Source: a virus. From it: a stretch of 51,291 nucleotides of DNA. Where the stretch lies: the IMG/VR virus record IMGVR_UViG_3300037424_000161, positions 1 through 51,291 of that record; one strand, written 5' to 3'. This document shows, in pieces, positions 1-51,291 of this stretch; within the stretch, counting starts at the first letter, position 1, and each line of letters opens with the position of its first letter. The translations under genes and the position numbers were made by a program. The notes under the pieces are model-generated. The model saw nothing but the letters and a program-made list of their open reading frames with translations, was not told where the DNA came from and did not search any database.

Positions 1-127
1 GTGCACCATTTTCGAGGACTTGATCGCCTTGGATTCCGCATCAGCGGATACCGTCGCGGCAATCTCGAACTCACCCGTAATCACATAGCTCGATACGTCA
101 GCCTTATTGATTGTCGTCATAGTACAT
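1..127. repeat. Terminal direct repeat, left copy (identical to 51165..51291); circular-contig overlap or terminal redundancy
   Basis: Bases 1-127 (gtgcaccattttcgagg...ttgtcgtcatagtacat) recur base-for-base at 51165-51291. Bases 1..120 duplicate the 5' part of minus-strand CDS 50910..51284. Confidence 0.95.
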
Positions 128-241
128 TCCCCTTTCATCGGGAAGTGTACCACGCGGGCGCTAGTTGAATTGTCAAAGATCAACATGGAGATGGATTTGA
201 GGCGTCTCGCACCTCATGTTTCATCCACCCTCATTGAATCC

Positions 242-269
242 ATCATACCGCTCATTCCATGAATGTCAA
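242..269 (-). promoter_or_regulatory. Possible sigma70-type leftward promoter for the first early gene
   Basis: On the minus strand: TTGACA (269..264), 16-nt spacer, TATGAT (247..242). It lies upstream of ATG at 120 (= 51284). No extended -10. Confidence 0.3.
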
Positions 270-408
270 GTTATTTCGTATCGGCCATGTATAACCGTTG
301 TCAATGGGGGTATTTAGGTCCATAGACCGTCGGGTTAGCTTGTCTCCGTAATGTGCCTAGTATGTAAAATGTCCAACATTGTACAATCAACTATGTTGAA
401 GGCAAAAA

Positions 409-433
409 AGTTTGTTCAAAATTTAAATGAACT
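409..433. repeat. 25-bp palindromic motif, copy 1
   Basis: agtttgttcaaaatttaaatgaact; sits in the divergent control region, 57 nt upstream of the -35 at 490. Confidence 0.85.
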
Positions 434-489
434 ACATGTAGTCTCTATTAGTATAGAAGAGTAGTAATAAAATTGTACGAAATTATGTC

Positions 490-518
490 TTGACATACAC
501 CTAATTCTGTGTTATGAT
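490..518 (+). promoter_or_regulatory. Near-consensus sigma70-type promoter for the rightward arm
   Basis: TTGACA (490-495), 17-nt spacer, TGT-TATGAT (extended -10; -10 at 513-518). AGGAG at 528-532 and ATG at 544 follow. Confidence 0.6.
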
Positions 519-543
519 GGTAACAATAGGAGACTTGTATTCA

Positions 544-1167
544 ATGAGTAGTCAAGTGCAAGTTAGAGATGGTCTATATGGGTTTGAATTTAGAGATGTG
601 GATAAGCGTAGAGCTAAAGATGGCGAGAGGAAAACGTATGAGGCGAAGGCTCTATGGCAGAGACATCATGAAATTGTCAACTTGACAGCTCAGGGATATA
701 AACAAGTAGAAGTTGCTCGTATTCTAAATATAGACCCACAGACAGTCTCTAACGTCCTCAATAGTGGGTTAGGTAAATATAAGCTCTCGGAAATAAGACA
801 GGACCGAGATGAGGAAACTAAGCTCGTCGTTGAGAAAGTCCGAGTCCTCACTGAACAAGCCCTTAACATATACCAAAATATACTAGACAACGAGAATGGT
901 GCAGCTACCATTAAAGACCAGAAAGACGTAGCTGATACTGTAGTACTCGAACTCAGTGGTCTACGTGTGCCCACTCGCATACAAAGTAATTCAATCAGTA
1001 CTATACTTTCAGCTGCTGAGCTGGAGGAATTCAAACAGCGTGGGATTAAAGCCGCGCGCGAGTCTGGATTAGTAATAGATGTCACTCCTGAGGCAAAACC
1101 AGTTAAATTTGTTGAACCTGAATCACAAGTTAATGTTGGAGATCTCCCAGAATGCAGGAACAAGTAA
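544..1167 (+). CDS. HTH DNA-binding protein (candidate regulator or small-terminase-like)
   Basis: ORF 514..1167 trimmed to ATG 544 because the -10 box overlaps ATG 514. HTH-like LTAQGYKQVEVARILNIDPQTVSNVL. First gene of the rightward arm. Confidence 0.6.
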   Translation: MSSQVQVRDGLYGFEFRDVDKRRAKDGERKTYEAKALWQRHHEIVNLTAQGYKQVEVARILNIDPQTVSNVLNSGLGKYKLSEIRQDRDEETKLVVEKVRVLTEQALNIYQNILDNENGAATIKDQKDVADTVVLELSGLRVPTRIQSNSISTILSAAELEEFKQRGIKAARESGLVIDVTPEAKPVKFVEPESQVNVGDLPECRNK

Positions 1168-1427
1168 GATCATTCCTCTCTCACGACTGGACGAAGGTAT
1201 TTGCAATAATAGTAACTTTAGTAGGAATAGCAGTGGCCTTTGAGCATCGGATTACGATAGCAGAGGCAACTATCAATGACATTCAGTCGCATAAAACTGA
1301 GGATGTCACCAGATTTGAGAAAATAGAAAATGGACTATCTGGTGTGTCCATAAATAGTCTTAAACAAAGTATCATTTTAGATTCACTCGAAAAGCGGATG
1401 ACAGCACTTGAGTTGAAGAAGAGATAA
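1152..1427 (+). CDS. Membrane-anchored coiled-coil protein (holin/spanin-like by architecture only)
   Basis: 91 aa. N-terminal hydrophobic helix VFAIIVTLVGIAVAF, then a heptad-like segment. The start overlaps the upstream stop. Confidence 0.5.
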   Translation: MQEQVRSFLSHDWTKVFAIIVTLVGIAVAFEHRITIAEATINDIQSHKTEDVTRFEKIENGLSGVSINSLKQSIILDSLEKRMTALELKKR

Positions 1428-1451
1428 CCCAGCCCATCTGCCCTGGACAGT

Positions 1452-1874
1452 ATGACGAAACTTACGCTCAATCGTAGAATATTTACACAGCACTCAACTA
1501 TCGGAGAGTTGTTGATCGATGGAAAGTGGCAGTGTTGGACACTTGAGGATGTAGTAAGGAAAGGTGAGAAAATACCGGGACATACAGCTATTCCTGAAGG
1601 ACATTATGAAGTGATTCTGTCGCCCTCGAATAGATTCAAGCGACTGATGCCTTACTTACTCAATGTACCTAACTTCACAGGTATTATGATTCATCCTGGT
1701 AACACAGACGCTGACACTCATGGATGTATCTTGGTTGGTCAGACACGTAATACAGACTTCATCGGTGCGAGCAAATTGGCATTTAACGCACTTTATGCAG
1801 TCTTAACTGACTTGCTAGCACTCGACAGAGTATTCATCACCGTCACTCATATTGACGAGCTGACGTGGCCTTAG
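1452..1874 (+). CDS. Hypothetical protein, possible cell-wall hydrolase/peptidase (DUF5675-like by recollection)
   Basis: 140 aa. Segment IHPGNTDADTHGCILVG has His/Asp/Cys spacing suggestive of a metal or catalytic site. Located among small membrane proteins. Confidence 0.4.
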   Translation: MTKLTLNRRIFTQHSTIGELLIDGKWQCWTLEDVVRKGEKIPGHTAIPEGHYEVILSPSNRFKRLMPYLLNVPNFTGIMIHPGNTDADTHGCILVGQTRNTDFIGASKLAFNALYAVLTDLLALDRVFITVTHIDELTWP

Positions 1875-1897
1875 TTCATTTAAATTTTGAACAAACT
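1873..1897. repeat. 25-bp palindromic motif, copy 2
   Basis: agttcatttaaattttgaacaaact; followed within 3 nt by GGAGG and ATG 1911. Confidence 0.9.
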
Positions 1898-1910
1898 TTG
1901 GAGGTCTCAA

Positions 1911-2192
1911 ATGTCTGATGAAACTAAATTAATTGGTTCTTTGACAGTAGCTGAATTTCGCTCACTGTTCTTCCCAGATCGCTCTAGTTCATTCAGATCA
2001 CCTGAACTTATAGTGGCCCCTCCACCTCCAGCCATTCCTAAACAAGGTAAAGACTACGTAACTGTAGGTGACATGATCTCTCACACTGAGGAAGAGTGGG
2101 AGGGCATCCTTGGTTATAAAGTTCCTAAACCACAGATGCTCACTTGGTGGGTTAATGAGCCTGACAAAAAGCTTGTCATTCTTAAGGGGTAA
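1911..2192 (+). CDS. Hypothetical protein
   Basis: ORF 1887..2192 trimmed. The TTG at 1887 lies inside the palindrome, whereas ATG 1911 has GGAGG 5 nt upstream. Confidence 0.55.
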   Translation: MSDETKLIGSLTVAEFRSLFFPDRSSSFRSPELIVAPPPPAIPKQGKDYVTVGDMISHTEEEWEGILGYKVPKPQMLTWWVNEPDKKLVILKG

Positions 2193-2195
2193 CCC

Positions 2196-2414
2196 TTGGA
2201 CTTCCTCAAATCTCAGTTTGACAAAGTCTTACTATCACTACTGTTCATTGCATCGGCTATTATGACAGTTGTCCTAATGCACTGGAACATGGATACTTCA
2301 ATGATAACCTGGAGCCAGTCCCTAACGACTGGCTTTGTAGGTGCGCTTCTCACACTCATCACTGGATCTCGTTTCACTGCACGTTCTAGTGATAAACCGC
2401 CCGGAGACAAGTAA
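2196..2414 (+). CDS. Small two-TM membrane protein (holin-like)
   Basis: 72 aa with TTG start and AAGGGG 6 nt upstream. Hydrophobic segments VLLSLLFIASAIMTVVLM and GFVGALLTLITG. Confidence 0.45.
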   Translation: MDFLKSQFDKVLLSLLFIASAIMTVVLMHWNMDTSMITWSQSLTTGFVGALLTLITGSRFTARSSDKPPGDK

Positions 2415-2569
2415 TGGACTTCTACATTTCAATGGCACTCTCTATTATCTTTCAAGTACTCAAACAAGCTGTAAAGAACAAGAAATCCAAGTCTGACATG
2501 AAGTCTGCATTTCTTAAACTTCGTGATCAGATCAATGTACTCTATGCCGGTGATAGGGATTTTGATTAG
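2414..2569 (+). CDS. Small hypothetical protein (51 aa, below ORF-track cutoff)
   Basis: ATG 2414 overlaps the upstream TAA (TAATG). Translates MDFYISMALSIIFQVLKQAVKNKKSK...; stop TAG at 2567-2569. Confidence 0.35.
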   Translation: MDFYISMALSIIFQVLKQAVKNKKSKSDMKSAFLKLRDQINVLYAGDRDFD

Positions 2570-2577
2570 GAGGAGCT

Positions 2578-3003
2578 ATGCGTAGGGTATTTCTGTTTCT
2601 GCTTCTGGCATTGCTGGCGGCTCCTGCATGGTCGCAGCAGATCACGAAGACCGTCGCCTGGGATGCGAGCTCGTCCGCAGCGACGGCACCGGTTGACAAT
2701 CCCGTGAAATACCGCCTCTACACCTGCGCCGATCAGACTTTCACCGGCTGCCAGGTGCAGGAGGCTGGGACCGCGCTCGAAATCCCGCACACATTCCAGA
2801 GCGGCACTGTATTTCAGTTCGCCACGGCCTACTGGTATGCACTCGTGGTTGACGGTGTGCCGCAAGGGGACATCGCGGAGAGCGGCAAGAGCAACGTCAT
2901 GCGGGTCACAGTGCAGATCCCTCCGGGCAACCCCGGCAATGCGAAGATCCGGGTTGTCGATGTCGAACCGACGAACAGCGGGCAGACCATTGGAGTGAAG
3001 TAA
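2578..3003 (+). CDS. Secreted protein with signal peptide, in G+C-rich island
   Basis: AGGAGG 6 nt upstream of ATG. N-terminus MRRVFLFLLLALLAAPAWSQQ is a classic signal peptide. Composition is visibly more G+C-rich than the flanks. Confidence 0.6.
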   Translation: MRRVFLFLLLALLAAPAWSQQITKTVAWDASSSAATAPVDNPVKYRLYTCADQTFTGCQVQEAGTALEIPHTFQSGTVFQFATAYWYALVVDGVPQGDIAESGKSNVMRVTVQIPPGNPGNAKIRVVDVEPTNSGQTIGVK

Positions 3004-3329
3004 TGTGTTGGCGCGGGCATGACCCGGAGCGGAGGAATAAGTACGGGCATTGCATGGACTGTCACGCAATCCTTATGCGGGCGCGACGGCACGGCAGACA
3101 GGCTCACCGGATGCCTCGTTATCGCTTGAACATTTCGGAATTTCACAGACTGACGAAAGGCAGAATGACAATCGTGGCGCAGTTAGCGGGAATCTCGCGG
3201 GACACTGTTCGATGCTGGCTCTCCGGTGCGCGTCACGCGGGCGGAAGTTGTGCGACGAACAGAGTAAGAGCGGAAGCGCTAACTGCGGTGTTTGGAATAC
3301 CTTTCGATTATTTATGGACGAGTATTTGA
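3003..3329 (+). CDS. Cys/His-rich HTH protein, in G+C-rich island
   Basis: TAATG overlap with the upstream gene. Contains CWRGH...HCMDCH and the HTH-like MTIVAQLAGISRDTVRCWLSG. Competing ORFs in this G+C-rich stretch lower confidence. Confidence 0.45.
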   Translation: MCWRGHDPERRNKYGHCMDCHAILMRARRHGRQAHRMPRYRLNISEFHRLTKGRMTIVAQLAGISRDTVRCWLSGARHAGGSCATNRVRAEALTAVFGIPFDYLWTSI

Positions 3330-3473
3330 CATAAGCAAAGTTCCAATAACCAGATTGCCGTTCGCATACTGGCTGGTATAAGTGTGATAGATTTAGTAAC
3401 AAGAATGAGGGCCACTACTAACTAGCAAGACTGTGAGAGGGAAGGCGGATATATACTAACGCCGGTGGCCCTC

Positions 3474-3498
3474 AGATCATTCAAAAATTGAACGAACT
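3474..3498. repeat. 25-bp palindromic motif, copy 3
   Basis: agatcattcaaaaattgaacgaact; abuts the inverted repeat 3407-3415/3465-3473; ATG 3500 follows after 1 nt. Confidence 0.85.
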
Positions 3499-3499
3499 A

Positions 3500-4561
3500 A
3501 TGGCACCTAAACTTTCAATTATCATCAGTAACCGTAACGACGTGGCAATGTTAGCTGTCACTGTTCGCTCCTGCATAGAGGAACTTCGTCCACTCGGACC
3601 CGGTGCAAGTGAGATAGTGATCGCTGACAACTCTGACAAGGACACCTTTCAGCTCCTAAATGGTGCTTTACCTTCTGGCTACTGCAGAGACAAACTCCTC
3701 AGAATCCTTCGTCAAGACTTTCCCTGCCTTTTCTCCGCACGAGAGTTAGCAGCTGAAAGGGCCCTTGGACAGTACATACTATGTCTCGACTCACATATGA
3801 TAGTCGGACGAGATGTCTTCATCGACCTTGTCGACTTCATGGACCGCCACTCAAATGACAGTGATCTGGGCTTCGCTCATGCTCCAATTTCCTGGGCTCA
3901 TCAGCATGAAGATCGCGCTCGTCATGACCGTGATATGAGTCAGCATGAACTTGGTGCATGGGGTACAGCGTACAAAACTGAGCGTACAATAACTTGGAAG
4001 GGAATGCCTTGGATATGTCGCAGGGAATGGTTCCTTGACCGGAACAAGGGACTAAACGGCTACGGTGCTCTCTCTGAGCATCGTGTGAGTTGGGGAGGAG
4101 GGGACTTGCACATAGGCGTTAAGCCTTGGTTACTTGGATTTAAAAACTGGGCAGTCCCCTCTAACCCATGCATACATATAGGGCCGTTTCCTAAAGTAGA
4201 TCTGGGCAAAGATCCAAATACCACTATTGTCAACAAAGCTCGCCCCGATCGCTATCGCCTCTACAATACAAGTGGAGAGTTCCCTCATACTTTTGGATTT
4301 CTCGTCTCCTGCTACGTACTCGGAGGCGAACCTATGATGCATCGTAATAAGAAAGCTATCACCGAGCACTTTGGACGATTTCTAAATGTTGACAAGTGGT
4401 GGTCGAAAGCTATAGAAATTGGCACTAACGAACGAAAGTGGTTACTTGATCGACAAGTTATGTCATTCGAACAGCTTCTCATAACTAAACCTTGGAACTC
4501 TAATGGCTCAAACTCAACGTCAAGCGACGGATGCACAGATCTACAAGCTGTGGCTGTCTAA
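3500..4561 (+). CDS. GT-A fold glycosyltransferase (GT2/GT27-like)
   Basis: LSIIISNRND...EIVIADNSDKD is a GT2-type N-terminus. ILCLDSHMIV is a DxH motif. WGGGDLHIGVKPWLLG...PCIHIG resembles the WGGENLE Gal/GalNAc-T motif. TTG 3488 trimmed to ATG 3500. Confidence 0.75.
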   Translation: MAPKLSIIISNRNDVAMLAVTVRSCIEELRPLGPGASEIVIADNSDKDTFQLLNGALPSGYCRDKLLRILRQDFPCLFSARELAAERALGQYILCLDSHMIVGRDVFIDLVDFMDRHSNDSDLGFAHAPISWAHQHEDRARHDRDMSQHELGAWGTAYKTERTITWKGMPWICRREWFLDRNKGLNGYGALSEHRVSWGGGDLHIGVKPWLLGFKNWAVPSNPCIHIGPFPKVDLGKDPNTTIVNKARPDRYRLYNTSGEFPHTFGFLVSCYVLGGEPMMHRNKKAITEHFGRFLNVDKWWSKAIEIGTNERKWLLDRQVMSFEQLLITKPWNSNGSNSTSSDGCTDLQAVAV

Positions 4562-4997
4562 AGTACATGATAATAGATACCTACGCCCACAGCGATGGGC
4601 AGAGCTTCTCAAAGTAATAGAGAAGTTTCGTGTAAAAACAGTAATTGAGTTTGGCTGTGGTGTTTCTACACTACTGATGGGTCATAGAGGTATCCGAGTT
4701 GACACTTATGAAACTGATCCTTTCTACCTAGACTTCGTCAAGTCTCTCAATCCACCTAACGTACTCTTTCACCTTCACAATAACGTAAACATAGATGTAT
4801 CTGGCACTTACGACATGGCTCTAGTCGACGGAGTCCTCCCCCGACAGCCTCAGCTAAAGGCCGTCCTGCCACTTACCAGACTAATCGCAATAGATGACTT
4901 TGGCCCACTTTATAAACGCGAGCTTGTACCACTGTTAGGCAATCATACTCGGCTTAATCCAGGCGCACCGTTAATGGCTATTTTCAAGATCGAATAA
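4503..4997 (+). CDS. Class I SAM-dependent methyltransferase-like protein
   Basis: 164 aa. Motif I-like VIEFGCGVST, acidic VDTYETD and DMALVDG. Overlaps the GT gene by 59 nt. Confidence 0.55.
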   Translation: MAQTQRQATDAQIYKLWLSKVHDNRYLRPQRWAELLKVIEKFRVKTVIEFGCGVSTLLMGHRGIRVDTYETDPFYLDFVKSLNPPNVLFHLHNNVNIDVSGTYDMALVDGVLPRQPQLKAVLPLTRLIAIDDFGPLYKRELVPLLGNHTRLNPGAPLMAIFKIE

Positions 4998-5011
4998 ATT
5001 TTGAACGAACT
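4987..5011. repeat. 25-bp palindromic motif, copy 4
   Basis: agatcgaataaattttgaacgaact; overlaps the stop of 4503..4997; GGAGA and ATG 5029 follow. Confidence 0.85.
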
Positions 5012-5028
5012 AATTGGAGATTAACTCC

Positions 5029-5202
5029 ATGAAGGTCACTAAACTGAAACAGCTACACCCTAATATGTGGGATGTAGTATATAAACAAGCAATGAATGAA
5101 CTTAAACGAGTTATTATAGTTCATGAGACTATAGCTCACAATGTAGCCTTTGTAGCATGTAGTCAGTTACATAAGGAACTAAAGGTTAAGACTGATAAAT
5201 GA
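5029..5202 (+). CDS. Small hypothetical protein
   Basis: ORF 5014..5202 trimmed to ATG 5029 (GGAGA 8 nt upstream). ATGA overlap with the terminase start. Confidence 0.5.
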   Translation: MKVTKLKQLHPNMWDVVYKQAMNELKRVIIVHETIAHNVAFVACSQLHKELKVKTDK

Positions 5203-6743
5203 TGGATCCTCAGATTAGTGAAATCTTAGTAAACTGCTCTATTTCCACCAGGATGATTGCTAAGACTTTCTTTCCTGAGCGATTCACCTTACCATTTGCA
5301 GAAAATATCCACGGGCCTATCTTCGATCTCATAGATGGACCCGATCAAAAAGTCGCCATTGCAGCCCCTCGAGGCTGGGGTAAGACCTCGGTAGTCGGTC
5401 TCGCACTAATGGCCCGTAAGATCATGTTTCGTCAGACTCCCTTTATCATCTACATCAATAAATCTGAAACTGCTGCCATCATGCAGACGGACAACTTACG
5501 TCGTGAACTTGTAACCAACCGTAACATCAAAGGATTCTTCGGCTCTGTTAAAACTCGCACCGCTGGCGATGACGAGATTGAAGAACAATTCTCAAAGAAA
5601 GCTTGGCTAGCCTATGATACCTTTGTACTTCCTCGTGGGGCAGGTCAGCAGGTTCGAGGTGTGCTCTTTAAAAACTCTCGTCCTGGCCTTATTGTCATTG
5701 ATGATCTGGAAGATCCAGACAAGATCGAGAATGAAGAAATACGAAAAGCTTGGTATCAGTGGCTATACGCTGATGTCATAAAGGCAGTTCCTCAAATCGG
5801 ACCTGAGGCGGCCAACTGGAAGATTGTCTACATTGATACACTGAAGCATGAAGACTCGGTTCTCCAAAAATTATTAGATTCGCCAGAGTGGAAATCTGTT
5901 CGTCTCGAAGCTTGTGACAACGACTTTCACTCGACCGCTCCTAACTTCATCTCTGATGAACAGATAATGAAGGAGTGGAATCACCACGTAGAGGCAGGTC
6001 AAACTGACGTATTCTTTCGTGAGTTTCGTAACCTACCTATTTCGACCAAGGATTCGGCCTTCCGCCAGGAATATTTCCATTACTACAACCTTCCTCATGA
6101 TCGAGGGAAGGGTGAACAGGACATTGACAAACTCGACGTAGACATTCAGGCAGATCAGAACATTGAAACAGTAGTCATCCTCGATCCTGCCAAGACTGTC
6201 AAGATTCACTCTGCTGAATCAGCTATCATCGGTATCGGTATTGACCTAACGAGTGCTCGTCTCTACATCCGTGATGCAGTATCCGAAAAGATGTATCCAG
6301 ATGAAATCTACGATGCCTTATTCGGTATGGCCACTCGTCTCGGTGCGAAGGTAATCGGAATTGAGGAAACATCTCTCAACGAGTTTATCAAACAGCCTAT
6401 CAAAAATGAGATGTTTCGCCGCGGGACATTCTTTGAGTTAGTATGGCTCAGTCCTAGAGGTGGCAACAAGAAACAAGAACGTATCAAGGAGCTAGTCCCT
6501 TACTATCGAGGTGGTTGTATCTACCATAATGCCTCTAATGTGGCTATCAAGAAACTTGAGCAACAGTTGCTGATGTTCCCTCGATCAGCTCTATGGGACA
6601 TGATGGATGCTGAAGCTTACATCATTGAGATGCTTGAACTCGGAGAACGATACTTCAGCCCTAAAGAAAATCCAGATGATGTTGAGTCTGAGTATAAGGA
6701 ACTATCTTATGATAAACCAGTTGAAGACTGGAGGTACATCTAA
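5199..6743 (+). CDS. terL: Terminase large subunit
   Basis: 514 aa. Walker A-like IAAPRGWGKTS and Walker B-like GLIVIDDLED. C-terminal nuclease-sized domain. Confidence 0.9.
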   Translation: MMDPQISEILVNCSISTRMIAKTFFPERFTLPFAENIHGPIFDLIDGPDQKVAIAAPRGWGKTSVVGLALMARKIMFRQTPFIIYINKSETAAIMQTDNLRRELVTNRNIKGFFGSVKTRTAGDDEIEEQFSKKAWLAYDTFVLPRGAGQQVRGVLFKNSRPGLIVIDDLEDPDKIENEEIRKAWYQWLYADVIKAVPQIGPEAANWKIVYIDTLKHEDSVLQKLLDSPEWKSVRLEACDNDFHSTAPNFISDEQIMKEWNHHVEAGQTDVFFREFRNLPISTKDSAFRQEYFHYYNLPHDRGKGEQDIDKLDVDIQADQNIETVVILDPAKTVKIHSAESAIIGIGIDLTSARLYIRDAVSEKMYPDEIYDALFGMATRLGAKVIGIEETSLNEFIKQPIKNEMFRRGTFFELVWLSPRGGNKKQERIKELVPYYRGGCIYHNASNVAIKKLEQQLLMFPRSALWDMMDAEAYIIEMLELGERYFSPKENPDDVESEYKELSYDKPVEDWRYI

Positions 6744-7207
6744 TGGCTGACAATCCTCAGAAATGGTCTGCCTACACAGCTGCAAAGACTGCATTGTTTG
6801 CAGCTACAGATTTAAAGAACTTGACGACTGGATCTGGTAAGCTATCAACGGCTTCAGCCATTAACAATGCAGCCGGAGATCAGCTAGCCGACCTCGAACT
6901 CTTAATTGATTTAGCAACTGCTGCAGCTGCTGGTGGCTACATTGCTATCTGGTTTATCAAAGCTCTCGATGCATCAAACTATGGAAGCGGCGCTGACGCA
7001 GTATTCCCAGCTAGACCCCCGGATGTAATTATTCCCGTGCGTTCGACCACGGATGACTCACAGGTCGTTACCATTGCTGGTGTACTGTGGCCTCAGGGGT
7101 TATTCAAAGTACTATTTCAGAATAACTCTGGTCAGACAACAACTAACACAGATAGTCTAACTCAAGTTTATTTCCGTTCCTATAACAATAATATAGTGAC
7201 TCCATAG
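6743..7207 (+). CDS. Hypothetical structural/accessory protein
   Basis: 154 aa; start overlaps the terL stop; first of four genes between terL and portal. Confidence 0.55.
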   Translation: MADNPQKWSAYTAAKTALFAATDLKNLTTGSGKLSTASAINNAAGDQLADLELLIDLATAAAAGGYIAIWFIKALDASNYGSGADAVFPARPPDVIIPVRSTTDDSQVVTIAGVLWPQGLFKVLFQNNSGQTTTNTDSLTQVYFRSYNNNIVTP

Positions 7208-8094
7208 TGTCTAAACATTCTCTAATCTGGAATCCATTATCTACTGTGGCTCCTACAACTCTTCCTCCGACGACGTTAGCTCCGACAACAATTCCTACAA
7301 CTTCAGCTCCAACAACTGTCGCTCCTACACTTCCTCCAACTACCCTTGCACCAACTACAGTTCCGACAACTCTCCCTCCTACTACCTTAACTCCAACTAC
7401 CCCAGCTCCAAGCGAAATTAAAGTATCTAAGGCTGTAGTATACTCTGTCCTAGGTCCTCCATACATAAGTGTTTCTAAATCGATCATTTATGCTGTAATA
7501 GAAGAAGTAGTACCTACAACTCTACCAACTACAGTCGCTCCGACTACTCTTCCATCTACATCTCCTCCTACGACTCTCGCTCCAACCACAGTACCAACTA
7601 CTACTGCTCCAACAACTTTGCCGACAACATCTCCATCTACTACAGAGGCTCCTACTACTCTAGCCCCTACAATTGTACCTACAACTCTTGCACCAACAGT
7701 ACTTCCTACTACTCTTCCACCTACAACCTTAGTTCCACCTACAACTCTAGCACCTACCGTTGCTCCAACTACTTTAGCTCCCACTATACCTCCTACAACG
7801 ATAGCTCCGACTACATTTCCTACAACTACTCCTCCGACCACAATAGCGCCTACCACTCACCTAACATCCTTAGCACCCACTACACCTTCCACAACAGGTG
7901 TACCAACAACAGTACTACCAACAACTATAACTCCGACAACCCTTACACCTACAACTTTCTTATCATTAGCTCCAACGACAGCTATACCTTATGTCATATG
8001 TGAGAAGGTATTCGACTCTCGTATTACTAACATATTACATCTAGTCTCATCTATCACTAAGGAGATCAAGTACAATGGACACCTTTGTGGGTGA
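7207..8094 (+). CDS. Pro-Thr-Thr repeat (mucin-like) protein
   Basis: GTG start overlapping the upstream stop. About 220 of 295 aa are x-P-T-T-[LVI] pentads (nt 7249-7410 and 7513-7980). These are split by VSKAVVYSVL/VSKSIIYAVI strands. Confidence 0.6.
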   Translation: MSKHSLIWNPLSTVAPTTLPPTTLAPTTIPTTSAPTTVAPTLPPTTLAPTTVPTTLPPTTLTPTTPAPSEIKVSKAVVYSVLGPPYISVSKSIIYAVIEEVVPTTLPTTVAPTTLPSTSPPTTLAPTTVPTTTAPTTLPTTSPSTTEAPTTLAPTIVPTTLAPTVLPTTLPPTTLVPPTTLAPTVAPTTLAPTIPPTTIAPTTFPTTTPPTTIAPTTHLTSLAPTTPSTTGVPTTVLPTTITPTTLTPTTFLSLAPTTAIPYVICEKVFDSRITNILHLVSSITKEIKYNGHLCG

Positions 8095-8464
8095 TACTCC
8101 AAGATTGGTTATCAAAACAGGTATTGATCTCTCTGGCTATGACACCTTATTGATAAAGTTTAGACGTCCTAATCATACATCAGGGTTTTGGACCGCTACC
8201 ATATATCCTACTAATAACACTTGGATGTACTATGACTTACTACCTACTGATCTTAACATACCAGGAATGTGGGCACTAGAAGCTCACGCTCATGATCCAG
8301 CATTACCAGGAGCTGTGACCGCCCATCTCCATGGTAAACCTTTTAATCTAGACATAGCTATGCCATTGACAGAGTCATCTTCACCTCCGACAACAATGGC
8401 ACCAACGACGACTATAACGACTTTGTCACCAACAACATTAGCGCCAACAACTTTGGCACCGTAG
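8075..8464 (+). CDS. Hypothetical structural protein with C-terminal PTT tag
   Basis: 129 aa ending SSSPPTTMAPTTTITTLSPTTLAPTTLAP (nt 8375-8461). Confidence 0.55.
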   Translation: MDTFVGDTPRLVIKTGIDLSGYDTLLIKFRRPNHTSGFWTATIYPTNNTWMYYDLLPTDLNIPGMWALEAHAHDPALPGAVTAHLHGKPFNLDIAMPLTESSSPPTTMAPTTTITTLSPTTLAPTTLAP

Positions 8465-8469
8465 GTATT

Positions 8470-9432
8470 ATGGCTATACTTTGGATGGGTGGAGAAGACA
8501 TAAGCTTTCCCAATGGAGCAAGTCCTCCAGTAGGTGTCACTACATCAGGATGGTTTAGAAGTAACTATGCCCGCTGTGCACTATCTATGGAGTTACATAC
8601 TGGATATAGTAAAGCATTTTCTGGTGGAGGTGTTACCTCGTGCTGGCTATCTGTGCGGTTTTATTTACTAAATGGTTACTATACTGCTCAGCGAAGTATA
8701 GGGCTTATTAAAAATAGTACTACCAATAGAGGAATATTCTTTGGGTGCCTTTCTGCCAATAAACTATCAATATTTAAGTATAATGGAACTACAGAGACTA
8801 CTCTAGTCACAGAGGTTGGTGCATCTGCAGTGGGACTAAATAAAATAGATATGCAGATCATTGACTATGGTGGATCTGGGACAGTTAATCTCTATGTTAA
8901 TGGCGTATTAGTTGCCACCTATACTGGTGATATTAGTGTTGATGGTGTAAGTGATTTAGATTCAGTCTGGCTCGGACCCAATGGAGCTGAAATTGCAGTA
9001 TCTGAGATTATAGTAGCTAGTACTGATACACGGGCTAAATCACTACGTACACATTCTATCACCGGTGCTGGAGATGCAAATGCTTGGCATGGAACATATG
9101 CAGATATTGATGAGGTTGCAATTAATGATGTAGATTTTGTATACTCAGATGCTGCAGCTGACGATATTCAGTGTGCCCTTGCAGACTCACCAGCCGGGAC
9201 ATTCGCTGTAGATGCAATTAAGGTCGAAGCCCGTGCTTGTATAGGTGCTGGTAGCCCTATTGATGTACTAAAACTCGGTGTTAAGCATGGCGGATCTATC
9301 GATGTAGACGCTGGACAGACTCTAGATGAATCGTGGAAGACTTACGAGAGAATGACAACGACTATTAACGCGAACCCTATTACGACAGCTATATTAGATG
9401 CAGCTCAGCTTAACCTTAGGTCTGCCGCATAG
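8470..9432 (+). CDS. Hypothetical structural protein (beta-rich, jelly-roll/LamG-like guess)
   Basis: 320 aa, beta-strand-rich composition, immediately upstream of portal. Confidence 0.55.
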   Translation: MAILWMGGEDISFPNGASPPVGVTTSGWFRSNYARCALSMELHTGYSKAFSGGGVTSCWLSVRFYLLNGYYTAQRSIGLIKNSTTNRGIFFGCLSANKLSIFKYNGTTETTLVTEVGASAVGLNKIDMQIIDYGGSGTVNLYVNGVLVATYTGDISVDGVSDLDSVWLGPNGAEIAVSEIIVASTDTRAKSLRTHSITGAGDANAWHGTYADIDEVAINDVDFVYSDAAADDIQCALADSPAGTFAVDAIKVEARACIGAGSPIDVLKLGVKHGGSIDVDAGQTLDESWKTYERMTTTINANPITTAILDAAQLNLRSAA

Positions 9433-9455
9433 ATCATATAAAATTTGAACGAACT
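9431..9455. repeat. 25-bp palindromic motif, copy 5
   Basis: agatcatataaaatttgaacgaact; overlaps the stop of 8470..9432 and lies 8 nt before portal ATG 9464. Confidence 0.9.
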
Positions 9456-9463
9456 GAGACCAT

Positions 9464-11428
9464 ATGCCATACATAGTGAAGGGTCAAATACCTCTATCAT
9501 GGAAAGATGATATTTATAGTAGGGAGAACTATGACTATAAATATCCTAATGGCCTAGACCTTAAGCCAGGATCTGAGTTTCACAATAAGTTACGTAACTA
9601 CATCTGGGAAAGGGCCTCTCAGTCACGTTGTGAGATTTCTAAACGCTTCGATTCGTGGAATAAGATAGATCAATCTCTCACTGTCTACATTCCTCTCAAG
9701 GATGAGGAAGAACTAATACAGGAAAAGGATACCTCCAAACCAGTCTCTATTATCTTCCCTTATTCCTACTCCATGCTCGAGGCACTTCTCACCTATCTCA
9801 CAATAGCGTTCTTTCAAGATCCTATGTTTCAATATGAGGGAGTTGAGGACAGCGATACAGTAGGCGCTATGCTGATGGAACTAGTCATCCATCTACACTG
9901 TGTTAAGAACAAAGTCCCTCTCAATGTCCATACAGTTCTTCGGGACTGTCTTGCCTACGGAGTAGGTATTGCTATTCCTGAGTGGAGTGAGCGTTGGGGA
10001 AGAAAGCCTGTCAAGAAACCCTCAATGACAGATTCTGCACTTGGAACACGGACTAACAATGAAGTATCAATGGTTTCCTCCATATTATTCGAAGGTAACT
10101 CACTCAGTAACATTGACCCCTACATGTGGCTTCCAGACCCCTCTGTATCAGCCAGCGAAATTCAGAAAGGTGAGTTCGTAGGATGGGTTGACCGCACTAA
10201 TTATATGAACCTACTAACAGAGGAAACCCAGAAAGATTCAAATCTTTTCAATGTAAAGTATCTCAAAGCTCGTAAGGACAAGCGCTCAATCCTAGCCCTC
10301 GACAATAGTGATCGCCAAACTCGTCATGGTGGATCTTCCGAACTCAATCGCTCAATGACAGATACTGTTAACCCAGTCGATCGCATCAGAATGTACGTAA
10401 CTCTCATTCCAAAGGATTGGAAACTAAGTACTGTTGAAGTCCCTGAAAAATGGTACTTTGAACTCGCTTGTGACGATGTAATTATCTCATGTATGAAAGC
10501 TGATCACAATCACGGTCTATATCCTCAGACAGTGGCAGCTCCTGAATACGATGGCTATTCCATAACTCCTATCGGCCGAATGGAGGTCCTCTATGGGCTC
10601 CAACACACTCTCGATTTCCTATTCAATTCCCATATTAGCAATGTGCGGAAAGCGATCAACGACATGCTTATTGTTGATCCCTACTTGGTCAATATCGAAG
10701 ATCTCAGAGATCCAAAACCTGGAAAGCTTATTAGACTTAGACGCCCTGCTTGGGGAAGAGGAGTTGACAAGGTTGTACAGCAACTTGCAGTCACAGACAT
10801 TACGAGACTCAATATTGCAGACAGCGCATACATAACTCAGTGGATGGACAGAGTAAGTGGTGCTGATCAGTCAATGCAGGGTGCACTAAGGATGAGTGGA
10901 CCTGAGCGATTGACTTCGAGTGAATTTCAAGGAACACGAGGTTCAGCTATCTCTCGCCTCCAACGTATTGCAATGCTTATCGGTATGCAGTCGATGCAGG
11001 ATATAGGGACAATGTTCGCTGTTCATGCACAGCAGTACATGAAGCAGGAAACCTATGTTAAAATAGTAGGACGTTACGCTGATCAGTTACAACAGACTTT
11101 TGGGAAGAAGACAAGAGTACCTGTTACACCTTATGACCTAGCAATTAACTATGACTTAATAGTAAGAGATGGCTCAATCCCGGGAGGTAACTTCTCCTCC
11201 TCTTGGATTGATCTCTTCAAAGTTATAGGTACTACACCTGAGCTAATGCAACAGTTCGATGTAACTCGGATCTTCATGTATATAGCCCAGCAACTTGGTG
11301 CTAAGAACGTAGAGGACTTCCGTCGTAACCTTAACAACATCAATGCTGTATCAATGCCTGATGAGGCAGTATCTCGTGGAGTTGAGGCAGGTAATCTAGT
11401 CCCCGCGATGCCAGGAGGAGTACAGTAA
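9464..11428 (+). CDS. Portal protein
   Basis: 654 aa. Size and position (upstream of scaffold-like and capsid genes) fit a portal. No catalytic motif is available to confirm. Confidence 0.7.
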   Translation: MPYIVKGQIPLSWKDDIYSRENYDYKYPNGLDLKPGSEFHNKLRNYIWERASQSRCEISKRFDSWNKIDQSLTVYIPLKDEEELIQEKDTSKPVSIIFPYSYSMLEALLTYLTIAFFQDPMFQYEGVEDSDTVGAMLMELVIHLHCVKNKVPLNVHTVLRDCLAYGVGIAIPEWSERWGRKPVKKPSMTDSALGTRTNNEVSMVSSILFEGNSLSNIDPYMWLPDPSVSASEIQKGEFVGWVDRTNYMNLLTEETQKDSNLFNVKYLKARKDKRSILALDNSDRQTRHGGSSELNRSMTDTVNPVDRIRMYVTLIPKDWKLSTVEVPEKWYFELACDDVIISCMKADHNHGLYPQTVAAPEYDGYSITPIGRMEVLYGLQHTLDFLFNSHISNVRKAINDMLIVDPYLVNIEDLRDPKPGKLIRLRRPAWGRGVDKVVQQLAVTDITRLNIADSAYITQWMDRVSGADQSMQGALRMSGPERLTSSEFQGTRGSAISRLQRIAMLIGMQSMQDIGTMFAVHAQQYMKQETYVKIVGRYADQLQQTFGKKTRVPVTPYDLAINYDLIVRDGSIPGGNFSSSWIDLFKVIGTTPELMQQFDVTRIFMYIAQQLGAKNVEDFRRNLNNINAVSMPDEAVSRGVEAGNLVPAMPGGVQ

Positions 11429-11724
11429 TGTCTGAGCCACTTGAAGAAGTCCAACTCCATTGTACTAAAGATCAACTAAACGATTTCAAAGAATCTGTCC
11501 TTTGGAAGGATATAACAACTGAACTCGAAGCTTGGTCCGAGGGATTCAAACGTGAGATGCTCTCCATCGTAGATGACAGTGCAACTGAAAATCCATCAAC
11601 AGCTTCTGTCCTCCTCCATATGGGCGATCTTAATGGGAGACAGAAGGCAGTTAACTATTTCTTAACCCTTCCAGATGTCTTCTTAGGCATCTTGGAATCC
11701 CGTAACAAACAAACTGGAGGTTAG
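11428..11724 (+). CDS. Hypothetical protein
   Basis: 98 aa; ATG overlaps the portal stop (TAATG). Confidence 0.55.
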   Translation: MSEPLEEVQLHCTKDQLNDFKESVLWKDITTELEAWSEGFKREMLSIVDDSATENPSTASVLLHMGDLNGRQKAVNYFLTLPDVFLGILESRNKQTGG

Positions 11725-11727
11725 CCA

Positions 11728-12612
11728 ATGAGTACTACAAGTCAAGATGTTCAGAATGAACTGGCTGCAATGAACAAGTCACTCACTGAACAAATTACTG
11801 TTAGTGAACTGGTCGAGGATAAAAAAGATGACAAACGCACTGATGTTACAGATACAGTCGCTGAACCTTCATCTACTGACAAGCCTGCAGAGAAAGTACG
11901 TGAGACACCAGCTGATAAGGTACGCGAAACTCCATCCGACGTGGATGATGTCGTTGTAGAAGATAAGAAAGAACCAGAACCAGAACCTGACGAGAAAGAC
12001 AAAACCATAGCAGATCTTCGAGCTAAACTGGCCGAGTCCGAAGCTAAACCAAAAGTTGAGACTAAACCTGAAGTCAGGTCTGAGGTTAAGGAAACCACCC
12101 CTGAACCTATCGAACAAGACTTCATCGGTGAACTAGATGTTGATGAACTTACGCGCGACCCTAAGGAATTCAACAGGCTCCTCAACAAAGTCTATCGTCA
12201 GGCATCAAAGGACACTCGGGAAAGTGTTATGAGCACTCTCCCTGATATAGTAAAATCTAACATCGCAATTATGGAGGATCTTAAGAAGGCCAGTGAGCAA
12301 TTCTATACAGATAATTCTGACCTAGCGCCTTTCAAGAAAGTTGTAGCGACTGTGTTTGAAGAACTAGTTGCTGCTAACCCTAACAAACCTTATGGTGACC
12401 TTATTAAAGATGTCGGACCTGATGTGCGTAAGCGATTGGGCCTCCCAGAAAAGACATCTTCTAATAAACAGCCTGAGGACAAATCTAACAAATCAGATAA
12501 TCCTCCCAGACTACCTCATAAGGGTGGTAAGGCTGGACGTGTAAGTGATACACCATCAGTTAACCCTCTCCAATCTGAAATTGGGGAGATGAACAAAACC
12601 CTAGGGAGATAA
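11728..12612 (+). CDS. Scaffolding-like protein
   Basis: 294 aa, highly charged (K/E/D) low-complexity sequence with tandem KVRETP[AS]D. GGAGG upstream. Sits between portal and capsid. Confidence 0.55.
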   Translation: MSTTSQDVQNELAAMNKSLTEQITVSELVEDKKDDKRTDVTDTVAEPSSTDKPAEKVRETPADKVRETPSDVDDVVVEDKKEPEPEPDEKDKTIADLRAKLAESEAKPKVETKPEVRSEVKETTPEPIEQDFIGELDVDELTRDPKEFNRLLNKVYRQASKDTRESVMSTLPDIVKSNIAIMEDLKKASEQFYTDNSDLAPFKKVVATVFEELVAANPNKPYGDLIKDVGPDVRKRLGLPEKTSSNKQPEDKSNKSDNPPRLPHKGGKAGRVSDTPSVNPLQSEIGEMNKTLGR

Positions 12613-12617
12613 CCTTT

Positions 12618-13070
12618 ATGGGACTTGAACAGAATAACGAACAGCACTACCGGGAGGTGGTCGATAAGTTCGTTGACATCAATGAGGATTACCAGATGTC
12701 AACGAGGGACTATGTGGTTCGCCCCTCGGCTCATGACCCTCTCAATCAGGCAATCGCTCTTACATTGCCCCCTGTGGCAGAAGCAGTTGGACGCTTCTAC
12801 TCCATCATTTCTCGTGGAGCTGACGCAGTCAATACTATCACTATTCACGACAGACATGATTCAGAATGCTGGACTGCTGACATTGTGATGAATAGCAAGT
12901 GCGACCGTGTACTTATGTACAGCGATGGACTCTGCTGGCATGCACTAACATCCGAATCAGTTGGTGATTGGCCTGGTCAGACTACCAGGGCTCCTGGAAC
13001 TGCGAGACCTACTACACTGGCTCCTACTACACTAGGGCAAACAACTGAGGCGCCAACTACTGCTCCTTAG
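12618..13070 (+). CDS. Hypothetical head-associated protein with C-terminal PTT tag
   Basis: 150 aa ending GQTTRAPGTARPTTLAPTTLGQTTEAPTTAP (nt 12975-13067). Located directly upstream of the capsid gene. Confidence 0.55.
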   Translation: MGLEQNNEQHYREVVDKFVDINEDYQMSTRDYVVRPSAHDPLNQAIALTLPPVAEAVGRFYSIISRGADAVNTITIHDRHDSECWTADIVMNSKCDRVLMYSDGLCWHALTSESVGDWPGQTTRAPGTARPTTLAPTTLGQTTEAPTTAP

Positions 13071-13081
13071 TGGTTATTAAC

Positions 13082-13106
13082 AGTTTGCTTAAAATTCAAA
13101 CGAACT
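13082..13106. repeat. 25-bp palindromic motif, copy 6
   Basis: agtttgcttaaaattcaaacgaact; 19 nt upstream of capsid ATG 13126, with GAGG in between. Confidence 0.85.
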
Positions 13107-13125
13107 TTTTCACGAGGTAACTAAT

Positions 13126-13279
13126 ATGTTTCTTGGAATGAGAGGTAATGACGACTGGGTGGTCGATCAGCGACCACTCAATTGGAGACAACAAATCCTA
13201 TATCTTTACCCTAATGGGATGGCTCCATTAACTGCCATTCTGTCTATGATGGGATCTGAGAAAGTAGATGATCCTCAGT
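13126..13279 (+). CDS. Major capsid protein, exon 1
   Basis: Translates MFLGMRGNDDWVVDQRPLNWRQQILYLYPNGMAPLTAILSMMGSEKVDDPQ. This resembles the N-terminus of HK97-fold podovirus capsid proteins, but the frame stops 6 codons later unless spliced. Confidence 0.7.
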
Positions 13280-14135
13280 CAATTAGAGGCTGCTTGTAGA
13301 GGAAACTTTACAATGAAAACAGTGAGAATTGCTGGAACTCCCTTAGAGCCTTCATCACCAGAGAGTGAAAGTATGCAGGATTGGGAAATCAGCAGCGAAA
13401 GCTACATGAACCTACAAAGATTTGTAGACAAAACAGCCTATTCGGTAGGCGCTATTCTAGGCGATGGTAGTATGAGATACGTTCCTAGTTATGGAAATGG
13501 TTCTTGGTATTCGATTGAGTTATCTTGTATGGATATAGAAATTATCAAGAGATTTCAGTATGAGATGCATACTACTTTTGGTAAGGACTATACTATTCAT
13601 ACTAAGAAACTCGATAGTGGAGTAGACTTCTACACTATAAGAACTAGCTCAAAGCATATTCATCATTACTTCTATAATCTTACCAACGGAAAGACTGAGA
13701 TTCCAGTGGAGATTATTAGAAGTTCAGATGATGTTAAGAAAGCTCTTGTAGCTGGTTTAATGGATACTGATGGAACTGTTAAACTTAACGAAACCTGGAA
13801 TGGATCAAAAACTAACAAAAATCCTAGATGGCAACTTGGCTTTGCTAATACTGAGATTAAGATAGTTGAATCGCTAGCGTCGCTACTAACCTCTATGAAG
13901 GTTAAAGTTGGTAGTATGCAAACTACGAAAAGAGGGAGTTATAGGACTATCTATAATATCTTTCCCAACATTCGTAGCTTTATTGATGCTGGATTCTATT
14001 TTCAGGCTCAGAGAAAGCAAAATAGGCTTAATGATTATCTTGTTCATGTATCTGGTTCAGAGACTATGCACACTGCATCCGTGACATCGGATGATGATAT
14101 AGTCCGAGCTTAGGTAAAAGCCTAAGAACTACTCG
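13280..14135 (+). mobile_element. Probable group I intron carrying a LAGLIDADG homing endonuclease
   Basis: 856 nt separate two capsid fragments lying in different frames. The exon ends in T (13279) and the insert ends in G (14135). Joining gives DDPQ-F-HWWTQ and a 1326-nt (442-codon) ORF. Confidence 0.65.
13313..14113 (+). CDS. LAGLIDADG homing endonuclease (double-motif)
   Basis: Two LAGLIDADG-type motifs, VGAILGDGSM and VAGLMDTDGT. The ORF is open from 13268; the start is uncertain (ATGs at 13268, 13313 and further downstream). Confidence 0.8.
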   Translation: MKTVRIAGTPLEPSSPESESMQDWEISSESYMNLQRFVDKTAYSVGAILGDGSMRYVPSYGNGSWYSIELSCMDIEIIKRFQYEMHTTFGKDYTIHTKKLDSGVDFYTIRTSSKHIHHYFYNLTNGKTEIPVEIIRSSDDVKKALVAGLMDTDGTVKLNETWNGSKTNKNPRWQLGFANTEIKIVESLASLLTSMKVKVGSMQTTKRGSYRTIYNIFPNIRSFIDAGFYFQAQRKQNRLNDYLVHVSGSETMHTASVTSDDDIVRA

Positions 14136-15307
14136 TTCATTGGTGGACCCAGTCACAGACAGCTGTAGCTGGTCTCGTTCAGGGTGTTTATACCTTACCT
14201 GATTGCTCTGTTGCATACGTTACTGGTGGAGTGGCCGGGACTGTTCTCTATGTCCTCATAACTACCGCCCTCGGTAATCGTATCCGGGAAGGCCATCAGA
14301 TCCTCCTTCGTTGCTCTACTGACTGGTCAGTAGATGTAGTTGGTAAGGTCACCGGCTGTGCTCGTGGTGGAGTTAATACAGTCCTTGCAGTCAAACTGCT
14401 TGAAGCTGACGATAACTCTATTACGATTCCTGCCCATGACCTGAGTGATTGCGACACCTTTGGCATCATCGGTAACATCAACCCTGAGGGTGGTGAGATG
14501 CCTGATGCAATCGCTCTGAATCCTACTAAGGTATACAACTACACCCAGATCTTCCGTACTCCACTTTCCATTACTCGTACTGCCAAAAAGACTCGTCTTC
14601 GCACTGGCGATCAGTATCAGAAGGCTAAGTCTGAAGCACTCGAGATGCACTCTTGGGAAATGGAGTTGGCGTTCCTCTGGGGTATTCGCACTGAGAACAT
14701 CGGTGACAATGGTAAGCCTGAACGCACCACTATGGGTGTGATCAACTTCATTCGTCAGTTTGCGGCGACAAACTGCGATGATTACACGCTCAATCCCACC
14801 TACGCTGGTGTAGCTTGGCTCACTGGTGGTGAAACCTGGCTTAAGACCATGCTAGAGCAGATCTTCCGCTTCGGTGCCGAAGAGAAACTCTGTCTCTGTG
14901 GATCCGGCTTCTTGCTCGGTATCGACGCTCTCGCTAGTGTCAATGGCTATATCAACCTTTCCGTCGGTCAAAAGGCTTACGGAATGCAGATTCGCTCGTG
15001 GCTTACGCCCTTCGGCACTATTCACATGAAGACTCATCCACTGTTCAGCTTTGCTGCTACAACTCGTAACATGGGAGTTATTCTTGAGCCGAAGGAACTT
15101 ACCTACCGCTACATTGACGATACTTCGTTCTACAGCGAAACGTCTAACAAGACTCATCCTGAAGGCTATGGCAATCGTCGACTTGATGGTACTAATGAGG
15201 AGTTCCTTACTGAGTGTGGACTTGAGTTTGGTCTGCCTCAGAAGTGCGCTGTGCTCAACGGTGTTGGTCTGGATAGTGCTTTAGCGGCGCCGACTACGGC
15301 TCCGTAG
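14136..15307 (+). CDS. Major capsid protein, exon 2
   Basis: The frame is open from 14126, well upstream of the ORF-track GTG 14231. Begins (F)HWWTQSQTAVAGL, contains NYTQIFRTPLSITRTAKKTRLRTGD, and ends in a short PTT tag ALAAPTTAP. Confidence 0.75.
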
Positions 15308-15364
15308 GCTAACCTCCTACAGACCAGCTAACGACTGGAGAGGTAGTGCCCATTCTGCCTCTCC

Positions 15365-15389
15365 AGTTCGTTCAAAATTTCAACGATCT
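15365..15389. repeat. 25-bp palindromic motif, copy 7
   Basis: agttcgttcaaaatttcaacgatct; 9 nt upstream of ATG 15399. Confidence 0.85.
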
Positions 15390-15398
15390 TGGTGACAT

Positions 15399-16121
15399 AT
15401 GGACTTACGTGAGATTCGAACAAAGTTCCGTGACCTCTCTGGTCGCTACGATCTCGTCAATGATGACTTCAGTGATAACGGGGCTGACTTCTTCATTAAT
15501 GAGGCTAGTAAGTGGCTTGACAAGACCGTTGAGACAACTAAGTCCTGGGGCTCGTATATGATAGAGAGACCTACAGGAGTCTGGTATGTGAAGTTTCCAC
15601 TCGCCCGTGCTATCAAAGAAGTATGGATTTCAACCGTCGAGGGTAGATGGCAACTTGAGAAAATCCGTCTACAGGACCTCATAGCATCTTATTTCTCTGG
15701 CACTCCTGCAACCCTAGTCAATGGGTCACCTGAGTACTATAGTCCATTAGTTACCAGACATATACCAGAAACTATTACTCCAGTCCAGTTAGCAGCCTTT
15801 GCTGCCTATGTAGGTGTAATCCCTAGTATGGCTCATGACTACAACGCAATCATTATGTCTGCTCCAGTTGATCAAGCTACATTGGTTGAAATAGTTGGAT
15901 TATTTTACTCTATGGAGCTGACTGCAGACAAGGATGAAAACTACTGGAGTAAGACTAACCCACTAATGTTAATCGAAGCCACTATACGGCAGACTTATAT
16001 TCTTAGTGGTAATAAACCTATGTTGGATGTACTAGATCGTGGAATAGATGGAGACCTTACTCGACTTGATAAGGATCTGGTCGAACAGATCTCTGCCGAA
16101 GTTGATGAGATGGAAGGGTAA
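15399..16121 (+). CDS. Hypothetical structural protein (head-tail adaptor/tail tubular A-like by position)
   Basis: 240 aa, first gene after the capsid. Preferred over the overlapping ORF 15346..15561, which runs through the palindrome. Confidence 0.55.
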   Translation: MDLREIRTKFRDLSGRYDLVNDDFSDNGADFFINEASKWLDKTVETTKSWGSYMIERPTGVWYVKFPLARAIKEVWISTVEGRWQLEKIRLQDLIASYFSGTPATLVNGSPEYYSPLVTRHIPETITPVQLAAFAAYVGVIPSMAHDYNAIIMSAPVDQATLVEIVGLFYSMELTADKDENYWSKTNPLMLIEATIRQTYILSGNKPMLDVLDRGIDGDLTRLDKDLVEQISAEVDEMEG

Positions 16122-16178
16122 TGAGATTCATCTACAAGCACGGTCGTTGAGGACATTGTGCTCCTCAGTTGAGGGGGA

Positions 16179-16361
16179 ATGAAAATGCTCTGGACAAGGC
16201 AGCAGGTAAAGTATCTATTGTCAAAAGGATCTCCACTGACAGCAGAGCAGAAGTCAAAGATGAAGGGCGAACTTCACGCAAATCCTCAGATGGGGCACAA
16301 GAAGAAGAAACATCACTCAGCAAATGATGGAAAGTTTATTGATGATAGGAGACATCTATGA
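16179..16361 (+). CDS. Small basic hypothetical protein
   Basis: 60 aa; GAGGGGGA immediately upstream; ATGA overlap with the next gene. Confidence 0.5.
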   Translation: MKMLWTRQQVKYLLSKGSPLTAEQKSKMKGELHANPQMGHKKKKHHSANDGKFIDDRRHL

Positions 16362-16708
16362 TAACTGACGAAGAACGCAAAAGTATTATTAATGAAGCAG
16401 TGGAGAAGGCCCTCCTATTGTTACCTGAGATTGTCGGCAACTTAATAATGAACCAGGCTAATCATCTAAGACTTAATAAAAAGTTCTATGATCAGTATCC
16501 AGATTTCGCCTCAAAAAAGGATGTAGTTGCTTCAGTGGTTGAGATGATTGAGCGAGAGAGTCCAGGAACTGACTATGCAGAAATACTTAAGAGGGCAGTA
16601 CCCGTTGTCAAGGAACGTATGAGAATGACAAGTGCACTGAATATGACAGATGTATCTAGACCTTCTCGTAATCTCAAGCTCGCTCAAAGTAACAATGGAG
16701 AGCTGTAA
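16358..16708 (+). CDS. Hypothetical protein
   Basis: 116 aa; translationally coupled on both sides. Confidence 0.55.
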   Translation: MITDEERKSIINEAVEKALLLLPEIVGNLIMNQANHLRLNKKFYDQYPDFASKKDVVASVVEMIERESPGTDYAEILKRAVPVVKERMRMTSALNMTDVSRPSRNLKLAQSNNGEL

Positions 16709-17211
16709 TGCCCATCTTACAAAATGGCTCCTTCACATTTGAGATACCCACTGAAGATCTAGCAAAAGGACTACGACCTTCAGTACGTAGTCCTAGGAAT
16801 GCAAAGTTCCTTACACTCTGTGAGGGAATGGTAGGATTGGATAATGTACTACAGGTGCTAGATGACATCGAGACAAATAGAGTCCTTACAGCAGCTATCA
16901 CAGATGGCTTTCCATATCCACAGATCTTTATCTTCACTAATGTAATAATTATCTGTGGTGAGACTACAATCTACGAACTAATTGCTGGTACAATAACATT
17001 GATGCTCGATGTAGGTGCTGGAAATGCCGGGATTGAGTGGTCTGCTGTAGACTTCTTCGATTACGTCTATATGAGTAATGGAAAAGTAGCAGTGCAGCGA
17101 CAAGCGAGTGATCAAGTCTGGGAAATAACCACAGATGTACCTATCGCAAGTGCAATCTGTAACTTCAATGGACAAGTATTAATCGGCGCTCCTGGTGTAG
17201 TGAGACCTTAA
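16708..17211 (+). CDS. Hypothetical structural protein
   Basis: 167 aa; TAATG overlaps at both ends. Confidence 0.55.
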   Translation: MPILQNGSFTFEIPTEDLAKGLRPSVRSPRNAKFLTLCEGMVGLDNVLQVLDDIETNRVLTAAITDGFPYPQIFIFTNVIIICGETTIYELIAGTITLMLDVGAGNAGIEWSAVDFFDYVYMSNGKVAVQRQASDQVWEITTDVPIASAICNFNGQVLIGAPGVVRP

Positions 17212-19388
17212 TGTCTACAACGACTCCTCCTATTACCATTCCTCCGTTCGCTACAACCTTAGCACCTACAACTGAACCTCCTACTTATGCTCCAGTAACA
17301 GACGCGCCTGAAGTACCAATAGTTCCTTCACCCGAACCTTGGGCACAGGATCGTAGACTTGGCCCTTGGTCATTCATATCTCAACGTAATAAGTGGGGCT
17401 ATCTCAATAATCCCAGATGGCAACCTATCCCTAGACCTTTCGTTCACGGTGGACCAGATGACTATACTGGACGAGAGAGTGAAGAACCACAGATCTACAA
17501 ACCTAATGAGCCAAAGTATCCTTCTGGCACAGTGAAGATCCATCATCAGTGTGGACACTGGCATAAACCTGAGGCATCAGGAACTGCACCTCCCTTAGAG
17601 AACTTTTTAATATCTGTACCTCTCGAAATGATGTTTACTAAATATTTCGAGAATGAGTCAAATACTACATGGATAACTACTGAAACAAGAATAGATCCGG
17701 CTGATTACTCTGGTATTATAGATGCCTGGTTTGAAGTAATGGTTGATAGTGGTCAGACAGAAGCCGGTCATGAGTTTAAATTAGTTGATGAAACTGGTTA
17801 TGTATATGCCACAATAGATTGTACCACCGCTCATAATGGCCTTGGTAGAATAAGGGAACATTTTACATTAAGTGCAGTTGCTAGAAATTATTATGTGAGA
17901 ATGGAATATACTGGTCCAAACTGGTGTGCTTCATCCACTAGTAGAGCTATGATAGTCTTGGATATAGTAAACCCTACCATAACTCGTATTCAGATACCTT
18001 TACTAGACTCAAATCAATCTGCTCCTGGATGTGCAGCTACAGGTGAAGAGCAGCATGATTGGCCCATCTTTGTATATGCTTACTGTGGGAGATATAGAAG
18101 AGATGAATATGGCTATGACGATGGAGATACTACCGGTACATCAGGTAATAATCCAAGACAGTTTGTACTATTCAAAAAAGACGAATTAAAGTGGGATACT
18201 ATAGACCATTGGGACCTTGAAGTAATTGGAGGTCTATGGAACTTAGCTGAGGGTAGAGTAGCTCTATTTAATAAAACAACTAATCAAATGGTAGCTGGCT
18301 CGGAGCTAATCTGGCAAGACGGAGATAGTCCATTTCCTGCTGAATTAATAGCTTATTGGGGACCTATAGTTGGCTGTCATCCTTTACGTAAGACTATCAG
18401 AATTGAAAATAATGCTGTTAATTTTACTAATGGAGATGAGTTTGAACTTCGTCTTAGAGCTGTCGGTGGTGTAGACAACTGGGATGAAGTTGTATTAGTT
18501 TATTCAGCTTGTCTATATGCAACAGTTACTCCAGTTACTAAATGTGAAGTTTATTGGAGAATAAGCACAGCCACAGTTGGGACTTATTTTATATGGAATT
18601 ATGATAACTTAGTACGTTCTTTATATGACCCAACAAAGTTCTCACCAGGTGGTACTCTGCATTTTGAGATGACTGCCGCATGTGAAGGTCTATTATCCAA
18701 AATATACATAACAGATTTGGATGAAGAAGATTTTGGATCTCCTGAGGAACAACTATTAAGTCATAGTGCTGAAATTATAAGTGGGGCATGGCAACCCAGT
18801 CCACTAAACTCAGGTCCATTAGGTGATGATATACTAATGAATACTGAAGGTGGTCCACTATTAGATTCATCTGCGTCAATAGTCTTGGCTGTCCCTAGTG
18901 GTGGATATATCTTTGTTAGAGCTGGTGCATTTGACCTAACACCTATAGTTGGAAAGACCGTATATCAGCTAAGACTATATGCTGCAGTAGTAAATGCCAC
19001 TCAAGATACTTATTGGTATCTTGGTGGAGGGTTAGTATTTAGTGAAGCTACTACTGTAACAGGTCCACCAACTGTTTATCAGGTTAGGGGAATTCTACGT
19101 AGTATATCTGGAACTACCGTACCAACTACTGTCTTAGTTGGATTTAATAAGACTGATAGTAACCCTGTTGTATATGCTGTAAATCAAGTATCTGTATTTG
19201 CTGGACTAGCCCAAGATATAGCGGCTACTGAACTAATTCCAACAATGATCAGGACTAGACTACGTACTGGTGATATTCTTGGAGCAATAGATCCAAATCA
19301 TAGAATTATTACACACTATGATGTACCAAATACTAGTAATGACATAGGTCATGCTATGGGATTTCTAATTCGTCAAGTTAGTTTATAG
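17211..19388 (+). CDS. Large tail protein (tail tubular B/nozzle or fibre-like) with N-terminal PTT tag
   Basis: 725 aa beginning MSTTTPPITIPPFATTLAPTTEPPTYAPVTDAPEVPIVPSPEP (nt 17211-17339). The call rests on size and position. Confidence 0.6.
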   Translation: MSTTTPPITIPPFATTLAPTTEPPTYAPVTDAPEVPIVPSPEPWAQDRRLGPWSFISQRNKWGYLNNPRWQPIPRPFVHGGPDDYTGRESEEPQIYKPNEPKYPSGTVKIHHQCGHWHKPEASGTAPPLENFLISVPLEMMFTKYFENESNTTWITTETRIDPADYSGIIDAWFEVMVDSGQTEAGHEFKLVDETGYVYATIDCTTAHNGLGRIREHFTLSAVARNYYVRMEYTGPNWCASSTSRAMIVLDIVNPTITRIQIPLLDSNQSAPGCAATGEEQHDWPIFVYAYCGRYRRDEYGYDDGDTTGTSGNNPRQFVLFKKDELKWDTIDHWDLEVIGGLWNLAEGRVALFNKTTNQMVAGSELIWQDGDSPFPAELIAYWGPIVGCHPLRKTIRIENNAVNFTNGDEFELRLRAVGGVDNWDEVVLVYSACLYATVTPVTKCEVYWRISTATVGTYFIWNYDNLVRSLYDPTKFSPGGTLHFEMTAACEGLLSKIYITDLDEEDFGSPEEQLLSHSAEIISGAWQPSPLNSGPLGDDILMNTEGGPLLDSSASIVLAVPSGGYIFVRAGAFDLTPIVGKTVYQLRLYAAVVNATQDTYWYLGGGLVFSEATTVTGPPTVYQVRGILRSISGTTVPTTVLVGFNKTDSNPVVYAVNQVSVFAGLAQDIAATELIPTMIRTRLRTGDILGAIDPNHRIITHYDVPNTSNDIGHAMGFLIRQVSL

Positions 19389-19397
19389 GAGACCCAG

Positions 19398-19823
19398 ATG
19401 TCTAACAAAGCCTCAAATCACATTAAGTATCTGGTAATGACTGGAGTAATCAACTTTCTCACAGATCAATTCAAAGCGATTTTGATGGATACAGGATTTG
19501 CTTATAACCCTGATACTCATTCTCAATATGCAGATATTTCAGCACAGGAACTAGCCGCCGGTAATGGATACCTTCAGAAAGCGAAAGTTCTTGCTGGAGT
19601 GGCTGTACTGGAAGATGATATTAATAATAGATGTTCGGTTACTTGGACTAATCCCTCATGGGTAGCAGCGGGTGGTCCTATTGGTCCCTCACCAGGTATG
19701 ATAATTATAGATGAGACTGTAGCAAATGATCCTATTGTGGGCTATGTTGATTTCCTTAGTGAGTATACACAGGTGGATGGTGGGACCTTTACAGTGGCTA
19801 ATCCTGAAGTAAGAGCTCTATAG
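19398..19823 (+). CDS. Hypothetical structural protein
   Basis: 141 aa; AGGAG upstream. Confidence 0.55.
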   Translation: MSNKASNHIKYLVMTGVINFLTDQFKAILMDTGFAYNPDTHSQYADISAQELAAGNGYLQKAKVLAGVAVLEDDINNRCSVTWTNPSWVAAGGPIGPSPGMIIIDETVANDPIVGYVDFLSEYTQVDGGTFTVANPEVRAL

Positions 19824-19834
19824 TGGAGGAGTAA

Positions 19835-21151
19835 ATGTCTACTCCGGCGCCAACGACATTAGCACCTACTACACCACTGTCACCTACAACTCCAGTACCT
19901 ACTACCTTAGTCGCTCCAACCACGGCTACTACGACAGGTGTGCCAACTACTGAAGCACCTACAACTACACTTACAACATTAGCTCCCACGACAGCAGCCC
20001 CAACGACAGTAGGTCCAACTACACTAGCACCTACGACTATAGTACCAGGTACTACACTAACAACAGTTGCTCCCGCTACAGCTGTGCCAGGTACTTCTGC
20101 ACCTTCACAGATTGAGTATCCGGCTAATTTAATTCTCTACCCAGGTCCAATAGAGATTACCTTATCACTACATGGAGAGATACTTAACAAAACAGTATTT
20201 GTCCAGCCTCTGATAATAACTCTCAGTCTACTCGGATCATATGCTAAGGATGTGTATATAGATGGTGGTCCCATAGAGATCACTATTACACTCCATAGTT
20301 ATGGTACACTAACGGCTGGTGCTAACAAGTGTAACTGGATTCAGTGGTCTAAGGTTGGTTACCTAGACTTTACCATAGATGAATCGAACGTAGCTGGGGA
20401 ACGACCACTTGACTGGAAGGGATGTGTTAGTGAAATACTCAAACTTGTTGATCGAGTGATTGTCTATGGTGAGAATGGTGTGAGTATGATGTCTCCAGCA
20501 GGTGTCAACTGGGGAATGCAAACTCTGCATAGACTGGGGGTTGTATGTAAGCCAGTTGGTACAGATACTGAACACTTCTTCATTGATAAGACTAACAAAC
20601 TATATAGGTTAGCAGGAGATGGACTTAAGCTACTTGATTACTCTGAGTTCCTCTCAACACTAACAAATCCTAGAATGTTACTTGATACAGAAACAGGTAT
20701 CATCTACATCTGTGATGGAGAACTTGGATTTGTCTATAGCACAAAGAGTGGAAGCTTCGGTTCAGGCCCAGTTAATGTAACTGGTGTTGGTACACAGAGT
20801 GGAACACTCTATGTTGTAGCATCTGATATAATCGAAGTACCTAAACTGCATATTTGCACAGATATCTATGACCTAGGTACTCGTAAGCCTAAGACAATTC
20901 AGTGGATTGAAGTAGGTACAGATCTATCTAATGGTCTGCAAGCAATGGTAGAGTCAAGAGTTAGTAACAAACAAGGATTTATGGAATCTAGGTGGATCTT
21001 AGTTAATCCAAGTGGGATGGCATTCATCCCTTGTTATGGGCGAGAGTTTAAGTTTCACCTTCGATCATTCATCTATGAATATCTCGAACTAGATTACCTT
21101 AGGGTGACTGGAACAGTACACGGAACTAACTATCTCGATCAGGTGGGATAA
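19835..21151 (+). CDS. Tail fibre/spike-like protein with 91-aa N-terminal PTT region
   Basis: GGAGG upstream. N-terminus MSTPAPTTLAPTTPLSPTTPVPTT... (nt 19835-20107), followed by repeats GPIEITLSLHG / PLIITLSLLG / GPIEITITLHS. Confidence 0.6.
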   Translation: MSTPAPTTLAPTTPLSPTTPVPTTLVAPTTATTTGVPTTEAPTTTLTTLAPTTAAPTTVGPTTLAPTTIVPGTTLTTVAPATAVPGTSAPSQIEYPANLILYPGPIEITLSLHGEILNKTVFVQPLIITLSLLGSYAKDVYIDGGPIEITITLHSYGTLTAGANKCNWIQWSKVGYLDFTIDESNVAGERPLDWKGCVSEILKLVDRVIVYGENGVSMMSPAGVNWGMQTLHRLGVVCKPVGTDTEHFFIDKTNKLYRLAGDGLKLLDYSEFLSTLTNPRMLLDTETGIIYICDGELGFVYSTKSGSFGSGPVNVTGVGTQSGTLYVVASDIIEVPKLHICTDIYDLGTRKPKTIQWIEVGTDLSNGLQAMVESRVSNKQGFMESRWILVNPSGMAFIPCYGREFKFHLRSFIYEYLELDYLRVTGTVHGTNYLDQVG

Positions 21152-21588
21152 TGTCTATAATGTTGAGAGTTGATCAGATCCCTGCTACATGGAACGCTAT
21201 CAAGTACGCTGCGGCTTCAGCTAATATGAATAAGATTAGTAATGAAGAGCTGCCAGTCTACCTTAACAAATTACTAGCATCATTACTTAACGAAACCTCT
21301 CAATGTTTCATTAGGTTAGATGAGGAGAATCAGCTCTCAGCCATTGCTCTCACTCGGATTAATCAAGATGCAACGAGTGGTGAAAGGTCGCTCTTCATTA
21401 TCTGTCTTTACTCATTTAAGTTTGTCGAAGAAGGACAATGGAAGACTGATATGGAAGATCTTAAGTCATTCGCTAGAAAGAGTAACTGCAAGCGAATAAC
21501 TTTCTATTCTAACAATGAGCGAATCTACGAGATGGCTAACACGCTAGGATTTACAGAATATTACCGTTGCTTCACAATGGATTCATAG
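21151..21588 (+). CDS. Hypothetical protein
   Basis: 145 aa; TAATG overlap with the upstream gene. Confidence 0.5.
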   Translation: MSIMLRVDQIPATWNAIKYAAASANMNKISNEELPVYLNKLLASLLNETSQCFIRLDEENQLSAIALTRINQDATSGERSLFIICLYSFKFVEEGQWKTDMEDLKSFARKSNCKRITFYSNNERIYEMANTLGFTEYYRCFTMDS

Positions 21589-21597
21589 GGGACCACT

Positions 21598-22485
21598 ATG
21601 GGTGGAGATAAAGATACACAGACTCAGATCATTCGCTATGCACCTTATTTAGAGCAACACCATCAGGAGATATTGGATATAGTAAGGTCAAATAGGACTA
21701 GACTCCTGGTAAACTCTACAGGTTTCGGCCCACCTGATAGCTCTCCATATAAAGATTATGTAGACTTTAGTATTGAAGATGCATTCTTCGGTGCTGGATA
21801 TGCACTAGGATCATTCCCTTCCCTCTACGATATGTATGGGAAGTTCATGGCGGGTCTAGATATTGAAGTACTATTCGATCAGACGTTTGAAGATACTATC
21901 AATGGAACAGTAGTTGACAATGCTATCTCAGCTGAGGCTGATAGATTGGAAGATGATCTAGTTCAGAACGCTATACCAAGACTTGAGACTGGATTAAGAG
22001 ACATTAATTCAGTAATGAGTTCCTCCTTCGTTGTCGGTAGGGCTATGATGGAGACAGCTAGGACGAAAGCTATCTCTCGATTCAGTGCTGAGCTTAAAGC
22101 TAGGTTAATTCCAGTAGCTGCTGATAGATGGGCTCGTCACCTTGAGTGGAATAGATCTGTTGTAGAGATGTATGCACAGGTACTTAAGTTCTATTTCTTG
22201 TCAAAGATAGATGTAGACAACCATAACTTTGAGATAGCTGCTAAGAATGCTCTCTGGCCATTTACTATCCTTCAGTATGAGATATCAGCGCTAGGTGTGC
22301 TTAATGGTGCGAAAGATATAACGAGTGATGTAGCTGGTGCATCGAAAGCATCTAAAATATTAGGTGGAGCTATGATGGGAGCAAGCGCAGGTGCCATGAC
22401 TGGAGCTGCTATAGGCTCCGGTGGAGGGCCCATCGGTGCAGCTATTGGTGCAGGTGTGGGCGCATTAGTTGGTTGGTTATCATAG
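21598..22485 (+). CDS. Internal virion/ejection-like protein with glycine-zipper C-terminus
   Basis: 295 aa ending GGAMMGASAGAMTGAAIGSGGGPIGAAIGAGVGALVGWLS, a hydrophobic Gly/Ala zipper. Confidence 0.5.
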   Translation: MGGDKDTQTQIIRYAPYLEQHHQEILDIVRSNRTRLLVNSTGFGPPDSSPYKDYVDFSIEDAFFGAGYALGSFPSLYDMYGKFMAGLDIEVLFDQTFEDTINGTVVDNAISAEADRLEDDLVQNAIPRLETGLRDINSVMSSSFVVGRAMMETARTKAISRFSAELKARLIPVAADRWARHLEWNRSVVEMYAQVLKFYFLSKIDVDNHNFEIAAKNALWPFTILQYEISALGVLNGAKDITSDVAGASKASKILGGAMMGASAGAMTGAAIGSGGGPIGAAIGAGVGALVGWLS

Positions 22486-22508
22486 TTCGTATAAAATTTA
22501 AATGAACT
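22484..22508. repeat. 25-bp palindromic motif, copy 8
   Basis: agttcgtataaaatttaaatgaact; overlaps the stop of 21598..22485; GGAGG and ATG 22522 follow. Confidence 0.9.
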
Positions 22509-22521
22509 TAACGGAGGTATT

Positions 22522-23709
22522 ATGCCACAGACTTACGGTGTAGCCCCTGGAACTGGAGGACTTGAGGTTCCTATGGGAGGCGGTGGTAACTTTCTCACTA
22601 ACTTATTTCAAAACAAGATGTTCTTACAATTCCTCGCAGCTGCAGGGCAGGACATCTCTGGAGGAGGAAAGAATTTAGGTGGAGCTATTAACCAAAATAT
22701 CTCCTCACAGAATTACATGAAGTTGTTGAGTCAGATGTTGGGTGGGGATATTCCTGAAGGAGGAGTTATCAAGATGGGTCCTGAGGGAATGGATATTAAG
22801 GTACCGAAGATGGGTACTTTAAGTGGGCAGCCCTCTCAAGGTACATCAGTAGGTAACGCAAACCCTTTCGTTTCTAGCCAGTCAGGTTTCTCAGCGTCTG
22901 ACCTCGCTGGCGTAAATCCTGAGATGATCAGTCAGGCGCTGCAGCTTAAACAGAATCAGCAGTCACTGGAACAGAGACGAGTCAGTGATGTAATGGATGC
23001 TATGTATAAAGGTGGAATGCTCAGTGTGGCTGAACGTGGAGTAGCTGTAGATGAAGCCGGAATTCCGATAAGAGAGACGGCTGCTGAAACAGATAGACTT
23101 AACGCTGTTAGACAGATGCTAAGTGAATTTAGAGATGCTCCTATTGAAGTTCCTGGACTTGGTAAGGTTGACCTCAAGACGTGGGACGCTTTGGATACTA
23201 AGACTAAGGCATACTCATTCTATGTGTTTGACACCAAAGTAAACAAAGGTGCTCCGCTCACATATACAGCTTGGGAGAAGCAGACTGATCCACTAGCTAT
23301 CGAACGATACTATGAGAGATCCAAAACTGATCCGGCCTTCAAGAAATTCTTGTTTGAATATGCTAAGGCTGGATCTACTAACATTAACCTTAGTCCGGCA
23401 GAGAGGGCACTTGGAACTGCATCTGTCGAACCAAGAGTTCAGTTGAAAGATCCTGCGTTGATCTCTAGATTGATAGGTGATAAGTTAGACTCTCTCGAAT
23501 ACAAGATGTTAGCAGCTAGTGATCCTGAAAAAGCTGGACAATACAGAATGTCTGTCTCTAGAGATCTCATCGAGAGCATGATCACTACAGGTGGTGGTAG
23601 GATAGATCCAGATACTAAACCCTATCTTGATAAAGATGGCAAGACAGGTGTGTGGACAGTCATATGGCCAGATGGAACTAAGGAGACTATTCGTCATGCC
23701 CTTAAGTGA
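22522..23709 (+). CDS. Internal virion protein-like (by position)
   Basis: 395 aa with a Gly/Gln/Ser-rich N-terminal half. Precedes the giant gene. Confidence 0.5.
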   Translation: MPQTYGVAPGTGGLEVPMGGGGNFLTNLFQNKMFLQFLAAAGQDISGGGKNLGGAINQNISSQNYMKLLSQMLGGDIPEGGVIKMGPEGMDIKVPKMGTLSGQPSQGTSVGNANPFVSSQSGFSASDLAGVNPEMISQALQLKQNQQSLEQRRVSDVMDAMYKGGMLSVAERGVAVDEAGIPIRETAAETDRLNAVRQMLSEFRDAPIEVPGLGKVDLKTWDALDTKTKAYSFYVFDTKVNKGAPLTYTAWEKQTDPLAIERYYERSKTDPAFKKFLFEYAKAGSTNINLSPAERALGTASVEPRVQLKDPALISRLIGDKLDSLEYKMLAASDPEKAGQYRMSVSRDLIESMITTGGGRIDPDTKPYLDKDGKTGVWTVIWPDGTKETIRHALK

Positions 23710-26700
23710 TCAAGATACGTTAATTCTTCCATTTGAGCAGGGTGGTAAGGCTAAGGAAAAAGGACAGGCGTCAAGCTCATTGATTCTTCCTTTCGAGCGA
23801 TCTGAACCCACACCTATTGTTCCCTCTCAGCCTTCAGTTAGACCTAACCTTCCTTATGGTCAGGCTACTAGTATATCAGCAGGTAAACCTTATGAGCCAA
23901 GCTTAGCTCAGAATGTAGTAGGTGGAATTGCTAAGTTGTTAGGTGTACCTTATGATCCAGCATTGGGATTAGATCCTGAGCGAGCGAAAGCTGACGCACT
24001 CGTTCAGAGGAAGGCTAACGAGAAAGGAGTTCCTCTTTATCAATATAGAAATTCACCTGAGATGTTAGAACAGTTTGTAGGTGAATTCGGTAACATGATG
24101 ACGTTAGGTGCTGCACCTACGTTACGTAAAGCTATATTGGGAACGGAGGAGGTTAAGCCTTCAGGTTCGGCAGGAATTATAGGTGCTCAGCTTGGATCTC
24201 TTGCCGGACTAATTACAGGCCCTGGTAAGTGGGCAGGGATGGCCTTAGGCGGAGCTATTAGATTCCTTCCTGGTGCTACACAGGAAATGCAACTCTCACA
24301 TAGGATCATTGTCGAAGCTCTACGTGATTCAGCTACACTCGGCACAGCTATGGGTGCCAGCGCTCTCGGTGACGCAGCATCACAGGTAACTTTTAGTGAT
24401 GCGGCTGGAGTCATCTGGGACAGGATGAAGAGTGGTGCAATGACTGGAGCATTGTTCGGTGTAGCGAAAGGAATGTTTCCTAAGGAAGGATGGGAGAAAG
24501 GAGCTAGGTTACTTAGCGGATTAGTAATGCTTAATGTGCAGAGGAAGATTGAAGGAGGGTGGGAGAAGAATCCTTTCGCTGATAGACCGGTTGGTGAGGT
24601 ACTATTTGATATAGGTTTGGATGCATTCTTCTTATGGAAAGGGCTGCCAAAGAATCAGTTTGACTCGCTTGTGAAAGATGTGAGTGATAATGTAGACAGA
24701 GTGGTAGCTACTAATCAGAAGATAGAGGGTCTTAAGGATGTACCTGAAGGTGAGCTGAAGAAGGCAAAAGAGAAAAAGTTAGCTATCGAACAGAAGCAGA
24801 ATCAACTGGAAGTTGAACAGGCTGCGAAGAAGGCAGCTGCAGCAGCTGAAGCGGCAGAGAAAGCTAAGGTTAAGGCTGAGGAAGCAGCTAAGGCAAAGGT
24901 TAAGAAAGCACCGGAGACAGAAGAAGAACGTAAAGTTAGGATGGCCAAGGTTAGGGCTGCTGGGAAAGTGAAGGTACCTACTGAGGAAGCTAAACCTATT
25001 GAACCAGTGGTCACACCAGTTGAGCAACCTAAGCCCGAGTTACTTCAGACTGAAATACCTAAGGTAATGGAACAAGCTGAAGTGCCAGCTGCTGAACCTC
25101 CAGTTAAGAAACTAACTAAACCTCAACAAGCTAGAGTTGATAAAGTTAAGTTGCTATCAGCTGAGGGTAAAGATCCAGGACAGATTGCCTTTAAGATGAA
25201 TATGAAGGAGGCAGAGGTTAGATCCATACTGGGAATGGAACCTCCTAAGTTAATATTACCTGGAGAGAAAGTTGAACCTGTTAAACCAAGTGAGAAGATA
25301 GACTATTTAAGTGAAGGACCTAAAGCTAAGGTTGAACCAAAAGTTCGTTCAAAAATCGAACAAACTCCTCCAACTCCATCTGAACCATCGACAGGTCTAG
25401 TCGTAACTCCTTCTGATATGAAAGCGCTCGAAGCAAAGTTTGGTCCCAACTGGGATGAATTGAGTGATAAGGAGATAGGGGATTTCTTAGCGACTAAACC
25501 TACTGAAGTTAAACCAGCTGTTGAAGTACCTCTTGTTGAAGAACGCTCCGATATTGAAAAGTACTACAACAAAGACATAGAGAAGATCACTCAATCAGAG
25601 TTCGATAAATACTTCGATCTAATGGAAGCTGGTGAAGTAGGTGTTAAGACTGAACCAATAACTAATGTTGATCTACAAACCGGAACTCCGGAGCCGGCAG
25701 AATTAGTTGGTGATGACTCCATCTATAGTGCTGATAAGGCAGCTACAGACGCTCGAACTAAACTATATCAGAATAATAAAGCAGTAGCGAATAACATAAG
25801 TGAGTTACTATCTCGTAATCCAGTGCTGCCTAAAGACCCAGGCGCTACAGCTTGGAAACTCTTCAATGATGTAAACAGATGGTTACATGGAGAAGAGGTT
25901 GATATAGCTGGAACGAGAGGATTCTTGAGTGAGTTGGCAGCGAGAGCTGATGAATTTAAGGATCAATTCATAGGTGAAGATTATCCTCAGTCATTCTATG
26001 ACTGGAAGGAGATGATTAGTGATGGAGCGAACTGGGCGAGAAAAGTAGATCGTACAAAAATTGAACGAACTGGGCAGACACTCTATTCCGGTGTAGATCC
26101 TTTTAAACTCTACGAAGGTCTCCAGAATTGGTTTTCTCAGCTTAGGAAAGATGCAGAGAGGAAATTACCTAATAAGGCAACAGGTGAGCAGATATCTAAT
26201 ACGTTGAGAAAGGGAGTGACACAGGATGAGTGGAATAGAAGTGGATTGAGTAAGTTGTTAGTGGCTGGGCAGAAGTATACGAAAGAGGAAGTGATAGGGA
26301 CTATTGATAAGAATCTGCCGGTGTTGAAGGATGTGGTGCTTGATAAGGAAGCTAATATAAATGAAGTTGAACATTTCAGAGCTAAAGCTAGAGAGATAAA
26401 AGAGGTACTTGATCAGGATCCTACTAACGTAGAGTTACGGCAGCAATGGAAAGATGCTATTGGTAGGATAGATGTAGCCCTTATAGAGAGAGATAGAATG
26501 GGCCCTAAATTCTCTTCCTACGTCGAGCCTGGAGGGAGTAATTATAAAGAGTTGTTTGTGACGGCTCCGTTAGATAGAAGTAGATACATAGAGTTTGAGA
26601 AGGCTCATCCTCAGCCGGAATACTATTCTAGTGAACTGTACTATGATAATCTGAAGAACTCCTGGATTAAAGATAATACTTGGCAAGACGGTCACCCTGA

Positions 26701-29700
26701 CTACTCAGACATAGAAAATCCTATCGTTAGACTTAGGTTTAATGATCGCACTGATGCACAAGGTAATAAGGTCCTCTTCATCGAAGAGCTCCAACCACCT
26801 AACCCTGAGAATCAAGCTAAAATGCCTCCTGAGTTTGTCAAAAGGTGGCGTGAGATAGGAATGAAACGTGCTATTAAATATGCTATAGATGGAGGATATG
26901 ATAGAGTAGCGTGGACTACTGGGGAGATGCAAGCTAATCGCTACACACTGGAAAGACAGGTTAATAGAATAGATTGGGCTAGAAGAGAACCAGATGAAGG
27001 AATGAGGAAGGGGGCTGAAGGATATTATCTTATCAATGTTACTACAAAAGATGGTGGAGTGATTGATTACTATCCTAAACCAAATGAGCTTTCAGAATTA
27101 GTAGGTAAAGAGTTAGCTGAAAAAATCTTAAGTTCAGATAAGAAGCTCGGTATTATAGAAGGGGTTGATCTTAAGATTGGTGGTCAAGGGATTAAAAAGA
27201 TCTACGACCAAGACCTTCCCAATGTAGCTAGGAGATTAGGAGGGAAGGTTGAGGAGATAAAATTACATCTTGGAAAGGATATTGACGTATCTAAAATAGT
27301 TGAGTCTGATAATCTTTGGTATGTAGATCAGCATCCATTCCCATATCCTACTAGAGAGGCTGCTATTAGAGCCTTATCTGGAGACATTACTAGACCAAGT
27401 GAATCATCTGTCCCTTCCTTCTCCCTCTCTCCTTTCAAACAATCTCCTTACCAACCGACACTTTATAGTGGGATACCCGTAGACAAGATCAAGCAAACTA
27501 TCAAGGACATTTTCTCTCGGCCTAACATAGAAAAAGAAGACGTCCCCGACACTCTCTCAGGTGCCCTCGCTGCCGGTCGCCGTGGATTTAAGTACATGGA
27601 AGATGCTAGAAAGATGAAGGAGTTTAATGTACTTGAGGCGGCAAAGATCACACAAGAGACGTTTACGAGAGCGGCTATTGAAAGATCAGGGAATATTGCT
27701 AGAGACATTATAAATAAGTTAGGCAACAAAGGAATAGATGTACTTCAGTCCATGTATCTTTCTCGTGGAGGACATCCTCGAGCCACTAATATGCTCGAGC
27801 AGATGAGTAAAGAGGTTTACAATGGACTAAGTAGAAATGAACTGAAGATATTTGATACTGTCGATCTAGCTCGTAGAGTACTCTCTATTGCGAACTATAA
27901 GACCAAGAAACAGTTTAAGCCACCTAAGGATATGTCGGTAGAGACATCAGCTATTATTGATACACTTTATAGATATAAGTCTGTTAATGGACTGGAGAAC
28001 TTAACTGATGAACAGGTGGCAAAGATCGAGCGCTCTCATCAAGCCTATGTAGATTGGATGAAGAAGGCTCTCAGTGATATGTATAATGAGGGACAGTTAA
28101 TCACTGAAGAAGAGTACAATAACTTAGTCATTCATAACTATCGTAAGTTAGGAAAGGTCAATGAAGTTTACGATCGAAGCTATCGGGTTGAGATAGGTGG
28201 GAAGAAAAGAACTATTTACGATTCAGGAGTTGAGTCACTTCAGAGAGGTAAGGACACAGATATACTTGAGCCCAGCTCAAAGGTGATGGCACTTGAGGTG
28301 TTTAATAGAGCTTATGGTAGGATAATGCATAACAAAGCTAACCTTGAGTTGCTTAAGTTAGCTAGGGATGTTAAAGATAATCCCTTTGTAAGGTTCAAGG
28401 AGAGTAAGGAGGATAAGATTCCTCGGGGATTTCAAAGGTTCTTTGTGTATGAGAAGGGACAGCGTAAAGCTATCTATCTATCTCCTGACATGGCCAAGGA
28501 ATGGCTAACTAGTTCACCTGAGGTAAGTTTTAGATTCGCTAAGGTGATGAGATTCCTAAGTGGAACTCCAATAGTTCGTACCTTTGCAACTGGCATTGAG
28601 TGGGGATTTGCACTGGCTAATGTGCCTAGGGATGTAATGCATCTTTGGTATGCGGCTAGACAGTTCACAGATGGTAGGTGGGAAGGAGTGTATAATGCTA
28701 ACCTTCCAGTGTTTGCACTACAGCTAGGTAAAGATGTACAAGAGACGTTCAGTGATGCTGCATTGCGTAAGGGATTGTATGATGACTATATGAAGTACGG
28801 TGGAGGGATGGACCTGCTCACATTGCAATCTAGGTTGTTCGTGAGAGGTCGTCACCTTGATTCATCTGTGAGTAAGTACGAAGACTTCCTAGGTTACTTT
28901 GGAGTTACATCTGAGTTAGCTACACGTCTAGCTATAATGAACAGGGTTATTAAGAATAGAGCAGCTGAACGAGGGATTAGTTATGCTGAGGCTAGAAAGA
29001 ATCCTGATATATTGAAGGATGCTACATTCTCAGCTCGTGACTATATGGACTTTAGTCAGGGCGGGAGTATGATTAAGGCTATGGATAATGTTATTCCTTA
29101 TTTGAATGCCAGCATTGTAGGTACACGTAGCTTGATGAGAGCATTCAAACCTGGCAGTGGTACAGCCCTCACATCATCTTGGAAGTTAGCTCAGTTTGGA
29201 CTGCTAGTTGGAGGAGCTACAGCTTATTTCTACAAAGAAAATCCTGAGACAATGGAAGCACTTAAAGGTAACATAGCTGCACAGAATAACTTCGTTATTC
29301 CGCTCGGTGATGAGTATGGATTTGAGGATCAGGAAGGACAGATGAGATACCCTTTCCTCAAGATCCCTCTCGATCCTGGACAGAAGTTCTTCAAGACATT
29401 CTTTGAAGCAGCTACGATGAAATGGTTAGGGTATGATGTAGATATAGATCGTGTAACTGGATCACTTAAGCAAATGTCTCCAGTGTCAGGTACTGAGTTA
29501 CCTCCAGTTCAGGCAGCTATACTTGGTTATGTTACTAATAAGGATTTCTGGACTAACGAAGACATATGGAAGAAGACACCTAAGCCACTTCCATATCCGA
29601 TGAGTGCTGAGGAATTTATCCCTGGGCAGACAGGTGAAGTTTACACAGCGATAGGTGAGAAGACTGGGCTGTCGCCTGAACGGATTAAGTATGCTGCTGA

Positions 29701-30271
29701 GGAATTAGTTACATCAGGAAGTATGTGGTCTTACCTTGGAGGTAAGGCTTACTCATCAGTGTTTGGTGATCTACCGAAGGAAGAGAAGGAACAGCATCTT
29801 GCGATGACACTATCGAAGATCCCTGCAATTAATAGATTCTTCGGTGTTACTAATCCTTACTCAAAATATGCAGCTAGCATAACTGAAGCTGAGGCCGAGA
29901 GTGCTACAAAAAGGTGGATTGAGACAAGGGAATTAGATGCTAGAATCAATGGATACCTTTATAAAGGTAATGTGAAGAAGAGTGAGATCTTTGATTATAT
30001 CAGAGCGCAGAAAGATCCTAACACACAAGAGAGATTGTTCGAGCGCTATGTATTAGCAGAAGGTGTGAAGAACTTACCTAATCGTAGCTTCTGGATGAGG
30101 TTGCAGAATCTAACAACTGAGGCTAGAGCTAAGGTATTTGTAGACAGAATGAATAAATCATCTGAAGCTGAGAAGGTTCAGCTGAACAAGGAAGCTGGAC
30201 AAGCAGCTGCAATAGGTGGAATACTGTCAGATGATTTCTGGGTTGAAGTAGCTAAGTTGAGGCGGAAGTAG
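23696..30271 (+). CDS. Giant (~2191 aa) internal/ejection-type polyvalent protein
   Basis: ORF open from 23627; ATG 23696 overlaps the upstream stop by 14 nt. Features: duplicated LILPFE motif, Gly-rich hydrophobic segments, an A/K/E low-complexity stretch, and a conserved-looking block NPIVRLRFNDRTDAQGNKVLFIEELQ. Confidence 0.7.
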   Translation: MPLSDQDTLILPFEQGGKAKEKGQASSSLILPFERSEPTPIVPSQPSVRPNLPYGQATSISAGKPYEPSLAQNVVGGIAKLLGVPYDPALGLDPERAKADALVQRKANEKGVPLYQYRNSPEMLEQFVGEFGNMMTLGAAPTLRKAILGTEEVKPSGSAGIIGAQLGSLAGLITGPGKWAGMALGGAIRFLPGATQEMQLSHRIIVEALRDSATLGTAMGASALGDAASQVTFSDAAGVIWDRMKSGAMTGALFGVAKGMFPKEGWEKGARLLSGLVMLNVQRKIEGGWEKNPFADRPVGEVLFDIGLDAFFLWKGLPKNQFDSLVKDVSDNVDRVVATNQKIEGLKDVPEGELKKAKEKKLAIEQKQNQLEVEQAAKKAAAAAEAAEKAKVKAEEAAKAKVKKAPETEEERKVRMAKVRAAGKVKVPTEEAKPIEPVVTPVEQPKPELLQTEIPKVMEQAEVPAAEPPVKKLTKPQQARVDKVKLLSAEGKDPGQIAFKMNMKEAEVRSILGMEPPKLILPGEKVEPVKPSEKIDYLSEGPKAKVEPKVRSKIEQTPPTPSEPSTGLVVTPSDMKALEAKFGPNWDELSDKEIGDFLATKPTEVKPAVEVPLVEERSDIEKYYNKDIEKITQSEFDKYFDLMEAGEVGVKTEPITNVDLQTGTPEPAELVGDDSIYSADKAATDARTKLYQNNKAVANNISELLSRNPVLPKDPGATAWKLFNDVNRWLHGEEVDIAGTRGFLSELAARADEFKDQFIGEDYPQSFYDWKEMISDGANWARKVDRTKIERTGQTLYSGVDPFKLYEGLQNWFSQLRKDAERKLPNKATGEQISNTLRKGVTQDEWNRSGLSKLLVAGQKYTKEEVIGTIDKNLPVLKDVVLDKEANINEVEHFRAKAREIKEVLDQDPTNVELRQQWKDAIGRIDVALIERDRMGPKFSSYVEPGGSNYKELFVTAPLDRSRYIEFEKAHPQPEYYSSELYYDNLKNSWIKDNTWQDGHPDYSDIENPIVRLRFNDRTDAQGNKVLFIEELQPPNPENQAKMPPEFVKRWREIGMKRAIKYAIDGGYDRVAWTTGEMQANRYTLERQVNRIDWARREPDEGMRKGAEGYYLINVTTKDGGVIDYYPKPNELSELVGKELAEKILSSDKKLGIIEGVDLKIGGQGIKKIYDQDLPNVARRLGGKVEEIKLHLGKDIDVSKIVESDNLWYVDQHPFPYPTREAAIRALSGDITRPSESSVPSFSLSPFKQSPYQPTLYSGIPVDKIKQTIKDIFSRPNIEKEDVPDTLSGALAAGRRGFKYMEDARKMKEFNVLEAAKITQETFTRAAIERSGNIARDIINKLGNKGIDVLQSMYLSRGGHPRATNMLEQMSKEVYNGLSRNELKIFDTVDLARRVLSIANYKTKKQFKPPKDMSVETSAIIDTLYRYKSVNGLENLTDEQVAKIERSHQAYVDWMKKALSDMYNEGQLITEEEYNNLVIHNYRKLGKVNEVYDRSYRVEIGGKKRTIYDSGVESLQRGKDTDILEPSSKVMALEVFNRAYGRIMHNKANLELLKLARDVKDNPFVRFKESKEDKIPRGFQRFFVYEKGQRKAIYLSPDMAKEWLTSSPEVSFRFAKVMRFLSGTPIVRTFATGIEWGFALANVPRDVMHLWYAARQFTDGRWEGVYNANLPVFALQLGKDVQETFSDAALRKGLYDDYMKYGGGMDLLTLQSRLFVRGRHLDSSVSKYEDFLGYFGVTSELATRLAIMNRVIKNRAAERGISYAEARKNPDILKDATFSARDYMDFSQGGSMIKAMDNVIPYLNASIVGTRSLMRAFKPGSGTALTSSWKLAQFGLLVGGATAYFYKENPETMEALKGNIAAQNNFVIPLGDEYGFEDQEGQMRYPFLKIPLDPGQKFFKTFFEAATMKWLGYDVDIDRVTGSLKQMSPVSGTELPPVQAAILGYVTNKDFWTNEDIWKKTPKPLPYPMSAEEFIPGQTGEVYTAIGEKTGLSPERIKYAAEELVTSGSMWSYLGGKAYSSVFGDLPKEEKEQHLAMTLSKIPAINRFFGVTNPYSKYAASITEAEAESATKRWIETRELDARINGYLYKGNVKKSEIFDYIRAQKDPNTQERLFERYVLAEGVKNLPNRSFWMRLQNLTTEARAKVFVDRMNKSSEAEKVQLNKEAGQAAAIGGILSDDFWVEVAKLRRK
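25342..25366. repeat. 25-bp palindromic motif, copy 9 (intragenic)
   Basis: agttcgttcaaaaatcgaacaaact inside the giant CDS, encoding VRSKIEQT. Confidence 0.8.
26047..26071. repeat. 25-bp palindromic motif, copy 10 (intragenic)
   Basis: agatcgtacaaaaattgaacgaact inside the giant CDS, in the same codon phase as copy 9, encoding DRTKIERT. Confidence 0.8.
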
Positions 30272-31493
30272 TTTGTTCATTTTTTAAATGATCTTCTTTC
30301 GTGCTCAGAATGTGAATCATAGTTTCAGCCCCAGGCCTTCGTATAAGTACTACGTGTTTAGCTACCTCCAGTGTAGTTAGCACTCGATCAATAGTTATTT
30401 TATCCACGTCACCCTCAAACCTTCTCGCAAACTGACTCATCGACACATCAGGTGTTAGTGAGCTCTGAAAGAACATAATAGCATCGTTGATGATAGAGGA
30501 GATATCAGACTTACCGATACCTCTGAAGACAGTACCCATCTTAATCTCTACCTCATTCAATATAGTAGATGCACGATCAAAGTCGTCACTAGTTATAACA
30601 AGTTCATTACTACGACTAGCAGCACAGACCATAGCAAGTGAATTAAGATGGTTACGACGGCGTCCATTGTAGCCGTCAAACTTCTTATCATGAAAAGGTG
30701 GATTCTTAGCCGCACTGTAACACCAGTCTGTGTAATAATTAGCAGCGTCACCTGTATAGTGATAGCATCCACTAATGAGTGCTATCTGTTCTAGATCATG
30801 TATTAGGTATTGCTGTAGCTCTATTTCCTTCTGTGTAGAGCTAGGAAATATGACGAGTTTCTCACGGCGCTCCTCATTAACAAAGATAATACGACTAGTG
30901 AGCCCACCACCAATAGCTTCCATAGGTAGGGAGGACTGTATGTTATCAGGAGTAGTACCAGCAAGGATATTAACCCAGACACCAACGATTTCTTCCTTAT
31001 CCCGCTTGATTGTGTCATAGGACCACCTCTCATGACAGTCGTACCAGTCACATAGGGCACTGATTAACTCTCGATTATGATAGCCGAGGAATACAGTAAA
31101 TTCATTACTGAAGATTGTTTGAGAGGAATGATAGAGTTGCTTTCCAGTCTCCATGTCTATGTCGGTTAGATTAGTATCTTTCATCCTACGAATGAGTGCT
31201 TGAAGGGATGTGGCCTGAGCACTTAACCTAACTGCCGGCACCTGAGTAATTATATCTGAAGCATACTTCATAGCTGTGCCCTTACCGGTAGCTGAAGGAC
31301 CAACTAAGACAACGTAAAAGTTAGGATAGAAAACTAAGGATATACCAAGTTCTACACGTACCTTTCGTTGAAGTGCAGCAGCAATAGTTGAGATGGCTGA
31401 CCACTTACGAAATAATGTAGGAGGTTCAGAGTTCTCGGTAAGCAGCATGAAACCAGCGATCCAATCTGGTAGGTGACGTTCTTTAGATGGCAT
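30252..31493 (-). CDS. P-loop NTPase, DUF3987/primase-associated helicase-like
   Basis: 413 aa. Walker A VLVGPSATGKGT is preceded by a region resembling DUF3987-type replicative helicases. Last gene of the leftward arm. Confidence 0.5.
   Translation of the reverse strand: MPSKERHLPDWIAGFMLLTENSEPPTLFRKWSAISTIAAALQRKVRVELGISLVFYPNFYVVLVGPSATGKGTAMKYASDIITQVPAVRLSAQATSLQALIRRMKDTNLTDIDMETGKQLYHSSQTIFSNEFTVFLGYHNRELISALCDWYDCHERWSYDTIKRDKEEIVGVWVNILAGTTPDNIQSSLPMEAIGGGLTSRIIFVNEERREKLVIFPSSTQKEIELQQYLIHDLEQIALISGCYHYTGDAANYYTDWCYSAAKNPPFHDKKFDGYNGRRRNHLNSLAMVCAASRSNELVITSDDFDRASTILNEVEIKMGTVFRGIGKSDISSIINDAIMFFQSSLTPDVSMSQFARRFEGDVDKITIDRVLTTLEVAKHVVLIRRPGAETMIHILSTKEDHLKNEQTTSAST
30270..30294. 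repeat. 25-bp palindromic motif, copy 11 (degenerate) at the convergence point
   Basis: agtttgttcattttttaaatgatct; overlaps the giant-gene stop (30269-30271) and the 3' end of minus-strand CDS 30252..31493. Confidence 0.6.
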
Positions 31494-31513
31494 GAGGAGA
31501 AGTCCATAATGAG

Positions 31514-31816
31514 CTACTGTTCTTTAACAAAGATACCGTTGACCATCTTACCACGACGGTCCTTTATTTGGATGTAAGCATAGAGATAGCACTGAGTTAG
31601 AGTAACTCCATTAAATCCAGCTATCATAGTAAGAACAACTATCATATCACCGATGCTATCTATAGTACCTTCTAAATCACTATCAGTTAGTGCATCACCA
31701 AGCTCAACAAACTCTTCTTTTAGTTTTGTAAGTTGTCCAAGATCAGAAGATTGTTCAAAAATTGCACGATCTTCAGCCCACGATAGGACTTTCTTCTCTA
31801 TCTCTTCGAAGTTCAT
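31514..31816 (-). CDS. mazG: MazG-like nucleotide pyrophosphohydrolase
   Basis: 100 aa. Contains KLKEEFVELGDAL and SIGDMIVVL helices typical of small phage MazG-like proteins. Overlaps the polymerase 3' end by 44 nt. Confidence 0.55.
   Translation of the reverse strand: MNFEEIEKKVLSWAEDRAIFEQSSDLGQLTKLKEEFVELGDALTDSDLEGTIDSIGDMIVVLTMIAGFNGVTLTQCYLYAYIQIKDRRGKMVNGIFVKEQ
31748..31772. repeat. 25-bp palindromic motif, copy 12
   Basis: agattgttcaaaaattgcacgatct; directly abuts the polymerase stop (31773-31775) and lies inside the mazG N-terminal coding region. Confidence 0.7.
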
Positions 31817-34307
31817 TGTAGATCTCCTGTAATTTCTCGGCTAATAGATTAACATTACCTGGAATATACTTACTCTTTAGTTCTTTCATTAACTCCTTAC
31901 ACATACAAAAACCTATTGATAGATCAACTGGTGTCTTAATCTCAACCCCATGCCATTCTAATGGAGTTTCAAGCGAGCACTTAATTAACAGTAACATCTT
32001 AGCATGTTCTTCCCATGGTACAGTGAGTGGTATCTGAAACACAATTGAGTCATGGATCTGAGTGAGGAGTTCAAGTGGTCTGAATAACTGTTGATTGTAA
32101 TAGATGTATTCAATTCCTTGTTCGTTTACTTTGTCGGCACAAGTACTTTGAGGTAGCTGAGCATAACCTTCACGATAGGTATCTTGACAGGCATTAAGTG
32201 GTACAGTGTGAGATGGATAGACTGGACCAAGGAATAGTCGAGAGCGACCGAATAGATTGATCACAGTCCTATCACGCTTAAGCATTTCCTGAATCACTAC
32301 GTGATAGCCACATCTGATCTGTGGGTAGCCTCGATGAATCTTCTCGAGAATGTACTTCGACTCGGCCTCTGGCATTTCATTCTTGAGTGCAAATGTCTTA
32401 TATCCGACGTCGTAGTTGACAGCGTGATTGCCTTTCTTACCCCAATAGCGTTCACTGTGACGACCATCTCCAATGTCACTCGATCCATCTTTATCAGATA
32501 CTTGATTATAAGGTTTATCCAGTATGATGCCAGCAGTCATTCTATGGAGGTCGATGTCTTGTTCGAAGGCTTCAATCTGACTGATAACTCCTCCAACATA
32601 AGCGACAAGTCTGTTCTCAATTTGGCTAAGGTCAAAGCTGTATCCGATATATCCTTCATCGAAGAGGAAGAAGCGAAGAAGATCATGTGGCCAGTTTTGC
32701 TGGTTACCTCCAGTGCCAAAGATAGTCTCGCCCGACGACAGCCTCCCAGTTTCAGCGCCAACTGGTTTATATGAGCTTCTATATCGTCCATCTGGGTCCA
32801 CCTTTCCTATATTGAGATAAGTTGATTTACGTTTTTCAAGACTACGAATATCTAGCATGATGCGAGCGACTGAGGAACCTGGACCGTTGCGACGATAGAT
32901 ACGCTTGAGTGCATCAACGTCACTTGTATCAACAAACTGGCCATGAGCATTCTTTTTCTTATAAGGTTTAAGACCAGTCCTCTTATAGAAATAGTTCATC
33001 AATTGCTGAGGTGAGTTATGATTAATATCGTAGCCGACCTCACTACGTAACTCACTGATGAGTTCAGCTAGCTTAACCTCTTGCTCATCCCTATAAGTCA
33101 CCATCCCTTGTACATCTATCTTTATGCCTCTCTCGCTCATGTAAATGAGAGGTTCGATTAACTTACGCTGTCGCTCATATGTTTCAAAGTTATGTTGTTT
33201 GTGAAGTACTTGAATTTGTTTAGGGATAGCCTCAACTGGAACTATCGAGTCCATTCCGCTGTAGTTCCACCAACTCTCCCATGAACCTCCTTGCATCTTC
33301 ATCCATTGCTTGCCGTCTTGCTTATAATAAGGAATGTCAGTATACATTGTAGTAACAAAATCCAGTCCAGCAGGGAAATCTGGGTAAGCAATCTTCTGTG
33401 CGATCTGAGTGCAGTGTAGATTACCCCGAGGACGTATACCGTATTTATGGAACAGAAACTGAAGGTCAAAAATAAAATTAGCTCCACTTTTAGATATCCT
33501 TTCCTCTTGGATTATCTTGGATATGAGAAGCATTATTTCTAGTTCTTGATCTGGACTAAAGTAATCTCCGTGACTACTTCTGAACGGGATACTGACAGAC
33601 TCAGTTGAGGACCAACCAAAGGAGATGCAGTCCACTTCGCCATTAATAACCTCAATGTCGAGAGAAATAGTTTGGCCTCTGAGACCGACTTCATAACAAT
33701 GGTGTAGGATGTCGACTGACTCATTATAACTTGGGCAAATAGTGATATTGCGTCCTGTTCTATGGATTTCTTTATACTCACTTTCATGTTTAGCCCTCAT
33801 TAGATCTTCACAGATCAAAGGTTTGTTGAGAAAGTTAAACTTAGGTGGGATGAAGGTAGCTGGGTGAAAGGTGGGTAAGACTTTCAGTCCTGGTACAAGG
33901 GTTGATTCGAGGACTGAGCCGCGCCACTTTGTGATTCCGACTCGATTAGTTAGAGCGATTAGTGATATGTTGCCGAGTGCTACAATACAATTAAGGTGAA
34001 GTTTTCGTAACTCTTCACCTAGTTCTTGGATGTACTGGTAGCCCTCAGGACTGATCGTCCACTTGCCTCGAGCGTCTAGGTCAATATAGTGACCAAGTGG
34101 GGCATCGAGATCTTTGATCACGTTGGTTAGGTAGAGATCTCTCCTCAGTATCTTTGTCATTGTCAAGCACTCGTCCAATCCTTGGCCTGCTGGACCGACG
34201 AAAGGACGAGGCGGATTAGCGCGAATCTCCTGCTGTCCCGGTTGCTCACCACACACAGCGAGGACTGCATCTGTGTTACCTGAGGGATGGACGTAAGTGC
34301 GTCTCAT
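31773..34307 (-). CDS. Family A DNA polymerase with N-terminal family-4 UDG-like domain and 3'-5' exonuclease
   Basis: 844 aa. UDG motifs GEQPGQQE, FVGPAGQ and FHPA. Exo motifs SLDIEV and NFIFDLQFL. Pol motifs FDLSQIENR (A), KKGNHAVNYDVGY (B, Tyr at the discriminator position) and QIHDSIV (C). Confidence 0.85.
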   Translation of the reverse strand: MRRTYVHPSGNTDAVLAVCGEQPGQQEIRANPPRPFVGPAGQGLDECLTMTKILRRDLYLTNVIKDLDAPLGHYIDLDARGKWTISPEGYQYIQELGEELRKLHLNCIVALGNISLIALTNRVGITKWRGSVLESTLVPGLKVLPTFHPATFIPPKFNFLNKPLICEDLMRAKHESEYKEIHRTGRNITICPSYNESVDILHHCYEVGLRGQTISLDIEVINGEVDCISFGWSSTESVSIPFRSSHGDYFSPDQELEIMLLISKIIQEERISKSGANFIFDLQFLFHKYGIRPRGNLHCTQIAQKIAYPDFPAGLDFVTTMYTDIPYYKQDGKQWMKMQGGSWESWWNYSGMDSIVPVEAIPKQIQVLHKQHNFETYERQRKLIEPLIYMSERGIKIDVQGMVTYRDEQEVKLAELISELRSEVGYDINHNSPQQLMNYFYKRTGLKPYKKKNAHGQFVDTSDVDALKRIYRRNGPGSSVARIMLDIRSLEKRKSTYLNIGKVDPDGRYRSSYKPVGAETGRLSSGETIFGTGGNQQNWPHDLLRFFLFDEGYIGYSFDLSQIENRLVAYVGGVISQIEAFEQDIDLHRMTAGIILDKPYNQVSDKDGSSDIGDGRHSERYWGKKGNHAVNYDVGYKTFALKNEMPEAESKYILEKIHRGYPQIRCGYHVVIQEMLKRDRTVINLFGRSRLFLGPVYPSHTVPLNACQDTYREGYAQLPQSTCADKVNEQGIEYIYYNQQLFRPLELLTQIHDSIVFQIPLTVPWEEHAKMLLLIKCSLETPLEWHGVEIKTPVDLSIGFCMCKELMKELKSKYIPGNVNLLAEKLQEIYNELRRDREESPIVG

Positions 34308-34315
34308 ATGTCTCC

Positions 34316-34340
34316 AGTTCGTATAAAATTTGAACGAACT
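34316..34340. repeat. 25-bp palindromic motif, copy 13
   Basis: agttcgtataaaatttgaacgaact. On the minus strand it is followed by GGAGACAT-ATG of the polymerase (34307). Confidence 0.9.
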
Positions 34341-35671
34341 TATGCACCAGCCTGCTTCATCAAATGAGCTTTAACCAGGAAACTATCCTTATAACCTTTG
34401 CTAAGCTCAAAACCCACAGCTGACATGCCAAGAGAATGAGCTGCAAGAAGACCATTACCGCTACCGAGAAATGGAATAAGTACTCGAGAACCCTGAAAGG
34501 CAAAGGTATCATAAAGCTCCTTCATCAACTCAATAGGTCGTTCGGTAGGGTGAGTCTTACTTTGTGCTGGCACAGGACTAAAATGAAAGTCATTTCCATG
34601 ACCTGCTTTATTGAGGGCTGGCTGACCCTTCCACGCATAGAAGAACATTTCATAGGAGTTAGCGAGTCGTGTAGAGGGATTCATGTTCTGACCTGGAGTC
34701 CCTTTAGTCCAAATACCTACCATACGAGTAGTTTCAAAGCCAGCGCTTTCAATCCAGTTAAATATATGCTCAAACCATGGCTGAGGAGCAAACCAACAGA
34801 TTAACCAGGAGTGAGCTGCCATTACACGGTAGCATTCCTTAAAAGTACGAAGCATTAGGTCAGGGTAGGAGTCCTTACTCATCTCATTGTAGTTGTCAAG
34901 AATGTACTGGGACTCACCATCTTTCTTTTTCTGGTCTGTTAAGTTGATTGCATAAGGTGGATCTATCTCTACAAGGTGCATAAAGTTGTCAGGGATCTCC
35001 TTAACCCCCTCGAAGAAGTCCTTTATAATGAAGCGCTTGGCTAGATCATGTAAGTCTGTATTAACAGATTCAGCCTCAAGCTTCTGTGCAATAACTTGCT
35101 TAACCATTGCTTCGTCGACTTTCTTGAGAACCTTAGATGCGTCAGAGGCCGTCTTACAGTTTTCGAATAGCTCTGGGAATGCTTCACGAGCCTGAGCGCG
35201 TTTGACAGCTTCAGTTACAGTAGCAGGTGACGCAGCTCCGATCATATCAGCTGTGTCACGAGTACCCCAACCAGTCTGACCAGGACCAGGTGCTTTGACG
35301 CCGTGTAGTTCTTGTTGCATCTGATGAATTTCGAGAGTGAGTCTATCAAACTCCCAGTACTCCATATCTTTACGATAGAAGTTTTCTGACTTCTCTATAA
35401 TCTTCATCTCGAGGTCGGAAAGATCTTCTTCGTAGATACGTACTGGTATAAGATCCACAGAGTTACGACTAAGCACAGTAAACCTACGCTCACCAGCAAG
35501 AAGTATATAGGTGCCATCTTTGTTATCCTTTACAGCGAGTGGTTGGATGAGACCGGATTCCTTCATATTAGCTTCAAGGCCATCTAGGTCACCCATCTCT
35601 TTACGCACTCGCTCATTTATAATGACTGAACCAGTAGCAATCATTCCAACTTTACCTACAGCTATTGTCAT
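34340..35671 (-). CDS. ParB-like nuclease domain fused to DNA (N6-adenine/N4-cytosine) methyltransferase
   Basis: 443 aa. ParB box LLAGERRF in the N-terminal third. DPPY (VEIDPPYA), then HPTERP and FLGSGNG, which is the beta-class motif order. Confidence 0.7.
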   Translation of the reverse strand: MTIAVGKVGMIATGSVIINERVRKEMGDLDGLEANMKESGLIQPLAVKDNKDGTYILLAGERRFTVLSRNSVDLIPVRIYEEDLSDLEMKIIEKSENFYRKDMEYWEFDRLTLEIHQMQQELHGVKAPGPGQTGWGTRDTADMIGAASPATVTEAVKRAQAREAFPELFENCKTASDASKVLKKVDEAMVKQVIAQKLEAESVNTDLHDLAKRFIIKDFFEGVKEIPDNFMHLVEIDPPYAINLTDQKKKDGESQYILDNYNEMSKDSYPDLMLRTFKECYRVMAAHSWLICWFAPQPWFEHIFNWIESAGFETTRMVGIWTKGTPGQNMNPSTRLANSYEMFFYAWKGQPALNKAGHGNDFHFSPVPAQSKTHPTERPIELMKELYDTFAFQGSRVLIPFLGSGNGLLAAHSLGMSAVGFELSKGYKDSFLVKAHLMKQAGA

Positions 35672-35846
35672 CTGATATTTTCCTCTTCATAATAGTTTTA
35701 TCACATGGACCTAGTGGATGAATACCTATCAATTCATCTCCTTTCATATGAACACAGATCTTATGTCCAGCCATACAGCAGCTTCTCTCTGCAATGATCT
35801 TGAAGTTTACACACCACTTACATGAGAAGTGATATATAGCTGCCAT
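35652..35846 (-). CDS. Small Cys-rich hypothetical protein
   Basis: 64 aa with eight Cys; tightly packed in the operon. Confidence 0.4.
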   Translation of the reverse strand: MAAIYHFSCKWCVNFKIIAERSCCMAGHKICVHMKGDELIGIHPLGPCDKTIMKRKISDDNSCR

Positions 35847-36059
35847 TTACTTTCCTCCAGTCAATAGTTTAAGTAATTCAGCAGCTTGTTCCTCACTCAT
35901 CTTAGGTGTAGCTTTTGCTCCCTTTCGTGTAGTACTGGAGGTTGAAGTTGTTTTGACAGGAGTGCGTCGACTAAGACGAATGAGACGAAGTGTTTCGAGA
36001 GCTTCATCTGTAGTCATGTCGGTTACTGAAGTAATGCCAAGATTATCGAGGTTAGCCAT
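35847..36059 (-). CDS. Hypothetical protein
   Basis: 70 aa; GGAG upstream of the ATG. Confidence 0.5.
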   Translation of the reverse strand: MANLDNLGITSVTDMTTDEALETLRLIRLSRRTPVKTTSTSSTTRKGAKATPKMSEEQAAELLKLLTGGK

Positions 36060-36063
36060 TTTA

Positions 36064-36282
36064 TTACTCCATCCATCTTACACAATCTTTTGTTGTACAA
36101 GTGCCCCATAGATGTCCATTATAAGCAGCTACTGAATAATGTAAAGTTCCAGTTTTACATATAGGGCATGGAAGTGTTCCATCTCCGCCCTTACCTTTTA
36201 CGTGGCCGTTAGATTTAGCTACTCTATGGGCTTCATTGGCAGCTATTACAACATCTGGTAGTTTATTATTATCAGTGTTCAT
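36064..36282 (-). CDS. Zinc-ribbon protein
   Basis: 72 aa; CPICKTG...CTTKDC; GGAG upstream. Confidence 0.5.
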   Translation of the reverse strand: MNTDNNKLPDVVIAANEAHRVAKSNGHVKGKGGDGTLPCPICKTGTLHYSVAAYNGHLWGTCTTKDCVRWME

Positions 36283-36529
36283 CTTGTTTATCTCCAGCCA
36301 ACGATGCCTGTTTCATAGATCTAATTATCTCTCGTGGCTTTACAGTGCCACTCATTAGGACACCAATAGCTATCCCACCATGTTCCTCGATCATGTCTAG
36401 GACATCATTTAGGATGGGCTGGAAGATAGCTTTACGTAGACCGTATTGGGAGATGAGTTTAGCAGCACGATTCTTTTGTTCTTCTGTAATCTCAAAGATG
36501 AAACGGGGTTTGTATTCTTCATCTAACAT
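36272..36529 (-). CDS. Hypothetical protein
   Basis: 85 aa; GGAG upstream. Confidence 0.5.
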   Translation of the reverse strand: MLDEEYKPRFIFEITEEQKNRAAKLISQYGLRKAIFQPILNDVLDMIEEHGGIAIGVLMSGTVKPREIIRSMKQASLAGDKQDEH

Positions 36530-36533
36530 CTTT

Positions 36534-36761
36534 CTACTCCATTAGTTTCTGCTGAAGTTCTTGTATACGGCACCAGAGGATGAAGGCCCAGCCACTTACA
36601 TCGAGTAGCTCTTGCTGTATCTCGTCAAGTAATTTGTCAGGTGAAGCTCCAAATGAAGTGTCACCATATGTCTCAGCGCCAATTAAGAGACGATCACGTA
36701 GCATAGCTGAGTACATTGGCCACTTACGTACAATAGCATCACGGGAGATAGGGCAGTTCAT
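36534..36761 (-). CDS. Hypothetical protein
   Basis: The ORF-track start 36773 is a TTG. ATG 36761 has GGAG 7 nt upstream and a TAATG overlap with the upstream stop. Confidence 0.5.
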   Translation of the reverse strand: MNCPISRDAIVRKWPMYSAMLRDRLLIGAETYGDTSFGASPDKLLDEIQQELLDVSGWAFILWCRIQELQQKLME

Positions 36762-37927
36762 TAGCGTCTCCAATTAACCTTAGGCATAATCACTTCCTTA
36801 ATCACTCGATCACGGAAAGGAAGGATTCGTCTAATAAGGTTAGTTATCTGTGTCTGAATATCCTGAGTTGGTGTATATCCTAATTCAAATAGTTTATGAT
36901 GCACTGGGTTGTAATAGTGTGACTCAGCTTCAAGTCGAGGATTAGGAATATGATCTATATCAAGATACGAGGAGCGCTCAAGACCTAAATCCCGGGCTGA
37001 TTGTTGCACCATCTTGGCTAACTGATTGACTGTATAGAGGTTCTCGAACTGGTTGAAAGTTCGATATTCACCTTCAGAAGGAGGATTGTTTAGTGCTATT
37101 GTTAGACACTGAATCGAATCTTTCAATGGCAGAAATCCACGAGTCTGTTCTCCTTTTCCGTACACAGTTAGAGAATGTCCAATGATGGCCTGAACACAGA
37201 AGCGATTAATCACAGTGCCGAAGCACTCGTCGTAGTCGAACCTTGTTAACTCATTATCATTTTTAGTTTCGTTAAGACCGAAGACTACACCTTGCATAAT
37301 GTCGGTAGAGTGTAGACCCCAGTTACGACAGGCAAACTCAATGTTGTGAGTGTCGTGGACTTTGCTTAAGTGGTAGAAAGAACCTGCACTACGTGGAAAT
37401 AGTAGATTAGCATATGGACAATCAGTATCACCCTCATGCCAAGCTTTATCACTTCCTACTATTGCAGAATGAACTTCTGGTATTCTTCCTTCGGGTATAT
37501 CACAATTAGGTGTTCCATACTCTCCCATTGTACCTAATTTAATGAGATGGGCTGAAGGACAGGACTCTTTCATAGCCCAAAGTAGATGTAATGTACCTAT
37601 AACATTCTGCTGCTGAGTCTCAGTCGCATGACGAACTGATTTCATTGAGTATGCAGCAGATGGTTGTTCAGCCAGATGTATGATTGCTTCTGGTTGAAAT
37701 GACCTTACTAGATTAGTGAGTGCTGTATAATCCACACCAAGAGTTATTCTGGAAGTAGGAAACTTCTTCCTATGATCAATAGATGTTAGGGAAGAACTTC
37801 CTTCATTGTACACTCTATGATCTCTCGAATGATTATCCATACCAAGTACATCATGGCCCCTAGAATCTAGATGAAGTGCCAGTGGCCATCCAATATAGCC
37901 GTCAATTCCCAGAATGAGAACTCTCAT
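36761..37927 (-). CDS. sqdB: UDP-sulfoquinovose synthase (SQD1/SqdB) homologue, extended SDR
   Basis: 388 aa. Blocks ILGIDGYIGW, KLGTMGEYGTPN, SFYHLSKVHDTHNI (YxxxK), NRFCVQAIIGHSLTVYGKGEQTRGF and PNPRLEAESHYYN match my recollection of SQD1 almost block for block. Confidence 0.7.
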   Translation of the reverse strand: MRVLILGIDGYIGWPLALHLDSRGHDVLGMDNHSRDHRVYNEGSSSLTSIDHRKKFPTSRITLGVDYTALTNLVRSFQPEAIIHLAEQPSAAYSMKSVRHATETQQQNVIGTLHLLWAMKESCPSAHLIKLGTMGEYGTPNCDIPEGRIPEVHSAIVGSDKAWHEGDTDCPYANLLFPRSAGSFYHLSKVHDTHNIEFACRNWGLHSTDIMQGVVFGLNETKNDNELTRFDYDECFGTVINRFCVQAIIGHSLTVYGKGEQTRGFLPLKDSIQCLTIALNNPPSEGEYRTFNQFENLYTVNQLAKMVQQSARDLGLERSSYLDIDHIPNPRLEAESHYYNPVHHKLFELGYTPTQDIQTQITNLIRRILPFRDRVIKEVIMPKVNWRR

Positions 37928-38103
37928 GATTGCTCCTTTATATTTAAGGATTCTCTATGGAAATCAGCTTTATGATACTTAAGTTTATCATCAAACCAGC
38001 CGCATCTAATCCAAGGTCTTTCCATAGTTTCCATAATTGCTACTATAGTCATATCAGGTCTACCAGATTTTAATGTAACTATCATACCTAACCAAAGTCC
38101 CAT
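37924..38103 (-). CDS. Small DUF2158-like protein
   Basis: ORF 37924..38154 trimmed to ATG 38103 (GGAGG upstream) because the longer version runs through the palindrome. Contains LKSGRPDMTIVAI...CGWFD. Confidence 0.45.
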   Translation of the reverse strand: MGLWLGMIVTLKSGRPDMTIVAIMETMERPWIRCGWFDDKLKYHKADFHRESLNIKEQS

Positions 38104-38113
38104 TTTGACCTCC

Positions 38114-38138
38114 AGTTCGTTTAAAATTTGAATGAACT
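38114..38138. repeat. 25-bp palindromic motif, copy 14
   Basis: agttcgtttaaaatttgaatgaact. On the minus strand it is followed directly by GGAGGTCAAA-ATG (38103). Confidence 0.9.
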
Positions 38139-38207
38139 TGCGGGCTCGGAACATTTCACCACTTGTGGCTCCGATAGTTTTTATCAGTGGACACCCGCAA
38201 CCTTCAT

Positions 38208-38669
38208 TTAGAACTCTTCATCAGCAGCTGCAACCCTTCTTGCAGGCCCGGCTCCAACAACATACTTGGAGATAGTATTCTTATCCCCGTACTGATCATC
38301 CTTTTGAATTCCTAGAATGACCCAGCCTTCCTTACCGACTAGCTCATTCCAATCAAAAGGTCGACTATAGTCAATTCCGAAACAGATAGCAAAATTCTTG
38401 AACTGACTAAGTGCACGAGTAGCTTTCTTCATATCAAGCTTATCTCGAGTCGCCAGATCCCAGAAGAAAGCATTGAATTCCTTCACAAGGGGCTGATCAG
38501 AAATATCGAAGAGTGGCTGATAATAGTGGGCTCCATTATTCTTGTCACTATATCCGTCATTCATTCCGATAATTCGTGCCTTTACCTCTGACCCACGAGG
38601 AAGGATAGTGGGATCTTGAGAGGTGGAGATTTCCTTTTCCAAATTACTATAATCTGATAGAGGTGACAT
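38208..38669 (-). CDS. Putative ssDNA-binding protein
   Basis: 153 aa ending in an acidic tail AADEEF, as in many SSBs. Adjacent to the recombination ATPase and exonuclease. No motif-level proof. Confidence 0.4.
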   Translation of the reverse strand: MSPLSDYSNLEKEISTSQDPTILPRGSEVKARIIGMNDGYSDKNNGAHYYQPLFDISDQPLVKEFNAFFWDLATRDKLDMKKATRALSQFKNFAICFGIDYSRPFDWNELVGKEGWVILGIQKDDQYGDKNTISKYVVGAGPARRVAAADEEF

Positions 38670-38715
38670 AACTTTTCCTTTTATGTTAGAGTTTTGGGGT
38701 TAGTTGCTTTTGCAC

Positions 38716-38991
38716 CTACAGTTCTATTCGTTCTATGATACTTGACAATCTACTGTTGTATTCATTCATAACTTTAGCCAATCCCTGTAATGACGCAGCA
38801 AGTGGAACTAGATCCAGTGGCCTCTCTGGTTTTGGCTTGTCTTTAGCTACCTTGCTGTCCGCTAGAACTATGGATAATCTATTATCCAATTCATCTAGTT
38901 TATTTGAAAGCTGTTGAATTTCCTTCTCTATCATCTCACGAGCTGAGACCACTTGAGATGGTCTGGATACTCCTATTGTATTGTATCTCAA
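38716..38991 (-). CDS. Coiled-coil hypothetical protein
   Basis: 91 aa with heptad-like sequence. Confidence 0.5.
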   Translation of the reverse strand: MRYNTIGVSRPSQVVSAREMIEKEIQQLSNKLDELDNRLSIVLADSKVAKDKPKPERPLDLVPLAASLQGLAKVMNEYNSRLSSIIERIEL

Positions 38992-39000
38992 TTTTACCCC

Positions 39001-39822
39001 CTATTCAAACGTAAGTTTTGGTTTATCTTCCCAGCTCAATCCGATTTTCTTGAGCAATGCTTTAATGTTAGGTGGCTCGCTCGGCTCAAGCTTACCATTT
39101 GCTTTAAGACGTGAGCGAGCAATGTACTTTCCTTGTGAATCTATCAATAGTCGTCGTTTAGGATTTTCACCTCCTTCTCCAAGTAGTACATAGATTTCGT
39201 CGAACAAAAGTGGAATTGTTAGGACAGCCTGACCTATTGTGTAAAAGCGATATTCGATTAGCTTACGCTCAATCCCGGTTGAGGGATCTATGCTGAGTAA
39301 TTCCTCATTTTCACGTAAATGAGCGTTGAGAATGAAGTCGCATGTGAGGGACATTAACTTCTTAATGTAATTAGTCATCTCGATCTTAGCTGGATTGTAG
39401 TCATGTCGATGACGAGGAGCTTCACCTGCATGACCGGCAGATTTTAACTGATAATTCATAATAGCATCGCCCCACATAGTTGCACCATCTAAACAATAGG
39501 TACCAAAGTGATCAAAGTAACCTACTTTTAGACGTATCTCAGTGGTTGATTTCCACTTGGCAAATTTATCTGGATTGAAGGGATCATCACCTTCCCATTG
39601 AGTATCAGCGATTACATCGCCAGATTCGATGAGTGGACGGAGACACTTAGTCCCACCTGGATCGAAGCTGTCGATGTGCACTGGGCGTCGAGCGGTATGG
39701 AGTAGATAGGTCTTACCAGCACCTACTCCACCACAGACGAGAGCACTGAAGCGCTTTTGCAAGGGGTCACCTGCGTAGTAATCCCGAACTTTCTTTAATT
39801 CATTACGGTAATCGTAAGGCAT
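39001..39822 (-). CDS. Sak4-like (AAA_24) recombination ATPase
   Basis: 273 aa. Walker A CGGVGAGKTY near the N-terminus, followed by IDSFDPGG. Confidence 0.55.
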   Translation of the reverse strand: MPYDYRNELKKVRDYYAGDPLQKRFSALVCGGVGAGKTYLLHTARRPVHIDSFDPGGTKCLRPLIESGDVIADTQWEGDDPFNPDKFAKWKSTTEIRLKVGYFDHFGTYCLDGATMWGDAIMNYQLKSAGHAGEAPRHRHDYNPAKIEMTNYIKKLMSLTCDFILNAHLRENEELLSIDPSTGIERKLIEYRFYTIGQAVLTIPLLFDEIYVLLGEGGENPKRRLLIDSQGKYIARSRLKANGKLEPSEPPNIKALLKKIGLSWEDKPKLTFE

Positions 39823-40034
39823 TAGTCATCACCTTTGAATGGATTGTCTGGATTGAAAGGCTCCTTCTCCATTGTAGATTTTGGTACTGCCTTCTCCTGA
39901 AGTTCAGGATGTGATTCCACTATCATTTCTATCATGATAGTAACTGCATCTGGATTACTATCTAGCCACTTCCATATCTCATCTGCATCGAGATCATCCA
40001 GATATCTAAGGAACTTCTTCAGATTATCGTTCAT
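39822..40034 (-). CDS. Hypothetical acidic protein
   Basis: 70 aa; GGAGG upstream. Confidence 0.5.
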   Translation of the reverse strand: MNDNLKKFLRYLDDLDADEIWKWLDSNPDAVTIMIEMIVESHPELQEKAVPKSTMEKEPFNPDNPFKGDD

Positions 40035-40170
40035 TACTTCCTCCGTACCTATTTACATGAGTATTTCTTTTCAATCTTCGTTGCTTTCTTGTAAGCCCAT
40101 TTCGATGAATCTTCTTACCTTTAGTGGGTGATCTAAAATGAGAAGAATCAAATGGAGTTCCTTTCTTCAT
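40024..40170 (-). CDS. Possible small highly basic protein (48 aa, below ORF-track cutoff)
   Basis: ATGA overlap with the exonuclease stop. Translates MKKGTPFDSSHFRSPTKGKKIHRNGLTRKQRRLKRN.... Confidence 0.25.
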   Translation of the reverse strand: MKKGTPFDSSHFRSPTKGKKIHRNGLTRKQRRLKRNTHVNRYGGSNER

Positions 40171-41168
40171 CTTTGCCACTCCAAGTTTTTCTTAACACTA
40201 GTCTCCATTTTGCTAGGGTCCCAGAACTCCACTCGATAACCGAGAGGAGGCTCATAACAACGTTGAAGTGGATTGCTCCAACTCAGACAGAAGTCATGGA
40301 AAGGGCAGCCTTTGTAAGCAGTGCAGGACTTGGGATTCTGCTGAAAGGCCATGAGGACTGCATCATCTTCCTTACAGTGACTGAGTCGATCCATGTCCCT
40401 TTCAAGGTTATCTACTATATCGTTTACGTTCCATAACCAGACATTCATCTGTTCAGGTGTCTTGAATGCAGGGATGTAGCGTGTAGTAGTATGATAACCA
40501 GCCCCGCGATTCTTACTTCCACGTTCAAGGAATTCGAAGCCAGTTTTACAGAACTCAACACCGAGAACTTTGTCGATAGGAAAGAGGCAGTAGAGACAAT
40601 GTGTGTAAGTGCCATTCTGTATGCTGAGGAATAGTTCCTCATCCCATCGAGTGTCGTGAATCCACTTGCCGGACGTAGTCTTGTGATCCCAACTGAAGTA
40701 TTTATCTTCACTGATCCGATGCATCATACTGTCCATTCGATAGTGAATGTAGCGATCCTTGTCGATAGGAACAGTGCCCGAGATTTCAGTCATCTTGTGA
40801 CCATCTATGATGACTACTTCATTGTCACATAGATCACGCGAGTGCTCCTCAGCCATCTGCATTATTCCGCGGAGGGCAGCTGCTGGGGTCTTAGGAATGT
40901 ACATAGCATCTGTCTCTGGATCAAAATGCTTTCGATATTCAGTAAGGAAAGCGTTCATTGCTCCAGGAATGTCATCATAGCCATAGAGGAGCTGGTGTTC
41001 ACGAGCTTTATGCCAGGAGTTACCGAATGCTAGATCATGAGCTGGAGTATCAGGAGTCCAACCTAGAATGTGACGGTAGAAGTATTTGCGAGGACAAGTA
41101 ATGTACTCATCAAGTTTGGATGAGTCGTAGATGAACCACTCAGGATGTTCAGTTAGAGGAAAGGTCAT
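40167..41168 (-). CDS. Cas4-like PD-(D/E)XK exonuclease
   Basis: 333 aa. N-terminal Cys (ITCPRKY) plus C-terminal CTAYKGCPFHDFC (Fe-S-type cluster spacing). Nuclease-like MDSMM...SWDHKTT. Confidence 0.6.
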   Translation of the reverse strand: MTFPLTEHPEWFIYDSSKLDEYITCPRKYFYRHILGWTPDTPAHDLAFGNSWHKAREHQLLYGYDDIPGAMNAFLTEYRKHFDPETDAMYIPKTPAAALRGIMQMAEEHSRDLCDNEVVIIDGHKMTEISGTVPIDKDRYIHYRMDSMMHRISEDKYFSWDHKTTSGKWIHDTRWDEELFLSIQNGTYTHCLYCLFPIDKVLGVEFCKTGFEFLERGSKNRGAGYHTTTRYIPAFKTPEQMNVWLWNVNDIVDNLERDMDRLSHCKEDDAVLMAFQQNPKSCTAYKGCPFHDFCLSWSNPLQRCYEPPLGYRVEFWDPSKMETSVKKNLEWQR

Positions 41169-41668
41169 AGGAGGGCCTCCAACTGATCTGGGAGAGATTC
41201 ACACTCAGATATACAATACTCAAGAGACCTTACTACACCATCGACAGGGTATCTCTCTTCAATTTCTCTGAGCTCTCTACTCACAACTGATAAATCCGTT
41301 GCATCTCCAGAGTGACCACAATCATAGCCAAACCACCAAGGTTGGTAGCCAATTATTTCACTAACTGGCACTGGATAATCTTTACTTCCTCCTGCATAAG
41401 TTATTCCACCGTGAACATTGAAGAGAATTTCTGGTGTAACTCTCTCTCCATCCCAACATAGAGGTGGAATTACTCCACGCTTTCCTATCTCAGACTGTTT
41501 TAGCCCATCTAACTTTGAATGAAGAAACTCACAGTCCTGTGAGTAATCTATATTGTAGAGTGAATGACTAGACTGAATACCCACATATCCACATCTATAT
41601 CCCATACTTGTTAGTAGAACTATGCAGATATTACTCTTGTGCCTCCAGATCTTTTCAACCTGATACAT
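41165..41668 (-). CDS. Conserved-looking hypothetical protein
   Basis: 167 aa; contains GYRCGYVGI, VHGGITYAG and WWFGYDCGHSGD; function not recognised. Confidence 0.5.
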   Translation of the reverse strand: MYQVEKIWRHKSNICIVLLTSMGYRCGYVGIQSSHSLYNIDYSQDCEFLHSKLDGLKQSEIGKRGVIPPLCWDGERVTPEILFNVHGGITYAGGSKDYPVPVSEIIGYQPWWFGYDCGHSGDATDLSVVSRELREIEERYPVDGVVRSLEYCISECESLPDQLEALL

Positions 41669-41673
41669 CGCTT

Positions 41674-41868
41674 TTACTCCTTCCTCAACAAGTGAAGGTC
41701 GAGCAATTCCTGAGTCAATCGAAGGATTCGATTGTCAAGCTCGTCGTTAGCTAATGTATCCACACTATGCTCTTCACCTGGAATTGATGTAGTTGGAGTA
41801 TGCTTCCTAATACGAAGGTTCCAAAGTGCTTGCTTTCGCCACTGTCGTAGAGTTCGTTCAGTTATCAT
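41674..41868 (-). CDS. Hypothetical protein
   Basis: 64 aa in operon context. Confidence 0.45.
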   Translation of the reverse strand: MITERTLRQWRKQALWNLRIRKHTPTTSIPGEEHSVDTLANDELDNRILRLTQELLDLHLLRKE

Positions 41869-41876
41869 TGTTCACC

Positions 41877-42155
41877 TCATTCATTCTCTGAAATGAACAT
41901 TAGATCGTTACGTCTGATTCGAGATGCTATCGCACCAAAAGAACGACCGTGGGCTTTGGCAGTGTTGGTGAGAAATGTTTTGACTTCATTTGCGAGAGTA
42001 CCATCTTCAGATGGAGACCAGGGGCTGCCTGATCTATCATAATTGTTAGGATGTTTGTGATAGTTATTCACATGGGCAGTCATTATAGCCTCCCATGTAT
42101 TACTCATTTCACTGCTGATAATCTGCTTTATTTCGGTTATCTGTTCAGGTTTCAT
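41877..42155 (-). CDS. Hypothetical protein (possible Myb/SANT-like helix)
   Basis: 92 aa; first gene downstream of the 42212..42183 promoter; contains WSPSEDGTL...GRSFGAIASRI. Confidence 0.5.
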   Translation of the reverse strand: MKPEQITEIKQIISSEMSNTWEAIMTAHVNNYHKHPNNYDRSGSPWSPSEDGTLANEVKTFLTNTAKAHGRSFGAIASRIRRNDLMFISENE

Positions 42156-42182
42156 TTTATTATCCTTTCATCAATGTAATAC

Positions 42183-42212
42183 ATTGTACCACAAGTAGCA
42201 CTTTGTTGTCAA
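42183..42212 (-). promoter_or_regulatory. Sigma70-type promoter (TTGACA-N18-TACAAT with TGG extended -10)
   Basis: Minus strand reads TTGACAacaaagtgctacttgTGGTACAAT. Located between the stop at 42226 and ATG 42155. Confidence 0.55.
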
Positions 42213-42225
42213 CAAGGTAATTCAC

Positions 42226-42426
42226 TTATAGACCATGTCTAGCTAACTCTGGATCATATGCTATCTTGTTAGTTCTGGGGTCTATAACTACTGCATCGCC
42301 ATAGTGAGATACATTAGATCTAGCCTCAGCTAATGAGTCACAGATCTCACATACTATTGCTCTATCTTGATTAAACCTTGCACGACCGTCCATAATCCAG
42401 TATTCCTTTTTCTTCTTTTTACTCAT
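42226..42426 (-). CDS. Hypothetical protein
   Basis: 66 aa; ATGA-type coupling with the upstream gene. Confidence 0.5.
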   Translation of the reverse strand: MSKKKKKEYWIMDGRARFNQDRAIVCEICDSLAEARSNVSHYGDAVVIDPRTNKIAYDPELARHGL

Positions 42427-42713
42427 AGCACTATATTCCTTTCGAGATACGTTCTCTCTTTAAAGAGTAACAAGTTTAATCTCCCGTGCTTATACGCAAA
42501 TATAGCACACGCTATCGAGTTCATCACGTTTAGTGAGCAAGGTACGATGTAATCCTCAGGGCCTGAATCTTTCATGTGTTCCTTAAATTCACGAGTCATG
42601 TTGTTCGTAGCGTATCGATTCATAGGGCCTTCGGATAGAAACACTATCTCTCCGTATTTATTAGCTTCACTAAAGTCATGCGAACTCCTATTTACCACAT
42701 AGACTTTATTCAT
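42423..42713 (-). CDS. Hypothetical protein
   Basis: 96 aa in operon context. Confidence 0.5.
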   Translation of the reverse strand: MNKVYVVNRSSHDFSEANKYGEIVFLSEGPMNRYATNNMTREFKEHMKDSGPEDYIVPCSLNVMNSIACAIFAYKHGRLNLLLFKERTYLERNIVL

Positions 42714-43059
42714 TAGGTGGGTCCTTATCTATGTCATGCATAGGTGAGGTACCTATCATAGATTTCATCTGATCGATGAGTTGGTTGGGAGCAGATGAAG
42801 TAATTTCTTTACGGAAGTTCTCAGTAGGTCGTCGATCACCCATGCCGAGGGGTGGATAACGTAGATCGTTTGATTTTTGAACGATCTTTTCGTCACTAAA
42901 AGCTGGGACTGTAGCTGGATCGAAGTACACTGATAGGTTGATAGGAACTTCAGGACAGATATGAGGTACTACAGTGTCCAAGATCTGACTATATTTCTTG
43001 GACACTATTTTGATGAGAGGTAAGCGAGTGTTACAACGAGAACAGTAGATGAATTTCAT
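42706..43059 (-). CDS. Hypothetical protein with N-terminal CxxC
   Basis: 117 aa; contains an intragenic copy of the palindrome. Confidence 0.5.
   Translation of the reverse strand: MKFIYCSRCNTRLPLIKIVSKKYSQILDTVVPHICPEVPINLSVYFDPATVPAFSDEKIVQKSNDLRYPPLGMGDRRPTENFRKEITSSAPNQLIDQMKSMIGTSPMHDIDKDPPNE
42863..42887. repeat. 25-bp palindromic motif, copy 15 (intragenic)
   Basis: agatcgtttgatttttgaacgatct inside CDS 42706..43059. Confidence 0.7.
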
Positions 43060-43412
43060 CTGTCACCCTTATCATCGTTGTCATACTCATCGTCGAGAAT
43101 TGATTCTTCGTCAGTTTCTTCTTTGATGATAACTTCACACTGTTTCCAAGGCTTAGCGCTCGGATCTAACTTGGTAATTTCACAGACAAGATCTGTGTCA
43201 ATTCCAAGCATTCCAGCTATCTCAGCGCTAAACTTCTTCGGAATGTAGCCGCACATTACACCTTTATACTCAATCTTAACCGCATTAGGATCGAATTTGT
43301 TAGTTGGCTCAGGGACGAGATCCAGTTCATCTCCCTCGCTCAGTTTGCTGATTACAGTGGACAGTAGATGGTGCTGTACGCCGGCTATGTAGAACTTTCT
43401 TTCGCTTGACAT
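43056..43412 (-). CDS. HIRAN domain protein
   Basis: 118 aa. FYIAGVQHH...GDELDLVPEPTNKFDPNAVKIEYKGVMCGYIPK matches the HIRAN pattern. Acidic C-terminus. Confidence 0.6.
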   Translation of the reverse strand: MSSERKFYIAGVQHHLLSTVISKLSEGDELDLVPEPTNKFDPNAVKIEYKGVMCGYIPKKFSAEIAGMLGIDTDLVCEITKLDPSAKPWKQCEVIIKEETDEESILDDEYDNDDKGDR

Positions 43413-43576
43413 CTTTCTTTCTCCTTTTTAAGTTGTGAAAGTATCTCTGATAGTATAGATAATACTATCCTAGATCCTTCTCCAATAACATGCTGGTCAT
43501 TGTGTTTAGGATCTTCTTTCTTCAGTTTTTTAAGGTACTCAACTACATTACGTGAACTGACAGTTATTACACTCAT
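43385..43576 (-). CDS. Hypothetical protein
   Basis: 63 aa; overlaps the HIRAN gene start by 28 nt. Confidence 0.4.
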   Translation of the reverse strand: MSVITVSSRNVVEYLKKLKKEDPKHNDQHVIGEGSRIVLSILSEILSQLKKEKERCQAKESST

Positions 43577-43833
43577 ATGAGAGGTTCTCCCTTCTCATTA
43601 ACTAAGCCCCACTTATATAGTACTTGATGATAGTGTAGTTCAGTATGTGGAGGTCTCTCGTTGAGACATACTGCATAACTATTCTCAGCATTCATACCTA
43701 AACATTCACAGTGAGCAGCGAGAGCTCTGGCATGAATGAGAACCATAGCATTGCTTGTATAGATCTTACCTTGTCCATACAGTTTTGCATATGCCTCATT
43801 CATACCTTTGAATCTATCTTCATCACTATTCAT
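43573..43833 (-). CDS. Hypothetical protein
   Basis: 86 aa; ATGA coupling. Confidence 0.5.
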   Translation of the reverse strand: MNSDEDRFKGMNEAYAKLYGQGKIYTSNAMVLIHARALAAHCECLGMNAENSYAVCLNERPPHTELHYHQVLYKWGLVNEKGEPLI

Positions 43834-44699
43834 ACCTTCACCTCTATCTCCACAAACACAGGAAATCTAGGCACTTGCTTACCACTTGTTAGATGCTGAT
43901 ACTTGATTCGAGCAGTCATTCCTTTGATGAGTTCCTTTGCTTCCCACAGTTCCTTCCTTCTATCTTCACTAAAACCAGTTCCCACATTAAATAGATTACC
44001 ATCGCCGCTCTTACAGATGAGGGCTCCCAGTGTGTCCTTTGGAGTTCCTTCCTTATCAACTTCCTCAACGAAGCCGACGATTTCATATTCATCTTCTTTC
44101 TTAGGCTTAAACTTCATCACGAATGTAGACCGCTTACGTTCGTAGAAATTCATGTTATGACGAACTATGATTCCCTCGTAGCCATCCTTGAGCACTTGAT
44201 CATAAGCCCTCATTACATCATCTAGGTTTTCACATAGATAGAACGGAGATATGACAAGCCAAGGATTGAGACCTCGAAGAGCTTCAATGAGAAGCTGACG
44301 ACGCATCTGAGGTTGATCATTGACTATGTCGAAGATGTGGAATTGGATCTTGAGGAAGTCAGTGTGAAGATTGACTGAACGAGAGGTGATACTTACTATT
44401 TGTTCAAAAGACATTCCGTGACAGTAGAGCTCACCATCTAATTCACACTTCAAGTTAAGTTTAGCAAGGATCTCGTTCAAGTGAGGGACACTGTAGATAA
44501 TGTTCTCCTCAGATGAGAGTAACATATACTCATTACCTTTAGGGCCTGTCTGAAGAGGGACAGCACGACAGCGAATGCCATCATACTTTGGCTGTACAAT
44601 ATAAGGAGAAATCCACTTTGCCAGACGCTTCTCCTCAAAAGGATAACACTTCATGATATTCTTCCAGCGCTGCCAAGTATTATTCATGGCTGATCTCAT
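43830..44699 (-). CDS. lig: ATP-dependent DNA ligase
   Basis: 289 aa. Adenylation motif I VQPKYDGIRC (KxDG) and EGIIVR (motif IV-like). Compact phage-type size. Confidence 0.75.
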   Translation of the reverse strand: MRSAMNNTWQRWKNIMKCYPFEEKRLAKWISPYIVQPKYDGIRCRAVPLQTGPKGNEYMLLSSEENIIYSVPHLNEILAKLNLKCELDGELYCHGMSFEQIVSITSRSVNLHTDFLKIQFHIFDIVNDQPQMRRQLLIEALRGLNPWLVISPFYLCENLDDVMRAYDQVLKDGYEGIIVRHNMNFYERKRSTFVMKFKPKKEDEYEIVGFVEEVDKEGTPKDTLGALICKSGDGNLFNVGTGFSEDRRKELWEAKELIKGMTARIKYQHLTSGKQVPRFPVFVEIEVKV

Positions 44700-44946
44700 C
44701 CCTTGGCTTTTCGTATATCTTGAATGTCTTGGTCTTGAAGAGAATTTCTTTGTAGTTATTTTGATAGTGCTCTGCGAAGGCTTGATTTCCGTATCCAGTA
44801 ATTAGAAGATGTTCACATCCTGGGCACTTCCATAAATCTGCACACCAAAGCTTGTATGAGCCAAAACTGACTATTTCCTCAACTACTATATCATTCTTCT
44901 CTGGTCTATACTCAACTTCACATTTAACACATACTGGACGAGGCAT
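44680..44946 (-). CDS. Zinc-ribbon protein
   Basis: 88 aa; CVKC...CPGC; AGGAG upstream. Confidence 0.5.
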   Translation of the reverse strand: MPRPVCVKCEVEYRPEKNDIVVEEIVSFGSYKLWCADLWKCPGCEHLLITGYGNQAFAEHYQNNYKEILFKTKTFKIYEKPRDEISHE

Positions 44947-44970
44947 TAGCTTTTTCTCCTATCGTTTATG

Positions 44971-44995
44971 AGATTGTTTGAAATTTGAACAAACT
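44971..44995. repeat. 25-bp palindromic motif, copy 16
   Basis: agattgtttgaaatttgaacaaact; upstream (minus sense) of AGGAG and ATG 44946. Confidence 0.85.
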
Positions 44996-45149
44996 ACTTC
45001 ATACGCTTCCAAGCTCCATTGGGTAGTACGATGTATTCTTTCTTGTCACCTAACCTAAGAATAGTGCCAGTCTCCATCCTCTTTATCTTAACCTTAGGTT
45101 TGTTTGCATTAAGTCTATTCATCATAGCATTTCGTCTACCTTTACGCAT
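44994..45149 (-). CDS. Possible small basic protein (51 aa, below ORF-track cutoff)
   Basis: GGAG upstream of ATG 45149. Translates MRKGRRNAMMNRLNANKPKVKIKRMETGTILRLGDKKEYIVLPNGAWKRMK. Confidence 0.35.
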   Translation of the reverse strand: MRKGRRNAMMNRLNANKPKVKIKRMETGTILRLGDKKEYIVLPNGAWKRMK

Positions 45150-45174
45150 TTGACCTACTCCGTACAATTAATAG

Positions 45175-45211
45175 TTAAAAGAAAGGCCCTCCAGCACCAT
45201 GCCAGAGGGCC
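45175..45211 (-). terminator. Rho-independent terminator after CDS 45226..45618
   Basis: 7-bp G+C stem GGCCCTC (45185-45191) / GAGGGCC (45205-45211) with a 13-nt loop. On the minus strand it is followed by TTTCTTTT. Confidence 0.6.
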
Positions 45212-45225
45212 GTTTGATCGCTGGG

Positions 45226-45618
45226 TTACTTCTTCGCTGCCTTGGTCTGAAGCTCAGCCAACATAGCTTTCTGCTGTTCCGGAGTAGCACTCTGGAACCT
45301 AGCAATGTAGGCCTGAACTGGATCGATGACTGCACCACGAGCTGCAACGCCAGGTTTGTAGTTGGCGAGACGGAGCTGGAGAGCTTCCTGTGTCTCACCC
45401 TTCTTCATCCCAGAACGCATGTTAGACTGAACTGTCACAGTCACGTTCGACTCAAAGTTGCTCTTGACAACCTCGTCACCGAACAACTGGATGTCCTCAG
45501 CTGCGGTAACACCGACCGGGACTTCGATAGTGAAGGGACCGATCTGCTTTTGCGTCACTACACCGTTTGCATCTTTCTTTTCAGGCACTGTTGCCTGAAC
45601 CTTCATCTTTTCTGGCAT
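45226..45618 (-). CDS. Early protein, paralogue family A/B (function unknown)
   Basis: 130 aa with its own promoter and terminator. C-terminal DPVQAYIARFQSATPEQQKAMLAELQTKAAKK parallels the C-terminus of CDS 50910..51284. Confidence 0.65.
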   Translation of the reverse strand: MPEKMKVQATVPEKKDANGVVTQKQIGPFTIEVPVGVTAAEDIQLFGDEVVKSNFESNVTVTVQSNMRSGMKKGETQEALQLRLANYKPGVAARGAVIDPVQAYIARFQSATPEQQKAMLAELQTKAAKK

Positions 45619-45661
45619 TTGAATCTCCTTAAGGATTAATGGTTTGAATCAGCATACGATG

Positions 45662-45691
45662 ATATTAACACATCTACAGAAACATTGTCAA
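45662..45691 (-). promoter_or_regulatory. Sigma70-type promoter
   Basis: Minus strand: TTGACA (45691..45686), 18-nt spacer, TAATAT (45667..45662). AAGGAG and ATG 45618 lie downstream. Confidence 0.45.
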
Positions 45692-45719
45692 TGGATAATT
45701 TGGTACAATTATTACAGCT

Positions 45720-45884
45720 TCATATACACCTCCTTTCATTATTCCTAAGTAACTTAATTTTATGTAGAACTCTATGTAGTCTGTACCAACTTCTTTTCCC
45801 GCATAGGTTTAATGCTCTCTGAGAGAGAGGACTATCTTTTCTCAGATTAAATCCGAATACTTCAAGTCTCTTTATAACATCCAT
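45720..45884 (-). CDS. Small hypothetical protein
   Basis: ORF 45720..45950 trimmed to ATG 45884 (AGGAG 8 nt upstream), which removes the overlap with 45907..46572. Confidence 0.4.
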   Translation of the reverse strand: MDVIKRLEVFGFNLRKDSPLSQRALNLCGKRSWYRLHRVLHKIKLLRNNERRCI

Positions 45885-45906
45885 TGTAGTATCTCCTATT
45901 AGGTAG

Positions 45907-46572
45907 TCATTCGACGTTTTTTGGTTTAGGGATGGGATAGGTAGACTCAAATCCTCGCGGCGTCAGCCGCTCGACCTCAGTACGGAGGCGGTCGTTCTCT
46001 CCCTGCAATGAGCCGAGTACCCACAATACGTGGGCAACGATTCCAGCGGGCGGGGAACCTTCCGGCTGATACCTCTGCACTACAGAGAGGATGTCTCTCA
46101 TGCTCAGCCGCACCTCAGTCAACTCAGTCTTGAGTCGGTCGCGGTCATGCTCGACCACCTGACGCGCAATCTCATCCTCCTGGTGCTTGATGACCGCCGC
46201 GTCTCTGAGGGCTACATTGCGATCCACGAGGAGTTTCAACTGCTCCTCGTCCGAGCGTAGTGTAGATTTCAGCACCTCAACATCCCGCTGCGCCTCGGCC
46301 AAACTCCTGCTTACACGAATCCACAGTTTCTTCTTATCCCCAACCTCCCACCGCGCCTCTGCCAACTTCTGCATATACTCATTCAGGTGCGTTGCTATGT
46401 CGTCCCGGTTTGATTTCGTGAAGGCAAGCTCCTGCTCTGTAAGATCAAGTTGCCGTTTAGTTTCATTGCGATACAAAGCTAGTTCAGCCATAACTGCTTT
46501 ACGAACACGCTGGCATTGTTTCCTGTTACATAAGTCTTCTGGATATCCACTACCACATTCACAGAAGTTCAT
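45907..46572 (-). CDS. Coiled-coil protein (Ea22-like region), G+C-rich island
   Basis: 221 aa. N-terminal Cys cluster CECG...C...C, then long heptad-rich segments. ATGA coupling with the upstream gene. Confidence 0.6.
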   Translation of the reverse strand: MNFCECGSGYPEDLCNRKQCQRVRKAVMAELALYRNETKRQLDLTEQELAFTKSNRDDIATHLNEYMQKLAEARWEVGDKKKLWIRVSRSLAEAQRDVEVLKSTLRSDEEQLKLLVDRNVALRDAAVIKHQEDEIARQVVEHDRDRLKTELTEVRLSMRDILSVVQRYQPEGSPPAGIVAHVLWVLGSLQGENDRLRTEVERLTPRGFESTYPIPKPKNVE

Positions 46573-46787
46573 TTTCGTTCTCCCTTCAGTGCTTTACGAG
46601 CAGCATTGCCATACATATATTCATTGGCATCGGTCGCCAGATGCCCACCGTGCAAATTGTCGGCGGCAATCCATTCCAGCGCCTCTCGATACCGATTGCG
46701 CTCCTCCCGACAGGCGGCGAGGTCGCGTTCCAACTCAACAATACGTTTTCTACTCTCGTTTCCAAACGCATCAGGATCATCCATCAT
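46569..46787 (-). CDS. Small coiled-coil protein, G+C-rich island
   Basis: Trimmed to ATG 46787, which has an ATGA overlap with the DUF550 stop and GGAGGAG upstream. Translates MMDDPDAFGNESRKRIVELERDLAACREE.... Confidence 0.55.
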   Translation of the reverse strand: MMDDPDAFGNESRKRIVELERDLAACREERNRYREALEWIAADNLHGGHLATDANEYMYGNAARKALKGERK

Positions 46788-47188
46788 TTCTCCTCCTTCA
46801 CATGCCGATACCCGCGTTCCGTCTTGGTCCAATTCCGCTTCTTGCACTTTTCCAGCTTTCCCCTCAATAGCGGTAGGACATCGGTGACAACGGCACCGTT
46901 ACGCCAAAGACCATGCAAAGCTATGAGAATGATATCTCCCCACTCCACAGGGTCTTTGCCATCCGTGGCCCTCACCTCGGCGATCTCGTCCTCTATGTGC
47001 TTGCAGATGGACTCGGTGTCGGCTTCAGTAAAGGTCGCATTGGCCCAGTGATAGTGATCCAACAGGAAGGCTTTAAACGTCTGCTGTCTGGCGGCGACAA
47101 GGTCCGTTTCGAGAGCGGCAATGCGCCCATGCAACTCACCTATCCCGTCCTGATGCAGATCATCCTTATCGTAATCGTCGTCGCTCAT
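46784..47188 (-). CDS. DUF550/MazG-like (dATP/dGTP pyrophosphohydrolase-type) protein
   Basis: 134 aa. ANATFTEADTESICKHIEDEIAEV...EWGDIILIALHG resembles the DUF550 pattern as I recall it. GGAGG upstream. Confidence 0.45.
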   Translation of the reverse strand: MSDDDYDKDDLHQDGIGELHGRIAALETDLVAARQQTFKAFLLDHYHWANATFTEADTESICKHIEDEIAEVRATDGKDPVEWGDIILIALHGLWRNGAVVTDVLPLLRGKLEKCKKRNWTKTERGYRHVKEEK

Positions 47189-47339
47189 TTCACCTCCAAC
47201 TCGCTACTATTCATTAGTAACACACCTACATTCATTCCAGCTACAAACATACACCAGGTGTAGGCATCTACCGAACTACACAATAAGTGCACATGAGACT
47301 GTTCATGAATCTCTCGATTGAGTCTATTAAGTGCATCTG

Positions 47340-47609
47340 TCATGGTCGATAGACTCCTTTACCCTCATTGAGAGCTTGATTGATTGAGTCAGGGAGGGAG
47401 TTCTTCTTTGTGAGAGACTTAACCATTGCAGACTTCAACTGATTAACAAGGTCCTTAGCCTTGAATGCAGTGTGTTCGGTAGGACCAAGTAATTCAAGTG
47501 ACCGGCTCATTCTATCAGCATAATGAGCTTTGTGAGACTTGTCAACAAGTTCAGTGATACACTTTCCGAGATCGTCTAAGATCTCCCACTCATTCTTTTC
47601 AGCAGTCAT
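47340..47609 (-). CDS. Hypothetical protein
   Basis: 89 aa; preceded (minus sense) by palindrome copy 17 and AAGGAA. Confidence 0.55.
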   Translation of the reverse strand: MTAEKNEWEILDDLGKCITELVDKSHKAHYADRMSRSLELLGPTEHTAFKAKDLVNQLKSAMVKSLTKKNSLPDSINQALNEGKGVYRP

Positions 47610-47630
47610 CTTATTTTCCTTTCGTCAGTT

Positions 47631-47655
47631 AGTTCATTCAAAAATTAAACGAACT
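47631..47655. repeat. 25-bp palindromic motif, copy 17
   Basis: agttcattcaaaaattaaacgaact; overlaps the stop of 47654..47836. Confidence 0.85.
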
Positions 47656-47836
47656 ATAACCACAATAGAATGGCAGCCCATACTGCCATAGCTAATGATT
47701 CTAGGATCTTCAATAGGGTTTCAGTCCTACTATACTTTACAGTTCTTGGAAACTCGAGAAATGTTAAGGATAGTAAGTGTACTATAAATCCTAACATACT
47801 CAGATAAAATATAAGCATAATGAAGAGTCTCATCAC
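47654..47836 (-). CDS. Small two-TM membrane protein
   Basis: 60 aa; hydrophobic segments LFIMLIFYLSMLGFIVHLL and LAMAVWAAILLWL. Confidence 0.5.
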   Translation of the reverse strand: MMRLFIMLIFYLSMLGFIVHLLSLTFLEFPRTVKYSRTETLLKILESLAMAVWAAILLWL

Positions 47837-47847
47837 TTTCTCCTATC

Positions 47848-48162
47848 TCATTGTAGTGGCAGCGTTATACCAAGTTCCTCAGCAATCTTAATGATTTGCT
47901 CCTTGGTAAGTGGTCTATCACTCACTTCTCGCTTTTTCTTCTTTCCTTCTTCACTCTTACCACTTACCAATTCAGCATATCGCCGAGCTCTTCCGTCTAA
48001 CATTGCAAGGGCATAGTCACACTTCTCCCATGCATCTTTGTCATGATTGTAGCGAGCCTTTATAGCCATGCATAAGTTATGCACACGCTGTAACAGGGCA
48101 TAACTCATCTTTACTTCTTTCCACAGTCTGCATCGTTCTGACTTGAGTTCCTCTTGGTTCAT
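47848..48162 (-). CDS. Hypothetical protein
   Basis: 104 aa; GGAGA 8 nt upstream of ATG 48162. Confidence 0.5.
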   Translation of the reverse strand: MNQEELKSERCRLWKEVKMSYALLQRVHNLCMAIKARYNHDKDAWEKCDYALAMLDGRARRYAELVSGKSEEGKKKKREVSDRPLTKEQIIKIAEELGITLPLQ

Positions 48163-48268
48163 TGTAGGTCTCCAACATTCTCATTGTTTCTAGCCAGTTT
48201 TCATAACTCATTGGCATCTCACCTGAGAGCCAACAGTCACGGAGATATGCTATGTATTCAGGGTTCAT
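48077..48268 (-). CDS. Hypothetical protein (overlaps next gene by 86 nt; model uncertain)
   Basis: 63-aa ORF whose 3' end overlaps 47848..48162 in another frame. Confidence 0.3.
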   Translation of the reverse strand: MNPEYIAYLRDCWLSGEMPMSYENWLETMRMLETYNEPRGTQVRTMQTVERSKDELCPVTACA

Positions 48269-48270
48269 AG

Positions 48271-48480
48271 TTAATCCTCCCTCAGTTGTTCTTCATATCC
48301 TTTTAACTGAGCGTGGATCATATTGAGAAAGAAATTGATCAGTAGATCCCTTCCACCTTTTATTCTTCCAAGTTCAGACAATGCCTCTTCAATACAGAGT
48401 TTTGCACCACCTAACTGGATTACTACTGCTCTAAACTGGCCTTTTTTGGATCTGCTCAGTTTGCCCTTTTGATGTGGCAT
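48271..48480 (-). CDS. Hypothetical protein
   Basis: 69 aa. A 33-codon ORF with a strong GGAGGAGG site starts at about 48533 and overlaps its start, so the model is uncertain. Confidence 0.4.
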   Translation of the reverse strand: MPHQKGKLSRSKKGQFRAVVIQLGGAKLCIEEALSELGRIKGGRDLLINFFLNMIHAQLKGYEEQLRED

Positions 48481-48746
48481 CTGCGACAGCCCCTAACAAA
48501 GCCATTTGCTTTAACTTATCTTCTGCTTTCATAGTTACCTCCTCCGCCTAAGCAGCGGCTTGACCACCCATAGAGAATGAGTGGTCCCTGTCGATGCTCA
48601 GATTAATCAATTGTAACAGTCTTCACAATCCTCTCTCCCTTAACTATCTTCTCAAGTCTCTCAAAATCACTTCCTTGAGGAAATAGCCAGACTTTCCTTT
48701 GGGCACAGTCATATGCTCAACTTCTTCTCCCTCACTCTTGATCTGA

Positions 48747-49010
48747 CTACCTATGTTCTGAAGGAGCTCCATATGACTGTCGATGGCTGACATTCTTCGC
48801 TCCCTCTATCATTTCAGCGAATTCAATCAAGGTAGTTCCAACAAACTTGGCCTCTTCACTTGTGAGTCGACCGAGCTTAGTCCACTCACCTTTGTAAAGT
48901 CGAGAGATCTGGATCTTCACAGACCTTCCATTGTACTGGCATAAGGAGACCTGGACATCATCTTTCTTACGTTCCATTAGCACTTTGTCTTTAGCTAGAT
49001 CGAAAGCCAT
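48747..49010 (-). CDS. PC4/YdbC-like ssDNA-binding protein (tentative)
   Basis: 87 aa. VQVSLCQYNGRSVKIQISRLYKGEWTKLGRLTSEEAKFV resembles the PC4-fold pattern. It has its own consensus promoter. Confidence 0.4.
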   Translation of the reverse strand: MAFDLAKDKVLMERKKDDVQVSLCQYNGRSVKIQISRLYKGEWTKLGRLTSEEAKFVGTTLIEFAEMIEGAKNVSHRQSYGAPSEHR

Positions 49011-49059
49011 TGGTTACTCCTTTCATTGAGTGATTAAATCTCTCCCAATTATCAATGCT

Positions 49060-49089
49060 ATTATACCATAACTGATTACCAGATGTCAA
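49060..49089 (-). promoter_or_regulatory. Consensus sigma70-type promoter (TTGACA-N18-TATAAT with TGG)
   Basis: Minus strand reads TTGACAtctggtaatcagttaTGGTATAAT. AAAGGAG and ATG 49010 lie downstream. Confidence 0.65.
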
Positions 49090-49103
49090 TAAGATGAAGC
49101 GCT

Positions 49104-49127
49104 GAATCGTTAATAGTTTAACGAATC
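49104..49127. repeat. Shorter related palindrome (possible degenerate motif copy or hairpin)
   Basis: gaatcgttaa-tagt-ttaacgaatc: 10-bp arms with one mismatch. Sits between the stop at 49126 and the -35 at 49089. Confidence 0.4.
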
Positions 49128-49296
49128 ACTCAACTTCGAGCGATTCAAAGTACTTCCTTGCCACCTTCAGTTCCCTCTCCGACTCAACCAACTTCTCCTT
49201 CATATCTTTATGGAACACAGATTTGGGCGAGTAAGCTGTAATGTACCCCTTCACTCTCAGTACATCATTCTCGATTGCCTTAACTTGTCTGAACAT
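49126..49296 (-). CDS. Small hypothetical protein (56 aa, below ORF-track cutoff)
   Basis: GAGGG upstream of ATG 49296. Translates MFRQVKAIENDVLRVKGYITAYSPKSVFHKDMKEKLVESERELKVARKYFESLEVE. Sits downstream of a consensus promoter. Confidence 0.45.
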   Translation of the reverse strand: MFRQVKAIENDVLRVKGYITAYSPKSVFHKDMKEKLVESERELKVARKYFESLEVE

Positions 49297-49323
49297 TTGT
49301 TACCCTCTCATTAATCATGAGCC

Positions 49324-49353
49324 ATTATACCACACCTTATTCACAGTTGTCAA
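49324..49353 (-). promoter_or_regulatory. Consensus sigma70-type promoter (TTGACA-N18-TATAAT with TGG)
   Basis: Minus strand reads TTGACAactgtgaataaggtgTGGTATAAT. Confidence 0.65.
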
Positions 49354-49378
49354 TAAGCAATCATGCTCAATCGACAAT

Positions 49379-49403
49379 AGTTCGTTTAAATTATAAACGA
49401 ACT
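49379..49403. repeat. 25-bp palindromic motif, copy 18
   Basis: agttcgtttaaattataaacgaact; overlaps the stop of 49402..50106. Confidence 0.85.
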
Positions 49404-50106
49404 ATTTTGGCTTAACTACATTCTTCATCAAATAGTCTATGTCGATAGGAGCATTCTCCAATGCTATACGTTCTGCCTCACGTTTAGCATTATACTCATC
49501 TAACTCCCCATCACTAATCCCTTCTCTAAATCCCTCTCCAGGCTTATGAGCTGGTGGAACTGGATCGTCTACAATAAGTCCACTTTCCCTCGCTCTCTTC
49601 AATCCCTCCTGTTTCCTCACATACTCTTCATGCATCTCCATTTGTTTAGCTAATTTAATCTCTTCCATCTTCTTCTGTGCTATCTTAACCAAGTCCTCAT
49701 TACTCAACTCAGTGTCGATAGGCGAAGGTTCCACACTCCTTCTATTATGTAGTATATTATAATCTATTGGTGTATAGTCACGCGGATCTATTCCCTCACT
49801 CCTCAGCGTCTCAAACCTAAGTGCTGCTCCAACTTTCTTATAAGCACGTGCCTTCAAACTCCCTTGATACAGTCCCCTCTGCTCTAGATGCCGATGAGCT
49901 TCAGTCACACTCTCTATAACAACAGGCATTGAATTACTTCTCTTTATAGTGTCGCATAACAAGTCAAGGCTCCACGCTATCAACTGACTCATCGTCCTAA
50001 CTCTAAACCCCTCACTCTCCCAATAATTAACTAACTCTGCCAAGCTAACCATACTCACTCTAGCCTGCGCTGGAATACTACTCTCCTGCTTCACATCTCT
50101 TTCCAT
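49402..50106 (-). CDS. Hypothetical early protein sharing an ARESGL motif with CDS 544..1167
   Basis: ORF 49402..50214 trimmed to ATG 50106 (AGGAG 8 nt upstream). The longer form would start inside an 18-bp inverted repeat. Confidence 0.55.
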   Translation of the reverse strand: MERDVKQESSIPAQARVSMVSLAELVNYWESEGFRVRTMSQLIAWSLDLLCDTIKRSNSMPVVIESVTEAHRHLEQRGLYQGSLKARAYKKVGAALRFETLRSEGIDPRDYTPIDYNILHNRRSVEPSPIDTELSNEDLVKIAQKKMEEIKLAKQMEMHEEYVRKQEGLKRARESGLIVDDPVPPAHKPGEGFREGISDGELDEYNAKREAERIALENAPIDIDYLMKNVVKPK

Positions 50107-50156
50107 GACCTTAGCTCCTATGTTAGATGGTTGTAATGTGTAACCATGTTTGCGTG

Positions 50157-50318
50157 TTAAACGGTTGTCTGTCCCCATATGCGTAGCAGCACTACGCATA
50201 ACATTGCCAAACATGTAGTGATATATTGCCTACTTGCAATCATGTATACGAAATCTGTTATGTGTTTTTTTTGTAGTGAGTAGTGCACCCCTACCCCTAT
50301 GGACAGACAACCGTTTAA
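50157..50318. repeat. Perfect 18-bp inverted repeat pair enclosing 126 bp
   Basis: ttaaacggttgtctgtcc (50157-50174) is the exact reverse complement of ggacagacaaccgtttaa (50301-50318). A 9-bp-stem hairpin tatgcgtag-cagca-ctacgcata lies inside at 50178-50200. Confidence 0.9.
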
Positions 50319-50319
50319 C

Positions 50320-50345
50320 ATCATAACATCATAACAAATCATAAC
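50320..50345. repeat. Iteron-like direct repeats ATCATAAC x3
   Basis: ATCATAAC at 50320-50327, 50328-50335 and 50338-50345, plus a partial catcata at about 50353. Confidence 0.8.
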
Positions 50346-50392
50346 ACCACTACATCATACACGTCAAGGTATAATTCCGTACATTTATCCTT

Positions 50393-50417
50393 AGTTCGTT
50401 CAAATTATGAACAAACT
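50393..50417. repeat. 25-bp palindromic motif, copy 19
   Basis: agttcgttcaaattatgaacaaact in the long non-coding region. Confidence 0.85.
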
Positions 50418-50638
50418 ACACATCCACACTCTCTTCTACTAACACCGTAGTCTATAACTATACCCGATCCAAACTTCCGTCATCACTACATCACTACATT
50501 ATCTCACTATAAAAGGTAGGAGGGCCATAGCTCATGCCTACGAAACTACAGCCCTTATTGGTAAGAACTTAATGCAGCACTGTAATGCAGTAGTTATCAA
50601 CTCAGTCCGTGACCCTGGATATGTTAGTTAACTACTAA

Positions 50639-50809
50639 CTACTCTCCGGCGAGCTTCCTACGGATTAGCCCCTCCGCGACTGCTTTCTTGAAGTACTCCT
50701 GCTCCTCGAGCGAGAGTTTGCTCCACTCCTCCCTGAATGTAGCAGTGCTTTTGAACTCGAAGAAGTCCTTCACTGCGAGTAATCCAGTTGACTTCTGTTC
50801 GTCTCCCAT
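50639..50809 (-). CDS. Small hypothetical protein (56 aa, below ORF-track cutoff), G+C-rich
   Basis: AGGAAGGA upstream of ATG 50809. Translates MGDEQKSTGLLAVKDFFEFKSTATFREEWSKLSLEEQEYFKKAVAEGLIRRKLAGE. Confidence 0.45.
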   Translation of the reverse strand: MGDEQKSTGLLAVKDFFEFKSTATFREEWSKLSLEEQEYFKKAVAEGLIRRKLAGE

Positions 50810-50909
50810 AGTATAGTCCTTCCTAGGGCCACGAACTCAATTGATAACTAATTGTCAAAGAACTAATTGACCCTTAACAACTCAACAAGCGCCCGGTGGT
50901 ACGATTTAA

Positions 50910-51284
50910 CTACTTGCTCGCTTTTGTCATCAACTCCTTCAGATACGTTGCTCGCTCCTCCACAGTCATCCGCTGCAGTTTCGCAACCATCGCTTCTTCC
51001 GGACTCACCGGCAACTGCCCGCCCTTGAAATTCACCTTCACGGTTGAGCCGTTTACTATCGACTCGTATTTTGACCTCGCACTCGATTGCCAGGTGATTC
51101 GCTTGTCCCGAAGTGCAGCACCAATCACCTCGCCCAATGGAGTACCCTCCATGAGAAAGTGCAAGTGCACCATTTTCGAGGACTTGATCGCCTTGGATTC
51201 CGCATCAGCGGATACCGTCGCGGCAATCTCGAACTCACCCGTAATCACATAGCTCGATACGTCAGCCTTATTGATTGTCGTCAT
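50910..51284 (-). CDS. First early protein, paralogue family A/B (function unknown)
   Basis: 124 aa. C-terminal SPEEAMVAKLQRMTVEERATYLKELMTKASK parallels CDS 45226..45618. The 5' part is repeated at 1..120 because of the terminal overlap. Confidence 0.65.
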   Translation of the reverse strand: MTTINKADVSSYVITGEFEIAATVSADAESKAIKSSKMVHLHFLMEGTPLGEVIGAALRDKRITWQSSARSKYESIVNGSTVKVNFKGGQLPVSPEEAMVAKLQRMTVEERATYLKELMTKASK

Positions 51285-51291
51285 AGTACAT
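51165..51291. repeat. Terminal direct repeat, right copy (identical to 1..127)
   Basis: Base-for-base identity with 1-127. Confidence 0.95.

Follow-up and report, generated by a model that had tools for sequence, protein, structure and literature searches.

What reads a 25-bp palindrome that occurs in 19 copies, spread evenly over the 51-kb genome of an uncultured phage? The stretch analysed here (the window, 51,291 nucleotides) had previously been described in a sequence-only reading, which placed the 19 copies and proposed several roles for them. The analysis below points to double-stranded DNA sites for a symmetric dimer and, as their likeliest reader, to a ParB-like methyltransferase encoded by the phage itself, a reading to which we give roughly even chances.

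The palindrome set

All 19 of the start positions given by the sequence-only reading hold a palindrome match: 16 copies are recovered at up to three mismatches from its consensus, and the remaining three (13082, 30270 and the 42863/44971 class) by a position weight matrix (PWM). Scored with a symmetrised PWM, the 19 sites reach 29-38 bits, the rest of the window stays below 8 bits everywhere, and the best score in 30 Markov shuffles is 13.6 bits; these scores show that every copy is genuine and that the set is bimodal. The shuffled-genome background check that had been proposed agrees, with no palindrome match in 100 dinucleotide shuffles. On the plus strand, positions A1, G2, T4, A19, A22, C24 and T25 are invariant, and copy 409 is the exact reverse complement of copy 1873. 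Inter-site gaps in the window are more even than chance when the null is uniformly random positions rather than random gene junctions (CV 0.59 versus 0.93, P=0.009), and the spacing tests together give CVs of 0.36-0.59 against 0.93 (P≤0.009).

Placement relative to genes and promoters

The gene-boundary context described earlier mostly stands. An upstream stop codon is overlapped or abutted at 1873..1897 (TAG of 1452-1874, with a Shine-Dalgarno sequence, SD, 3 nt downstream), 4987..5011 (which contains the TAA of 4503-4997, SD 5 nt downstream), 9431..9455 (TAG of 8470-9432, upstream of the portal gene), 22484..22508 (TAG of 21598-22485), 34316..34340 (TAA of the ParB-methyltransferase gene, abutting the GGAG of the polymerase gene; orthologous in 39 contigs), 44971..44995 (TAG of 44994-45167, upstream of Zn-finger and ligase genes; 25 contigs), 47631..47655 (TAG of 47654-47836) and 49379..49403 (TAG of 49402-50214). 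Two further copies of this kind had been called intragenic: 30270..30294 instead shares bases with the TAG that ends the 2214-aa gene, at the convergence point of the arms (orthologous in 39 contigs), and 31748..31772 starts directly behind the DNA polymerase stop codon. The three other intragenic assignments hold, namely 25342..25366 and 26047..26071 inside the 2214-aa gene (the former orthologous in 10 contigs, the latter at about residue 807 and at the same protein position in 18 contigs), and 42863..42887 inside a 117-aa zinc-ribbon gene, where it encodes KIVQKSNDL (28 contigs).

A copy at 3474..3498 lies upstream of a glycosyltransferase gene, those at 13082..13106 and 15365..15389 lie upstream and downstream of the major capsid gene (orthologous in 16 and 13 contigs), and 38114..38138 follows an SSB-like gene with an SD directly after it (36 contigs); the capsid and polymerase genes each have a site on either side, and three copies flank a variable accessory region at 1.9-5.0 kb. 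At about nine sites, SD and start codon follow within 9-25 nt. We attribute this proximity to stops and ribosome-binding sites not to a role in translation, since those few bases are the sole non-coding DNA of a compact genome.

In the early region, 409..433 lies between divergent promoters with -35 hexamers at 269 (-) and 490 (+) and is orthologous in 30 related contigs, and the copies at 49379 and 50393..50417 each precede, by exactly 25 nt, the -35 hexamer of a near-consensus sigma70 promoter (12/12 for the former, TTGACG-18-TATGAT for the latter), an arrangement also found in relatives. Intrinsic terminators are almost absent from the genome, and the structural arm has just one sigma70-like promoter.

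Orthologous sites in related genomes

The element runs through the whole family: in over 60 related contigs there is a palindrome variant particular to each, at about 0.35 sites per kb, and every contig spanning the locus has both the ParB-methyltransferase gene and a palindrome family. Sites occupy orthologous positions across relatives, at the arm junction in 39 contigs, behind the ParB-methyltransferase stop likewise in 39, and at two intragenic positions (28 and 18 contigs); among the 18 orthologues of copy 26047, the sequence follows each genome's own motif type. More distant relatives have palindromes unrelated in sequence, and in a Desulfofustis phage five successive inter-site gaps measure 6.9-7.8 kb. 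Crude repeat searches returned no dispersed palindrome in Microcystis phage Mel-JY34, despite a syntenic ParB-methyltransferase homologue at 25% identity, which counts against the ParB-methyltransferase as reader. A scan of 185,579 species genomes gave no prophage copies, nor does the motif occur as a repeat in any of the bacterial genomes covered.

A ParB-methyltransferase as candidate reader

The candidate cognate protein (34340..35671, minus strand, 443 aa) combines a ParB-CTPase fold, a ParB-type HTH and a beta-class N6/N4 DNA methyltransferase. Its ParB boxes are GERR at about residues 60-63 and ENFYRKD at about 96-102 (the ENxxR box), its HTH spans about residues 132-175 (...DTADMIGAASPATVTEAVKRAQAREAFPELF), and the methyltransferase motifs are DPPY at about 245 and FLGSGN near the C-terminus. 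It matches PF02195 (ParB_N) and PF01555 in Pfam, and Noc/ParB/Spo0J in profile searches against the PDB (E 1e-9 to 1e-10). In Foldseek, an AF2 model of residues 1-235, the part with the ParB N-terminal domain and the DNA-binding domain, aligns to Noc, ParB-parS and KorB along about 200 columns (E 4.5e-10). A point against the candidate is the lack of the C-terminal domain by which ParB proteins canonically dimerise; the methyltransferase stands in its place.

Does the recognition helix change with the palindrome? Partial correlation with motif distance was computed for sliding 20-aa segments, 1,321 in all, from 29 core families alignable between relatives. The HTH segments of the ParB-methyltransferase rank 2, 3 and 5 of 1,321, with a partial correlation of 0.50 (n=44) that is given as a rank and not as a permutation P-value; one unrelated segment, a capsid N-fragment (n=20), ranks above them. 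The methyltransferase domain has no motif correlation (0.11, partial -0.11). Helix T(D/N/G)-AS goes with motif core AATTAAAT, helix SK with YGTTTAA, also in the distant genomes L048 and L075, and helix SQG with CCATT. Motif type and phylogeny are largely confounded. L018 carries an SQG helix in a protein that otherwise groups, as does its polymerase, with SK-type genomes. For some motif differences the helix shows no corresponding change (TTC versus TTT at position 9; L014/L064 versus L012).

The sequence-only reading had suggested an operator for a dimeric regulator, of which the dimeric DNA site is favoured by the evidence; the three HTH proteins it named as binders are not, and the ParB-methyltransferase, which it overlooked, is the better candidate. 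The 544-1167 product occurs universally, but the PQTVSNTLNS of its recognition helix is unchanged across very different palindrome types, and it is probably a small terminase, judging by its homology (E 6e-22) to a terL-adjacent gene so annotated in the Desulfofustis phage. A homologue of 3003-3329 is missing from every relative. For the all-helical product of 49402-50106 no matching PDB fold was found; its RHH-like strand does not follow the motif, and covariation with palindrome type is absent.

How might such a protein act? Each of the two 12-bp half-sites would be bound by one HTH domain, in the manner of ParB at parS, Noc at NBS and KorB at OB, and the protein, possibly a sliding, nucleotide-gated clamp, could then act on nearby DNA from roughly evenly spaced entry points. 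The fused methyltransferase would thereby modify site-bearing phage DNA preferentially, with selective self-marking or protection as the outcome. Of these steps, we infer the binding, the dependence on a nucleotide, the spreading and the targeted methylation. A KorB-like effect on transcription could be a compatible second output; two of the copies are placed 25 nt ahead of early promoters and a third at the convergent junction. ParB-CTPase/N6_N4 methyltransferase fusions have been described as both frequent among phages and uncharacterised (PMC12704722). Our literature search found no DNA target reported for this common class; if the proposed reading is true, the palindrome family would be a candidate target for it.

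A possible alternative: another phage-encoded regulator

A possible though distinctly less probable explanation is that the palindromes are operators for another dimeric regulator, one of the small, rapidly evolving early products. Like the multi-site repressors of temperate actinophages, it would block host RNA polymerase or insulate against it where genes meet, in a stoperator-like manner, and would also act at early promoters. Evidence for a duplex site bound by a dimer applies equally to such a protein, and the lineage-specific change of motif resembles repressor/stoperator divergence in Cluster A mycobacteriophages (PMC6550527). The exact 25-nt distance of 49379 and 50393 from strong early promoters, conserved in relatives, also fits, as do the scarcity of intrinsic terminators and the sites at the convergent junction and flanking the capsid and polymerase genes; moreover, many ORFs of the early region (47-51 kb) are without detectable homologues in relatives and lie outside the covariation test. 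Against it, the proteins scanned include no integrase, repressor or partition gene, prophage copies were not found in the species genomes, and the conserved DNA-binding candidates besides the ParB-methyltransferase (the TerS-like HTH, an 85-aa RHH-like protein and a 234-aa early protein) show no motif covariation. Even spacing and conserved intragenic sites are likewise unexpected for promoter-linked operators.

Duplex site or hairpin

A nucleic-acid hairpin is improbable, be it a DNA cruciform or hairpin or an RNA stem-loop that serves processing, stabilises 5'/3' ends or brings about factor-dependent termination. This holds even though the consensus is a perfect inverted repeat located at the borders of cistrons, its two arms shift jointly from lineage to lineage, and folding at -8 to -10.5 kcal/mol is possible for copies 49379, 50393 and 47631. 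Within genomes, the arms show no compensation: pairing is 81.1% versus 82.1±1.3% in shuffles, the arm covariation score is 0.105 versus 0.124, and double deviations are not enriched among 543 distinct sites from relatives. Disruptive C·A mismatches in the sense strand outnumber tolerated G·U wobbles, 18 to 12 in the window and 174 to 94 at position 5/21 in relatives. RNA ΔG ranges from 0 (one copy) to -10.5 kcal/mol with a median of about -2.7, a U-tract is absent, no Rfam family matches, and coding-strand A-richness is the only strand asymmetry. Independent arm deviation, weak hairpins and the excess of C·A over G·U together favour double-stranded DNA read by a symmetric dimer over the RNA hairpin proposed earlier.

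Promoters and mobile repeats

The earlier suggestion of a phage-specific middle or late promoter is very improbable. Copy number and density are near those of T7-like phage promoters, which are likewise dispersed and number about 17, the palindromes lie just upstream of ribosome-binding sites, their lineage-specific sequences occupy orthologous positions, and a single sigma70-like promoter serves as the only one in the structural arm. The element is symmetric, however, and has no direction relative to transcription; the 0-20 nt from site to SD/ATG leave no space for a -10 element and start site; the most conserved copy lies at the convergent junction with no gene downstream; and no RNA polymerase or sigma-like gene was found, a 2186-aa protein being without RNAP match.

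Hardly more credible is a mobile or recombinogenic repeat (MITE/REP-like, or the module-exchange boundary put forward before) lacking a trans-acting reader, which would suit the three copies bordering the accessory region, the reverse-complementary pair 409 and 1873, and the gain or loss of genes at such repeats in Cluster O phages (PMC4351075), but sites are not in excess at presence/absence breakpoints (8/53 versus 6/27 at conserved junctions, P=0.54), orthologous positions carry whichever palindrome type the genome has, two coding positions are conserved although inserting 25 bp would break the reading frame, and neither a transposase nor a repeat of the motif in any bacterial genome scanned was found.

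Comparison with known systems

Genomes of Cluster A mycobacteriophages contain 20-30 scattered stoperators each, for the most part at gene boundaries (PMC6550527, PMC9283540). Like the palindromes, stoperators have a per-genome consensus that drifts along with the binding protein (here a candidate binder); two-arm architecture, DNA Pol I and a Cas4-family nuclease are also similar. They are, however, asymmetric, transcription-oriented 13-mers bound by the monomeric immunity repressor of temperate phages, whereas the sites described here are symmetric, unoriented 25-mers in a genome where repressor and integrase were not found.

Cluster O mycobacteriophages carry a 17-bp palindrome, TGTTCGGNNNCCGAACA, in more than 30 dispersed copies of unknown function, with no binder proposed and no lineage-specific variation described (PMC4351075). 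Both elements are dyad-symmetric, often between genes or near gene starts, and without meaningful orientation; sequence, length and host group differ. The phiC31 repressor binds conserved inverted repeats (CIRs), about 18 palindromic operator copies across the phage genome. Many palindromic copies and one binding protein (here a candidate) are common to both cases, but the CIRs lie at promoters, as operators for the repressor of a temperate Streptomyces phage.

Two reports describe phage ParB-CTPase/N6_N4-methyltransferase fusions of identical domain architecture, a class enriched in phages (PMC12704722), and ParB-activated phage T-dioxygenases in which, as in the candidate, the ParB fold is repurposed for DNA base modification (PMC13229309). 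Cognate DNA sites are not reported in the available parts of either paper, while the phage studied here offers an HTH domain together with a candidate site family.

With ParB-parS, Noc-NBS and KorB-OB the candidate shares the ParB N-terminal fold, the GERR and ENxxR boxes and the adjacent HTH, and the phage shares many dispersed palindromic (putative) sites. Noc has about 70 NBS, and KorB 12 OB on RK2. Unlike those proteins, the candidate has a methyltransferase in place of the C-terminal dimerisation domain; no ParA was found in the phage, and the candidate role would be DNA modification or regulation rather than segregation, with no sign of lysogeny. At 25 bp the sites exceed parS (16 bp), NBS (14-16 bp) and OB (13 bp) in length, a further point against the candidate; they have an A/T-rich centre and share no sequence with any of the three. 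The most conserved site, level in contig count with the arm-junction copy, abuts the stop codon of the ParB-methyltransferase gene and lies directly downstream of that gene, as parS often does.

A dispersed palindrome family and its placement

The 25-bp palindrome (AGWTCGTTCAAA) reported by the sequence-only reading was recovered at all 19 coordinates, from 409 to 50393, by a pattern search allowing up to 3 mismatches complemented by direct reading of the sequence. Scored with a symmetrised weight matrix, all 19 copies reach 29–38 bits, the rest of the 51,291 bases stays below 8 bits throughout, and the best score in shuffled sequences is 13.6 bits. Positions A1, G2, T4, A19, A22, C24 and T25 never vary, and the few variable positions accept a single alternative base each (T/A at 3 and 8, C/T at 5 and 9, G/A at 6). 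No gradient in site quality is seen between early and late regions. The copies 409–433 and 1873–1897 are exact reverse complements that flank a TerS-like gene, a gene for a 91-aa membrane protein and a DUF5675 gene, with no longer similarity seen in their flanks.

The placement at gene boundaries, close to ribosome-binding sites, also holds: 10 copies share bases with the upstream stop codon or lie against it, and at about nine a Shine-Dalgarno sequence and a start codon come within the next 25 nt, a tight squeeze that is most simply a packing effect. Among the five copies initially considered as intragenic, three truly are; the copy at 30270 lies where the two gene arms converge, a junction that has no terminator, and that at 31748 right after the polymerase stop codon. 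The two early-promoter sites (49379 and 50393) precede -35 hexamers by exactly 25 nt, an arrangement shared by many relatives, and the A/T-rich segment directly upstream of the -35 at these two sites could be an UP element.

Palindromes occur about every 2.7 kb in the window, and every 7 kb in a distant relative. They are more evenly spaced than random positions, the null being uniform positions and not gene junctions: the coefficient of variation of spacing is 0.59 in the window (P 0.009), 0.48 in the relative L004 (P 0.0006) and 0.36 in the relative L056 (P <0.0002), for a random expectation of 0.93. The Desulfofustis phage (L307, OP947158) has five consecutive gaps of 6.9–7.8 kb round its circular genome.

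Conservation and diversification among relatives

Protein-anchored IMG/VR scans yielded more than 300 loci, merged into partial or complete genomes. Absence of the element from relatives had been listed among the observations that would jointly refute the initial reading; every merged genome carries about 0.35 sites per kb, or 15–19 sites per genome. Each relative has its own palindrome variant, such as AGWTCGTTTAAT, AGWTAATTAAAT, AGWTCCATTAAT, AGTCCGTAAAAT and AGTTCGTCCAAA in close relatives, heterologous types including the partial forms AGATAATTAAAT... and AGATCCATTAAT... More distant members harbor unrelated palindromes of 23–27 bp, always with an A/T-rich centre (for example CCTCATTGAAAWTTTCAATGAGG, AACTATGGTCAATWATTGACCATAGTT and CTTYGTTTNAAANTTAAACRAAG), and the Desulfofustis phage has its own 25-bp palindrome, GCTATGTCCCAAWTTGGGACATAGC, at 244, 2246, 7683, 15469, 23054, 29965 and 37108.

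Site positions are orthologous between genomes: the site at the arm junction (30270) and that at 34316, after the stop codon of a ParB-methyltransferase gene and before the polymerase gene, are each found in 39 contigs, the site at 38114 in 36, that at 409 in 30, and the intragenic sites at 42863 and 26047 in 28 and 18, respectively. At intragenic sites, the DNA tracks each genome's own motif and the reading frame is kept. The site in the zinc-ribbon gene encodes K-F/I-V-x-x-L-N-x-L, and TTTAAT-type genomes have TTGAAT there because a stop codon is avoided. In the relative L061, an oriented 9-mer (GGCAAAACT) corresponded to Walker-A coding sequence (GKT) and not to a motif. The cultured Microcystis phage Mel-JY34 (L349, PP438425) has the synteny of ParB-methyltransferase, polymerase, DUF3987 and giant genes in common with the window; crude repeat searches revealed no dispersed palindrome family in this phage, and the CGGCAATGTTGCCG-like palindromes that they did reveal form one local cluster at 42450–43360, near the early region.

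A duplex DNA site rather than an RNA, promoter or mobile element

Among the explanations proposed from sequence, an operator bound by a dimeric regulator survives best, in that a symmetric dimer on duplex DNA is favoured, while the three helix-turn-helix (HTH) proteins named as its possible binders fail, as detailed in the next section. An RNA hairpin acting as RNase III site, terminator or stabiliser would call for maintained pairing and a stable fold, and neither is observed. In the window the two arms vary independently, 81.1% of cells being paired vs 82.1±1.3% after the 3' letters are exchanged at random between copies, with an arm covariation score of 0.105 vs 0.124 in shuffles. Across 543 distinct sites of relatives, double deviations at a pair do not exceed the expectation under independence, and there is no compensation. 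Folding energies of the 25-mers as sense RNA run from 0 to -10.5 kcal/mol, with a median of about -2.7, and C·A mismatches, which disrupt pairing, are more numerous than G·U wobbles, which are tolerated. The U-tract is absent, as stated earlier against a terminator, and searches gave neither an Rfam family match nor a tRNA. With respect to transcription, the palindrome is asymmetric only in that its coding strand is rich in A. The independent arms, the weak folds and the excess of C·A over G·U thus indicate that the selected object is duplex DNA, read half-site by half-site, which, judged from the sequences, is the signature of a symmetric dimer.

A phage-specific promoter of the T7 type is difficult to reconcile with a symmetric site whose copies also occur at a convergent junction and inside genes, and no RNA polymerase or sigma gene was detected among the window genes. 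The 2214-aa protein was considered as a virion RNA polymerase, and PDB, Pfam and PHROG give no support for it. A boundary sequence promoting recombination is not borne out by comparison with relatives, as sites are not enriched at breakpoints of gene presence/absence. Neither does the motif behave as a REP or MITE, its positions being orthologous, its copies not enriched at breakpoints, and bacteria devoid of it as a genomic repeat: it is absent as such from 185,579 species genomes, with multi-copy matches restricted to small contigs of one MAG. The motif clustering that a host-factor site or host repeat would show appears in no bacterial genome scanned. With neither breakpoint enrichment nor a bacterial repeat, mobile elements and host-factor sites are excluded, and the pattern points to co-evolution with a reader encoded by the phage. 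The contigs of this 'Brevinema andersonii' MAG (L317, L328, L338 and L348; DYKD01000126, 094, 257 and 350) are small, have about 9–10x coverage and contain several palindromes of the window type; their probable source is a related phage whose fragments ended up in the MAG by binning, which is a weak hint at best to the host.

A ParB-methyltransferase as candidate reader

Which phage protein reads these sites? From the sequence comparisons, we consider it about as likely as not that the palindromes are the sites recognised by a ParB-like methyltransferase (ParB-MTase; 34340–35671(-), 443 aa), an assignment made because ParB, Noc and KorB bind multi-copy palindromic sites (parS, NBS and OB, respectively). 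Every contig spanning the locus has both the ParB-MTase gene and a palindrome family. The protein displays an N-terminal ParB-CTPase fold with the nucleotide-binding boxes LLAGERRF and ENFYRKD (Pfam PF02195, E 1.2e-8), and a profile of its N-terminal 235 residues matches Noc, ParB and Spo0J (E 7e-10 to 1e-7), the alignment including the GERR and ENxxR boxes. An HTH domain directly follows in the AF2 model (pLDDT 74; Foldseek E 4.5e-10 to 1e-6), which aligns over 180–230 columns with Noc, the ParB-parS complex 6T1F, Spo0J and KorB, covering both the N-terminal and DNA-binding domains. Its HTH motif, DTADMIG..S..TV..A.KRA...FPELF, parallels TQEELA..GKSRS.V.N.LRLL.LPE, and the Pfam HTH_ParB model has no match in the protein. 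The C-terminal half is a beta-class DPPY N6_N4 methyltransferase.

The HTH segment is also the part of the protein that varies with the motif. Distances in residues 141–185 (HTH) correlate with motif distance (Spearman 0.41; partial 0.24 given polymerase distance), the corresponding values being 0.25 and 0.04 for the N-terminal domain, and 0.11 and -0.11 for the methyltransferase domain. Whole-protein distances were uninformative in the 29 core families because they are dominated by phylogeny. In a scan of these families, 1,321 twenty-residue windows were each controlled for the rest of their own protein. HTH windows of ParB-MTase rank 2, 3 and 5 of 1,321 (partial Spearman 0.50, n=44; a rank, with no permutation P), and lead the ranking when it is limited to families represented by at least 40 genomes, one irrelevant window being higher in the full set. 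These tests cover alignable families, small unalignable early proteins falling outside.

The turn and recognition helix differ with motif type: T(D/N/G)-ASVS(T/M) in AATTAAAT genomes (TD), (G)VSKAT/S in YGTTTAA genomes, to which the distant L048/L075 clade also belongs (SK), S/T-Q-G in CCATT genomes (SQG), and S-P in the window's clade (SP), the window helix being GAASPATVTEAV. The relative L018 combines a CCATT motif with a Q-G helix, yet its polymerase and the rest of its ParB-MTase group with SK-type genomes, which makes this a phylogenetically independent co-switch. Some motif differences occur without a matching helix change.

The HTH proteins first put forward fail as readers. The product of 544–1167, universal in the group and with a LuxR/sigma-70 region 4-like HTH, has a recognition helix that is invariant across motif types; it is homologous (E 6e-22) to the terL-adjacent gene of the Desulfofustis phage, annotated as small terminase, and is separated from terL, in the clade of the window, by variable accessory genes that span 4 kb. 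The candidate at 3003–3329 has no homologue in relatives, and the early protein at 49402–50106, all-helical in its AF2 model and without PDB match, falls into two HMM subfamilies, neither tracking the motif. An 85-aa RHH-like protein (36272–36529) and small proteins at 35847–36059 and 41674–41868 were discarded, their DNA-facing segments being invariant.

Possible function and relation to known systems

Given the fused domains, nucleotide-binding boxes that are intact and sites that are evenly spaced, we propose, tentatively and with clearly less assurance than the cognate-site assignment, that ParB-MTase loads at the palindromes and acts on flanking DNA, thereby aiming methylation at the phage genome. 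A ParB clamp gated by nucleotide and carrying a DNA methyltransferase would load at the palindromes as ParB does at parS. Only these phage-specific sites would give the enzyme access to DNA, on which it would slide and methylate the phage genome, and not host or competitor DNA. The outcome would be a site-targeted, self-restricted epigenetic marking, whose site/HTH specificity would diversify between lineages in the manner of immunity specificities. A KorB-like influence on transcription is compatible with two sites lying 25 nt upstream of -35 hexamers and one at a convergent junction.

The system differs from ParABS partition, which includes ParA and a ParB with a C-terminal dimerisation domain, as the window protein has the N6_N4 methyltransferase in that place and no ParA-like match was found among the proteins scanned. 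Cluster A stoperators are likewise dispersed, genome-specific sites that drift with their protein; however, they are asymmetric, oriented with transcription, and belong to the immunity repressor of temperate phages (PMC6550527, PMC9283540), whereas the window sites are symmetric, no integrase or repressor was found among the proteins scanned, and the scanned genomes contain no prophage copies. Fusions of ParB-CTPase and N6_N4-methyltransferase are described as enriched in phages, among the commonest ParB architectures there, and uncharacterised in function and DNA target (PMC12704722); phage thymidine dioxygenases are activated by ParB-like proteins said to be without a DNA-binding domain (PMC13229309). 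No report tying a ParB-methyltransferase to a site family was found in the literature.

The locus offers a testable pairing of protein and site, with natural specificity variants in more than 60 genomes. If the link is true, the way in which ParB loads at parS would have found a second use, directing a DNA-modifying enzyme to a single replicon, and dispersed phage palindromes noted before without explanation, such as the more than 30 copies of a 17-bp palindrome in Cluster O mycobacteriophages (PMC4351075), would be accounted for; if it fails, these uncultured phages still possess a family-wide system of protein-binding sites that co-evolves and is evenly spaced.

Genome organization and additional features

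The window is a complete phage genome without close GenBank relative. Its last ~91 nt (51201–51291) repeat nt 36–126 (within 1–126), so that the assembly, ~51.17 kb long, is circular or terminally redundant, and the 124-aa gene at 50910–51284(-) is consequently the first downstream of a leftward promoter at 269–242. This small protein and the 130-aa product of 45226–45618(-), which both carry QS.(A/M)RS in a central segment and end in a ...EL.TKA.K tail, look paralogous from their sequences; a family search gave no match for either.

The + arm (0.5–30.3 kb) carries the TerS-like gene, accessory genes, terL, portal, capsid and tail genes and the gene for the 2214-aa protein, and the - arm, read from 50.3 down to 30.3 kb, early genes followed by those for a ligase, a Cas4-type nuclease, a Sak4-like ATPase, an SSB-like protein, ParB-MTase, DNA Pol I and a DUF3987 primase-helicase. 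Near-consensus sigma70 promoters are confined to 45–51 kb and 0–0.5 kb, and terminator-like hairpins in the window are at chance level. Over the 38 kb from 6000 to 44000, neither sigma70-like promoters nor intrinsic terminator-like hairpins exceed chance, the promoter at 42212–42183(-) excepted; a strong terminator (45185–45211(-)) lies just beyond this span.

The major capsid gene (13126–15307) is split into pieces at 13126–13299 and 14231–15307, which in relatives are 96–111 nt apart within one in-frame ORF. The window's insert of ~930 nt, with an HNH-endonuclease-like ORF (13268–14113) that occurs in no relative, is likely an intron, intein or homing-endonuclease insertion. Finally, annotated genes for a MazZ-like dATP/dGTP pyrophosphohydrolase (46784–47188(-)), a family-2 glycosyltransferase (3488–4561(+)) and an NAD-dependent epimerase/dehydratase (36761–37927(-)) could take part in nucleotide or sugar modification, possibly with a link to DNA modification.

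Follow-up and report, generated by a model that had tools for sequence, protein, structure and literature searches.

Virion glycosylation alters how immune systems see phages and, to our knowledge, has so far been documented for mycobacteriophages only; it may also influence surface sticking or protease resistance. According to the accounts of Freeman 2023 given in PMC11600133 and PMC12619734, phage-encoded glycosyltransferases (GTs) together with an O-methyltransferase modify capsid and tail-tube proteins in the mycobacteriophages Che8, Corndog (cluster O) and Myrna, the glycans being described there on terminal extensions of structural proteins, and an inverted repeat recurs about 35 times across the genomes of the cluster O phages. 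The second point of comparison is family GT27, the polypeptide GalNAc-transferases (ppGalNAc-Ts; human GalNAc-T2, T10 and T12, Drosophila PGANT9 and Toxoplasma GalNAc-T3), which are enzymes of GT-A fold that have DxH instead of DxD, a WGG(E/G)(N/D) Gal/GalNAc-T motif with a conserved histidine about 25 residues further on, and acceptors made of Thr/Pro-rich mucin repeats.

We analysed the whole 51,291 nt of IMG/VR record IMGVR_UViG_3300037424_000161 (referred to as the window), in which features of both systems come together. Like the mycobacteriophages, this phage encodes a GT with an O-methyltransferase-like partner, encodes terminal tags on proteins of the structural region and has a palindrome that recurs across its genome. 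Unlike them, it has an SU10-like podovirus head module, a nucleotide-sugar synthase is added, and the proposed acceptor consists of long PTT-type mucin-like repeats in several proteins; moreover, there is no detectable sequence homology, as the GT, the methyltransferase-like (MT-like) protein and the UDP-sulfoquinovose synthase homologue (SQS) gave no match when compared by tblastn with 50,697 GenBank phage records. The enzyme family is unrelated to the mycobacteriophage GTs and is most similar to the enzymes that initiate mucin glycosylation in animals. A preliminary description of this DNA, which had placed the GT and MT motifs, terL and the palindromes where we found them and had spoken of PTT tags on virion proteins (the count of five tagged proteins is ours), called the system undescribed. 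That word is too broad for virion glycosylation by phage GTs and an O-methyltransferase, which is known from mycobacteriophages, but the GT family, the type of acceptor and the partnership with a sulfoquinovose synthase do look undescribed.

The GT gene (3500..4561, + strand) encodes a 353-aa protein containing the stretches LSIIISNRND (residues 5-14), EIVIADNSDKD (residues 38-48), ARELAAERALGQYILCLDSHMIV (residues 80-102) and WGGGDLHIGVKPWLLGFKNWAVPSNPCIHIG (residues 198-228). The ATG at 3500 is favoured as its start over the TTG at 3488 because homologues begin at the same methionine. Its sole Pfam match is PF00535 Glycos_transf_2 (E 2.3e-11; 44.4 bits against a gathering score of 23.3; residues 6-124), a family that spans the catalytic domains of both GT2 and GT27 and therefore does not discriminate between them. 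No match was found in PHROGs, and a single-sequence search of the PDB gave no real match. Within the family, DNSD (43-46), DSH (97-99), WGGGD (198-202) and His226 are invariant in 30 close homologues and are kept in distant relatives; in another 20 sequences, of which 16 are distant, DxH occurs as DSH or DAH. The earlier call of a DxH-bearing enzyme of the GT-A type is borne out, DxH being constant across the family.

An AlphaFold2 (AF2) model of the protein (pLDDT 86.5) was compared with the PDB using Foldseek, and each of the top 47 matches was a ppGalNAc-T (E 6e-13 to 2e-10; TMq 0.49-0.65), making GT27 the best full-length structural match, followed by RmlT and TarP with TMq of 0.45-0.47. 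When a profile of the whole GT family was searched against the PDB only the generic N-terminal half was aligned, and the GT27-specific signal emerged once each half was searched by itself. The sequence of the N-terminal half best matches GT2 enzymes of polysaccharide and teichoic-acid synthesis (chondroitin synthase, TarP). In contrast, a profile of the C-terminal half (residues 160-240) matched 15 PDB sequences, all of them ppGalNAc-Ts (best E 8e-5), and paired WGGG[DE] with WGGEN and the invariant His226 with the histidine of VGH(V/I)F, which in GT27 is the third metal ligand. The DSH motif aligns onto the DCH of GalNAc-T12 (FLDCHCE), whereas the other GT2 matches that were displayed residue by residue have DxD at this position. 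The GT27 resemblance that had been suggested earlier is thus borne out by fold, profile and motif alignment. The TM-scores to GT27 are moderate (0.5-0.65).

The phage protein also departs from GT27 in several respects. Identity is only 14-19%; PF00535 being the only domain recognised, it has no ricin-type lectin domain, and it shows no transmembrane segment, membrane anchor of type II or stem region. There is no N-terminal hydrophobic segment because strand 1 begins at residue 5, and the C-terminal extension is helical and then disordered in the model. It is phage-encoded and would be cytoplasmic, with a donor possibly other than UDP-GalNAc. Our best reading of sequence and model together makes the product of 3500..4561 a soluble enzyme related to the polypeptide GalNAc-transferases but lacking their lectin domain, with a DxH + His metal site, and its donor should be a UDP-sugar.

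Overlapping the 3' end of the GT gene by 59 nt, in another frame, is the MT-like gene (4503..4997, + strand; 164 aa), which encodes the motif VIEFGCGVST. Its match to Pfam is weak (Methyltransf_23, E 0.048, 13.8 bits where the threshold is 27) and it had no match in NCBIfam or PHROG. However, an AF2 model (pLDDT 87.9) retrieved class I methyltransferases only in Foldseek, so that the class I assignment made in the preliminary description is upheld by the fold. The best matches (TMq 0.70-0.73) were 3ntv, 3tfw and 6jcl, which are cation-dependent O-methyltransferases of the COMT or caffeoyl-CoA OMT-like type. With these the protein has in common a Rossmann-type fold, motif I and an acidic residue following strand 2 (E70), although it is much shorter and falls under the Pfam thresholds. 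The invariant residues are E49-F-G-x-G-x-S-T56, E70, D109 and D131-D132, the SAM-binding motif I being GxGxS and not GxGxG, and the conserved aspartates appear to sit at the metal-binding place of the cation-dependent enzymes. In three relatives (P0019, P0062 and P0097) the GT and the MT-like protein are fused in frame. We propose that 4503..4997 encodes a candidate sugar O-methyltransferase. The MT-like protein was seen once without the GT, at locus L012.

A gene that the preliminary description did not mention lies 17 kb from the GT gene on the opposite strand (36761..37927, - strand; 388 aa), and encodes the SQS, a homologue of SQD1, SqdB and Agl3. It matches NCBIfam NF041015 over its full length (E 7e-137), the score of 456 bits lying below the equivalog cut-off of 575, and Arabidopsis SQD1 (PDB 1qrr) over residues 2-388 (E 7e-103), and its catalytic segments GTMGEYGTP and YHLSK are conserved. 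Among the gene-like ORFs of the window that we scanned (those of at least 100 aa that were neither antisense nor nested, and a few shorter ones), this is the only nucleotide-sugar enzyme and 3500..4561 is the only GT. Unlike SQD1, SqdB and Agl3, the SQS is phage-encoded and is accompanied by no GT4 or GT8 sulfolipid synthase, only by a GT27-like enzyme. Agl3 in Sulfolobus supplies sulfoquinovose for protein glycans, and we propose, from the sequence, that 36761..37927 is the supplier of the sugar donor.

Relatives of the SQS in IMG/VR were missed by a scan with the single protein and were found by an alignment-based scan. On near-complete contigs of at least 40 kb, 18 carried both GT and SQS, two the GT only, none the SQS only and seven neither (Fisher 4e-5, with kinship ignored). 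The SQS gene was not found adjoining the GT gene in relatives, the nearest case being one locus where they are 9 kb apart, and it also occurs on phage contigs that do not have the 3500..4561 GT family.

Within the structural region, five ORFs on the + strand contain Thr/Pro-rich tracts (7231-7989, 8363-8461, 13008-13067, 17211-17300 and 19835-20074). The first belongs to a mucin-like protein of 295 aa (7207..8094) composed nearly entirely of (P/A)TT(L/V)(A/P)P-type repeats (7231-7425 and 7507-7989), and GT-positive relatives carry similar tracts in the corresponding place, between their terL and portal genes, for example at 15424-16242 of L002. The second is the C-terminal tag of a 129-aa protein (8075..8464), homologues of which were found only in GT-positive loci (14 loci checked). 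Two further proteins are tagged at the N-terminus, one of 725 aa (17211..19388; tag 17211-17300) and one of 438 aa (19835..21151), in which the first 80 aa (19835-20074) are Thr/Pro-rich. The remaining tract (13008-13067) is the C-terminal tag of a conserved 150-aa head-module protein (12618..13070), which had no match in the PDB, Pfam or PHROG. Orthologues of this protein, 52-70% identical, are present in both GT-positive and GT-negative relatives, and it can be seen that the tail is Thr/Pro-rich in 15 of 15 GT-positive lineages and of a GYDY type in seven of seven GT-negative ones. The 150-aa protein is therefore the best-supported candidate acceptor, as judged from sequence comparison.

Across genome clusters, Thr/Pro tracts satisfying a strict criterion were present in 16 of 30 evaluable GT-positive clusters and in none of 13 GT-negative clusters. 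The 14 GT-positive clusters without such tracts, for each of which roughly 20 kb was inspected, are an over-count since the criterion under-called: in several of these genomes the 150-aa protein does end in a short Thr-rich tail. Comparative genomics thus supports the proposal that the GT is tied to the Thr/Pro tags. The truly independent support for co-occurrence of GT, tags and SQS is small, because a neighbour-joining terL tree places the GT-negative phages in one main clade and three singletons, equivalent to about four events.

As GT, MT-like protein, SQS and Thr/Pro tags occur together, this phage probably glycosylates its own virion. On balance we favour the reading that the locus encodes an O-glycosylation system for Thr/Pro tags that is initiated by a lectin-less GT27-like enzyme. 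The scheme that we infer, for acceptor, donor and linkage as well as for the sequence of reactions and the place of the tagged proteins in the virion, would be as follows. Late in infection, the GT would act in the host cytoplasm to initiate O-glycosylation at threonines of the disordered Thr/Pro tags and mucin-like repeats of the five head- and tail-region proteins; the SQS would make an unusual donor, UDP-sulfoquinovose, from UDP-glucose and sulfite; and the small COMT-like methyltransferase would then O-methylate the sugar. In relatives, the initiating GT is followed by variable sets of extra GTs and methyltransferases that would lengthen the glycan. If this is confirmed, a compact, soluble, lectin-free peptide O-glycosyltransferase with a short tag would become available for glyco-engineering in bacteria, sulfoquinovose would have a newly recognised destination in the sulfur cycle, and a data point would be gained on the evolutionary origin of GT27.

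A more specific version, which we put forward only tentatively, is that the particle bears a sulfonated, methylated mucin-like coat in which the GT places sulfoquinovose directly on the PTT-repeat threonines of head and tail proteins, the SQS is the source of the donor and the methyltransferase caps the sugar. In that case mucin-type glycosylation machinery would for the first time have been found in a prokaryotic virus, the family of enzymes that initiates mucin glycosylation in animals would have a branch among such viruses, and we would know of no earlier example of O-linked protein sulfoquinovosylation.

A different explanation, which we regard as unlikely, is that the GT and the SQS modify the host envelope (a glycolipid, LPS, capsule or teichoic-acid-like polymer) and that the Thr/Pro tracts are unmodified flexible linkers. 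The classical role of SQD1-type enzymes is sulfolipid synthesis, the Pfam family of the GT is GT2, and the best sequence matches of its N-terminal half include TarP, TarS and the chondroitin and heparosan synthases. In relatives, islands of multiple GTs adjoin tail-fibre-like genes, and one earlier report of a viral UDP-sulfoquinovose synthase took it to be a host-directed auxiliary metabolic gene (PMC7785012). However, fold comparison over the full length and the motifs of the C-terminal half both favour an enzyme with a peptide acceptor, and the GT has neither a transmembrane segment nor an accompanying flippase or polymerase. Among the ORFs scanned in the window we recognised neither an integrase nor any lysogeny gene. 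Furthermore, the two tail types of the 150-aa protein follow GT presence perfectly, which a pure linker model does not predict. The purpose supposed for such envelope modification is superinfection exclusion or host reprogramming.

The preliminary description also suggested that palindrome copies delimit the GT-MT pair as a mobile module; in a stronger form, which would compete with glycosylation of the particle, the pair would be a recently acquired accessory cassette unconnected to virion proteins. Palindrome copies do lie on both sides: copy 3 (3474..3498) ends 1 nt ahead of the GT ATG, and copy 4 (4987..5011), a degenerate one with five mismatches and a poor left arm, covers the MT stop codon. 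In addition, the region from a conserved HTH gene to terL is hypervariable, the stretch from GT to terL ranging from 14 bp to 8.5 kb, GT presence differs among close terL relatives, and GC in the GT region (about 48%) is slightly over the genome mean (about 43%). However, the 25-bp palindrome AGTTCGTTCAAAATTTGAACGAACT is present in 18 copies genome-wide (at most six mismatches) against none in five shuffles, mostly at gene boundaries, and it recurs in relatives, at times straight after the GT gene and also at other boundaries. The pair has no transposase, integrase or homing enzyme as a neighbour, and among hundreds of contigs the pair was not found with its palindromes at different sites or in unrelated backbones. 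The divergence of the GT (60-74%) is in the same range as that of terL (64-81%), and on the terL tree the GT looks to be ancestral to the clade and to have been lost about four times. We conclude that the mobile module is not supported and that a cassette of this kind is very improbable; the flanking palindromes are ordinary copies of an intergenic motif spread over the genome, which probably serves as a protein-binding or regulatory site. A role as terminator was rejected, as was a strong RNA hairpin, only a modest hairpin being predicted.

That the GT instead glycosylates phage DNA as a base hypermodification for restriction evasion, a common role of phage GTs (PMC13326640; 10.1101/2023.12.21.572611) in keeping with the ParB::N6/N4 methylase, dATP/dGTP pyrophosphohydrolase, MazG-like protein and polymerase with a UDG-like domain encoded by this genome, is the least credible explanation, since scanning of the ORFs found no enzyme of the thymidylate-synthase-like or TET/JBP kind that would form hydroxymethyl-pyrimidines, the GT gene belongs to the late structural block, its fold is nearest to peptide GTs and the link to Thr-rich tails would be left unexplained.

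The GT gene lies in the late block just ahead of terL (5199..6743, + strand), the SU10-like portal and the capsid genes, the terL product sharing 47% identity with a protein annotated as terminase large subunit. The packaging and structural genes begin with terL. No tRNAs were found in the window. The closest named phage by terL (47% identity) is a Desulfofustis phage, which has neither the GT nor Thr/Pro tracts. In relatives, the GT loci of which were viewed with 10-kb flanks, the GT is also found fused to bona fide SAM-methyltransferase domains and to extra GT domains, and further GTs, methyltransferases and a B12-radical-SAM::GT fusion lie directly 3' of it. More than 450 homologues of the GT were found, many on phage contigs of 40-52 kb, and the system is thus widespread yet invisible in cultured-phage databases. 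In 185,579 species genomes there was a single homologue, on a 6-kb MAG contig labelled as an archaeon.

The features noted in the preliminary description, including the glycosyltransferase (GT) and methyltransferase-like (MT-like) genes, were all found at the positions assigned to them. The GT ORF (3500..4561, 353 aa) starts at an ATG at 3500, its homologues sharing the same Met, and matches Pfam Glycos_transf_2 above threshold. The source-database gene call (P0001) is 254 aa long, 72% of the ORF, and the N-terminal nucleotide-binding part is missing from it. The GT family is large and previously unnamed, with more than 450 homologues (identity ~60-74%), many on metagenomic contigs of 40-52 kb, and with 39 clusters at E<1e-30 in a profile search; no member was found in 50,697 GenBank phage records, and one of 185,579 species genomes has a member. 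D43-N-S-D46, D97-S-H99, W198-G-G-G-D202 and H226 do not vary among 30 homologues, and the most distant members retain the DxH motif and the downstream His.

When the AlphaFold2 model of the GT (pLDDT 86.5, pTM 0.87) was compared with PDB structures, the best 47 matches were all polypeptide GalNAc-transferases (T2, T10, T4, T7, T12, PGANT9 and TgGalNAc-T3; E 6e-13 to 2e-10, TMq 0.49-0.65), nearly all aligned over the full length, and the next families were RmlT and TarP (TMq 0.45-0.47). This ranking is explained by sequence profiles of the two halves. The N-terminal half is generic GT-A, with chondroitin synthase and TarP as best matches, and the family DSH aligns with DCH of GalNAc-T12, whereas the other GT2 matches shown residue by residue have DxD there. 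For the C-terminal half, polypeptide GalNAc-transferases were the sole matches in the entire PDB (best E 8e-5), with WGGG[DE] lying on WGGEN and the invariant His on the His of VGH(V/I)F. The earlier suggestion of a GT27-like enzyme is thus backed, within the reach of computation, by both fold and C-terminal profile. We do not file the protein as a GT27 member; GT27 enzymes carry a lectin domain and a membrane anchor, whereas the window GT has neither.

The MT-like ORF (4503..4997, 164 aa) overlaps the GT ORF by 59 nt. Its sequence match is weak (Methyltransf_23, E 0.048), whereas its predicted structure (pLDDT 87.9) has exclusively class I SAM methyltransferases as neighbours, superposing best on cation-dependent O-methyltransferases (TMq 0.70-0.73); motif I (EFGxGxST), E70 and three Asp are invariant. 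The predicted fold therefore clearly favours the methyltransferase assignment. In three relatives the GT and MT-like protein form a single polypeptide, and other GT-family members are fused to bona fide SAM-methyltransferase domains or to extra GT domains; the fusions with methyltransferases indicate that the two activities belong to one pathway. An MT-like homologue (42% identity) also occurs at 4252-4701 of L012, a related phage locus lacking the GT, so the association of the MT-like protein with the GT is not strict.

Candidate acceptors are encoded on the + strand of the structural region, where five ORFs have Thr/Pro-rich tracts, one being a 295-aa protein made almost entirely of PTT-type repeats. 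Across ~150 related loci, strict Thr/Pro tracts were present in 16 of 30 evaluable genome clusters with the GT and in none of 13 without it. The most telling comparison is that of a conserved 150-aa head-module protein (12618..13070; orthologues in related loci L004-L148), which is 52-70% identical between phages with and without the GT up to a conserved YSDG. Beyond this point all 15 distinct tails from GT-containing phages are Thr/Pro-rich (WPG..TT.APPGTT.APTT...; at least five Thr in 14), whereas all seven from phages lacking the GT read ...GYDY(DY) with at most three Thr; since the GT-lacking genomes are largely a single clade on the tree of terL (terminase large subunit), few independent events lie behind these tail and tract counts. 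Several genomes scored as tract-free by the strict criterion do have Thr/Pro tails. Searches of the PDB, Pfam and PHROGs gave no match for the 150-aa protein. The restriction of Thr/Pro tracts to GT-containing clusters and the split in the tails support the glycosylation hypothesis as far as computation goes, and we hold with moderate confidence that the mechanism is protein O-glycosylation.

Adjoining the Thr/Pro-tagged genes, a 320-aa protein (8470-9432; phrog_6368) with a weak concanavalin-A-like/Laminin_G_3 match could conceivably bind glycans; in the related locus L074 a Thr/Pro tract is immediately preceded, in frame, by a stretch that looks lectin-like by eye. Long antisense ORFs with VVGG-type repeats opposite the PTT repeats (window 7143-7856 (-); related locus L002, 15148-16205 (-)) are artefacts, and the public gene calls for L002 were placed on the antisense strand, so that the mucin-like genes are absent from them.

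A feature that the preliminary description did not include is a full-length UDP-sulfoquinovose synthase homologue (36761..37927 (-), 388 aa). It matches NCBIfam NF041015 (E 7e-137; 456 bits, under the equivalog cut-off of 575) and the Arabidopsis SQD1 structure (E 7e-103), with the catalytic segments GTMGEYGTP and YHLSK conserved; no homologue was found in GenBank phages. Relatives of the synthase share phage contigs with the GT: among clade IMG/VR contigs of at least 40 kb, 18 have both, two the GT only, none the synthase only and seven neither (Fisher 4e-5, uncorrected). Among the window ORFs scanned (all gene-like ORFs of at least 100 aa, antisense and nested ones excluded, and a few shorter), the GT is the only glycosyltransferase and the synthase the only nucleotide-sugar enzyme recognised. 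UDP-sulfoquinovose may, on these grounds, be put forward as the leading candidate donor. The genes lie 17 kb apart and the synthase is also present in other phages without this GT family; that sulfoquinovose is the sugar transferred seems to us possible but rather unlikely. There is one earlier report of a viral UDP-sulfoquinovose synthase, in which it was interpreted as an auxiliary gene directed at the host (PMC7785012).

Relatives have variable gene sets downstream of the GT, with large islands at L015 2956-5760, L106 11168-14417 and L001 11484-15493. These islands include a 551-aa double GT, a 502-aa GT7C+GT2 protein, a GT-B-like protein, a 934-aa B12-radical-SAM::GT2::rhamnosyltransferase-like fusion and SAM methyltransferases; after these enzymes come tail-fibre-like proteins of beta-helix or endosialidase-chaperone type. 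A conserved GT27-like enzyme with variable extenders fits an initiator-plus-elongation logic, in which the GT27-like enzyme would initiate and the extra enzymes of relatives would extend the glycan; the window would hold the minimal version of such a system.

Among described systems, the nearest is mycobacteriophage virion glycosylation, for which PMC11600133 and PMC12619734 (both citing Freeman 2023) describe tandem GTs and an O-methyltransferase that modify capsid and tail-tube termini. By comparison, the window adds a sulfo-sugar synthase, and its proposed acceptors are mucin-like repeats. Its enzymes have no detectable homologue in cultured phages, and a literature search found neither a phage GT27-like enzyme nor phage mucin-type glycosylation. 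The enzyme family, the tag type and the link to sulfoquinovose can thus be termed "undescribed", whereas the glycosylation of phage virions in itself cannot.

The GT and MT-like pair had also been proposed to be a mobile module delimited by copies 3 and 4 (3474-3498 and 4987-5011, the latter degenerate) of the 25-bp palindrome AGTTCGTTCAAAATTTGAACGAACT. This we reject: the palindrome has 18 matches genome-wide (at 409, 1873, 3474, 4987, 9431, 13082, 15365, 22484, 25342, 26047, 31748, 34316, 38114, 42863, 44971, 47631, 49379 and 50393; none in shuffled sequence), relatives have it at other boundaries, sometimes directly 3' of the GT, and on the terL tree the GT looks ancestral, with about four losses. 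GT and terL (5199..6743) show comparable divergence, and the stretch in which the GT sits, from a conserved HTH gene to terL, is hypervariable. The copies lie mostly at gene boundaries in both genome halves, one ~190 bp upstream of the synthase gene. Tests for a canonical terminator and for a strong hairpin ruled out both. The palindrome is probably a DNA-level regulatory site, a putative binding site for a phage regulator; PMC11600133 describes an analogous genome-wide inverted repeat in cluster O mycobacteriophages, whose virions are glycosylated too.

Bases 1-127 recur exactly at 51165-51291, and the window is therefore a complete phage genome of ~51.2 kb, the duplication being either a short direct terminal repeat or the overlap left by a circular assembly. 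Its portal and major capsid proteins are of SU10 type, its replication genes are on the minus strand and its GC content is ~43%; among named phages it is nearest to Desulfofustis phage LS06-2018-MD01 (terL identity 47%). No tRNAs were found in the window, and the scanned ORFs included no recognisable integrase. A GC-rich patch at 2400-3300 (51-59% against the genome mean of 43%) has long ORFs on both strands and encodes two proteins: one of 141 aa (2578..3003), whose N-terminus resembles a signal peptide and which also has a homologue directly upstream of the GT in L002, and one of 108 aa (3003..3329), whose HTH matches are weak and below threshold. A LAGLIDADG/HNH-like homing endonuclease gene (13268-14113) is an insertion between the genes for the 150-aa protein and the major capsid protein. 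Finally, 31514-35671 (-) and 46784-47188 (-) encode a DNA polymerase A with an N-terminal UDG-like domain, a ParB::N6/N4 DNA methylase fusion, a MazG/PRA-PH-like protein and a dATP/dGTP pyrophosphohydrolase, which together are a hint that the phage modifies DNA or handles nucleotides in a non-canonical way.

Follow-up and report, generated by a model that had tools for sequence, protein, structure and literature searches.

Mucin-like Pro-Thr-Thr tracts and a putative GT27-like glycosyltransferase in an environmental phage: predicted self-encoded O-glycosylation of virion appendages

Bacterial and fungal glycoside hydrolases possess Pro-Thr linkers that are P/T-rich, extended, variable in length and sometimes O-glycosylated. 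Low-complexity repeat appendages on a conserved anchor also occur among viruses, as the glycosylated fibrils of giant viruses and the collagen-like or Ig-like decorations of phages. Glycosylation of phage particles has, to our knowledge, so far been documented mainly in a few actinobacteriophages. In mycobacteriophages Che8 and Rita, the proteins of the capsid are glycosylated by phage glycosyltransferases (GTs) (PMC11256854), and this virion glycosylation is reported to form a ‘glycan shield’ (Freeman et al. 2023 in PMC11256854, PMC13313380). In the GALNT enzymes of animal mucin synthesis, the Mn2+ site consists of a DxH motif and a distal His (D209/H211/H344 in GALNT1; PMC4202792), and polypeptide GalNAc-transferases (ppGalNAc-Ts) prefer Thr with Pro at positions -3, -1, +1 or +3 (PMC9950641). 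The standard acceptor peptide of GalNAc-T2 is EA2, PTTDSTTPAPTTK, and functional expression of this enzyme in E. coli has been achieved (PMC4299809, PMC6202839).

Here we describe a DNA of 51,291 nucleotides from an uncultured phage, the whole of which is called the window below (IMG/VR record IMGVR_UViG_3300037424_000161). On balance, we somewhat favor the prediction that this phage itself encodes mucin-type O-glycosylation of its virion appendages.

Pro-Thr-Thr tracts and the proteins that carry them

The pentad x-P-T-T-[LVI] was counted 56 times in the proteome (56 PTT in 14,123 residues), against 3.4±1.9 by chance (mean of 300 shuffles, maximum 10). The product of 7207-8094 contains 35 of these PTT units, the N-terminus of 19835-21151 contains 11, the C-termini of 8075-8464 and 12618-13070 contain four and three, respectively, and one is found at the C-terminus of the capsid protein (ALAAPTTAP); the P/T-rich N-terminus of 17211-19388 has one, and a further, unrelated PTT is internal to the same protein. 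Segments with at least 14 T+P per 30 residues are confined to five proteins of this genome and are terminal in every one of them. The tagged proteins thus comprise these five, whose terminal T/P-rich tracts are clear, plus the capsid protein with one 9-residue unit. An earlier, sequence-only reading of the window had spoken of at least seven, although its own list contained six; the positions and sequences that it gave for the tags proved correct throughout, and so did its description of the repeats as codon-diverse.

The mucin-like protein encoded by 7207..8094 (plus strand; 295 aa, 30% Thr, 19% Pro, 49% T+P) has two PTT tracts (nt 7249-7410 and 7513-7980), a short insert without the repeat (aa 69-102), and a conserved C-terminal segment of approximately 35 aa; its versions in relatives are 400-740 aa long and often possess an N-terminal globular domain as well. 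Frame 0 of the plus strand is the sole frame open throughout this gene. Proline in the repeat is encoded by all four codons (CCA 12, CCT 14, CCG 8, CCC 1), as is threonine, and the tandem arrays formed by the tracts at the DNA level match at only 59-85%. DNA homology being that poor and the codons that diverse, the repeat is therefore under selection as a peptide. P/T-dominated tandem repeats, variable unit number, and disorder, as indicated by the low pLDDT of the tail described below, are the characters of mucin-like (PTS) repeats, and all of them were found here. Coding on the minus strand, in the VVG-repeat ORFs 7143-7487 and 7488-7856, was rejected, given stops across the CDS and the antisense orientation of these ORFs relative to an operon lying entirely on the plus strand.

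The codon diversity and the imperfect DNA matches also bear on the proposal that PTT-coding DNA provides recombination junctions for module swap or insertion, the peptide being a tolerated by-product. A 2.6-kb cassette (17211-19835) does split a gene found undivided in 11 relatives, PT-rich coding tracts are present at both borders of this cassette, and the domains attached to tracts differ widely among relatives. However, the placement of Pro around Thr is conserved and the link to the GT described below is left unexplained, and we consider this proposal very improbable. The search of region 7207-8464 against 50,697 phage records by blastn yielded no match, and no Rfam family was found in the whole window at the gathering threshold. 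PHROGs and Pfam searches with the tagged proteins returned the capsid protein match and a spurious low-complexity match to tape-measure proteins, otherwise none.

The start of the next gene (8075..8464, plus strand) overlaps the end of 7207-8094. Its small product ends in a PTT tag (aa 91-129, nt 8345-8461); the domain of about 100 aa that precedes the tag gave no identification in PDB and Pfam searches. T/P-rich tails of the PPTT/APTT type end approximately 13 of the 18 homologues of this protein in relatives, and the gene pair is kept in three of them (L025, L108, and L140). It is followed by 8470..9432 (plus strand), a member of PHROG 6368, whose function is unassigned in PHROG, with a weak ConA-like lectin/glucanase signal (Laminin_G_3, E 1.4e-4, below cutoff); this gene is possibly part of the variable TerL-portal cassette as well.

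The protein encoded by 12618..13070 (plus strand), between a scaffold-like gene and the capsid gene, combines a predicted virion-anchor domain, at aa ~20-110, with a PTT tail that spans aa 117-150 (nt 12966-13067) and is disordered. In the AF2 model, pLDDT is 86-94 for the core and 47-64 for the tail. Foldseek matched the model to N-terminal anchor domains of tailspikes and to the Pa223 capsid spike, as well as to N-terminal regions of many long fiber proteins of phages, and matches of the anchor domain in BFVD include collagen-repeat proteins of Klosneuvirus and phage fibers. The folded part of the model thus resembles domains that anchor spikes and fibers to particles, and the tag is probably exposed on the particle. 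Homologues of this protein number 741; among the best 120, PTT tails of very variable length were found in 108. The tails range from 25 to ~150 aa, the sequence and number of units vary freely, and some relatives have domains of 180-400 aa in place of the PTT tail.

The five-residue period with a hydrophobic residue at a fixed position, along with the attachment to anchor domains of an often trimeric kind, could also suggest that the pentads fold into a regular rod, for instance a β-helix of the pentapeptide-repeat type or a trimeric stalk of polyproline type, and are not acceptors. Yet the spacing of the units in 7207-8094 is irregular (5 residues in 16 cases, 4 in 6, and 9 in 8), the tail has the low pLDDT given above, and unit sequence and number vary as freely as just described, which makes a rod hardly credible. 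The pentapeptide-repeat fold in particular was rejected because the spacing is irregular and no Pfam pentapeptide match was found at E <=0.01. Another proposal is that the tracts are adhesive tags that, even unmodified, attach to the host capsule, to biofilm, or to the surfaces of particles. It agrees with the position of the tracts at the exposed termini of virion-anchor and fiber-like proteins, as well as with the adjoining weak ConA-like lectin/glucanase protein. Nevertheless, searches of the tracts revealed neither a known binding fold nor a Pfam family, a bare T/P-rich sequence offers little for binding, and the dependence on the GT would have no explanation; adhesive tags of this kind seem to us unlikely.

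The capsid protein (SU10_MCP in Pfam, E 4e-29) ends in ALAAPTTAP (15278..15304, plus strand). The capsid tag noticed in the sequence-only reading is thus present, but it is marginal: it is a single PTT unit, common to one relative (L016) alone among 44, most of which end in ...GLDNxLTP. An intein in the capsid gene was considered and rejected, as the two exons do not share a reading frame. Two proteins encoded further downstream carry their tags at the N-terminus. In the 725-aa product of 17211-19388, the N-terminal 45 aa (17211..17345, plus strand) are P/T-rich, with 10 Thr, eight of which have Pro at +3; the tag is absent from the L025 relative of this protein. In the 438-aa product of 19835-21151, the tag (19835..20110, plus strand) covers aa 1-92, and in close relatives it ranges from 0 to ~11 units and is internal in L018. 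A structural role has direct support for the product of 12618-13070 (structure match) and for the capsid protein (Pfam), and for most of the tagged proteins it is suggested by gene position; the earlier description of all of them as structural thus stands for these two and is presumed for the others. Likewise, the claim that tags are always terminal agrees with the window but not with relatives, four of which (L018, L140, L016, and L025) also have PTT tracts as internal linkers joining globular domains.

The glycosyltransferase and possible accessory enzymes

The gene 3488..4561 (plus strand) shares a rightward operon with structural and packaging genes, from which it is not separated by any terminator-like site, and encodes a GT of 357 aa, predicted to be a GT-A enzyme similar to ppGalNAc-Ts (family GT27). 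Pfam assigns it to Glycos_transf_2 (E 2.3e-11). When its AF2 model (pLDDT 85) was compared with PDB by Foldseek, 40 of the 40 best matches were ppGalNAc-Ts (E 4e-13 to 6e-11), with query-normalized TM of 0.48-0.64 and ~350 of 357 residues aligned; the next family was represented by Listeria RmlT (TM 0.45). A profile of 19 diverse phage GTs (A5) matched ppGalNAc-T9, T12, T10, T7, T4, T1, and T2 (E 4e-10 to 4e-6). The match covers both catalytic halves in T10, T4, T1, T2 (residues 139-360), and Toxoplasma T3, with E 2e-9 to 4e-6 for T1, T2, T4, and T10, and is limited to the first ~115 positions in other GT-A families.

The alignment of the GT profile with GalNAc-T2 by hhalign (94%, E 1.4e-7, 201 columns) places D101-S-H103 opposite D224-S-H226, WGGGD opposite W331GGEN, and H230 opposite H359. 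The segments W202GGGDLHIGVKPW and W331GGENLEISFRVW align without gaps, with a score reached in 2 of 500 shuffles, and D101, H103, W202, and H230 are invariant across the 19 diverse homologues, down to 22% identity. Hence both the DxH motif with the distal His of the Mn2+ site and the Gal/GalNAc-T motif are present. From the model and these alignments, we classify the enzyme as GT27-like and as a putative polypeptide glycosyltransferase; its fold by itself does not reveal the acceptor specificity.

The GT27 link was seen only by the structure search and the more diverse profile, and the identity of the GT to ppGalNAc-Ts is only 14-20%. A single-sequence phmmer search against PDB and a profile of the C-terminal half alone gave nothing useful; a profile of close homologues produced only generic N-terminal GT-A matches in PDB, and significant similarity to ppGalNAc-Ts over both halves was not obtained with the narrower profiles A1 and A2. 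The best sequence matches by E-value, chondroitin synthase and the wall-teichoic-acid GlcNAc-transferase TarP (6h1j), are to the N-terminal half. Neither Glyco_transf_7C nor Ricin was found by Pfam in 29 GT homologues, and the protein contains no lectin domain, the catalytic domain being followed only by helices and a disordered tail. The N-terminus, MNELMAPKLSIIISNRND, leads directly into the first β-strand with no obvious membrane anchor (by eye). A search for the family in 185,579 cellular species genomes gave one match, on a 6-kb MAG contig; on this basis the family is phage-restricted and confined to one phage lineage. Glycosylation of DNA by the GT was rejected, as the ORFs of the replication module gave no Pfam match to a hydroxymethylase, to TET/JBP, or to a thymidylate-synthase-like protein.

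The composition of the tracts is consistent with the acceptor preference of ppGalNAc-Ts. Of 157 tract Thr residues, 82% have Pro at -3, -1, +1, or +3, and 48% have it at +3; the units PTT and APTT are common to the phage tracts and the EA2 peptide. A candidate acceptor peptide predicted for the GT is APTTLAPTTLAP.

The sequence-only reading had paired the tags with a GT, a methyltransferase, and a nucleotide-sugar enzyme, and the three differ in how well they are supported. The GT is GT27-like, as described above. The gene directly 3’ of it (4503..4997, plus strand) encodes a possible SAM-dependent methyltransferase with the motif VIEFGCGVST (by eye), a weak call that is sub-threshold in Pfam (Methyltransf_23, E 0.048, 13.8 bits vs. 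cutoff 27); its homologues follow the GT in seven relatives (L081, L082, L091, L096, L110, L123, and L146). The third is a homologue of UDP-sulfoquinovose synthase (SQD1/SqdB/Agl3; 36761..37927, minus strand), with the YHLSK motif and a match to NF041015 over residues 1-387 of 388 (E 7e-137; 456 bits, below the NCBIfam equivalog cutoff of 575 bits), a candidate supplier of the sugar donor whose link to the tags is tentative. A scan with a degenerate DNA motif located homologues of it with 53-61% identity in nine GT-positive contigs of the phage family and in none of eight long GT-negative contigs. UDP-sulfoquinovose could conceivably be the sugar donor.

Glycosyltransferase and tracts in related phages

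The phage family is represented in metagenomes by hundreds of homologues of the GT and of the tail protein, and Logan, ENA, and JGI contain many of its genomes with a length of at least 40 kb. Among the approximately 230 related loci compared, PTT tracts were found in no GT-lacking genome, GT-negative status having been assigned on the basis of only the 5-10 kb that lie upstream of TerL. The assessable loci include 22 with both GT and PTT tracts, 11 with GT and no PTT, 12 with neither, and none with PTT and no GT; approximately eight additional GT-negative contigs are all PTT-negative. About one third of GT-positive loci lack dense PTT under the strict rule (at least three PTT within 40 aa), which under-calls tags such as the single-unit tails of L017 and L021, and most of these loci still have a T-rich tail on the homologue of 12618-13070; the tail in L269 is a 100-aa domain and not T-rich. 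After dereplication, this tail is PTT- or T-rich in 12 GT-positive genomes and GYDY in none of them; in GT-negative genomes it is PTT in none, GYDYDY in seven, a large domain in three, and of other types in four.

GT-negative groups form approximately two clades on the portal tree and approximately four to five on the TerL tree. The co-occurrence is therefore not phylogenetically independent, and represents about 3-5 independent events of GT loss; with this restriction, the survey of relatives for joint presence of PTT tracts and GT, proposed along with the sequence-only reading, was positive. The outgroup Desulfofustis phage has neither GT nor PTT tracts. The two features are also adjacent in some genomes: in L133, the GT is followed at a distance of 4 nt by the start of a PTT-tailed ORF, and in L138, directly after two GT paralogues, comes a 513-aa protein of the type (PP[TS][TS]L)n. 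PTT/PST repeats also occur in some relatives in the scaffold-like protein, which speaks against glycosylated surface tags, as a protein of this kind would normally not be exposed.

These data have to be weighed against a possible, if doubtful, alternative, in which the tracts are unglycosylated, extended, protease-resistant spacers, comparable to the Pro-Thr linkers in cellulases of bacteria, and the target of the GT is elsewhere, for example a host envelope polymer, as for prophage TarP, or some other molecule. The tracts join two globular domains in the four relatives named above, their length is hypervariable, as in linkers, and TarP and chondroitin synthase are among the best sequence matches of the N-terminal half of the GT. 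On the other hand, most tracts in the window are free ends that join nothing (8075-8464, 12618-13070, and the capsid protein), T/P-rich tails of 12618-13070 homologues are found in GT-positive genomes only, both halves of the GT are matched by ppGalNAc-Ts only, and the GT, apparently soluble, shares its operon with packaging and structural genes.

Predicted glycosylation and comparison with known systems

In the preferred reading, self-encoded O-glycosylation, the PTT tracts would be mucin-like, extended, intrinsically disordered acceptor modules on proteins at the outside of the virion. Late in infection, the soluble GT27-like enzyme would bind a UDP-sugar via its D101-x-H103/H230 Mn2+ site and transfer the first sugar to Thr that has Pro at -1, at +3, or at both positions. 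The reaction would take place in the cytoplasm of the host, either while particles assemble or beforehand. Both the action of the GT on tract Thr and the exposure of the tagged proteins on the particle are presumed in this scheme. The product would be a glycan-coated ‘hair’ or stalk, such as the free protein 7207-8094, the tails of 12618-13070 and 8075-8464, and the N-terminal stalks of the two tail-region proteins. Tract length would change quickly among relatives, and hence the glycan load. The coat could serve for shielding or stabilization, stalk stiffening, or adhesion. The earlier proposal of modular O-glycosylation acceptors modified by a phage GT, still a prediction, has passed the computational tests, with a GT27-like enzyme, the co-occurrence in relatives, and a virion-anchor fold in at least one tagged protein in its favor. 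A complete phage O-glycosylation system, in which a minimal, lectin-free, anchor-free GT27-like enzyme, rapidly evolving PTS-repeat substrates on the appendages of the virion, and the UDP-sulfoquinovose synthase together produce sulfonated mucin-like hairs, seems rather unlikely; if real, it would give the family that initiates animal mucin synthesis its first counterpart in a prokaryotic virus and might offer a view of how this family originated.

If the preferred reading is correct, an abundant environmental phage family shares the enzyme logic of animal mucin synthesis, in which a GT-A enzyme with DxH and WGG motifs modifies P-T-T repeats, and uses it to coat its own appendages; the relationship of GT27 enzymes to phage enzymes would then be a question to ask. 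As a polypeptide O-glycosyltransferase, the GT would be compact, soluble, and free of a lectin domain, and it could perhaps function in the bacterial cytoplasm; this would be of practical interest for the production of mucin-type glycoproteins in bacteria. Moreover, widespread low-complexity tails of phage proteins, ignored by annotation, would be accounted for, and the PTT tails of GT-positive and GYDYDY tails of GT-negative phages would offer a natural on/off comparison of the glycan coat.

Several known systems resemble the one predicted here. First, the fibrils of giant viruses and the collagen- or Ig-like decorations of phages differ from the PTT tracts, which contain neither G-X-Y repeats nor Ig-like Pfam domains, and different enzymology is expected. 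Second, the Pro-Thr linkers of glycoside hydrolases are similar to the phage tracts that join two domains in relatives; unlike them, the phage pentad has a fixed hydrophobic residue, its tracts form free termini in the window, and it co-occurs with a dedicated phage GT. Third, Che8 and Rita are similar in encoding their own GTs, sometimes with a methyltransferase, and the window contains, at the level of genes, the corresponding combination of a phage GT with T/P-rich termini on five proteins and one capsid unit. They belong to a different phage group with actinobacterial hosts, their GTs are not known to be GT27-like, and the glycans described there are on capsids, whereas here long mucin-like repeats are found on appendage proteins and the capsid protein has one unit at most. 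Finally, eukaryotic GT27 enzymes have a ricin-type lectin domain and a type II anchor, reside in the Golgi, and transfer GalNAc from UDP-GalNAc; the phage GT, with 14-20% identity to them, has no such domain and no obvious anchor and is predicted to act in the bacterial cytoplasm on particle proteins. What the two have in common is a GT-A domain with DxH, WGG(E/G), and the distal Mn2+-binding His in register, along with P/T-rich acceptors that are arranged in tandem and carry Pro at positions -1 and +3.

Genome organization and relatives

The 51,291-base window holds nearly the whole genome of an uncultured tailed phage, which encodes packaging and particle proteins in a rightward operon (514-30271, +) and replication proteins in a leftward gene block. 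Two near-consensus sigma-70-like promoters (242-518; 11/12 matches each) diverge at the border of these blocks, one at 269-242 (-) and the other at 490-518 (+). An independent assembly of the same phage was obtained from SRR12684511. The portal protein (9464-11428) shares 42% identity with its counterpart in Desulfofustis phage LS06-2018-MD01, which is the nearest relative among phages that have a genome record in the phage collection. Metagenomes contain many relatives: a scan of them found a related portal protein on 150 viral contigs, the best 80 of these 150 being 69-79% identical.

The capsid protein matches Pfam SU10_MCP. Its gene (13123-15307), uninterrupted in relatives, is split into exon 1 (13123-13278; 94% identity to residues 2-53 of the relatives' capsid proteins) and exon 2 (14138-15307), which lie in different frames with a LAGLIDADG homing-endonuclease ORF (13268-14113) between them. 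The interruption is probably due to a group I intron that carries a homing endonuclease; the Rfam group I intron match at 13930-14126 is weak (25.6 bits, E = 4e-4, below gathering). A GC-rich island (~2400-3400; GC 0.50 vs ~0.42 in flanking windows) looks foreign to the remaining genome; it contains long overlapping ORFs on both strands and a small ORF (2578-3003) with a signal-peptide-like N-terminus (MRRVFLFLLLALLAAPAWS). After the tail genes, a single ORF of 2,214 aa (23627-30271) with an Ala/Lys/Glu-rich low-complexity region received no Pfam assignment and probably encodes an internal or ejection protein. The replication module, which includes genes at 46784-47188 (-), 43056-43412 (-), and 34340-35671 (-), encodes a dATP/dGTP pyrophosphohydrolase (PF04447, E = 4.7e-13), a HIRAN-domain protein, and a DNA adenine methyltransferase with a fused ParB-like domain. 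Pfam scans of its ORFs detected no DNA-hypermodification genes; therefore, DNA glycosylation is unlikely.

Thr/Pro-rich repeats and their carrier proteins

Thr/Pro-rich repeats (PTT tracts) were confirmed at the positions reported by the sequence-only reading. They make up most of protein 7207-8094 (35 PTT) and occupy the C-termini of proteins 8075-8464 (four), 12618-13070 (three), and the capsid protein, 14231-15307 (one), and the N-termini of proteins 17211-19388 (one, plus one unrelated internal) and 19835-21151 (11). The number of tagged proteins, previously put at seven or more, had to be lowered: as the capsid tag consists of just nine residues (ALAAPTTAP, an extension common to 1/44 relatives), and just five proteins have 30-residue windows that reach 14 or more Thr+Pro, each time at an end, the count is six, the capsid protein being marginal. 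The repeat observation itself is robust, with 56 PTT in the 14,123-residue proteome and 3.4±1.9 (maximum 10) in composition-preserving shuffles. The unit [A/P]-P-T-T-[L/V/I]-[A/P] recurs at a spacing of 5, 4, or 9 residues. Selection acts at the peptide: each of the four Pro codons and each of the four Thr codons is used, the DNA tandem arrays match at no more than 59-85%, and frame +0 is the sole frame open throughout 7207-8094. A DNA-level role of the tracts in module exchange is a lesser alternative.

Protein 12618-13070, encoded between the scaffold-like and capsid genes, was modeled by AF2 as a β-rich core (pLDDT 86-94) with a disordered tail (pLDDT 47-64); a regular repeat fold of the tracts is likewise a lesser alternative. 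The core is similar to the domains at tailspike N-termini that serve as particle anchors (Acinetobacter phage Solidus gp83, E = 7e-5; CBA120 TSP4), as well as to baseplate proteins and the capsid spike of Pseudomonas phage Pa223, and a BFVD search aligned it with the N-terminal ~100 residues of numerous long phage fibre, collagen-repeat, and pectate-lyase proteins (E ~1e-8 to 1e-5). Domains of 180-400 residues take the place of the PTT tail in some relatives, which argues that the C-terminus points outward. Among the best 120 of 741 homologues, 108 have PTT tails, 25 to about 150 residues long and opening with a conserved WPGxSTTAPPGT. Intrinsic adhesion by the tracts is a further lesser possibility. 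The scaffold-like protein bears ESPSTxAPST-type repeats in some relatives (L017, 12720-13586; L052, 11250-12068) and 2-4 PTT units in several PTT+ relatives; if it is truly a scaffold, repeats on such an internal protein are unexpected.

Genes 7207-8094 and 8075-8464 form a conserved overlapping pair in a variable terminase-portal cassette. The relatives' counterpart of the former (400-740 residues) often has an N-terminal globular domain before the PTT stalk; PDB and Pfam searches identified no fold for the domain of the latter. Directly downstream of the pair, 8470-9432 (PHROG 6368) gave a weak ConA-like lectin/glucanase signal (Laminin_G_3, E = 1.4e-4, below cutoff) and has a homologue in just 2 of the first 80 relatives. 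We infer solely from gene position that proteins 17211-19388 and 19835-21151 are on the virion. In 11 relatives, one ~470-aa protein matches protein 16708-17211 with its N-half and residues 157-438 of protein 19835-21151 with its C-half. In the window the two parts are separated by a 2.6-kb cassette (17211-19388 and 19398-19823) with PT-rich coding tracts at both borders, and the gene (16708-21151) looks split by insertion.

A GT27-like glycosyltransferase

The putative glycosyltransferase (GT; 3488-4561, +) matches only the generic Glycos_transf_2 domain in Pfam, and PDB searches with the single sequence and narrow profiles yielded nothing specific. An AF2 model built from 29 homologues (pLDDT 85, pTM 0.86) had polypeptide GalNAc-transferases (ppGalNAc-Ts, family GT27) as all 40 of its best PDB structure matches, namely human T2, T4, T7, T10, and T12, fly PGANT9, and Toxoplasma T3 (TgT3). 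Essentially the whole protein was aligned (E = 4e-13 to 6e-11), and TM-scores for the next family were clearly lower. A more diverse alignment, comprising 19 phage GTs and paralogues (identity down to 22%), contains eleven invariant positions, including D101, H103, W202, and H230. Its profile matched ppGalNAc-Ts at E = 4e-10 to 4e-6, covering both catalytic halves for T1, T2, T4, T10, and TgT3 (T2 residues 139-360), as against the first ~115 positions only for chondroitin synthase, TarP, and other GT-A enzymes. Alignment by hhalign to GalNAc-T2 (reference 100% identical to PDB 2ffu_A; 94% probability, E = 1.4e-7, 201 columns) places DSH on D224-S-H226, WGGGD on W331GGEN, and H230 on H359; these correspond, in order, to the DxH motif, the Gal/GalNAc-T motif, and the distal His of the Mn2+/UDP site in GT27 enzymes (PMC4202792). 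Model and profiles together make the GT27-like assignment well supported. The enzyme is predicted to resemble the GT27 catalytic domain but to be no canonical member of the full-length family: unlike GT27 enzymes it lacks the lectin domain, and its N-terminus has no obvious membrane anchor; therefore, it would act as a soluble protein in the host cytoplasm.

The GT family is all but confined to phages. A large protein collection contains 398 homologues, of which the top 120 show 62-74% identity and lie in many cases on 40-52-kb contigs, and 185,579 cellular species genomes gave one match, on a 6-kb MAG contig. Relatives L125, L138, L126, L128, L098, and L118 have two or three tandem GT paralogues, one of which (L125, 466 aa) is extended by an additional C-terminal region; some relatives may therefore build longer or different glycans.

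The tracts would fit such an enzyme as substrate. Among 157 Thr residues within them, 82% have Pro at -3, -1, +1, or +3, the positions preferred by ppGalNAc-Ts (PMC9950641); for 48%, a Pro is present at +3. EA2, the classical acceptor peptide for GalNAc-T2 (PTTDSTTPAPTTK; PMC4299809, PMC6202839), is built from PTT and APTT units like those of the phage tracts. Recombinant GalNAc-T2 made in E. coli is functional, and this host has been equipped for mucin-type glycosylation in vivo (PMC4299809, PMC6202839).

Co-occurrence of enzyme and tags, and proposed function

The co-occurrence check proposed by the sequence-only reading was run on portal-, GT-, and terminase-anchored loci. GT presence was scored by profile HMM, and a tag required at least three PTT within 40 residues. 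Of the GT+ loci, 22 (18 distinct contigs) were PTT+ and 11 (9 distinct contigs) PTT-, while all 12 GT- loci were PTT-. A locus was called GT- only if its sequence included 5 kb or more upstream of the terminase gene, and the label refers to that stretch. About eight more metagenome GT- contigs were PTT- as well, and the outgroup Desulfofustis phage has neither GT nor tracts. L017 and L021, both PTT- by this rule, nevertheless end in PTT tails of a single unit. On the portal tree the GT- loci fall into about two clades, and on the terminase tree into about four or five groups; they thus represent few independent events. The association persists over GT identities of 38-74%.

The cleanest readout came from the 12618-13070 homologue, in which a ~110-residue core is conserved and the tail varies. 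Across L001-L296 the tails are of discrete types: PTT/T-rich, aromatic-acidic (GYDYDY, confined to genomes without GT), or an added domain of 180-400 aa. In dereplicated counts, PTT/T-rich tails occurred in 12 GT+ and no GT- genomes, GYDYDY in none and seven, large domains in one and three, and other tails in six (three also T-rich, two truncated) and four. Gene order adds support for the link: in L133 a PTT-tailed ORF begins 4 nt after the GT, and in L138 a 513-residue (PP[TS][TS]L)n protein follows immediately after two GT paralogues.

Of the accessory enzymes claimed earlier, the methyltransferase (4503-4997) matches Methyltransf_23 only below threshold (E = 0.048). The nucleotide-sugar enzyme (36761-37927, -) is a homologue of UDP-sulfoquinovose synthase (full-length match to NF041015, E = 7e-137, 456 bits vs a cutoff of 575; YHLSK motif present), but that it supplies donor sugar for the tags is speculation. 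By insensitive motif scan, such homologues (53-61% identity) occur on nine GT+ contigs of the family and 0/8 long GT- contigs; SQD1-like genes were found on 61 viral contigs in all. Viral copies are listed as auxiliary metabolic genes (PMC7785012).

A functional link between GT and tags is supported on computational grounds only, and we lean, by a modest degree, towards the earlier suggestion that the phage GT glycosylates the tags. The main rival, in which the tracts serve simply as spacers and the GT acts on a different target, gains from internal-linker occurrences of tracts and from the TarP-like sequence matches of the GT, but fits poorly with the free-end architecture, the co-occurrence, and the two-half match unique to ppGalNAc-Ts; we consider it rather improbable. 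In the mechanism that we consider most likely, the GT27-like enzyme would O-glycosylate Thr of the tracts in the host cytoplasm late in infection, and the particle would then bear hairs and stalks coated with glycans. Judging from mucins and glycosylated linkers, the glycans may make the tracts stiffer and more extended and guard them against proteases; judging from mycobacteriophages, they could form a shield around the particle (PMC11256854). Mycobacteriophages are known to encode glycosylation of their virion proteins, and eukaryotes are known for mucin-type glycosylation by GT27 enzymes; our literature search found no description of a phage in which a GT27-like enzyme and mucin-like repeats occur as a pair.

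Follow-up and report, generated by a model that had tools for sequence, protein, structure and literature searches.

Phage group I introns with an embedded homing endonuclease are represented by T4 td/I-TevI and by the intron endonuclease of ΦPA3 gp210, where homing occurs in mixed infections, translation of the endonuclease must not disrupt ribozyme folding, and a role in phage competition is considered possible (PMC3984707, PMC11620839). According to a review, the GIY-YIG, HNH, PD-(D/E)xK, and EDxHD endonucleases predominate in phage introns, LAGLIDADG is less usual, and overlap of the ORF with the ribozyme core is documented (PMC3984707, PMC11620839). In mycobacteriophage LittleE (Cluster J), splicing of a capsid gene intron was shown by RT-PCR and N-terminal protein sequencing, and the authors described the intron type as "unclear, most likely group I" (PMC3706429).

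The window analyzed here is the whole stretch of 51,291 nucleotides: a phage genome of ~51 kb with its major capsid gene split by an 856-nt insert at 13280-14135. Very probably, the interruption, which falls inside the Phe52 codon, is a mobile group I intron with an I-DmoI-like two-motif LAGLIDADG gene. Unlike the window, the T4 td and ΦPA3 systems have other endonuclease families, and their host genes are metabolic or transcription genes, not capsid (PMC3984707, PMC11620839). The locus is organized as follows:

13126..13279, + strand: major capsid protein exon 1, codons 1-51 and base 1 of the Phe52 codon
13280..14135, + strand: group I intron, 856 nt (RF00028 sub-threshold matches, covariation, same-site relatives)
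13313..14113, + strand: LAGLIDADG homing endonuclease ORF, 266 aa, two motifs (Pfam PF14528, I-DmoI match, 28 homologues)
14136..15307, + strand: major capsid protein exon 2, from the last two Phe52 codon bases to the stop codon at 15305-15307

Exon 1 has a GAGG ribosome-binding site at 13114-13117. The ORF at 13126..13299 reads ...NGMAPLTAILSMMGSEKVDDPQ, then SIRGCL, and stops at 13297-13299. The exon-2 frame is preceded by a TAA at 14123-14125 and is open from 14126, with GTG 14231 as the first listed start codon. In both respects the sequence agrees with the first-pass annotation, which had placed the first stop six codons past exon 1. Joining T13279 to T14136, as proposed there, gives 1326 nt and reads ...DDPQ-F-HWWTQ...; the 442 codons then counted are 441 codons plus the stop. 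The insertion point lies between bases 1 and 2 of the Phe52 codon, and the predicted RNA sequence of the joined exons is ...CCUCAGU/UUCAUUGG... (a slash marks the junction here and below). This junction is unique: when both boundaries are slid by +1 or -1 nt, the invariant Phe52 becomes Ser or Val.

The joined product aligned without gaps to more than 100 uninterrupted homologues of 431-441 aa, with 78-86% identity and 98-100% coverage. The junction, VDDPQ/FHWWTQ, sits in an invariant motif where F52, W54, and W55 are unchanging and no alignment gap occurs. The exon-1-encoded N-terminus agrees column by column with 22 uninterrupted homologues, and residues 52-83, coded by the 32 codons upstream of GTG 14231, are kept in frame in homologues. 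The joined product is SU10_MCP (Pfam PF17236) in one stretch, residues 36-428 (115.9 bits against a cut-off of 24.1, E 3e-33), and it matches PHROG 1328, major head protein. The alignment to intron-less homologues had been suggested as a check; besides being gapless, it extends to a solved structure, as the major capsid protein of PDB 9in6 matches across the junction (E 3e-41), with its residues 5-62 aligned to query residues 3-60. GC content is 0.377 in the insert versus 0.50 in exon 2. That the gene in fact encodes one SU10-type major capsid protein of 441 aa, made from a putatively spliced transcript, is well supported.

Over 11813-15613, the window has the same sequence as a second, independent assembly (L109, Logan SRR12684511). 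The same sequence was assembled twice, in contigs of ~50-51 kb, which implies an abundant, replicating phage. A DNA search of cultured-phage genomes retrieved no close relative, only a distant capsid match and a fragment of the KIL intron.

At the RNA level, comparison with relatives indicates that the 856-nt insert is a group I intron, its structure shown by covariation. The covariation alignment (A2) contained 17 distinct introns, the window plus 16 metagenomic relatives, and supports these elements:

13276..13292, + strand: P1, exon CAGU 13276-13279 with internal guide GCUG 13289-13292
13294..13313, + strand: P2 hairpin, GAAA tetraloop 13302-13305; 8/8 pairs compensatory, Rfam alignment agrees
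13320..13326, + strand: P3 5' strand, partner 14069-14075; 100% paired
13330..13394, + strand: P4-P5-P5a-P5b domain (covariation and Rfam alignment)
13330-35/13389-94, + strand: P4, invariant
13340-42/13383-85, + strand: P5, 2/3 pairs compensatory
13349-54/13374-79, + strand: P5a, 6/6 pairs compensatory
13355-58/13365-68, + strand: P5b, 2/4 pairs compensatory
13395-96 with 14055-56, + strand: P6, 1/2 pairs compensatory (CG to GC)
13400-05 with 14048-53, + strand: P6a, 5/6 pairs compensatory
14057..14105, + strand: catalytic core 3' half, best-matching part of the Rfam hit plus covariation
UCA at the start of that block, + strand: J6/7, matching Rfam consensus UCAGAGACUA
14060 and 14062-66, + strand: P7 5' strand, A14061 bulged; P7 99% paired
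14069-75, + strand: P3', pairing with the P3 5' strand
14076-93, + strand: P8 hairpin, 4/6 pairs compensatory
14094-99, + strand: J8/7, matching Rfam consensus GAUAUAGUC
14100-05, + strand: P7 3' strand; P7 99% paired
14106-08 with 14132-34, + strand: P9.0, 3/3 pairs compensatory, enclosing P9
14109-15 with 14120-26, + strand: P9 hairpin, 7/7 pairs compensatory

Together, P1-P9, P9.0, and the P3/P7 pseudoknot form a 67-pair structure. In the alignment, 95.9% of cells were paired versus 31-45% in slid controls, a contrast inflated by the structure having been hand-drawn from the same sequences; the count of compensatory pairs is affected far less. Compensatory changes on both sides were found in 45 of the 67 pairs, and none of 500 shuffles reached any observed measure.

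The two predicted splice sites lie at P1 and P9.0. The 5' splice site comes directly after U13279, which forms a wobble with G13289; a fifth pair, C13280-G13288, is possible. Compensatory change is seen at three of the four P1 pairs (CG/AU/GC at the first), 16/17 sequences have the U·G, and the guide shifts in step with the exon codon (CAG, ACG, GAG, CGG) among relatives. The 3' splice site follows P9.0 at the terminal G14135, invariant in 17/17 sequences. The first-pass annotation had proposed the short P1 with its U-G wobble, the U before the 5' splice site, and the final G from the window; the P1 pairing covaries in relatives.

Inside the intron, the P2 region holds the exon-1-frame stop UAG 13297-13299, the endonuclease GAGG 13299-13302, and the endonuclease AUG 13313. 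P3 shows three compensatory pairs (CAGUG/CACUG, UAGCG/CGCUA, CGGCG/CGCCG), and the P4-P5-P5a-P5b domain has an A-rich 3' bulge at 13369-73. The 5' strands of P6 and P6a span 13395..13405 and their 3' strands 14048..14056, leaving a P6a loop (L6a) of ~640 nt with the body of the endonuclease ORF inside. The best-matching stretch of the Rfam hit within 14057..14105 is UCAGAGACUA...GAUGAUAUAGUCC, and the endonuclease stop UAG 14111-13 lies within the P9 5' strand. Two other pairings were discarded. The partial Rfam alignment pointed to AGCGAAAGCU (13395-13404), a local hairpin, as P6, but it is not conserved, and relatives read AGCGAAAACU. The long-range pairing UGAACC 13407-12 / GGUUCA 14056-61 is missing in relatives such as L083, and the covarying P6/P6a was adopted.

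Rfam at gathering thresholds gave no match in the whole window, and the intron was seen in E-value mode only. In this mode, RF00028 was the sole Rfam family matched in the whole window, at 13930-14126, with 25.6 bits against a curated cut-off of 50 (E 0.016 for the whole window), thus failing the formal test; a second partial match, P1-P6 at 13270-13480, had 14.9 bits. The Rfam search suggested by the first-pass annotation thus pointed to group I as the only RNA family, at a score below the cut-off. The low score is explained by the ~640-nt ORF in the P6a loop, which the model cannot bridge. L100, a relative that has no ORF and whose core is near-identical, reached 65.3 bits, above the cut-off, and at that cut-off RF00028 misses every ORF-bearing member of the intron family. 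Such introns are therefore probably under-counted in viral metagenomes.

The intron ORF matched Pfam PF14528 with 29.2 bits (cut-off 22.5). It is full length and carries AILGDGS as motif 1 and GLMDTDGT as motif 2, confirming the two-motif LAGLIDADG assignment made from the letters. Among 33 homologues, the acidic residues of the motifs are conserved: GDG occurs in 32 (one GNG), and every sequence has [TS]DG or an equivalent acidic residue. Of the solved structures, I-DmoI is the best match to the protein (E 4e-5, ~26 bits; query 41-167 against chain 11-133). The ORF occupies intron nt 34-834, so that 94% of the intron is coding and both ORF ends double as ribozyme core; such an overlap had been anticipated, given how little non-coding intron remains. 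Third-codon-position conservation is 0.76-0.78 in the ribozyme-overlap zones versus 0.62 in the central ORF; by this measure, both ORF ends are under dual constraint, coding and ribozyme. RNA helices may also shape the protein, as in the putatively P8-driven covariation Ser...Asp versus Pro...Gly of the endonuclease tail.

The endonuclease start is likely ATG 13313, which we prefer over ATG 13373. The latter, after AAGGAGG, is the conserved start in one subgroup (L084, L086, L087, L102). In the window's subgroup, the frame is open from ATG 13313 and the downstream ATG is often lost (L081, L082).

Introns at the same site were found in relatives L081-L091, L093, L094, L097-L099, and L101-L108. 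The search for endonuclease homologues gave 28, and all eight contigs looked up had exon 1, the endonuclease gene, and a truncated capsid ORF. The best 80 SU10-type capsid loci in IMG/VR were all without the intron. The intron-less consensus at the insertion site, GATGATCCTCAGT/TTCATTGGTGGAC, is identical to the window's joined exons. From this patchy distribution, the element looks mobile, presumably by homing. The predicted cleavage-site sequence for the endonuclease ORF 13313-14113 is GTAGATGATCCTCAGTTTCATTGGTGGACC, and the L095-type site sequence is GCAGGGTTCAATTGGTTG.

Related units also split capsid genes of two other families. The same ribozyme core with homologous endonucleases (26-41% identity) was found in SU10_MCP, Phage_capsid_2, and PHROG 9953 capsid genes, and no sequence similarity is detectable among these three. 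Outside SU10, three protein-coding host genes were found, each of them a capsid gene; those of L092 and L096 had no Pfam match and were identified with PHROGs. We only tentatively suggest a single intron and LAGLIDADG endonuclease lineage specialized in major capsid genes, with extreme compaction and a ribozyme derived from, or recently sharing ancestry with, the tRNA-Leu(UAA) intron; as a whole, this proposal is rather doubtful. If true, the lineage could serve as a weapon when phages co-infect, its target being the gene each tailed phage has to express most strongly.

At the mechanistic level, the intron in the late transcript would fold into a canonical group I core, with P1 presenting U13279·G13289. 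Free guanosine bound in P7 would attack the bond following U13279. P9.0 would then bring the terminal G14135 into the guanosine site, and exon ligation would give the mRNA of the 441-aa capsid protein. On unspliced RNA, ribosomes from exon 1 should halt at UAG 13297-13299, short of the core, and the endonuclease would be translated from a start within P2, with its body in the P6a loop and its ends read from the P3-P6 and P6a-P9 bases. During mixed infection, intron-less capsid alleles would be cleaved by the enzyme near GATGATCCTCAGT/TTCATTGGTGGAC, and repair off the intron-bearing allele would copy the intron in. The exon junction, the covarying RNA fold, the intact endonuclease motifs, and the patchy distribution are seen directly in the comparison; splicing, endonuclease activity, homing, and any protein cofactor dependence are what we infer from sequence. 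Alignment and covariation together support the first-pass reading, in which a LAGLIDADG-bearing group I intron has its junctions at U13279 and G14135 and the capsid protein has 441 aa, with splicing as the predicted step.

We considered a genuine split, in which two capsid gene fragments flank a free-standing endonuclease gene and are made as separate polypeptides with no RNA splicing. Gene callers do annotate this locus and those of all relatives as three separate ORFs, and free-standing endonuclease genes are commonly found between phage genes. However, exon 2 is without a start before GTG 14231, yet the 32 codons upstream are conserved and in frame with homologues, and the boundaries are base-exact, a U standing just ahead of the 5' splice site and a G closing the intron. 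Moreover, the ORF flanks make up a full group I core that covaries, among its helices P1 with the exon and P9.0 adjoining the terminal G, and a free-standing gene would have no reason to keep these. We regard a split gene as very improbable. Even less credible is another kind of intervening element. An intein is excluded by the differing exon frames and by the exon-1 frame stopping 6 codons into the insert. A group II intron would be at odds with the lack of a reverse transcriptase and of any group II match in Rfam. For translational bypass, 856 nt is far above known ribosomal bypasses, such as the 50 nt of T4 gene 60. The group I hallmarks are all present, and these three elements were rejected on frame, size, and missing hallmarks.

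Decay of the group I intron, with splicing poor or lost and the genome defective or handicapped, is improbable too, if slightly less so than the split gene. The L9 loop is AAAA in the window versus a GAAA tetraloop in 16/16 relatives, and there is one mismatch each in P5a (U13352/C13376) and P6a (C13402/U14051). Against decay, the remaining helices are all intact, the endonuclease ORF keeps its full length and its two catalytic motifs, the capsid frame is intact over the junction, and the duplicate assembly implies a replicating phage. The window ribozyme may still be weakened or protein-dependent. Overall, we retain the mobile group I intron in the Phe52 codon as the preferred reading.

Gene-caller output for this locus and for at least 16 related contigs is an orphan of 57 aa, a protein labeled "WhiA-like" or hypothetical, and a capsid protein lacking its N-terminus. 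The comparison instead gives a comparatively validated phage group I intron with LAGLIDADG, which interrupts an essential late gene at the most conserved motif, overlaps extensively with its own ORF, and has a core common to a tRNA-Leu intron. The intron family offers material on how translation is reconciled with ribozyme folding and on how such elements move between unrelated capsid genes.

Among the known systems compared, the tRNA-Leu(UAA) intron of L100 (1244-1511) is near-identical to the window in P3-P4, P4'-P6, J6/7-P7-P3'-P8, and J8/7-P7'. Both have the same compact architecture, with P2 and P9 hairpins and no P7.1/7.2. Removing the L100 intron restores tRNA-Leu(UAA), split between U34 and A35 in the anticodon loop. 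Unlike the window, it is 268 nt long without an ORF, lies in a tRNA gene, and has a larger P5 extension and a different 3' region past P9. The anticodon-loop introns of tRNA-Leu(UAA) are classically subgroup IC3 in cyanobacteria and plastids, and a P5a/P5b extension with an A-rich bulge, as in the window, is atypical of minimal IC3 introns.

In the cultured Pseudomonas phage vB_PsyM_KIL1 (NC_030934), the virion-module genes for portal and terminase carry group I introns and are annotated as joined CDS. These introns score 59.9 and 68.9 bits, above the Rfam cut-off, and across P4-P5-P4' the portal one shares 78% identity with window 13327-13399. They differ from the window in their host genes, in a 3' core half that is not alignable, and in that no ORF is annotated in the 316-nt Rfam match of the portal intron.

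For the protein, I-DmoI is a monomeric two-domain LAGLIDADG endonuclease from a Desulfurococcus 23S rRNA intron (PDB 1b24, 2vs7). Its alignment to the window protein spans motif 1 and reaches motif 2, with weak similarity. The window protein is ~70 aa longer, and its N- and C-terminal tails are dictated by the ribozyme sequence.

Finally, LittleE is like the window in its ~820 bp insertion in the major capsid gene, the U before the 5' site, the G at the 3' end, and a LAGLIDADG-type ORF (PMC3706429). That ORF lies on the bottom strand and encodes an I-CreI-like protein of 177 aa, whereas the window ORF is on the sense strand, two-motif, I-DmoI-like, and overlaps the ribozyme core (PMC3706429). 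The LittleE host gene encodes an HK97-like capsid with a delta domain, and the window host is SU10-type (PMC3706429). The two are likened by these features, and the RNA structure of the window rests on covariation. Phage capsid-gene introns carrying LAGLIDADG were thus already known from mycobacteriophage LittleE, and the window adds a well-supported further case of this established type of selfish element, not a new kind of system.

At the level of the capsid gene, a T13279-T14136 join yields an ORF of 1326 nt (441 codons plus stop, reading ...VDDPQ-F-HWWTQ...), and the joined exons are predicted to encode a complete capsid protein. The ATG at 13126, with GAGG eight bases before it, starts an ORF that reads ...LYPNGMAPLTAILSMMGSEKVDDPQ, continues as SIRGCL and stops at UAG 13297-13299. 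The exon-2 frame is open from 14126, and GTG 14231 is the first start codon in the mechanical ORF list. The first-pass annotation had described a first ORF ending six codons past the junction, a capsid resumption in another frame upstream of GTG 14231, a T13279-T14136 join and a DDPQ-F-HWW signature, and all of these held. The insert (13280-14135) is 856 nt long, with a GC content of 0.377 vs. 0.50 in exon 2. The same phage was also assembled independently (L109, Logan SRR12684511), and that contig is identical to the window across 11813-15613, so the interrupted gene is not an assembly artefact.

The joined product matched Pfam SU10_MCP (PF17236) over residues 36-428 in one stretch (115.9 bits; cut-off 24.1), PHROG 1328 'major head protein', and a capsid protein of known structure, 9in6 (E 3e-41), where one aligned block, query residues 3-60, crosses the junction. 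A search of 5.8 billion proteins retrieved over 100 that are uninterrupted and 431-441 aa long (78-86% identity, 98-100% query coverage). When 22 of them were aligned with the joined product, the junction was free of gaps, and F52, W54, and W55 did not vary. Shifting both intron boundaries one base either way turns Phe52 into Ser or Val; therefore, the splice junction is fixed to the base, after U13279 and after G14135. This result corrects the annotation of the capsid gene.

Rfam at curated thresholds gave no match anywhere in the window. In E-value mode, RF00028 was the only family match in all 51 kb (13930-14126, 25.6 bits; E 0.016 on the whole window and 3.7e-4 on a 1.2-kb region), so the group I family proposed at first pass was the sole one found, but below the curated threshold. 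The match fits J6/7-P7-P3'-P8-J8/7-P7'-P9 very well (UCAGAGACUAUGCACACUGCAUCCG...CGGAUGAUGAUAUAGUCC...CUUAGGUAAAAGCCUAAG), and a second, truncated one at 13270-13480 covers P1, P2 (GAAA loop), P3, P4, P5, and the beginning of P6. Separation of the two core halves by ~640 nt explains the low score.

For covariation, we aligned 16 distinct same-site relatives with the window intron, each reduced to a mini-intron by removal of the L6a loop (alignment A2). Relatives came from two sources. The endonuclease protein has 28 homologues (41-100% identity), and all eight of their contigs that were inspected share one layout: an exon-1 ORF of ~55 aa, then the endonuclease ORF, then an SU10_MCP ORF that is truncated. 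A P7-P8-P7' core pattern matched 5 loci in viral and 12 in metagenome sequences. The full group I structure was written onto A2 and base pairs were then counted.

Helices of the window intron (A2 structure; 5' strand/3' strand)
P1: 13276-79/13289-92
P2: 13294-301/13306-13
P3: 13320-24 and 13326 with 14069 and 14071-75
P4: 13330-35/13389-94
P5: 13340-42/13383-85
P5a: 13349-54/13374-79
P5b: 13355-58/13365-68
P6: 13395-96/14055-56
P6a: 13400-05/14048-53
P7: 14060 and 14062-66 with 14100-05
P8: 14076-81/14088-93
P9.0: 14106-08/14132-34
P9: 14109-15/14120-26

Standard pairs filled 95.9% of 1135 cells vs. 31-45% with the 3' partners slid by 1-3 columns, a percentage favoured over the slid versions since the structure was derived from the same sequences; the compensatory counts are much less affected. 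Both sides change in 45 of 67 pairs, and none of 500 shuffles reached any of the five observed pairing measures. Compensatory pairs were seen in P1 (3/4), P2 (8/8), P3 (3/6), P5 (2/3), P5a (6/6), P5b (2/4), P6 (1/2), P6a (5/6), P8 (4/6), P9.0 (3/3), and P9 (7/7); P4 is invariant, and P7, with five of its six pairs invariant, also lacks compensatory change. The P1 between CAGU 13276-13279 and GCUG 13289-13292, suggested at first pass, is supported by covariation, its guide tracking the exon codon (CAG, ACG, GAG, and CGG with GCUG, GCGU, GCUC, and GCUG, respectively). The group I splice-site rules proposed with it were also obeyed: 16 of 17 sequences retain the U·G pair at the 5' splice site, and G14135, the last intron base, is invariant among the 17. 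In P9.0, the three bases preceding this terminal G pair with the three following P7'.

The joined product, the Rfam match and the covariation thus support the original reading of a group I intron with a LAGLIDADG ORF in the capsid gene. Judged from its sequence, the insert is a group I intron, and very probably a functional, spliced one. Confidence in this particular copy is lowered by the Rfam score failing the curated cut-off, by one mismatch each in P5a and P6a, and by the AAAA L9 loop (14116-14119) of the window and the identical L109, which is a GAAA tetraloop in all 16 relatives and may weaken a tertiary contact; we nevertheless consider a decaying copy very unlikely. A truly split capsid gene has a similarly slim chance.

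The endonuclease ORF (13313-14113) leaves only 33 and 22 flanking non-coding bases, because its body fills the P6a loop and both its ends are translated ribozyme. An overlap of the core with the ORF ends had been one of two options put forward at first pass, and P3-P6 and P6a'-P9.0 do lie inside the ORF. Translation of P3-P4-P5-P5a/b-P4'-P6 gives the N-terminal residues (...IAGTPLEP...QDWEISSES...), that of P6a'-J6/7-P7-P3'-P8-J8/7-P7'-P9.0 gives the C-terminal ones (...SGSETMHTASVTSDDDIVRA), and the stop codon sits in the P9 5' strand. Tail residues 255-260 are Ala-Ser...Asp/Glu or Ala/Thr-Pro...Gly in every homologue alignable there, a count that omits four truncated or divergent tails that were not scorable. 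Two residues of this stretch covary because their codons form a base pair in P8 (14076-14093), a protein-level imprint of an RNA helix. Together with third-codon-position conservation of 0.76-0.78 in the overlap zones vs. 0.62 in the central ORF, this shows signs of a double constraint. ORFs reaching into core sequences are a recognised arrangement, with expression said to be tightly controlled (PMC3984707). Here, the ribosome-binding site (GAGG 13299-13302) and AUG 13313 are both within P2, and in a second subgroup the ORF begins at the equivalent of 13373, where P5b supplies a strong AAGGAGG site ahead of it. Translation in the exon-1 frame ends at 13297-13299, and within 2-10 codons in every relative read, so exon-1 ribosomes are kept out of the core; that this termination feeds re-initiation at 13313 is speculation.

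The two-motif LAGLIDADG endonuclease was also borne out: the 266-aa protein scores above the Pfam cut-off for LAGLIDADG_3, and among solved structures it is closest to I-DmoI, a monomeric enzyme with two domains (E 4e-5). Both motifs keep their acidic residue (GDG, [TS]DG) across 33 homologues except for one GNG (motif 1) and one AEG (motif 2), which speaks for an active enzyme. The gene is uninterrupted in all 80 best SU10-type capsid loci of IMG/VR, and with the strict core pattern just two viral contigs of SU10 type were seen to carry the intron. Across 75 intron-less alleles, the site consensus, GATGATCCTCAGT followed by TTCATTGGTGGAC, equals the joined exons of the window exactly. This patchy distribution and the intact site are signs of mobility, and the DNA of the gene is most conserved around the site, as would be expected for a homing site. 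In three loci (L091, L094, L108), the intron lies one base downstream, past both U bases of the Phe codon instead of only the first (13279/13280), and P1 is re-tuned (GGAGUU/GACUCC) in a way that keeps U·G at the splice site.

The window is a phage genome of ~51 kb with large terminase, portal, capsid, DNA polymerase, primase, ligase, and other functions. Two further genes were observed.
23627-30271: very large ORF (2214 aa, TTG start) downstream of the head module; sole match weak, to a PHROG with unknown function
34340-35671, minus strand: 443-aa protein adjoining the DNA polymerase gene; N-terminal ParB-like nuclease and C-terminal DNA methyltransferase regions (PHROG matches)

The same core, with homologous endonucleases (26-41% identity), occurs in capsid genes of two other families.

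Host genes of related introns (IMG/VR)
L095, 3300036917_000006: Phage_capsid_2
L092, 3300037506_000013: PHROG 9953 major head
L096, 3300009873_000143: PHROG 9953 major head

The L095 target (...GCAGGGT before the site, TCAATTGGTTG after it) resembles an SU10-type target, that of L083 (...CCTACGT, then TCAATTGGTGG), which points to transposition into a look-alike site. In L092, the capsid-gene region has another group I match, without an ORF (6574-6801, minus strand; 36.1 bits, below cut-off), a few hundred bases upstream of the intron with the endonuclease, and this gene may hold two introns.

A core near-identical to that of the window was found in a 268-nt ORF-less intron (L100:1244-1511; JAEIGA010000188.1, 87 kb) that passes the Rfam cut-off (65.3 bits). 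Its excision in silico restores a tRNA-Leu(UAA) gene that it interrupts between U34 and A35, the classical tRNA-Leu intron site; at least six tRNA genes form the surrounding array. The family is well resolved, with extensive ORF-ribozyme overlap, a tRNA-Leu intron link, and an apparent preference for capsid genes.

Among cultured phages, Pseudomonas phage vB_PsyM_KIL1 (NC_030934) has terminase and portal introns (21195-21417 and 22876-23191) that both pass the Rfam cut-off, and the P4-P5 domain of the portal one is 78% identical to window 13327-13399. In mycobacteriophage LittleE, an intron of 819 bp that contains a LAGLIDADG ORF lies in the capsid gene, with splicing shown experimentally (PMC3706429), and the LittleE paper also mentions lactococcal phage Tuc2009 as having an intron in its capsid gene. 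Since phage capsid-gene group I introns are already documented, the window intron does not challenge current understanding and is a previously undescribed example of a known phenomenon.
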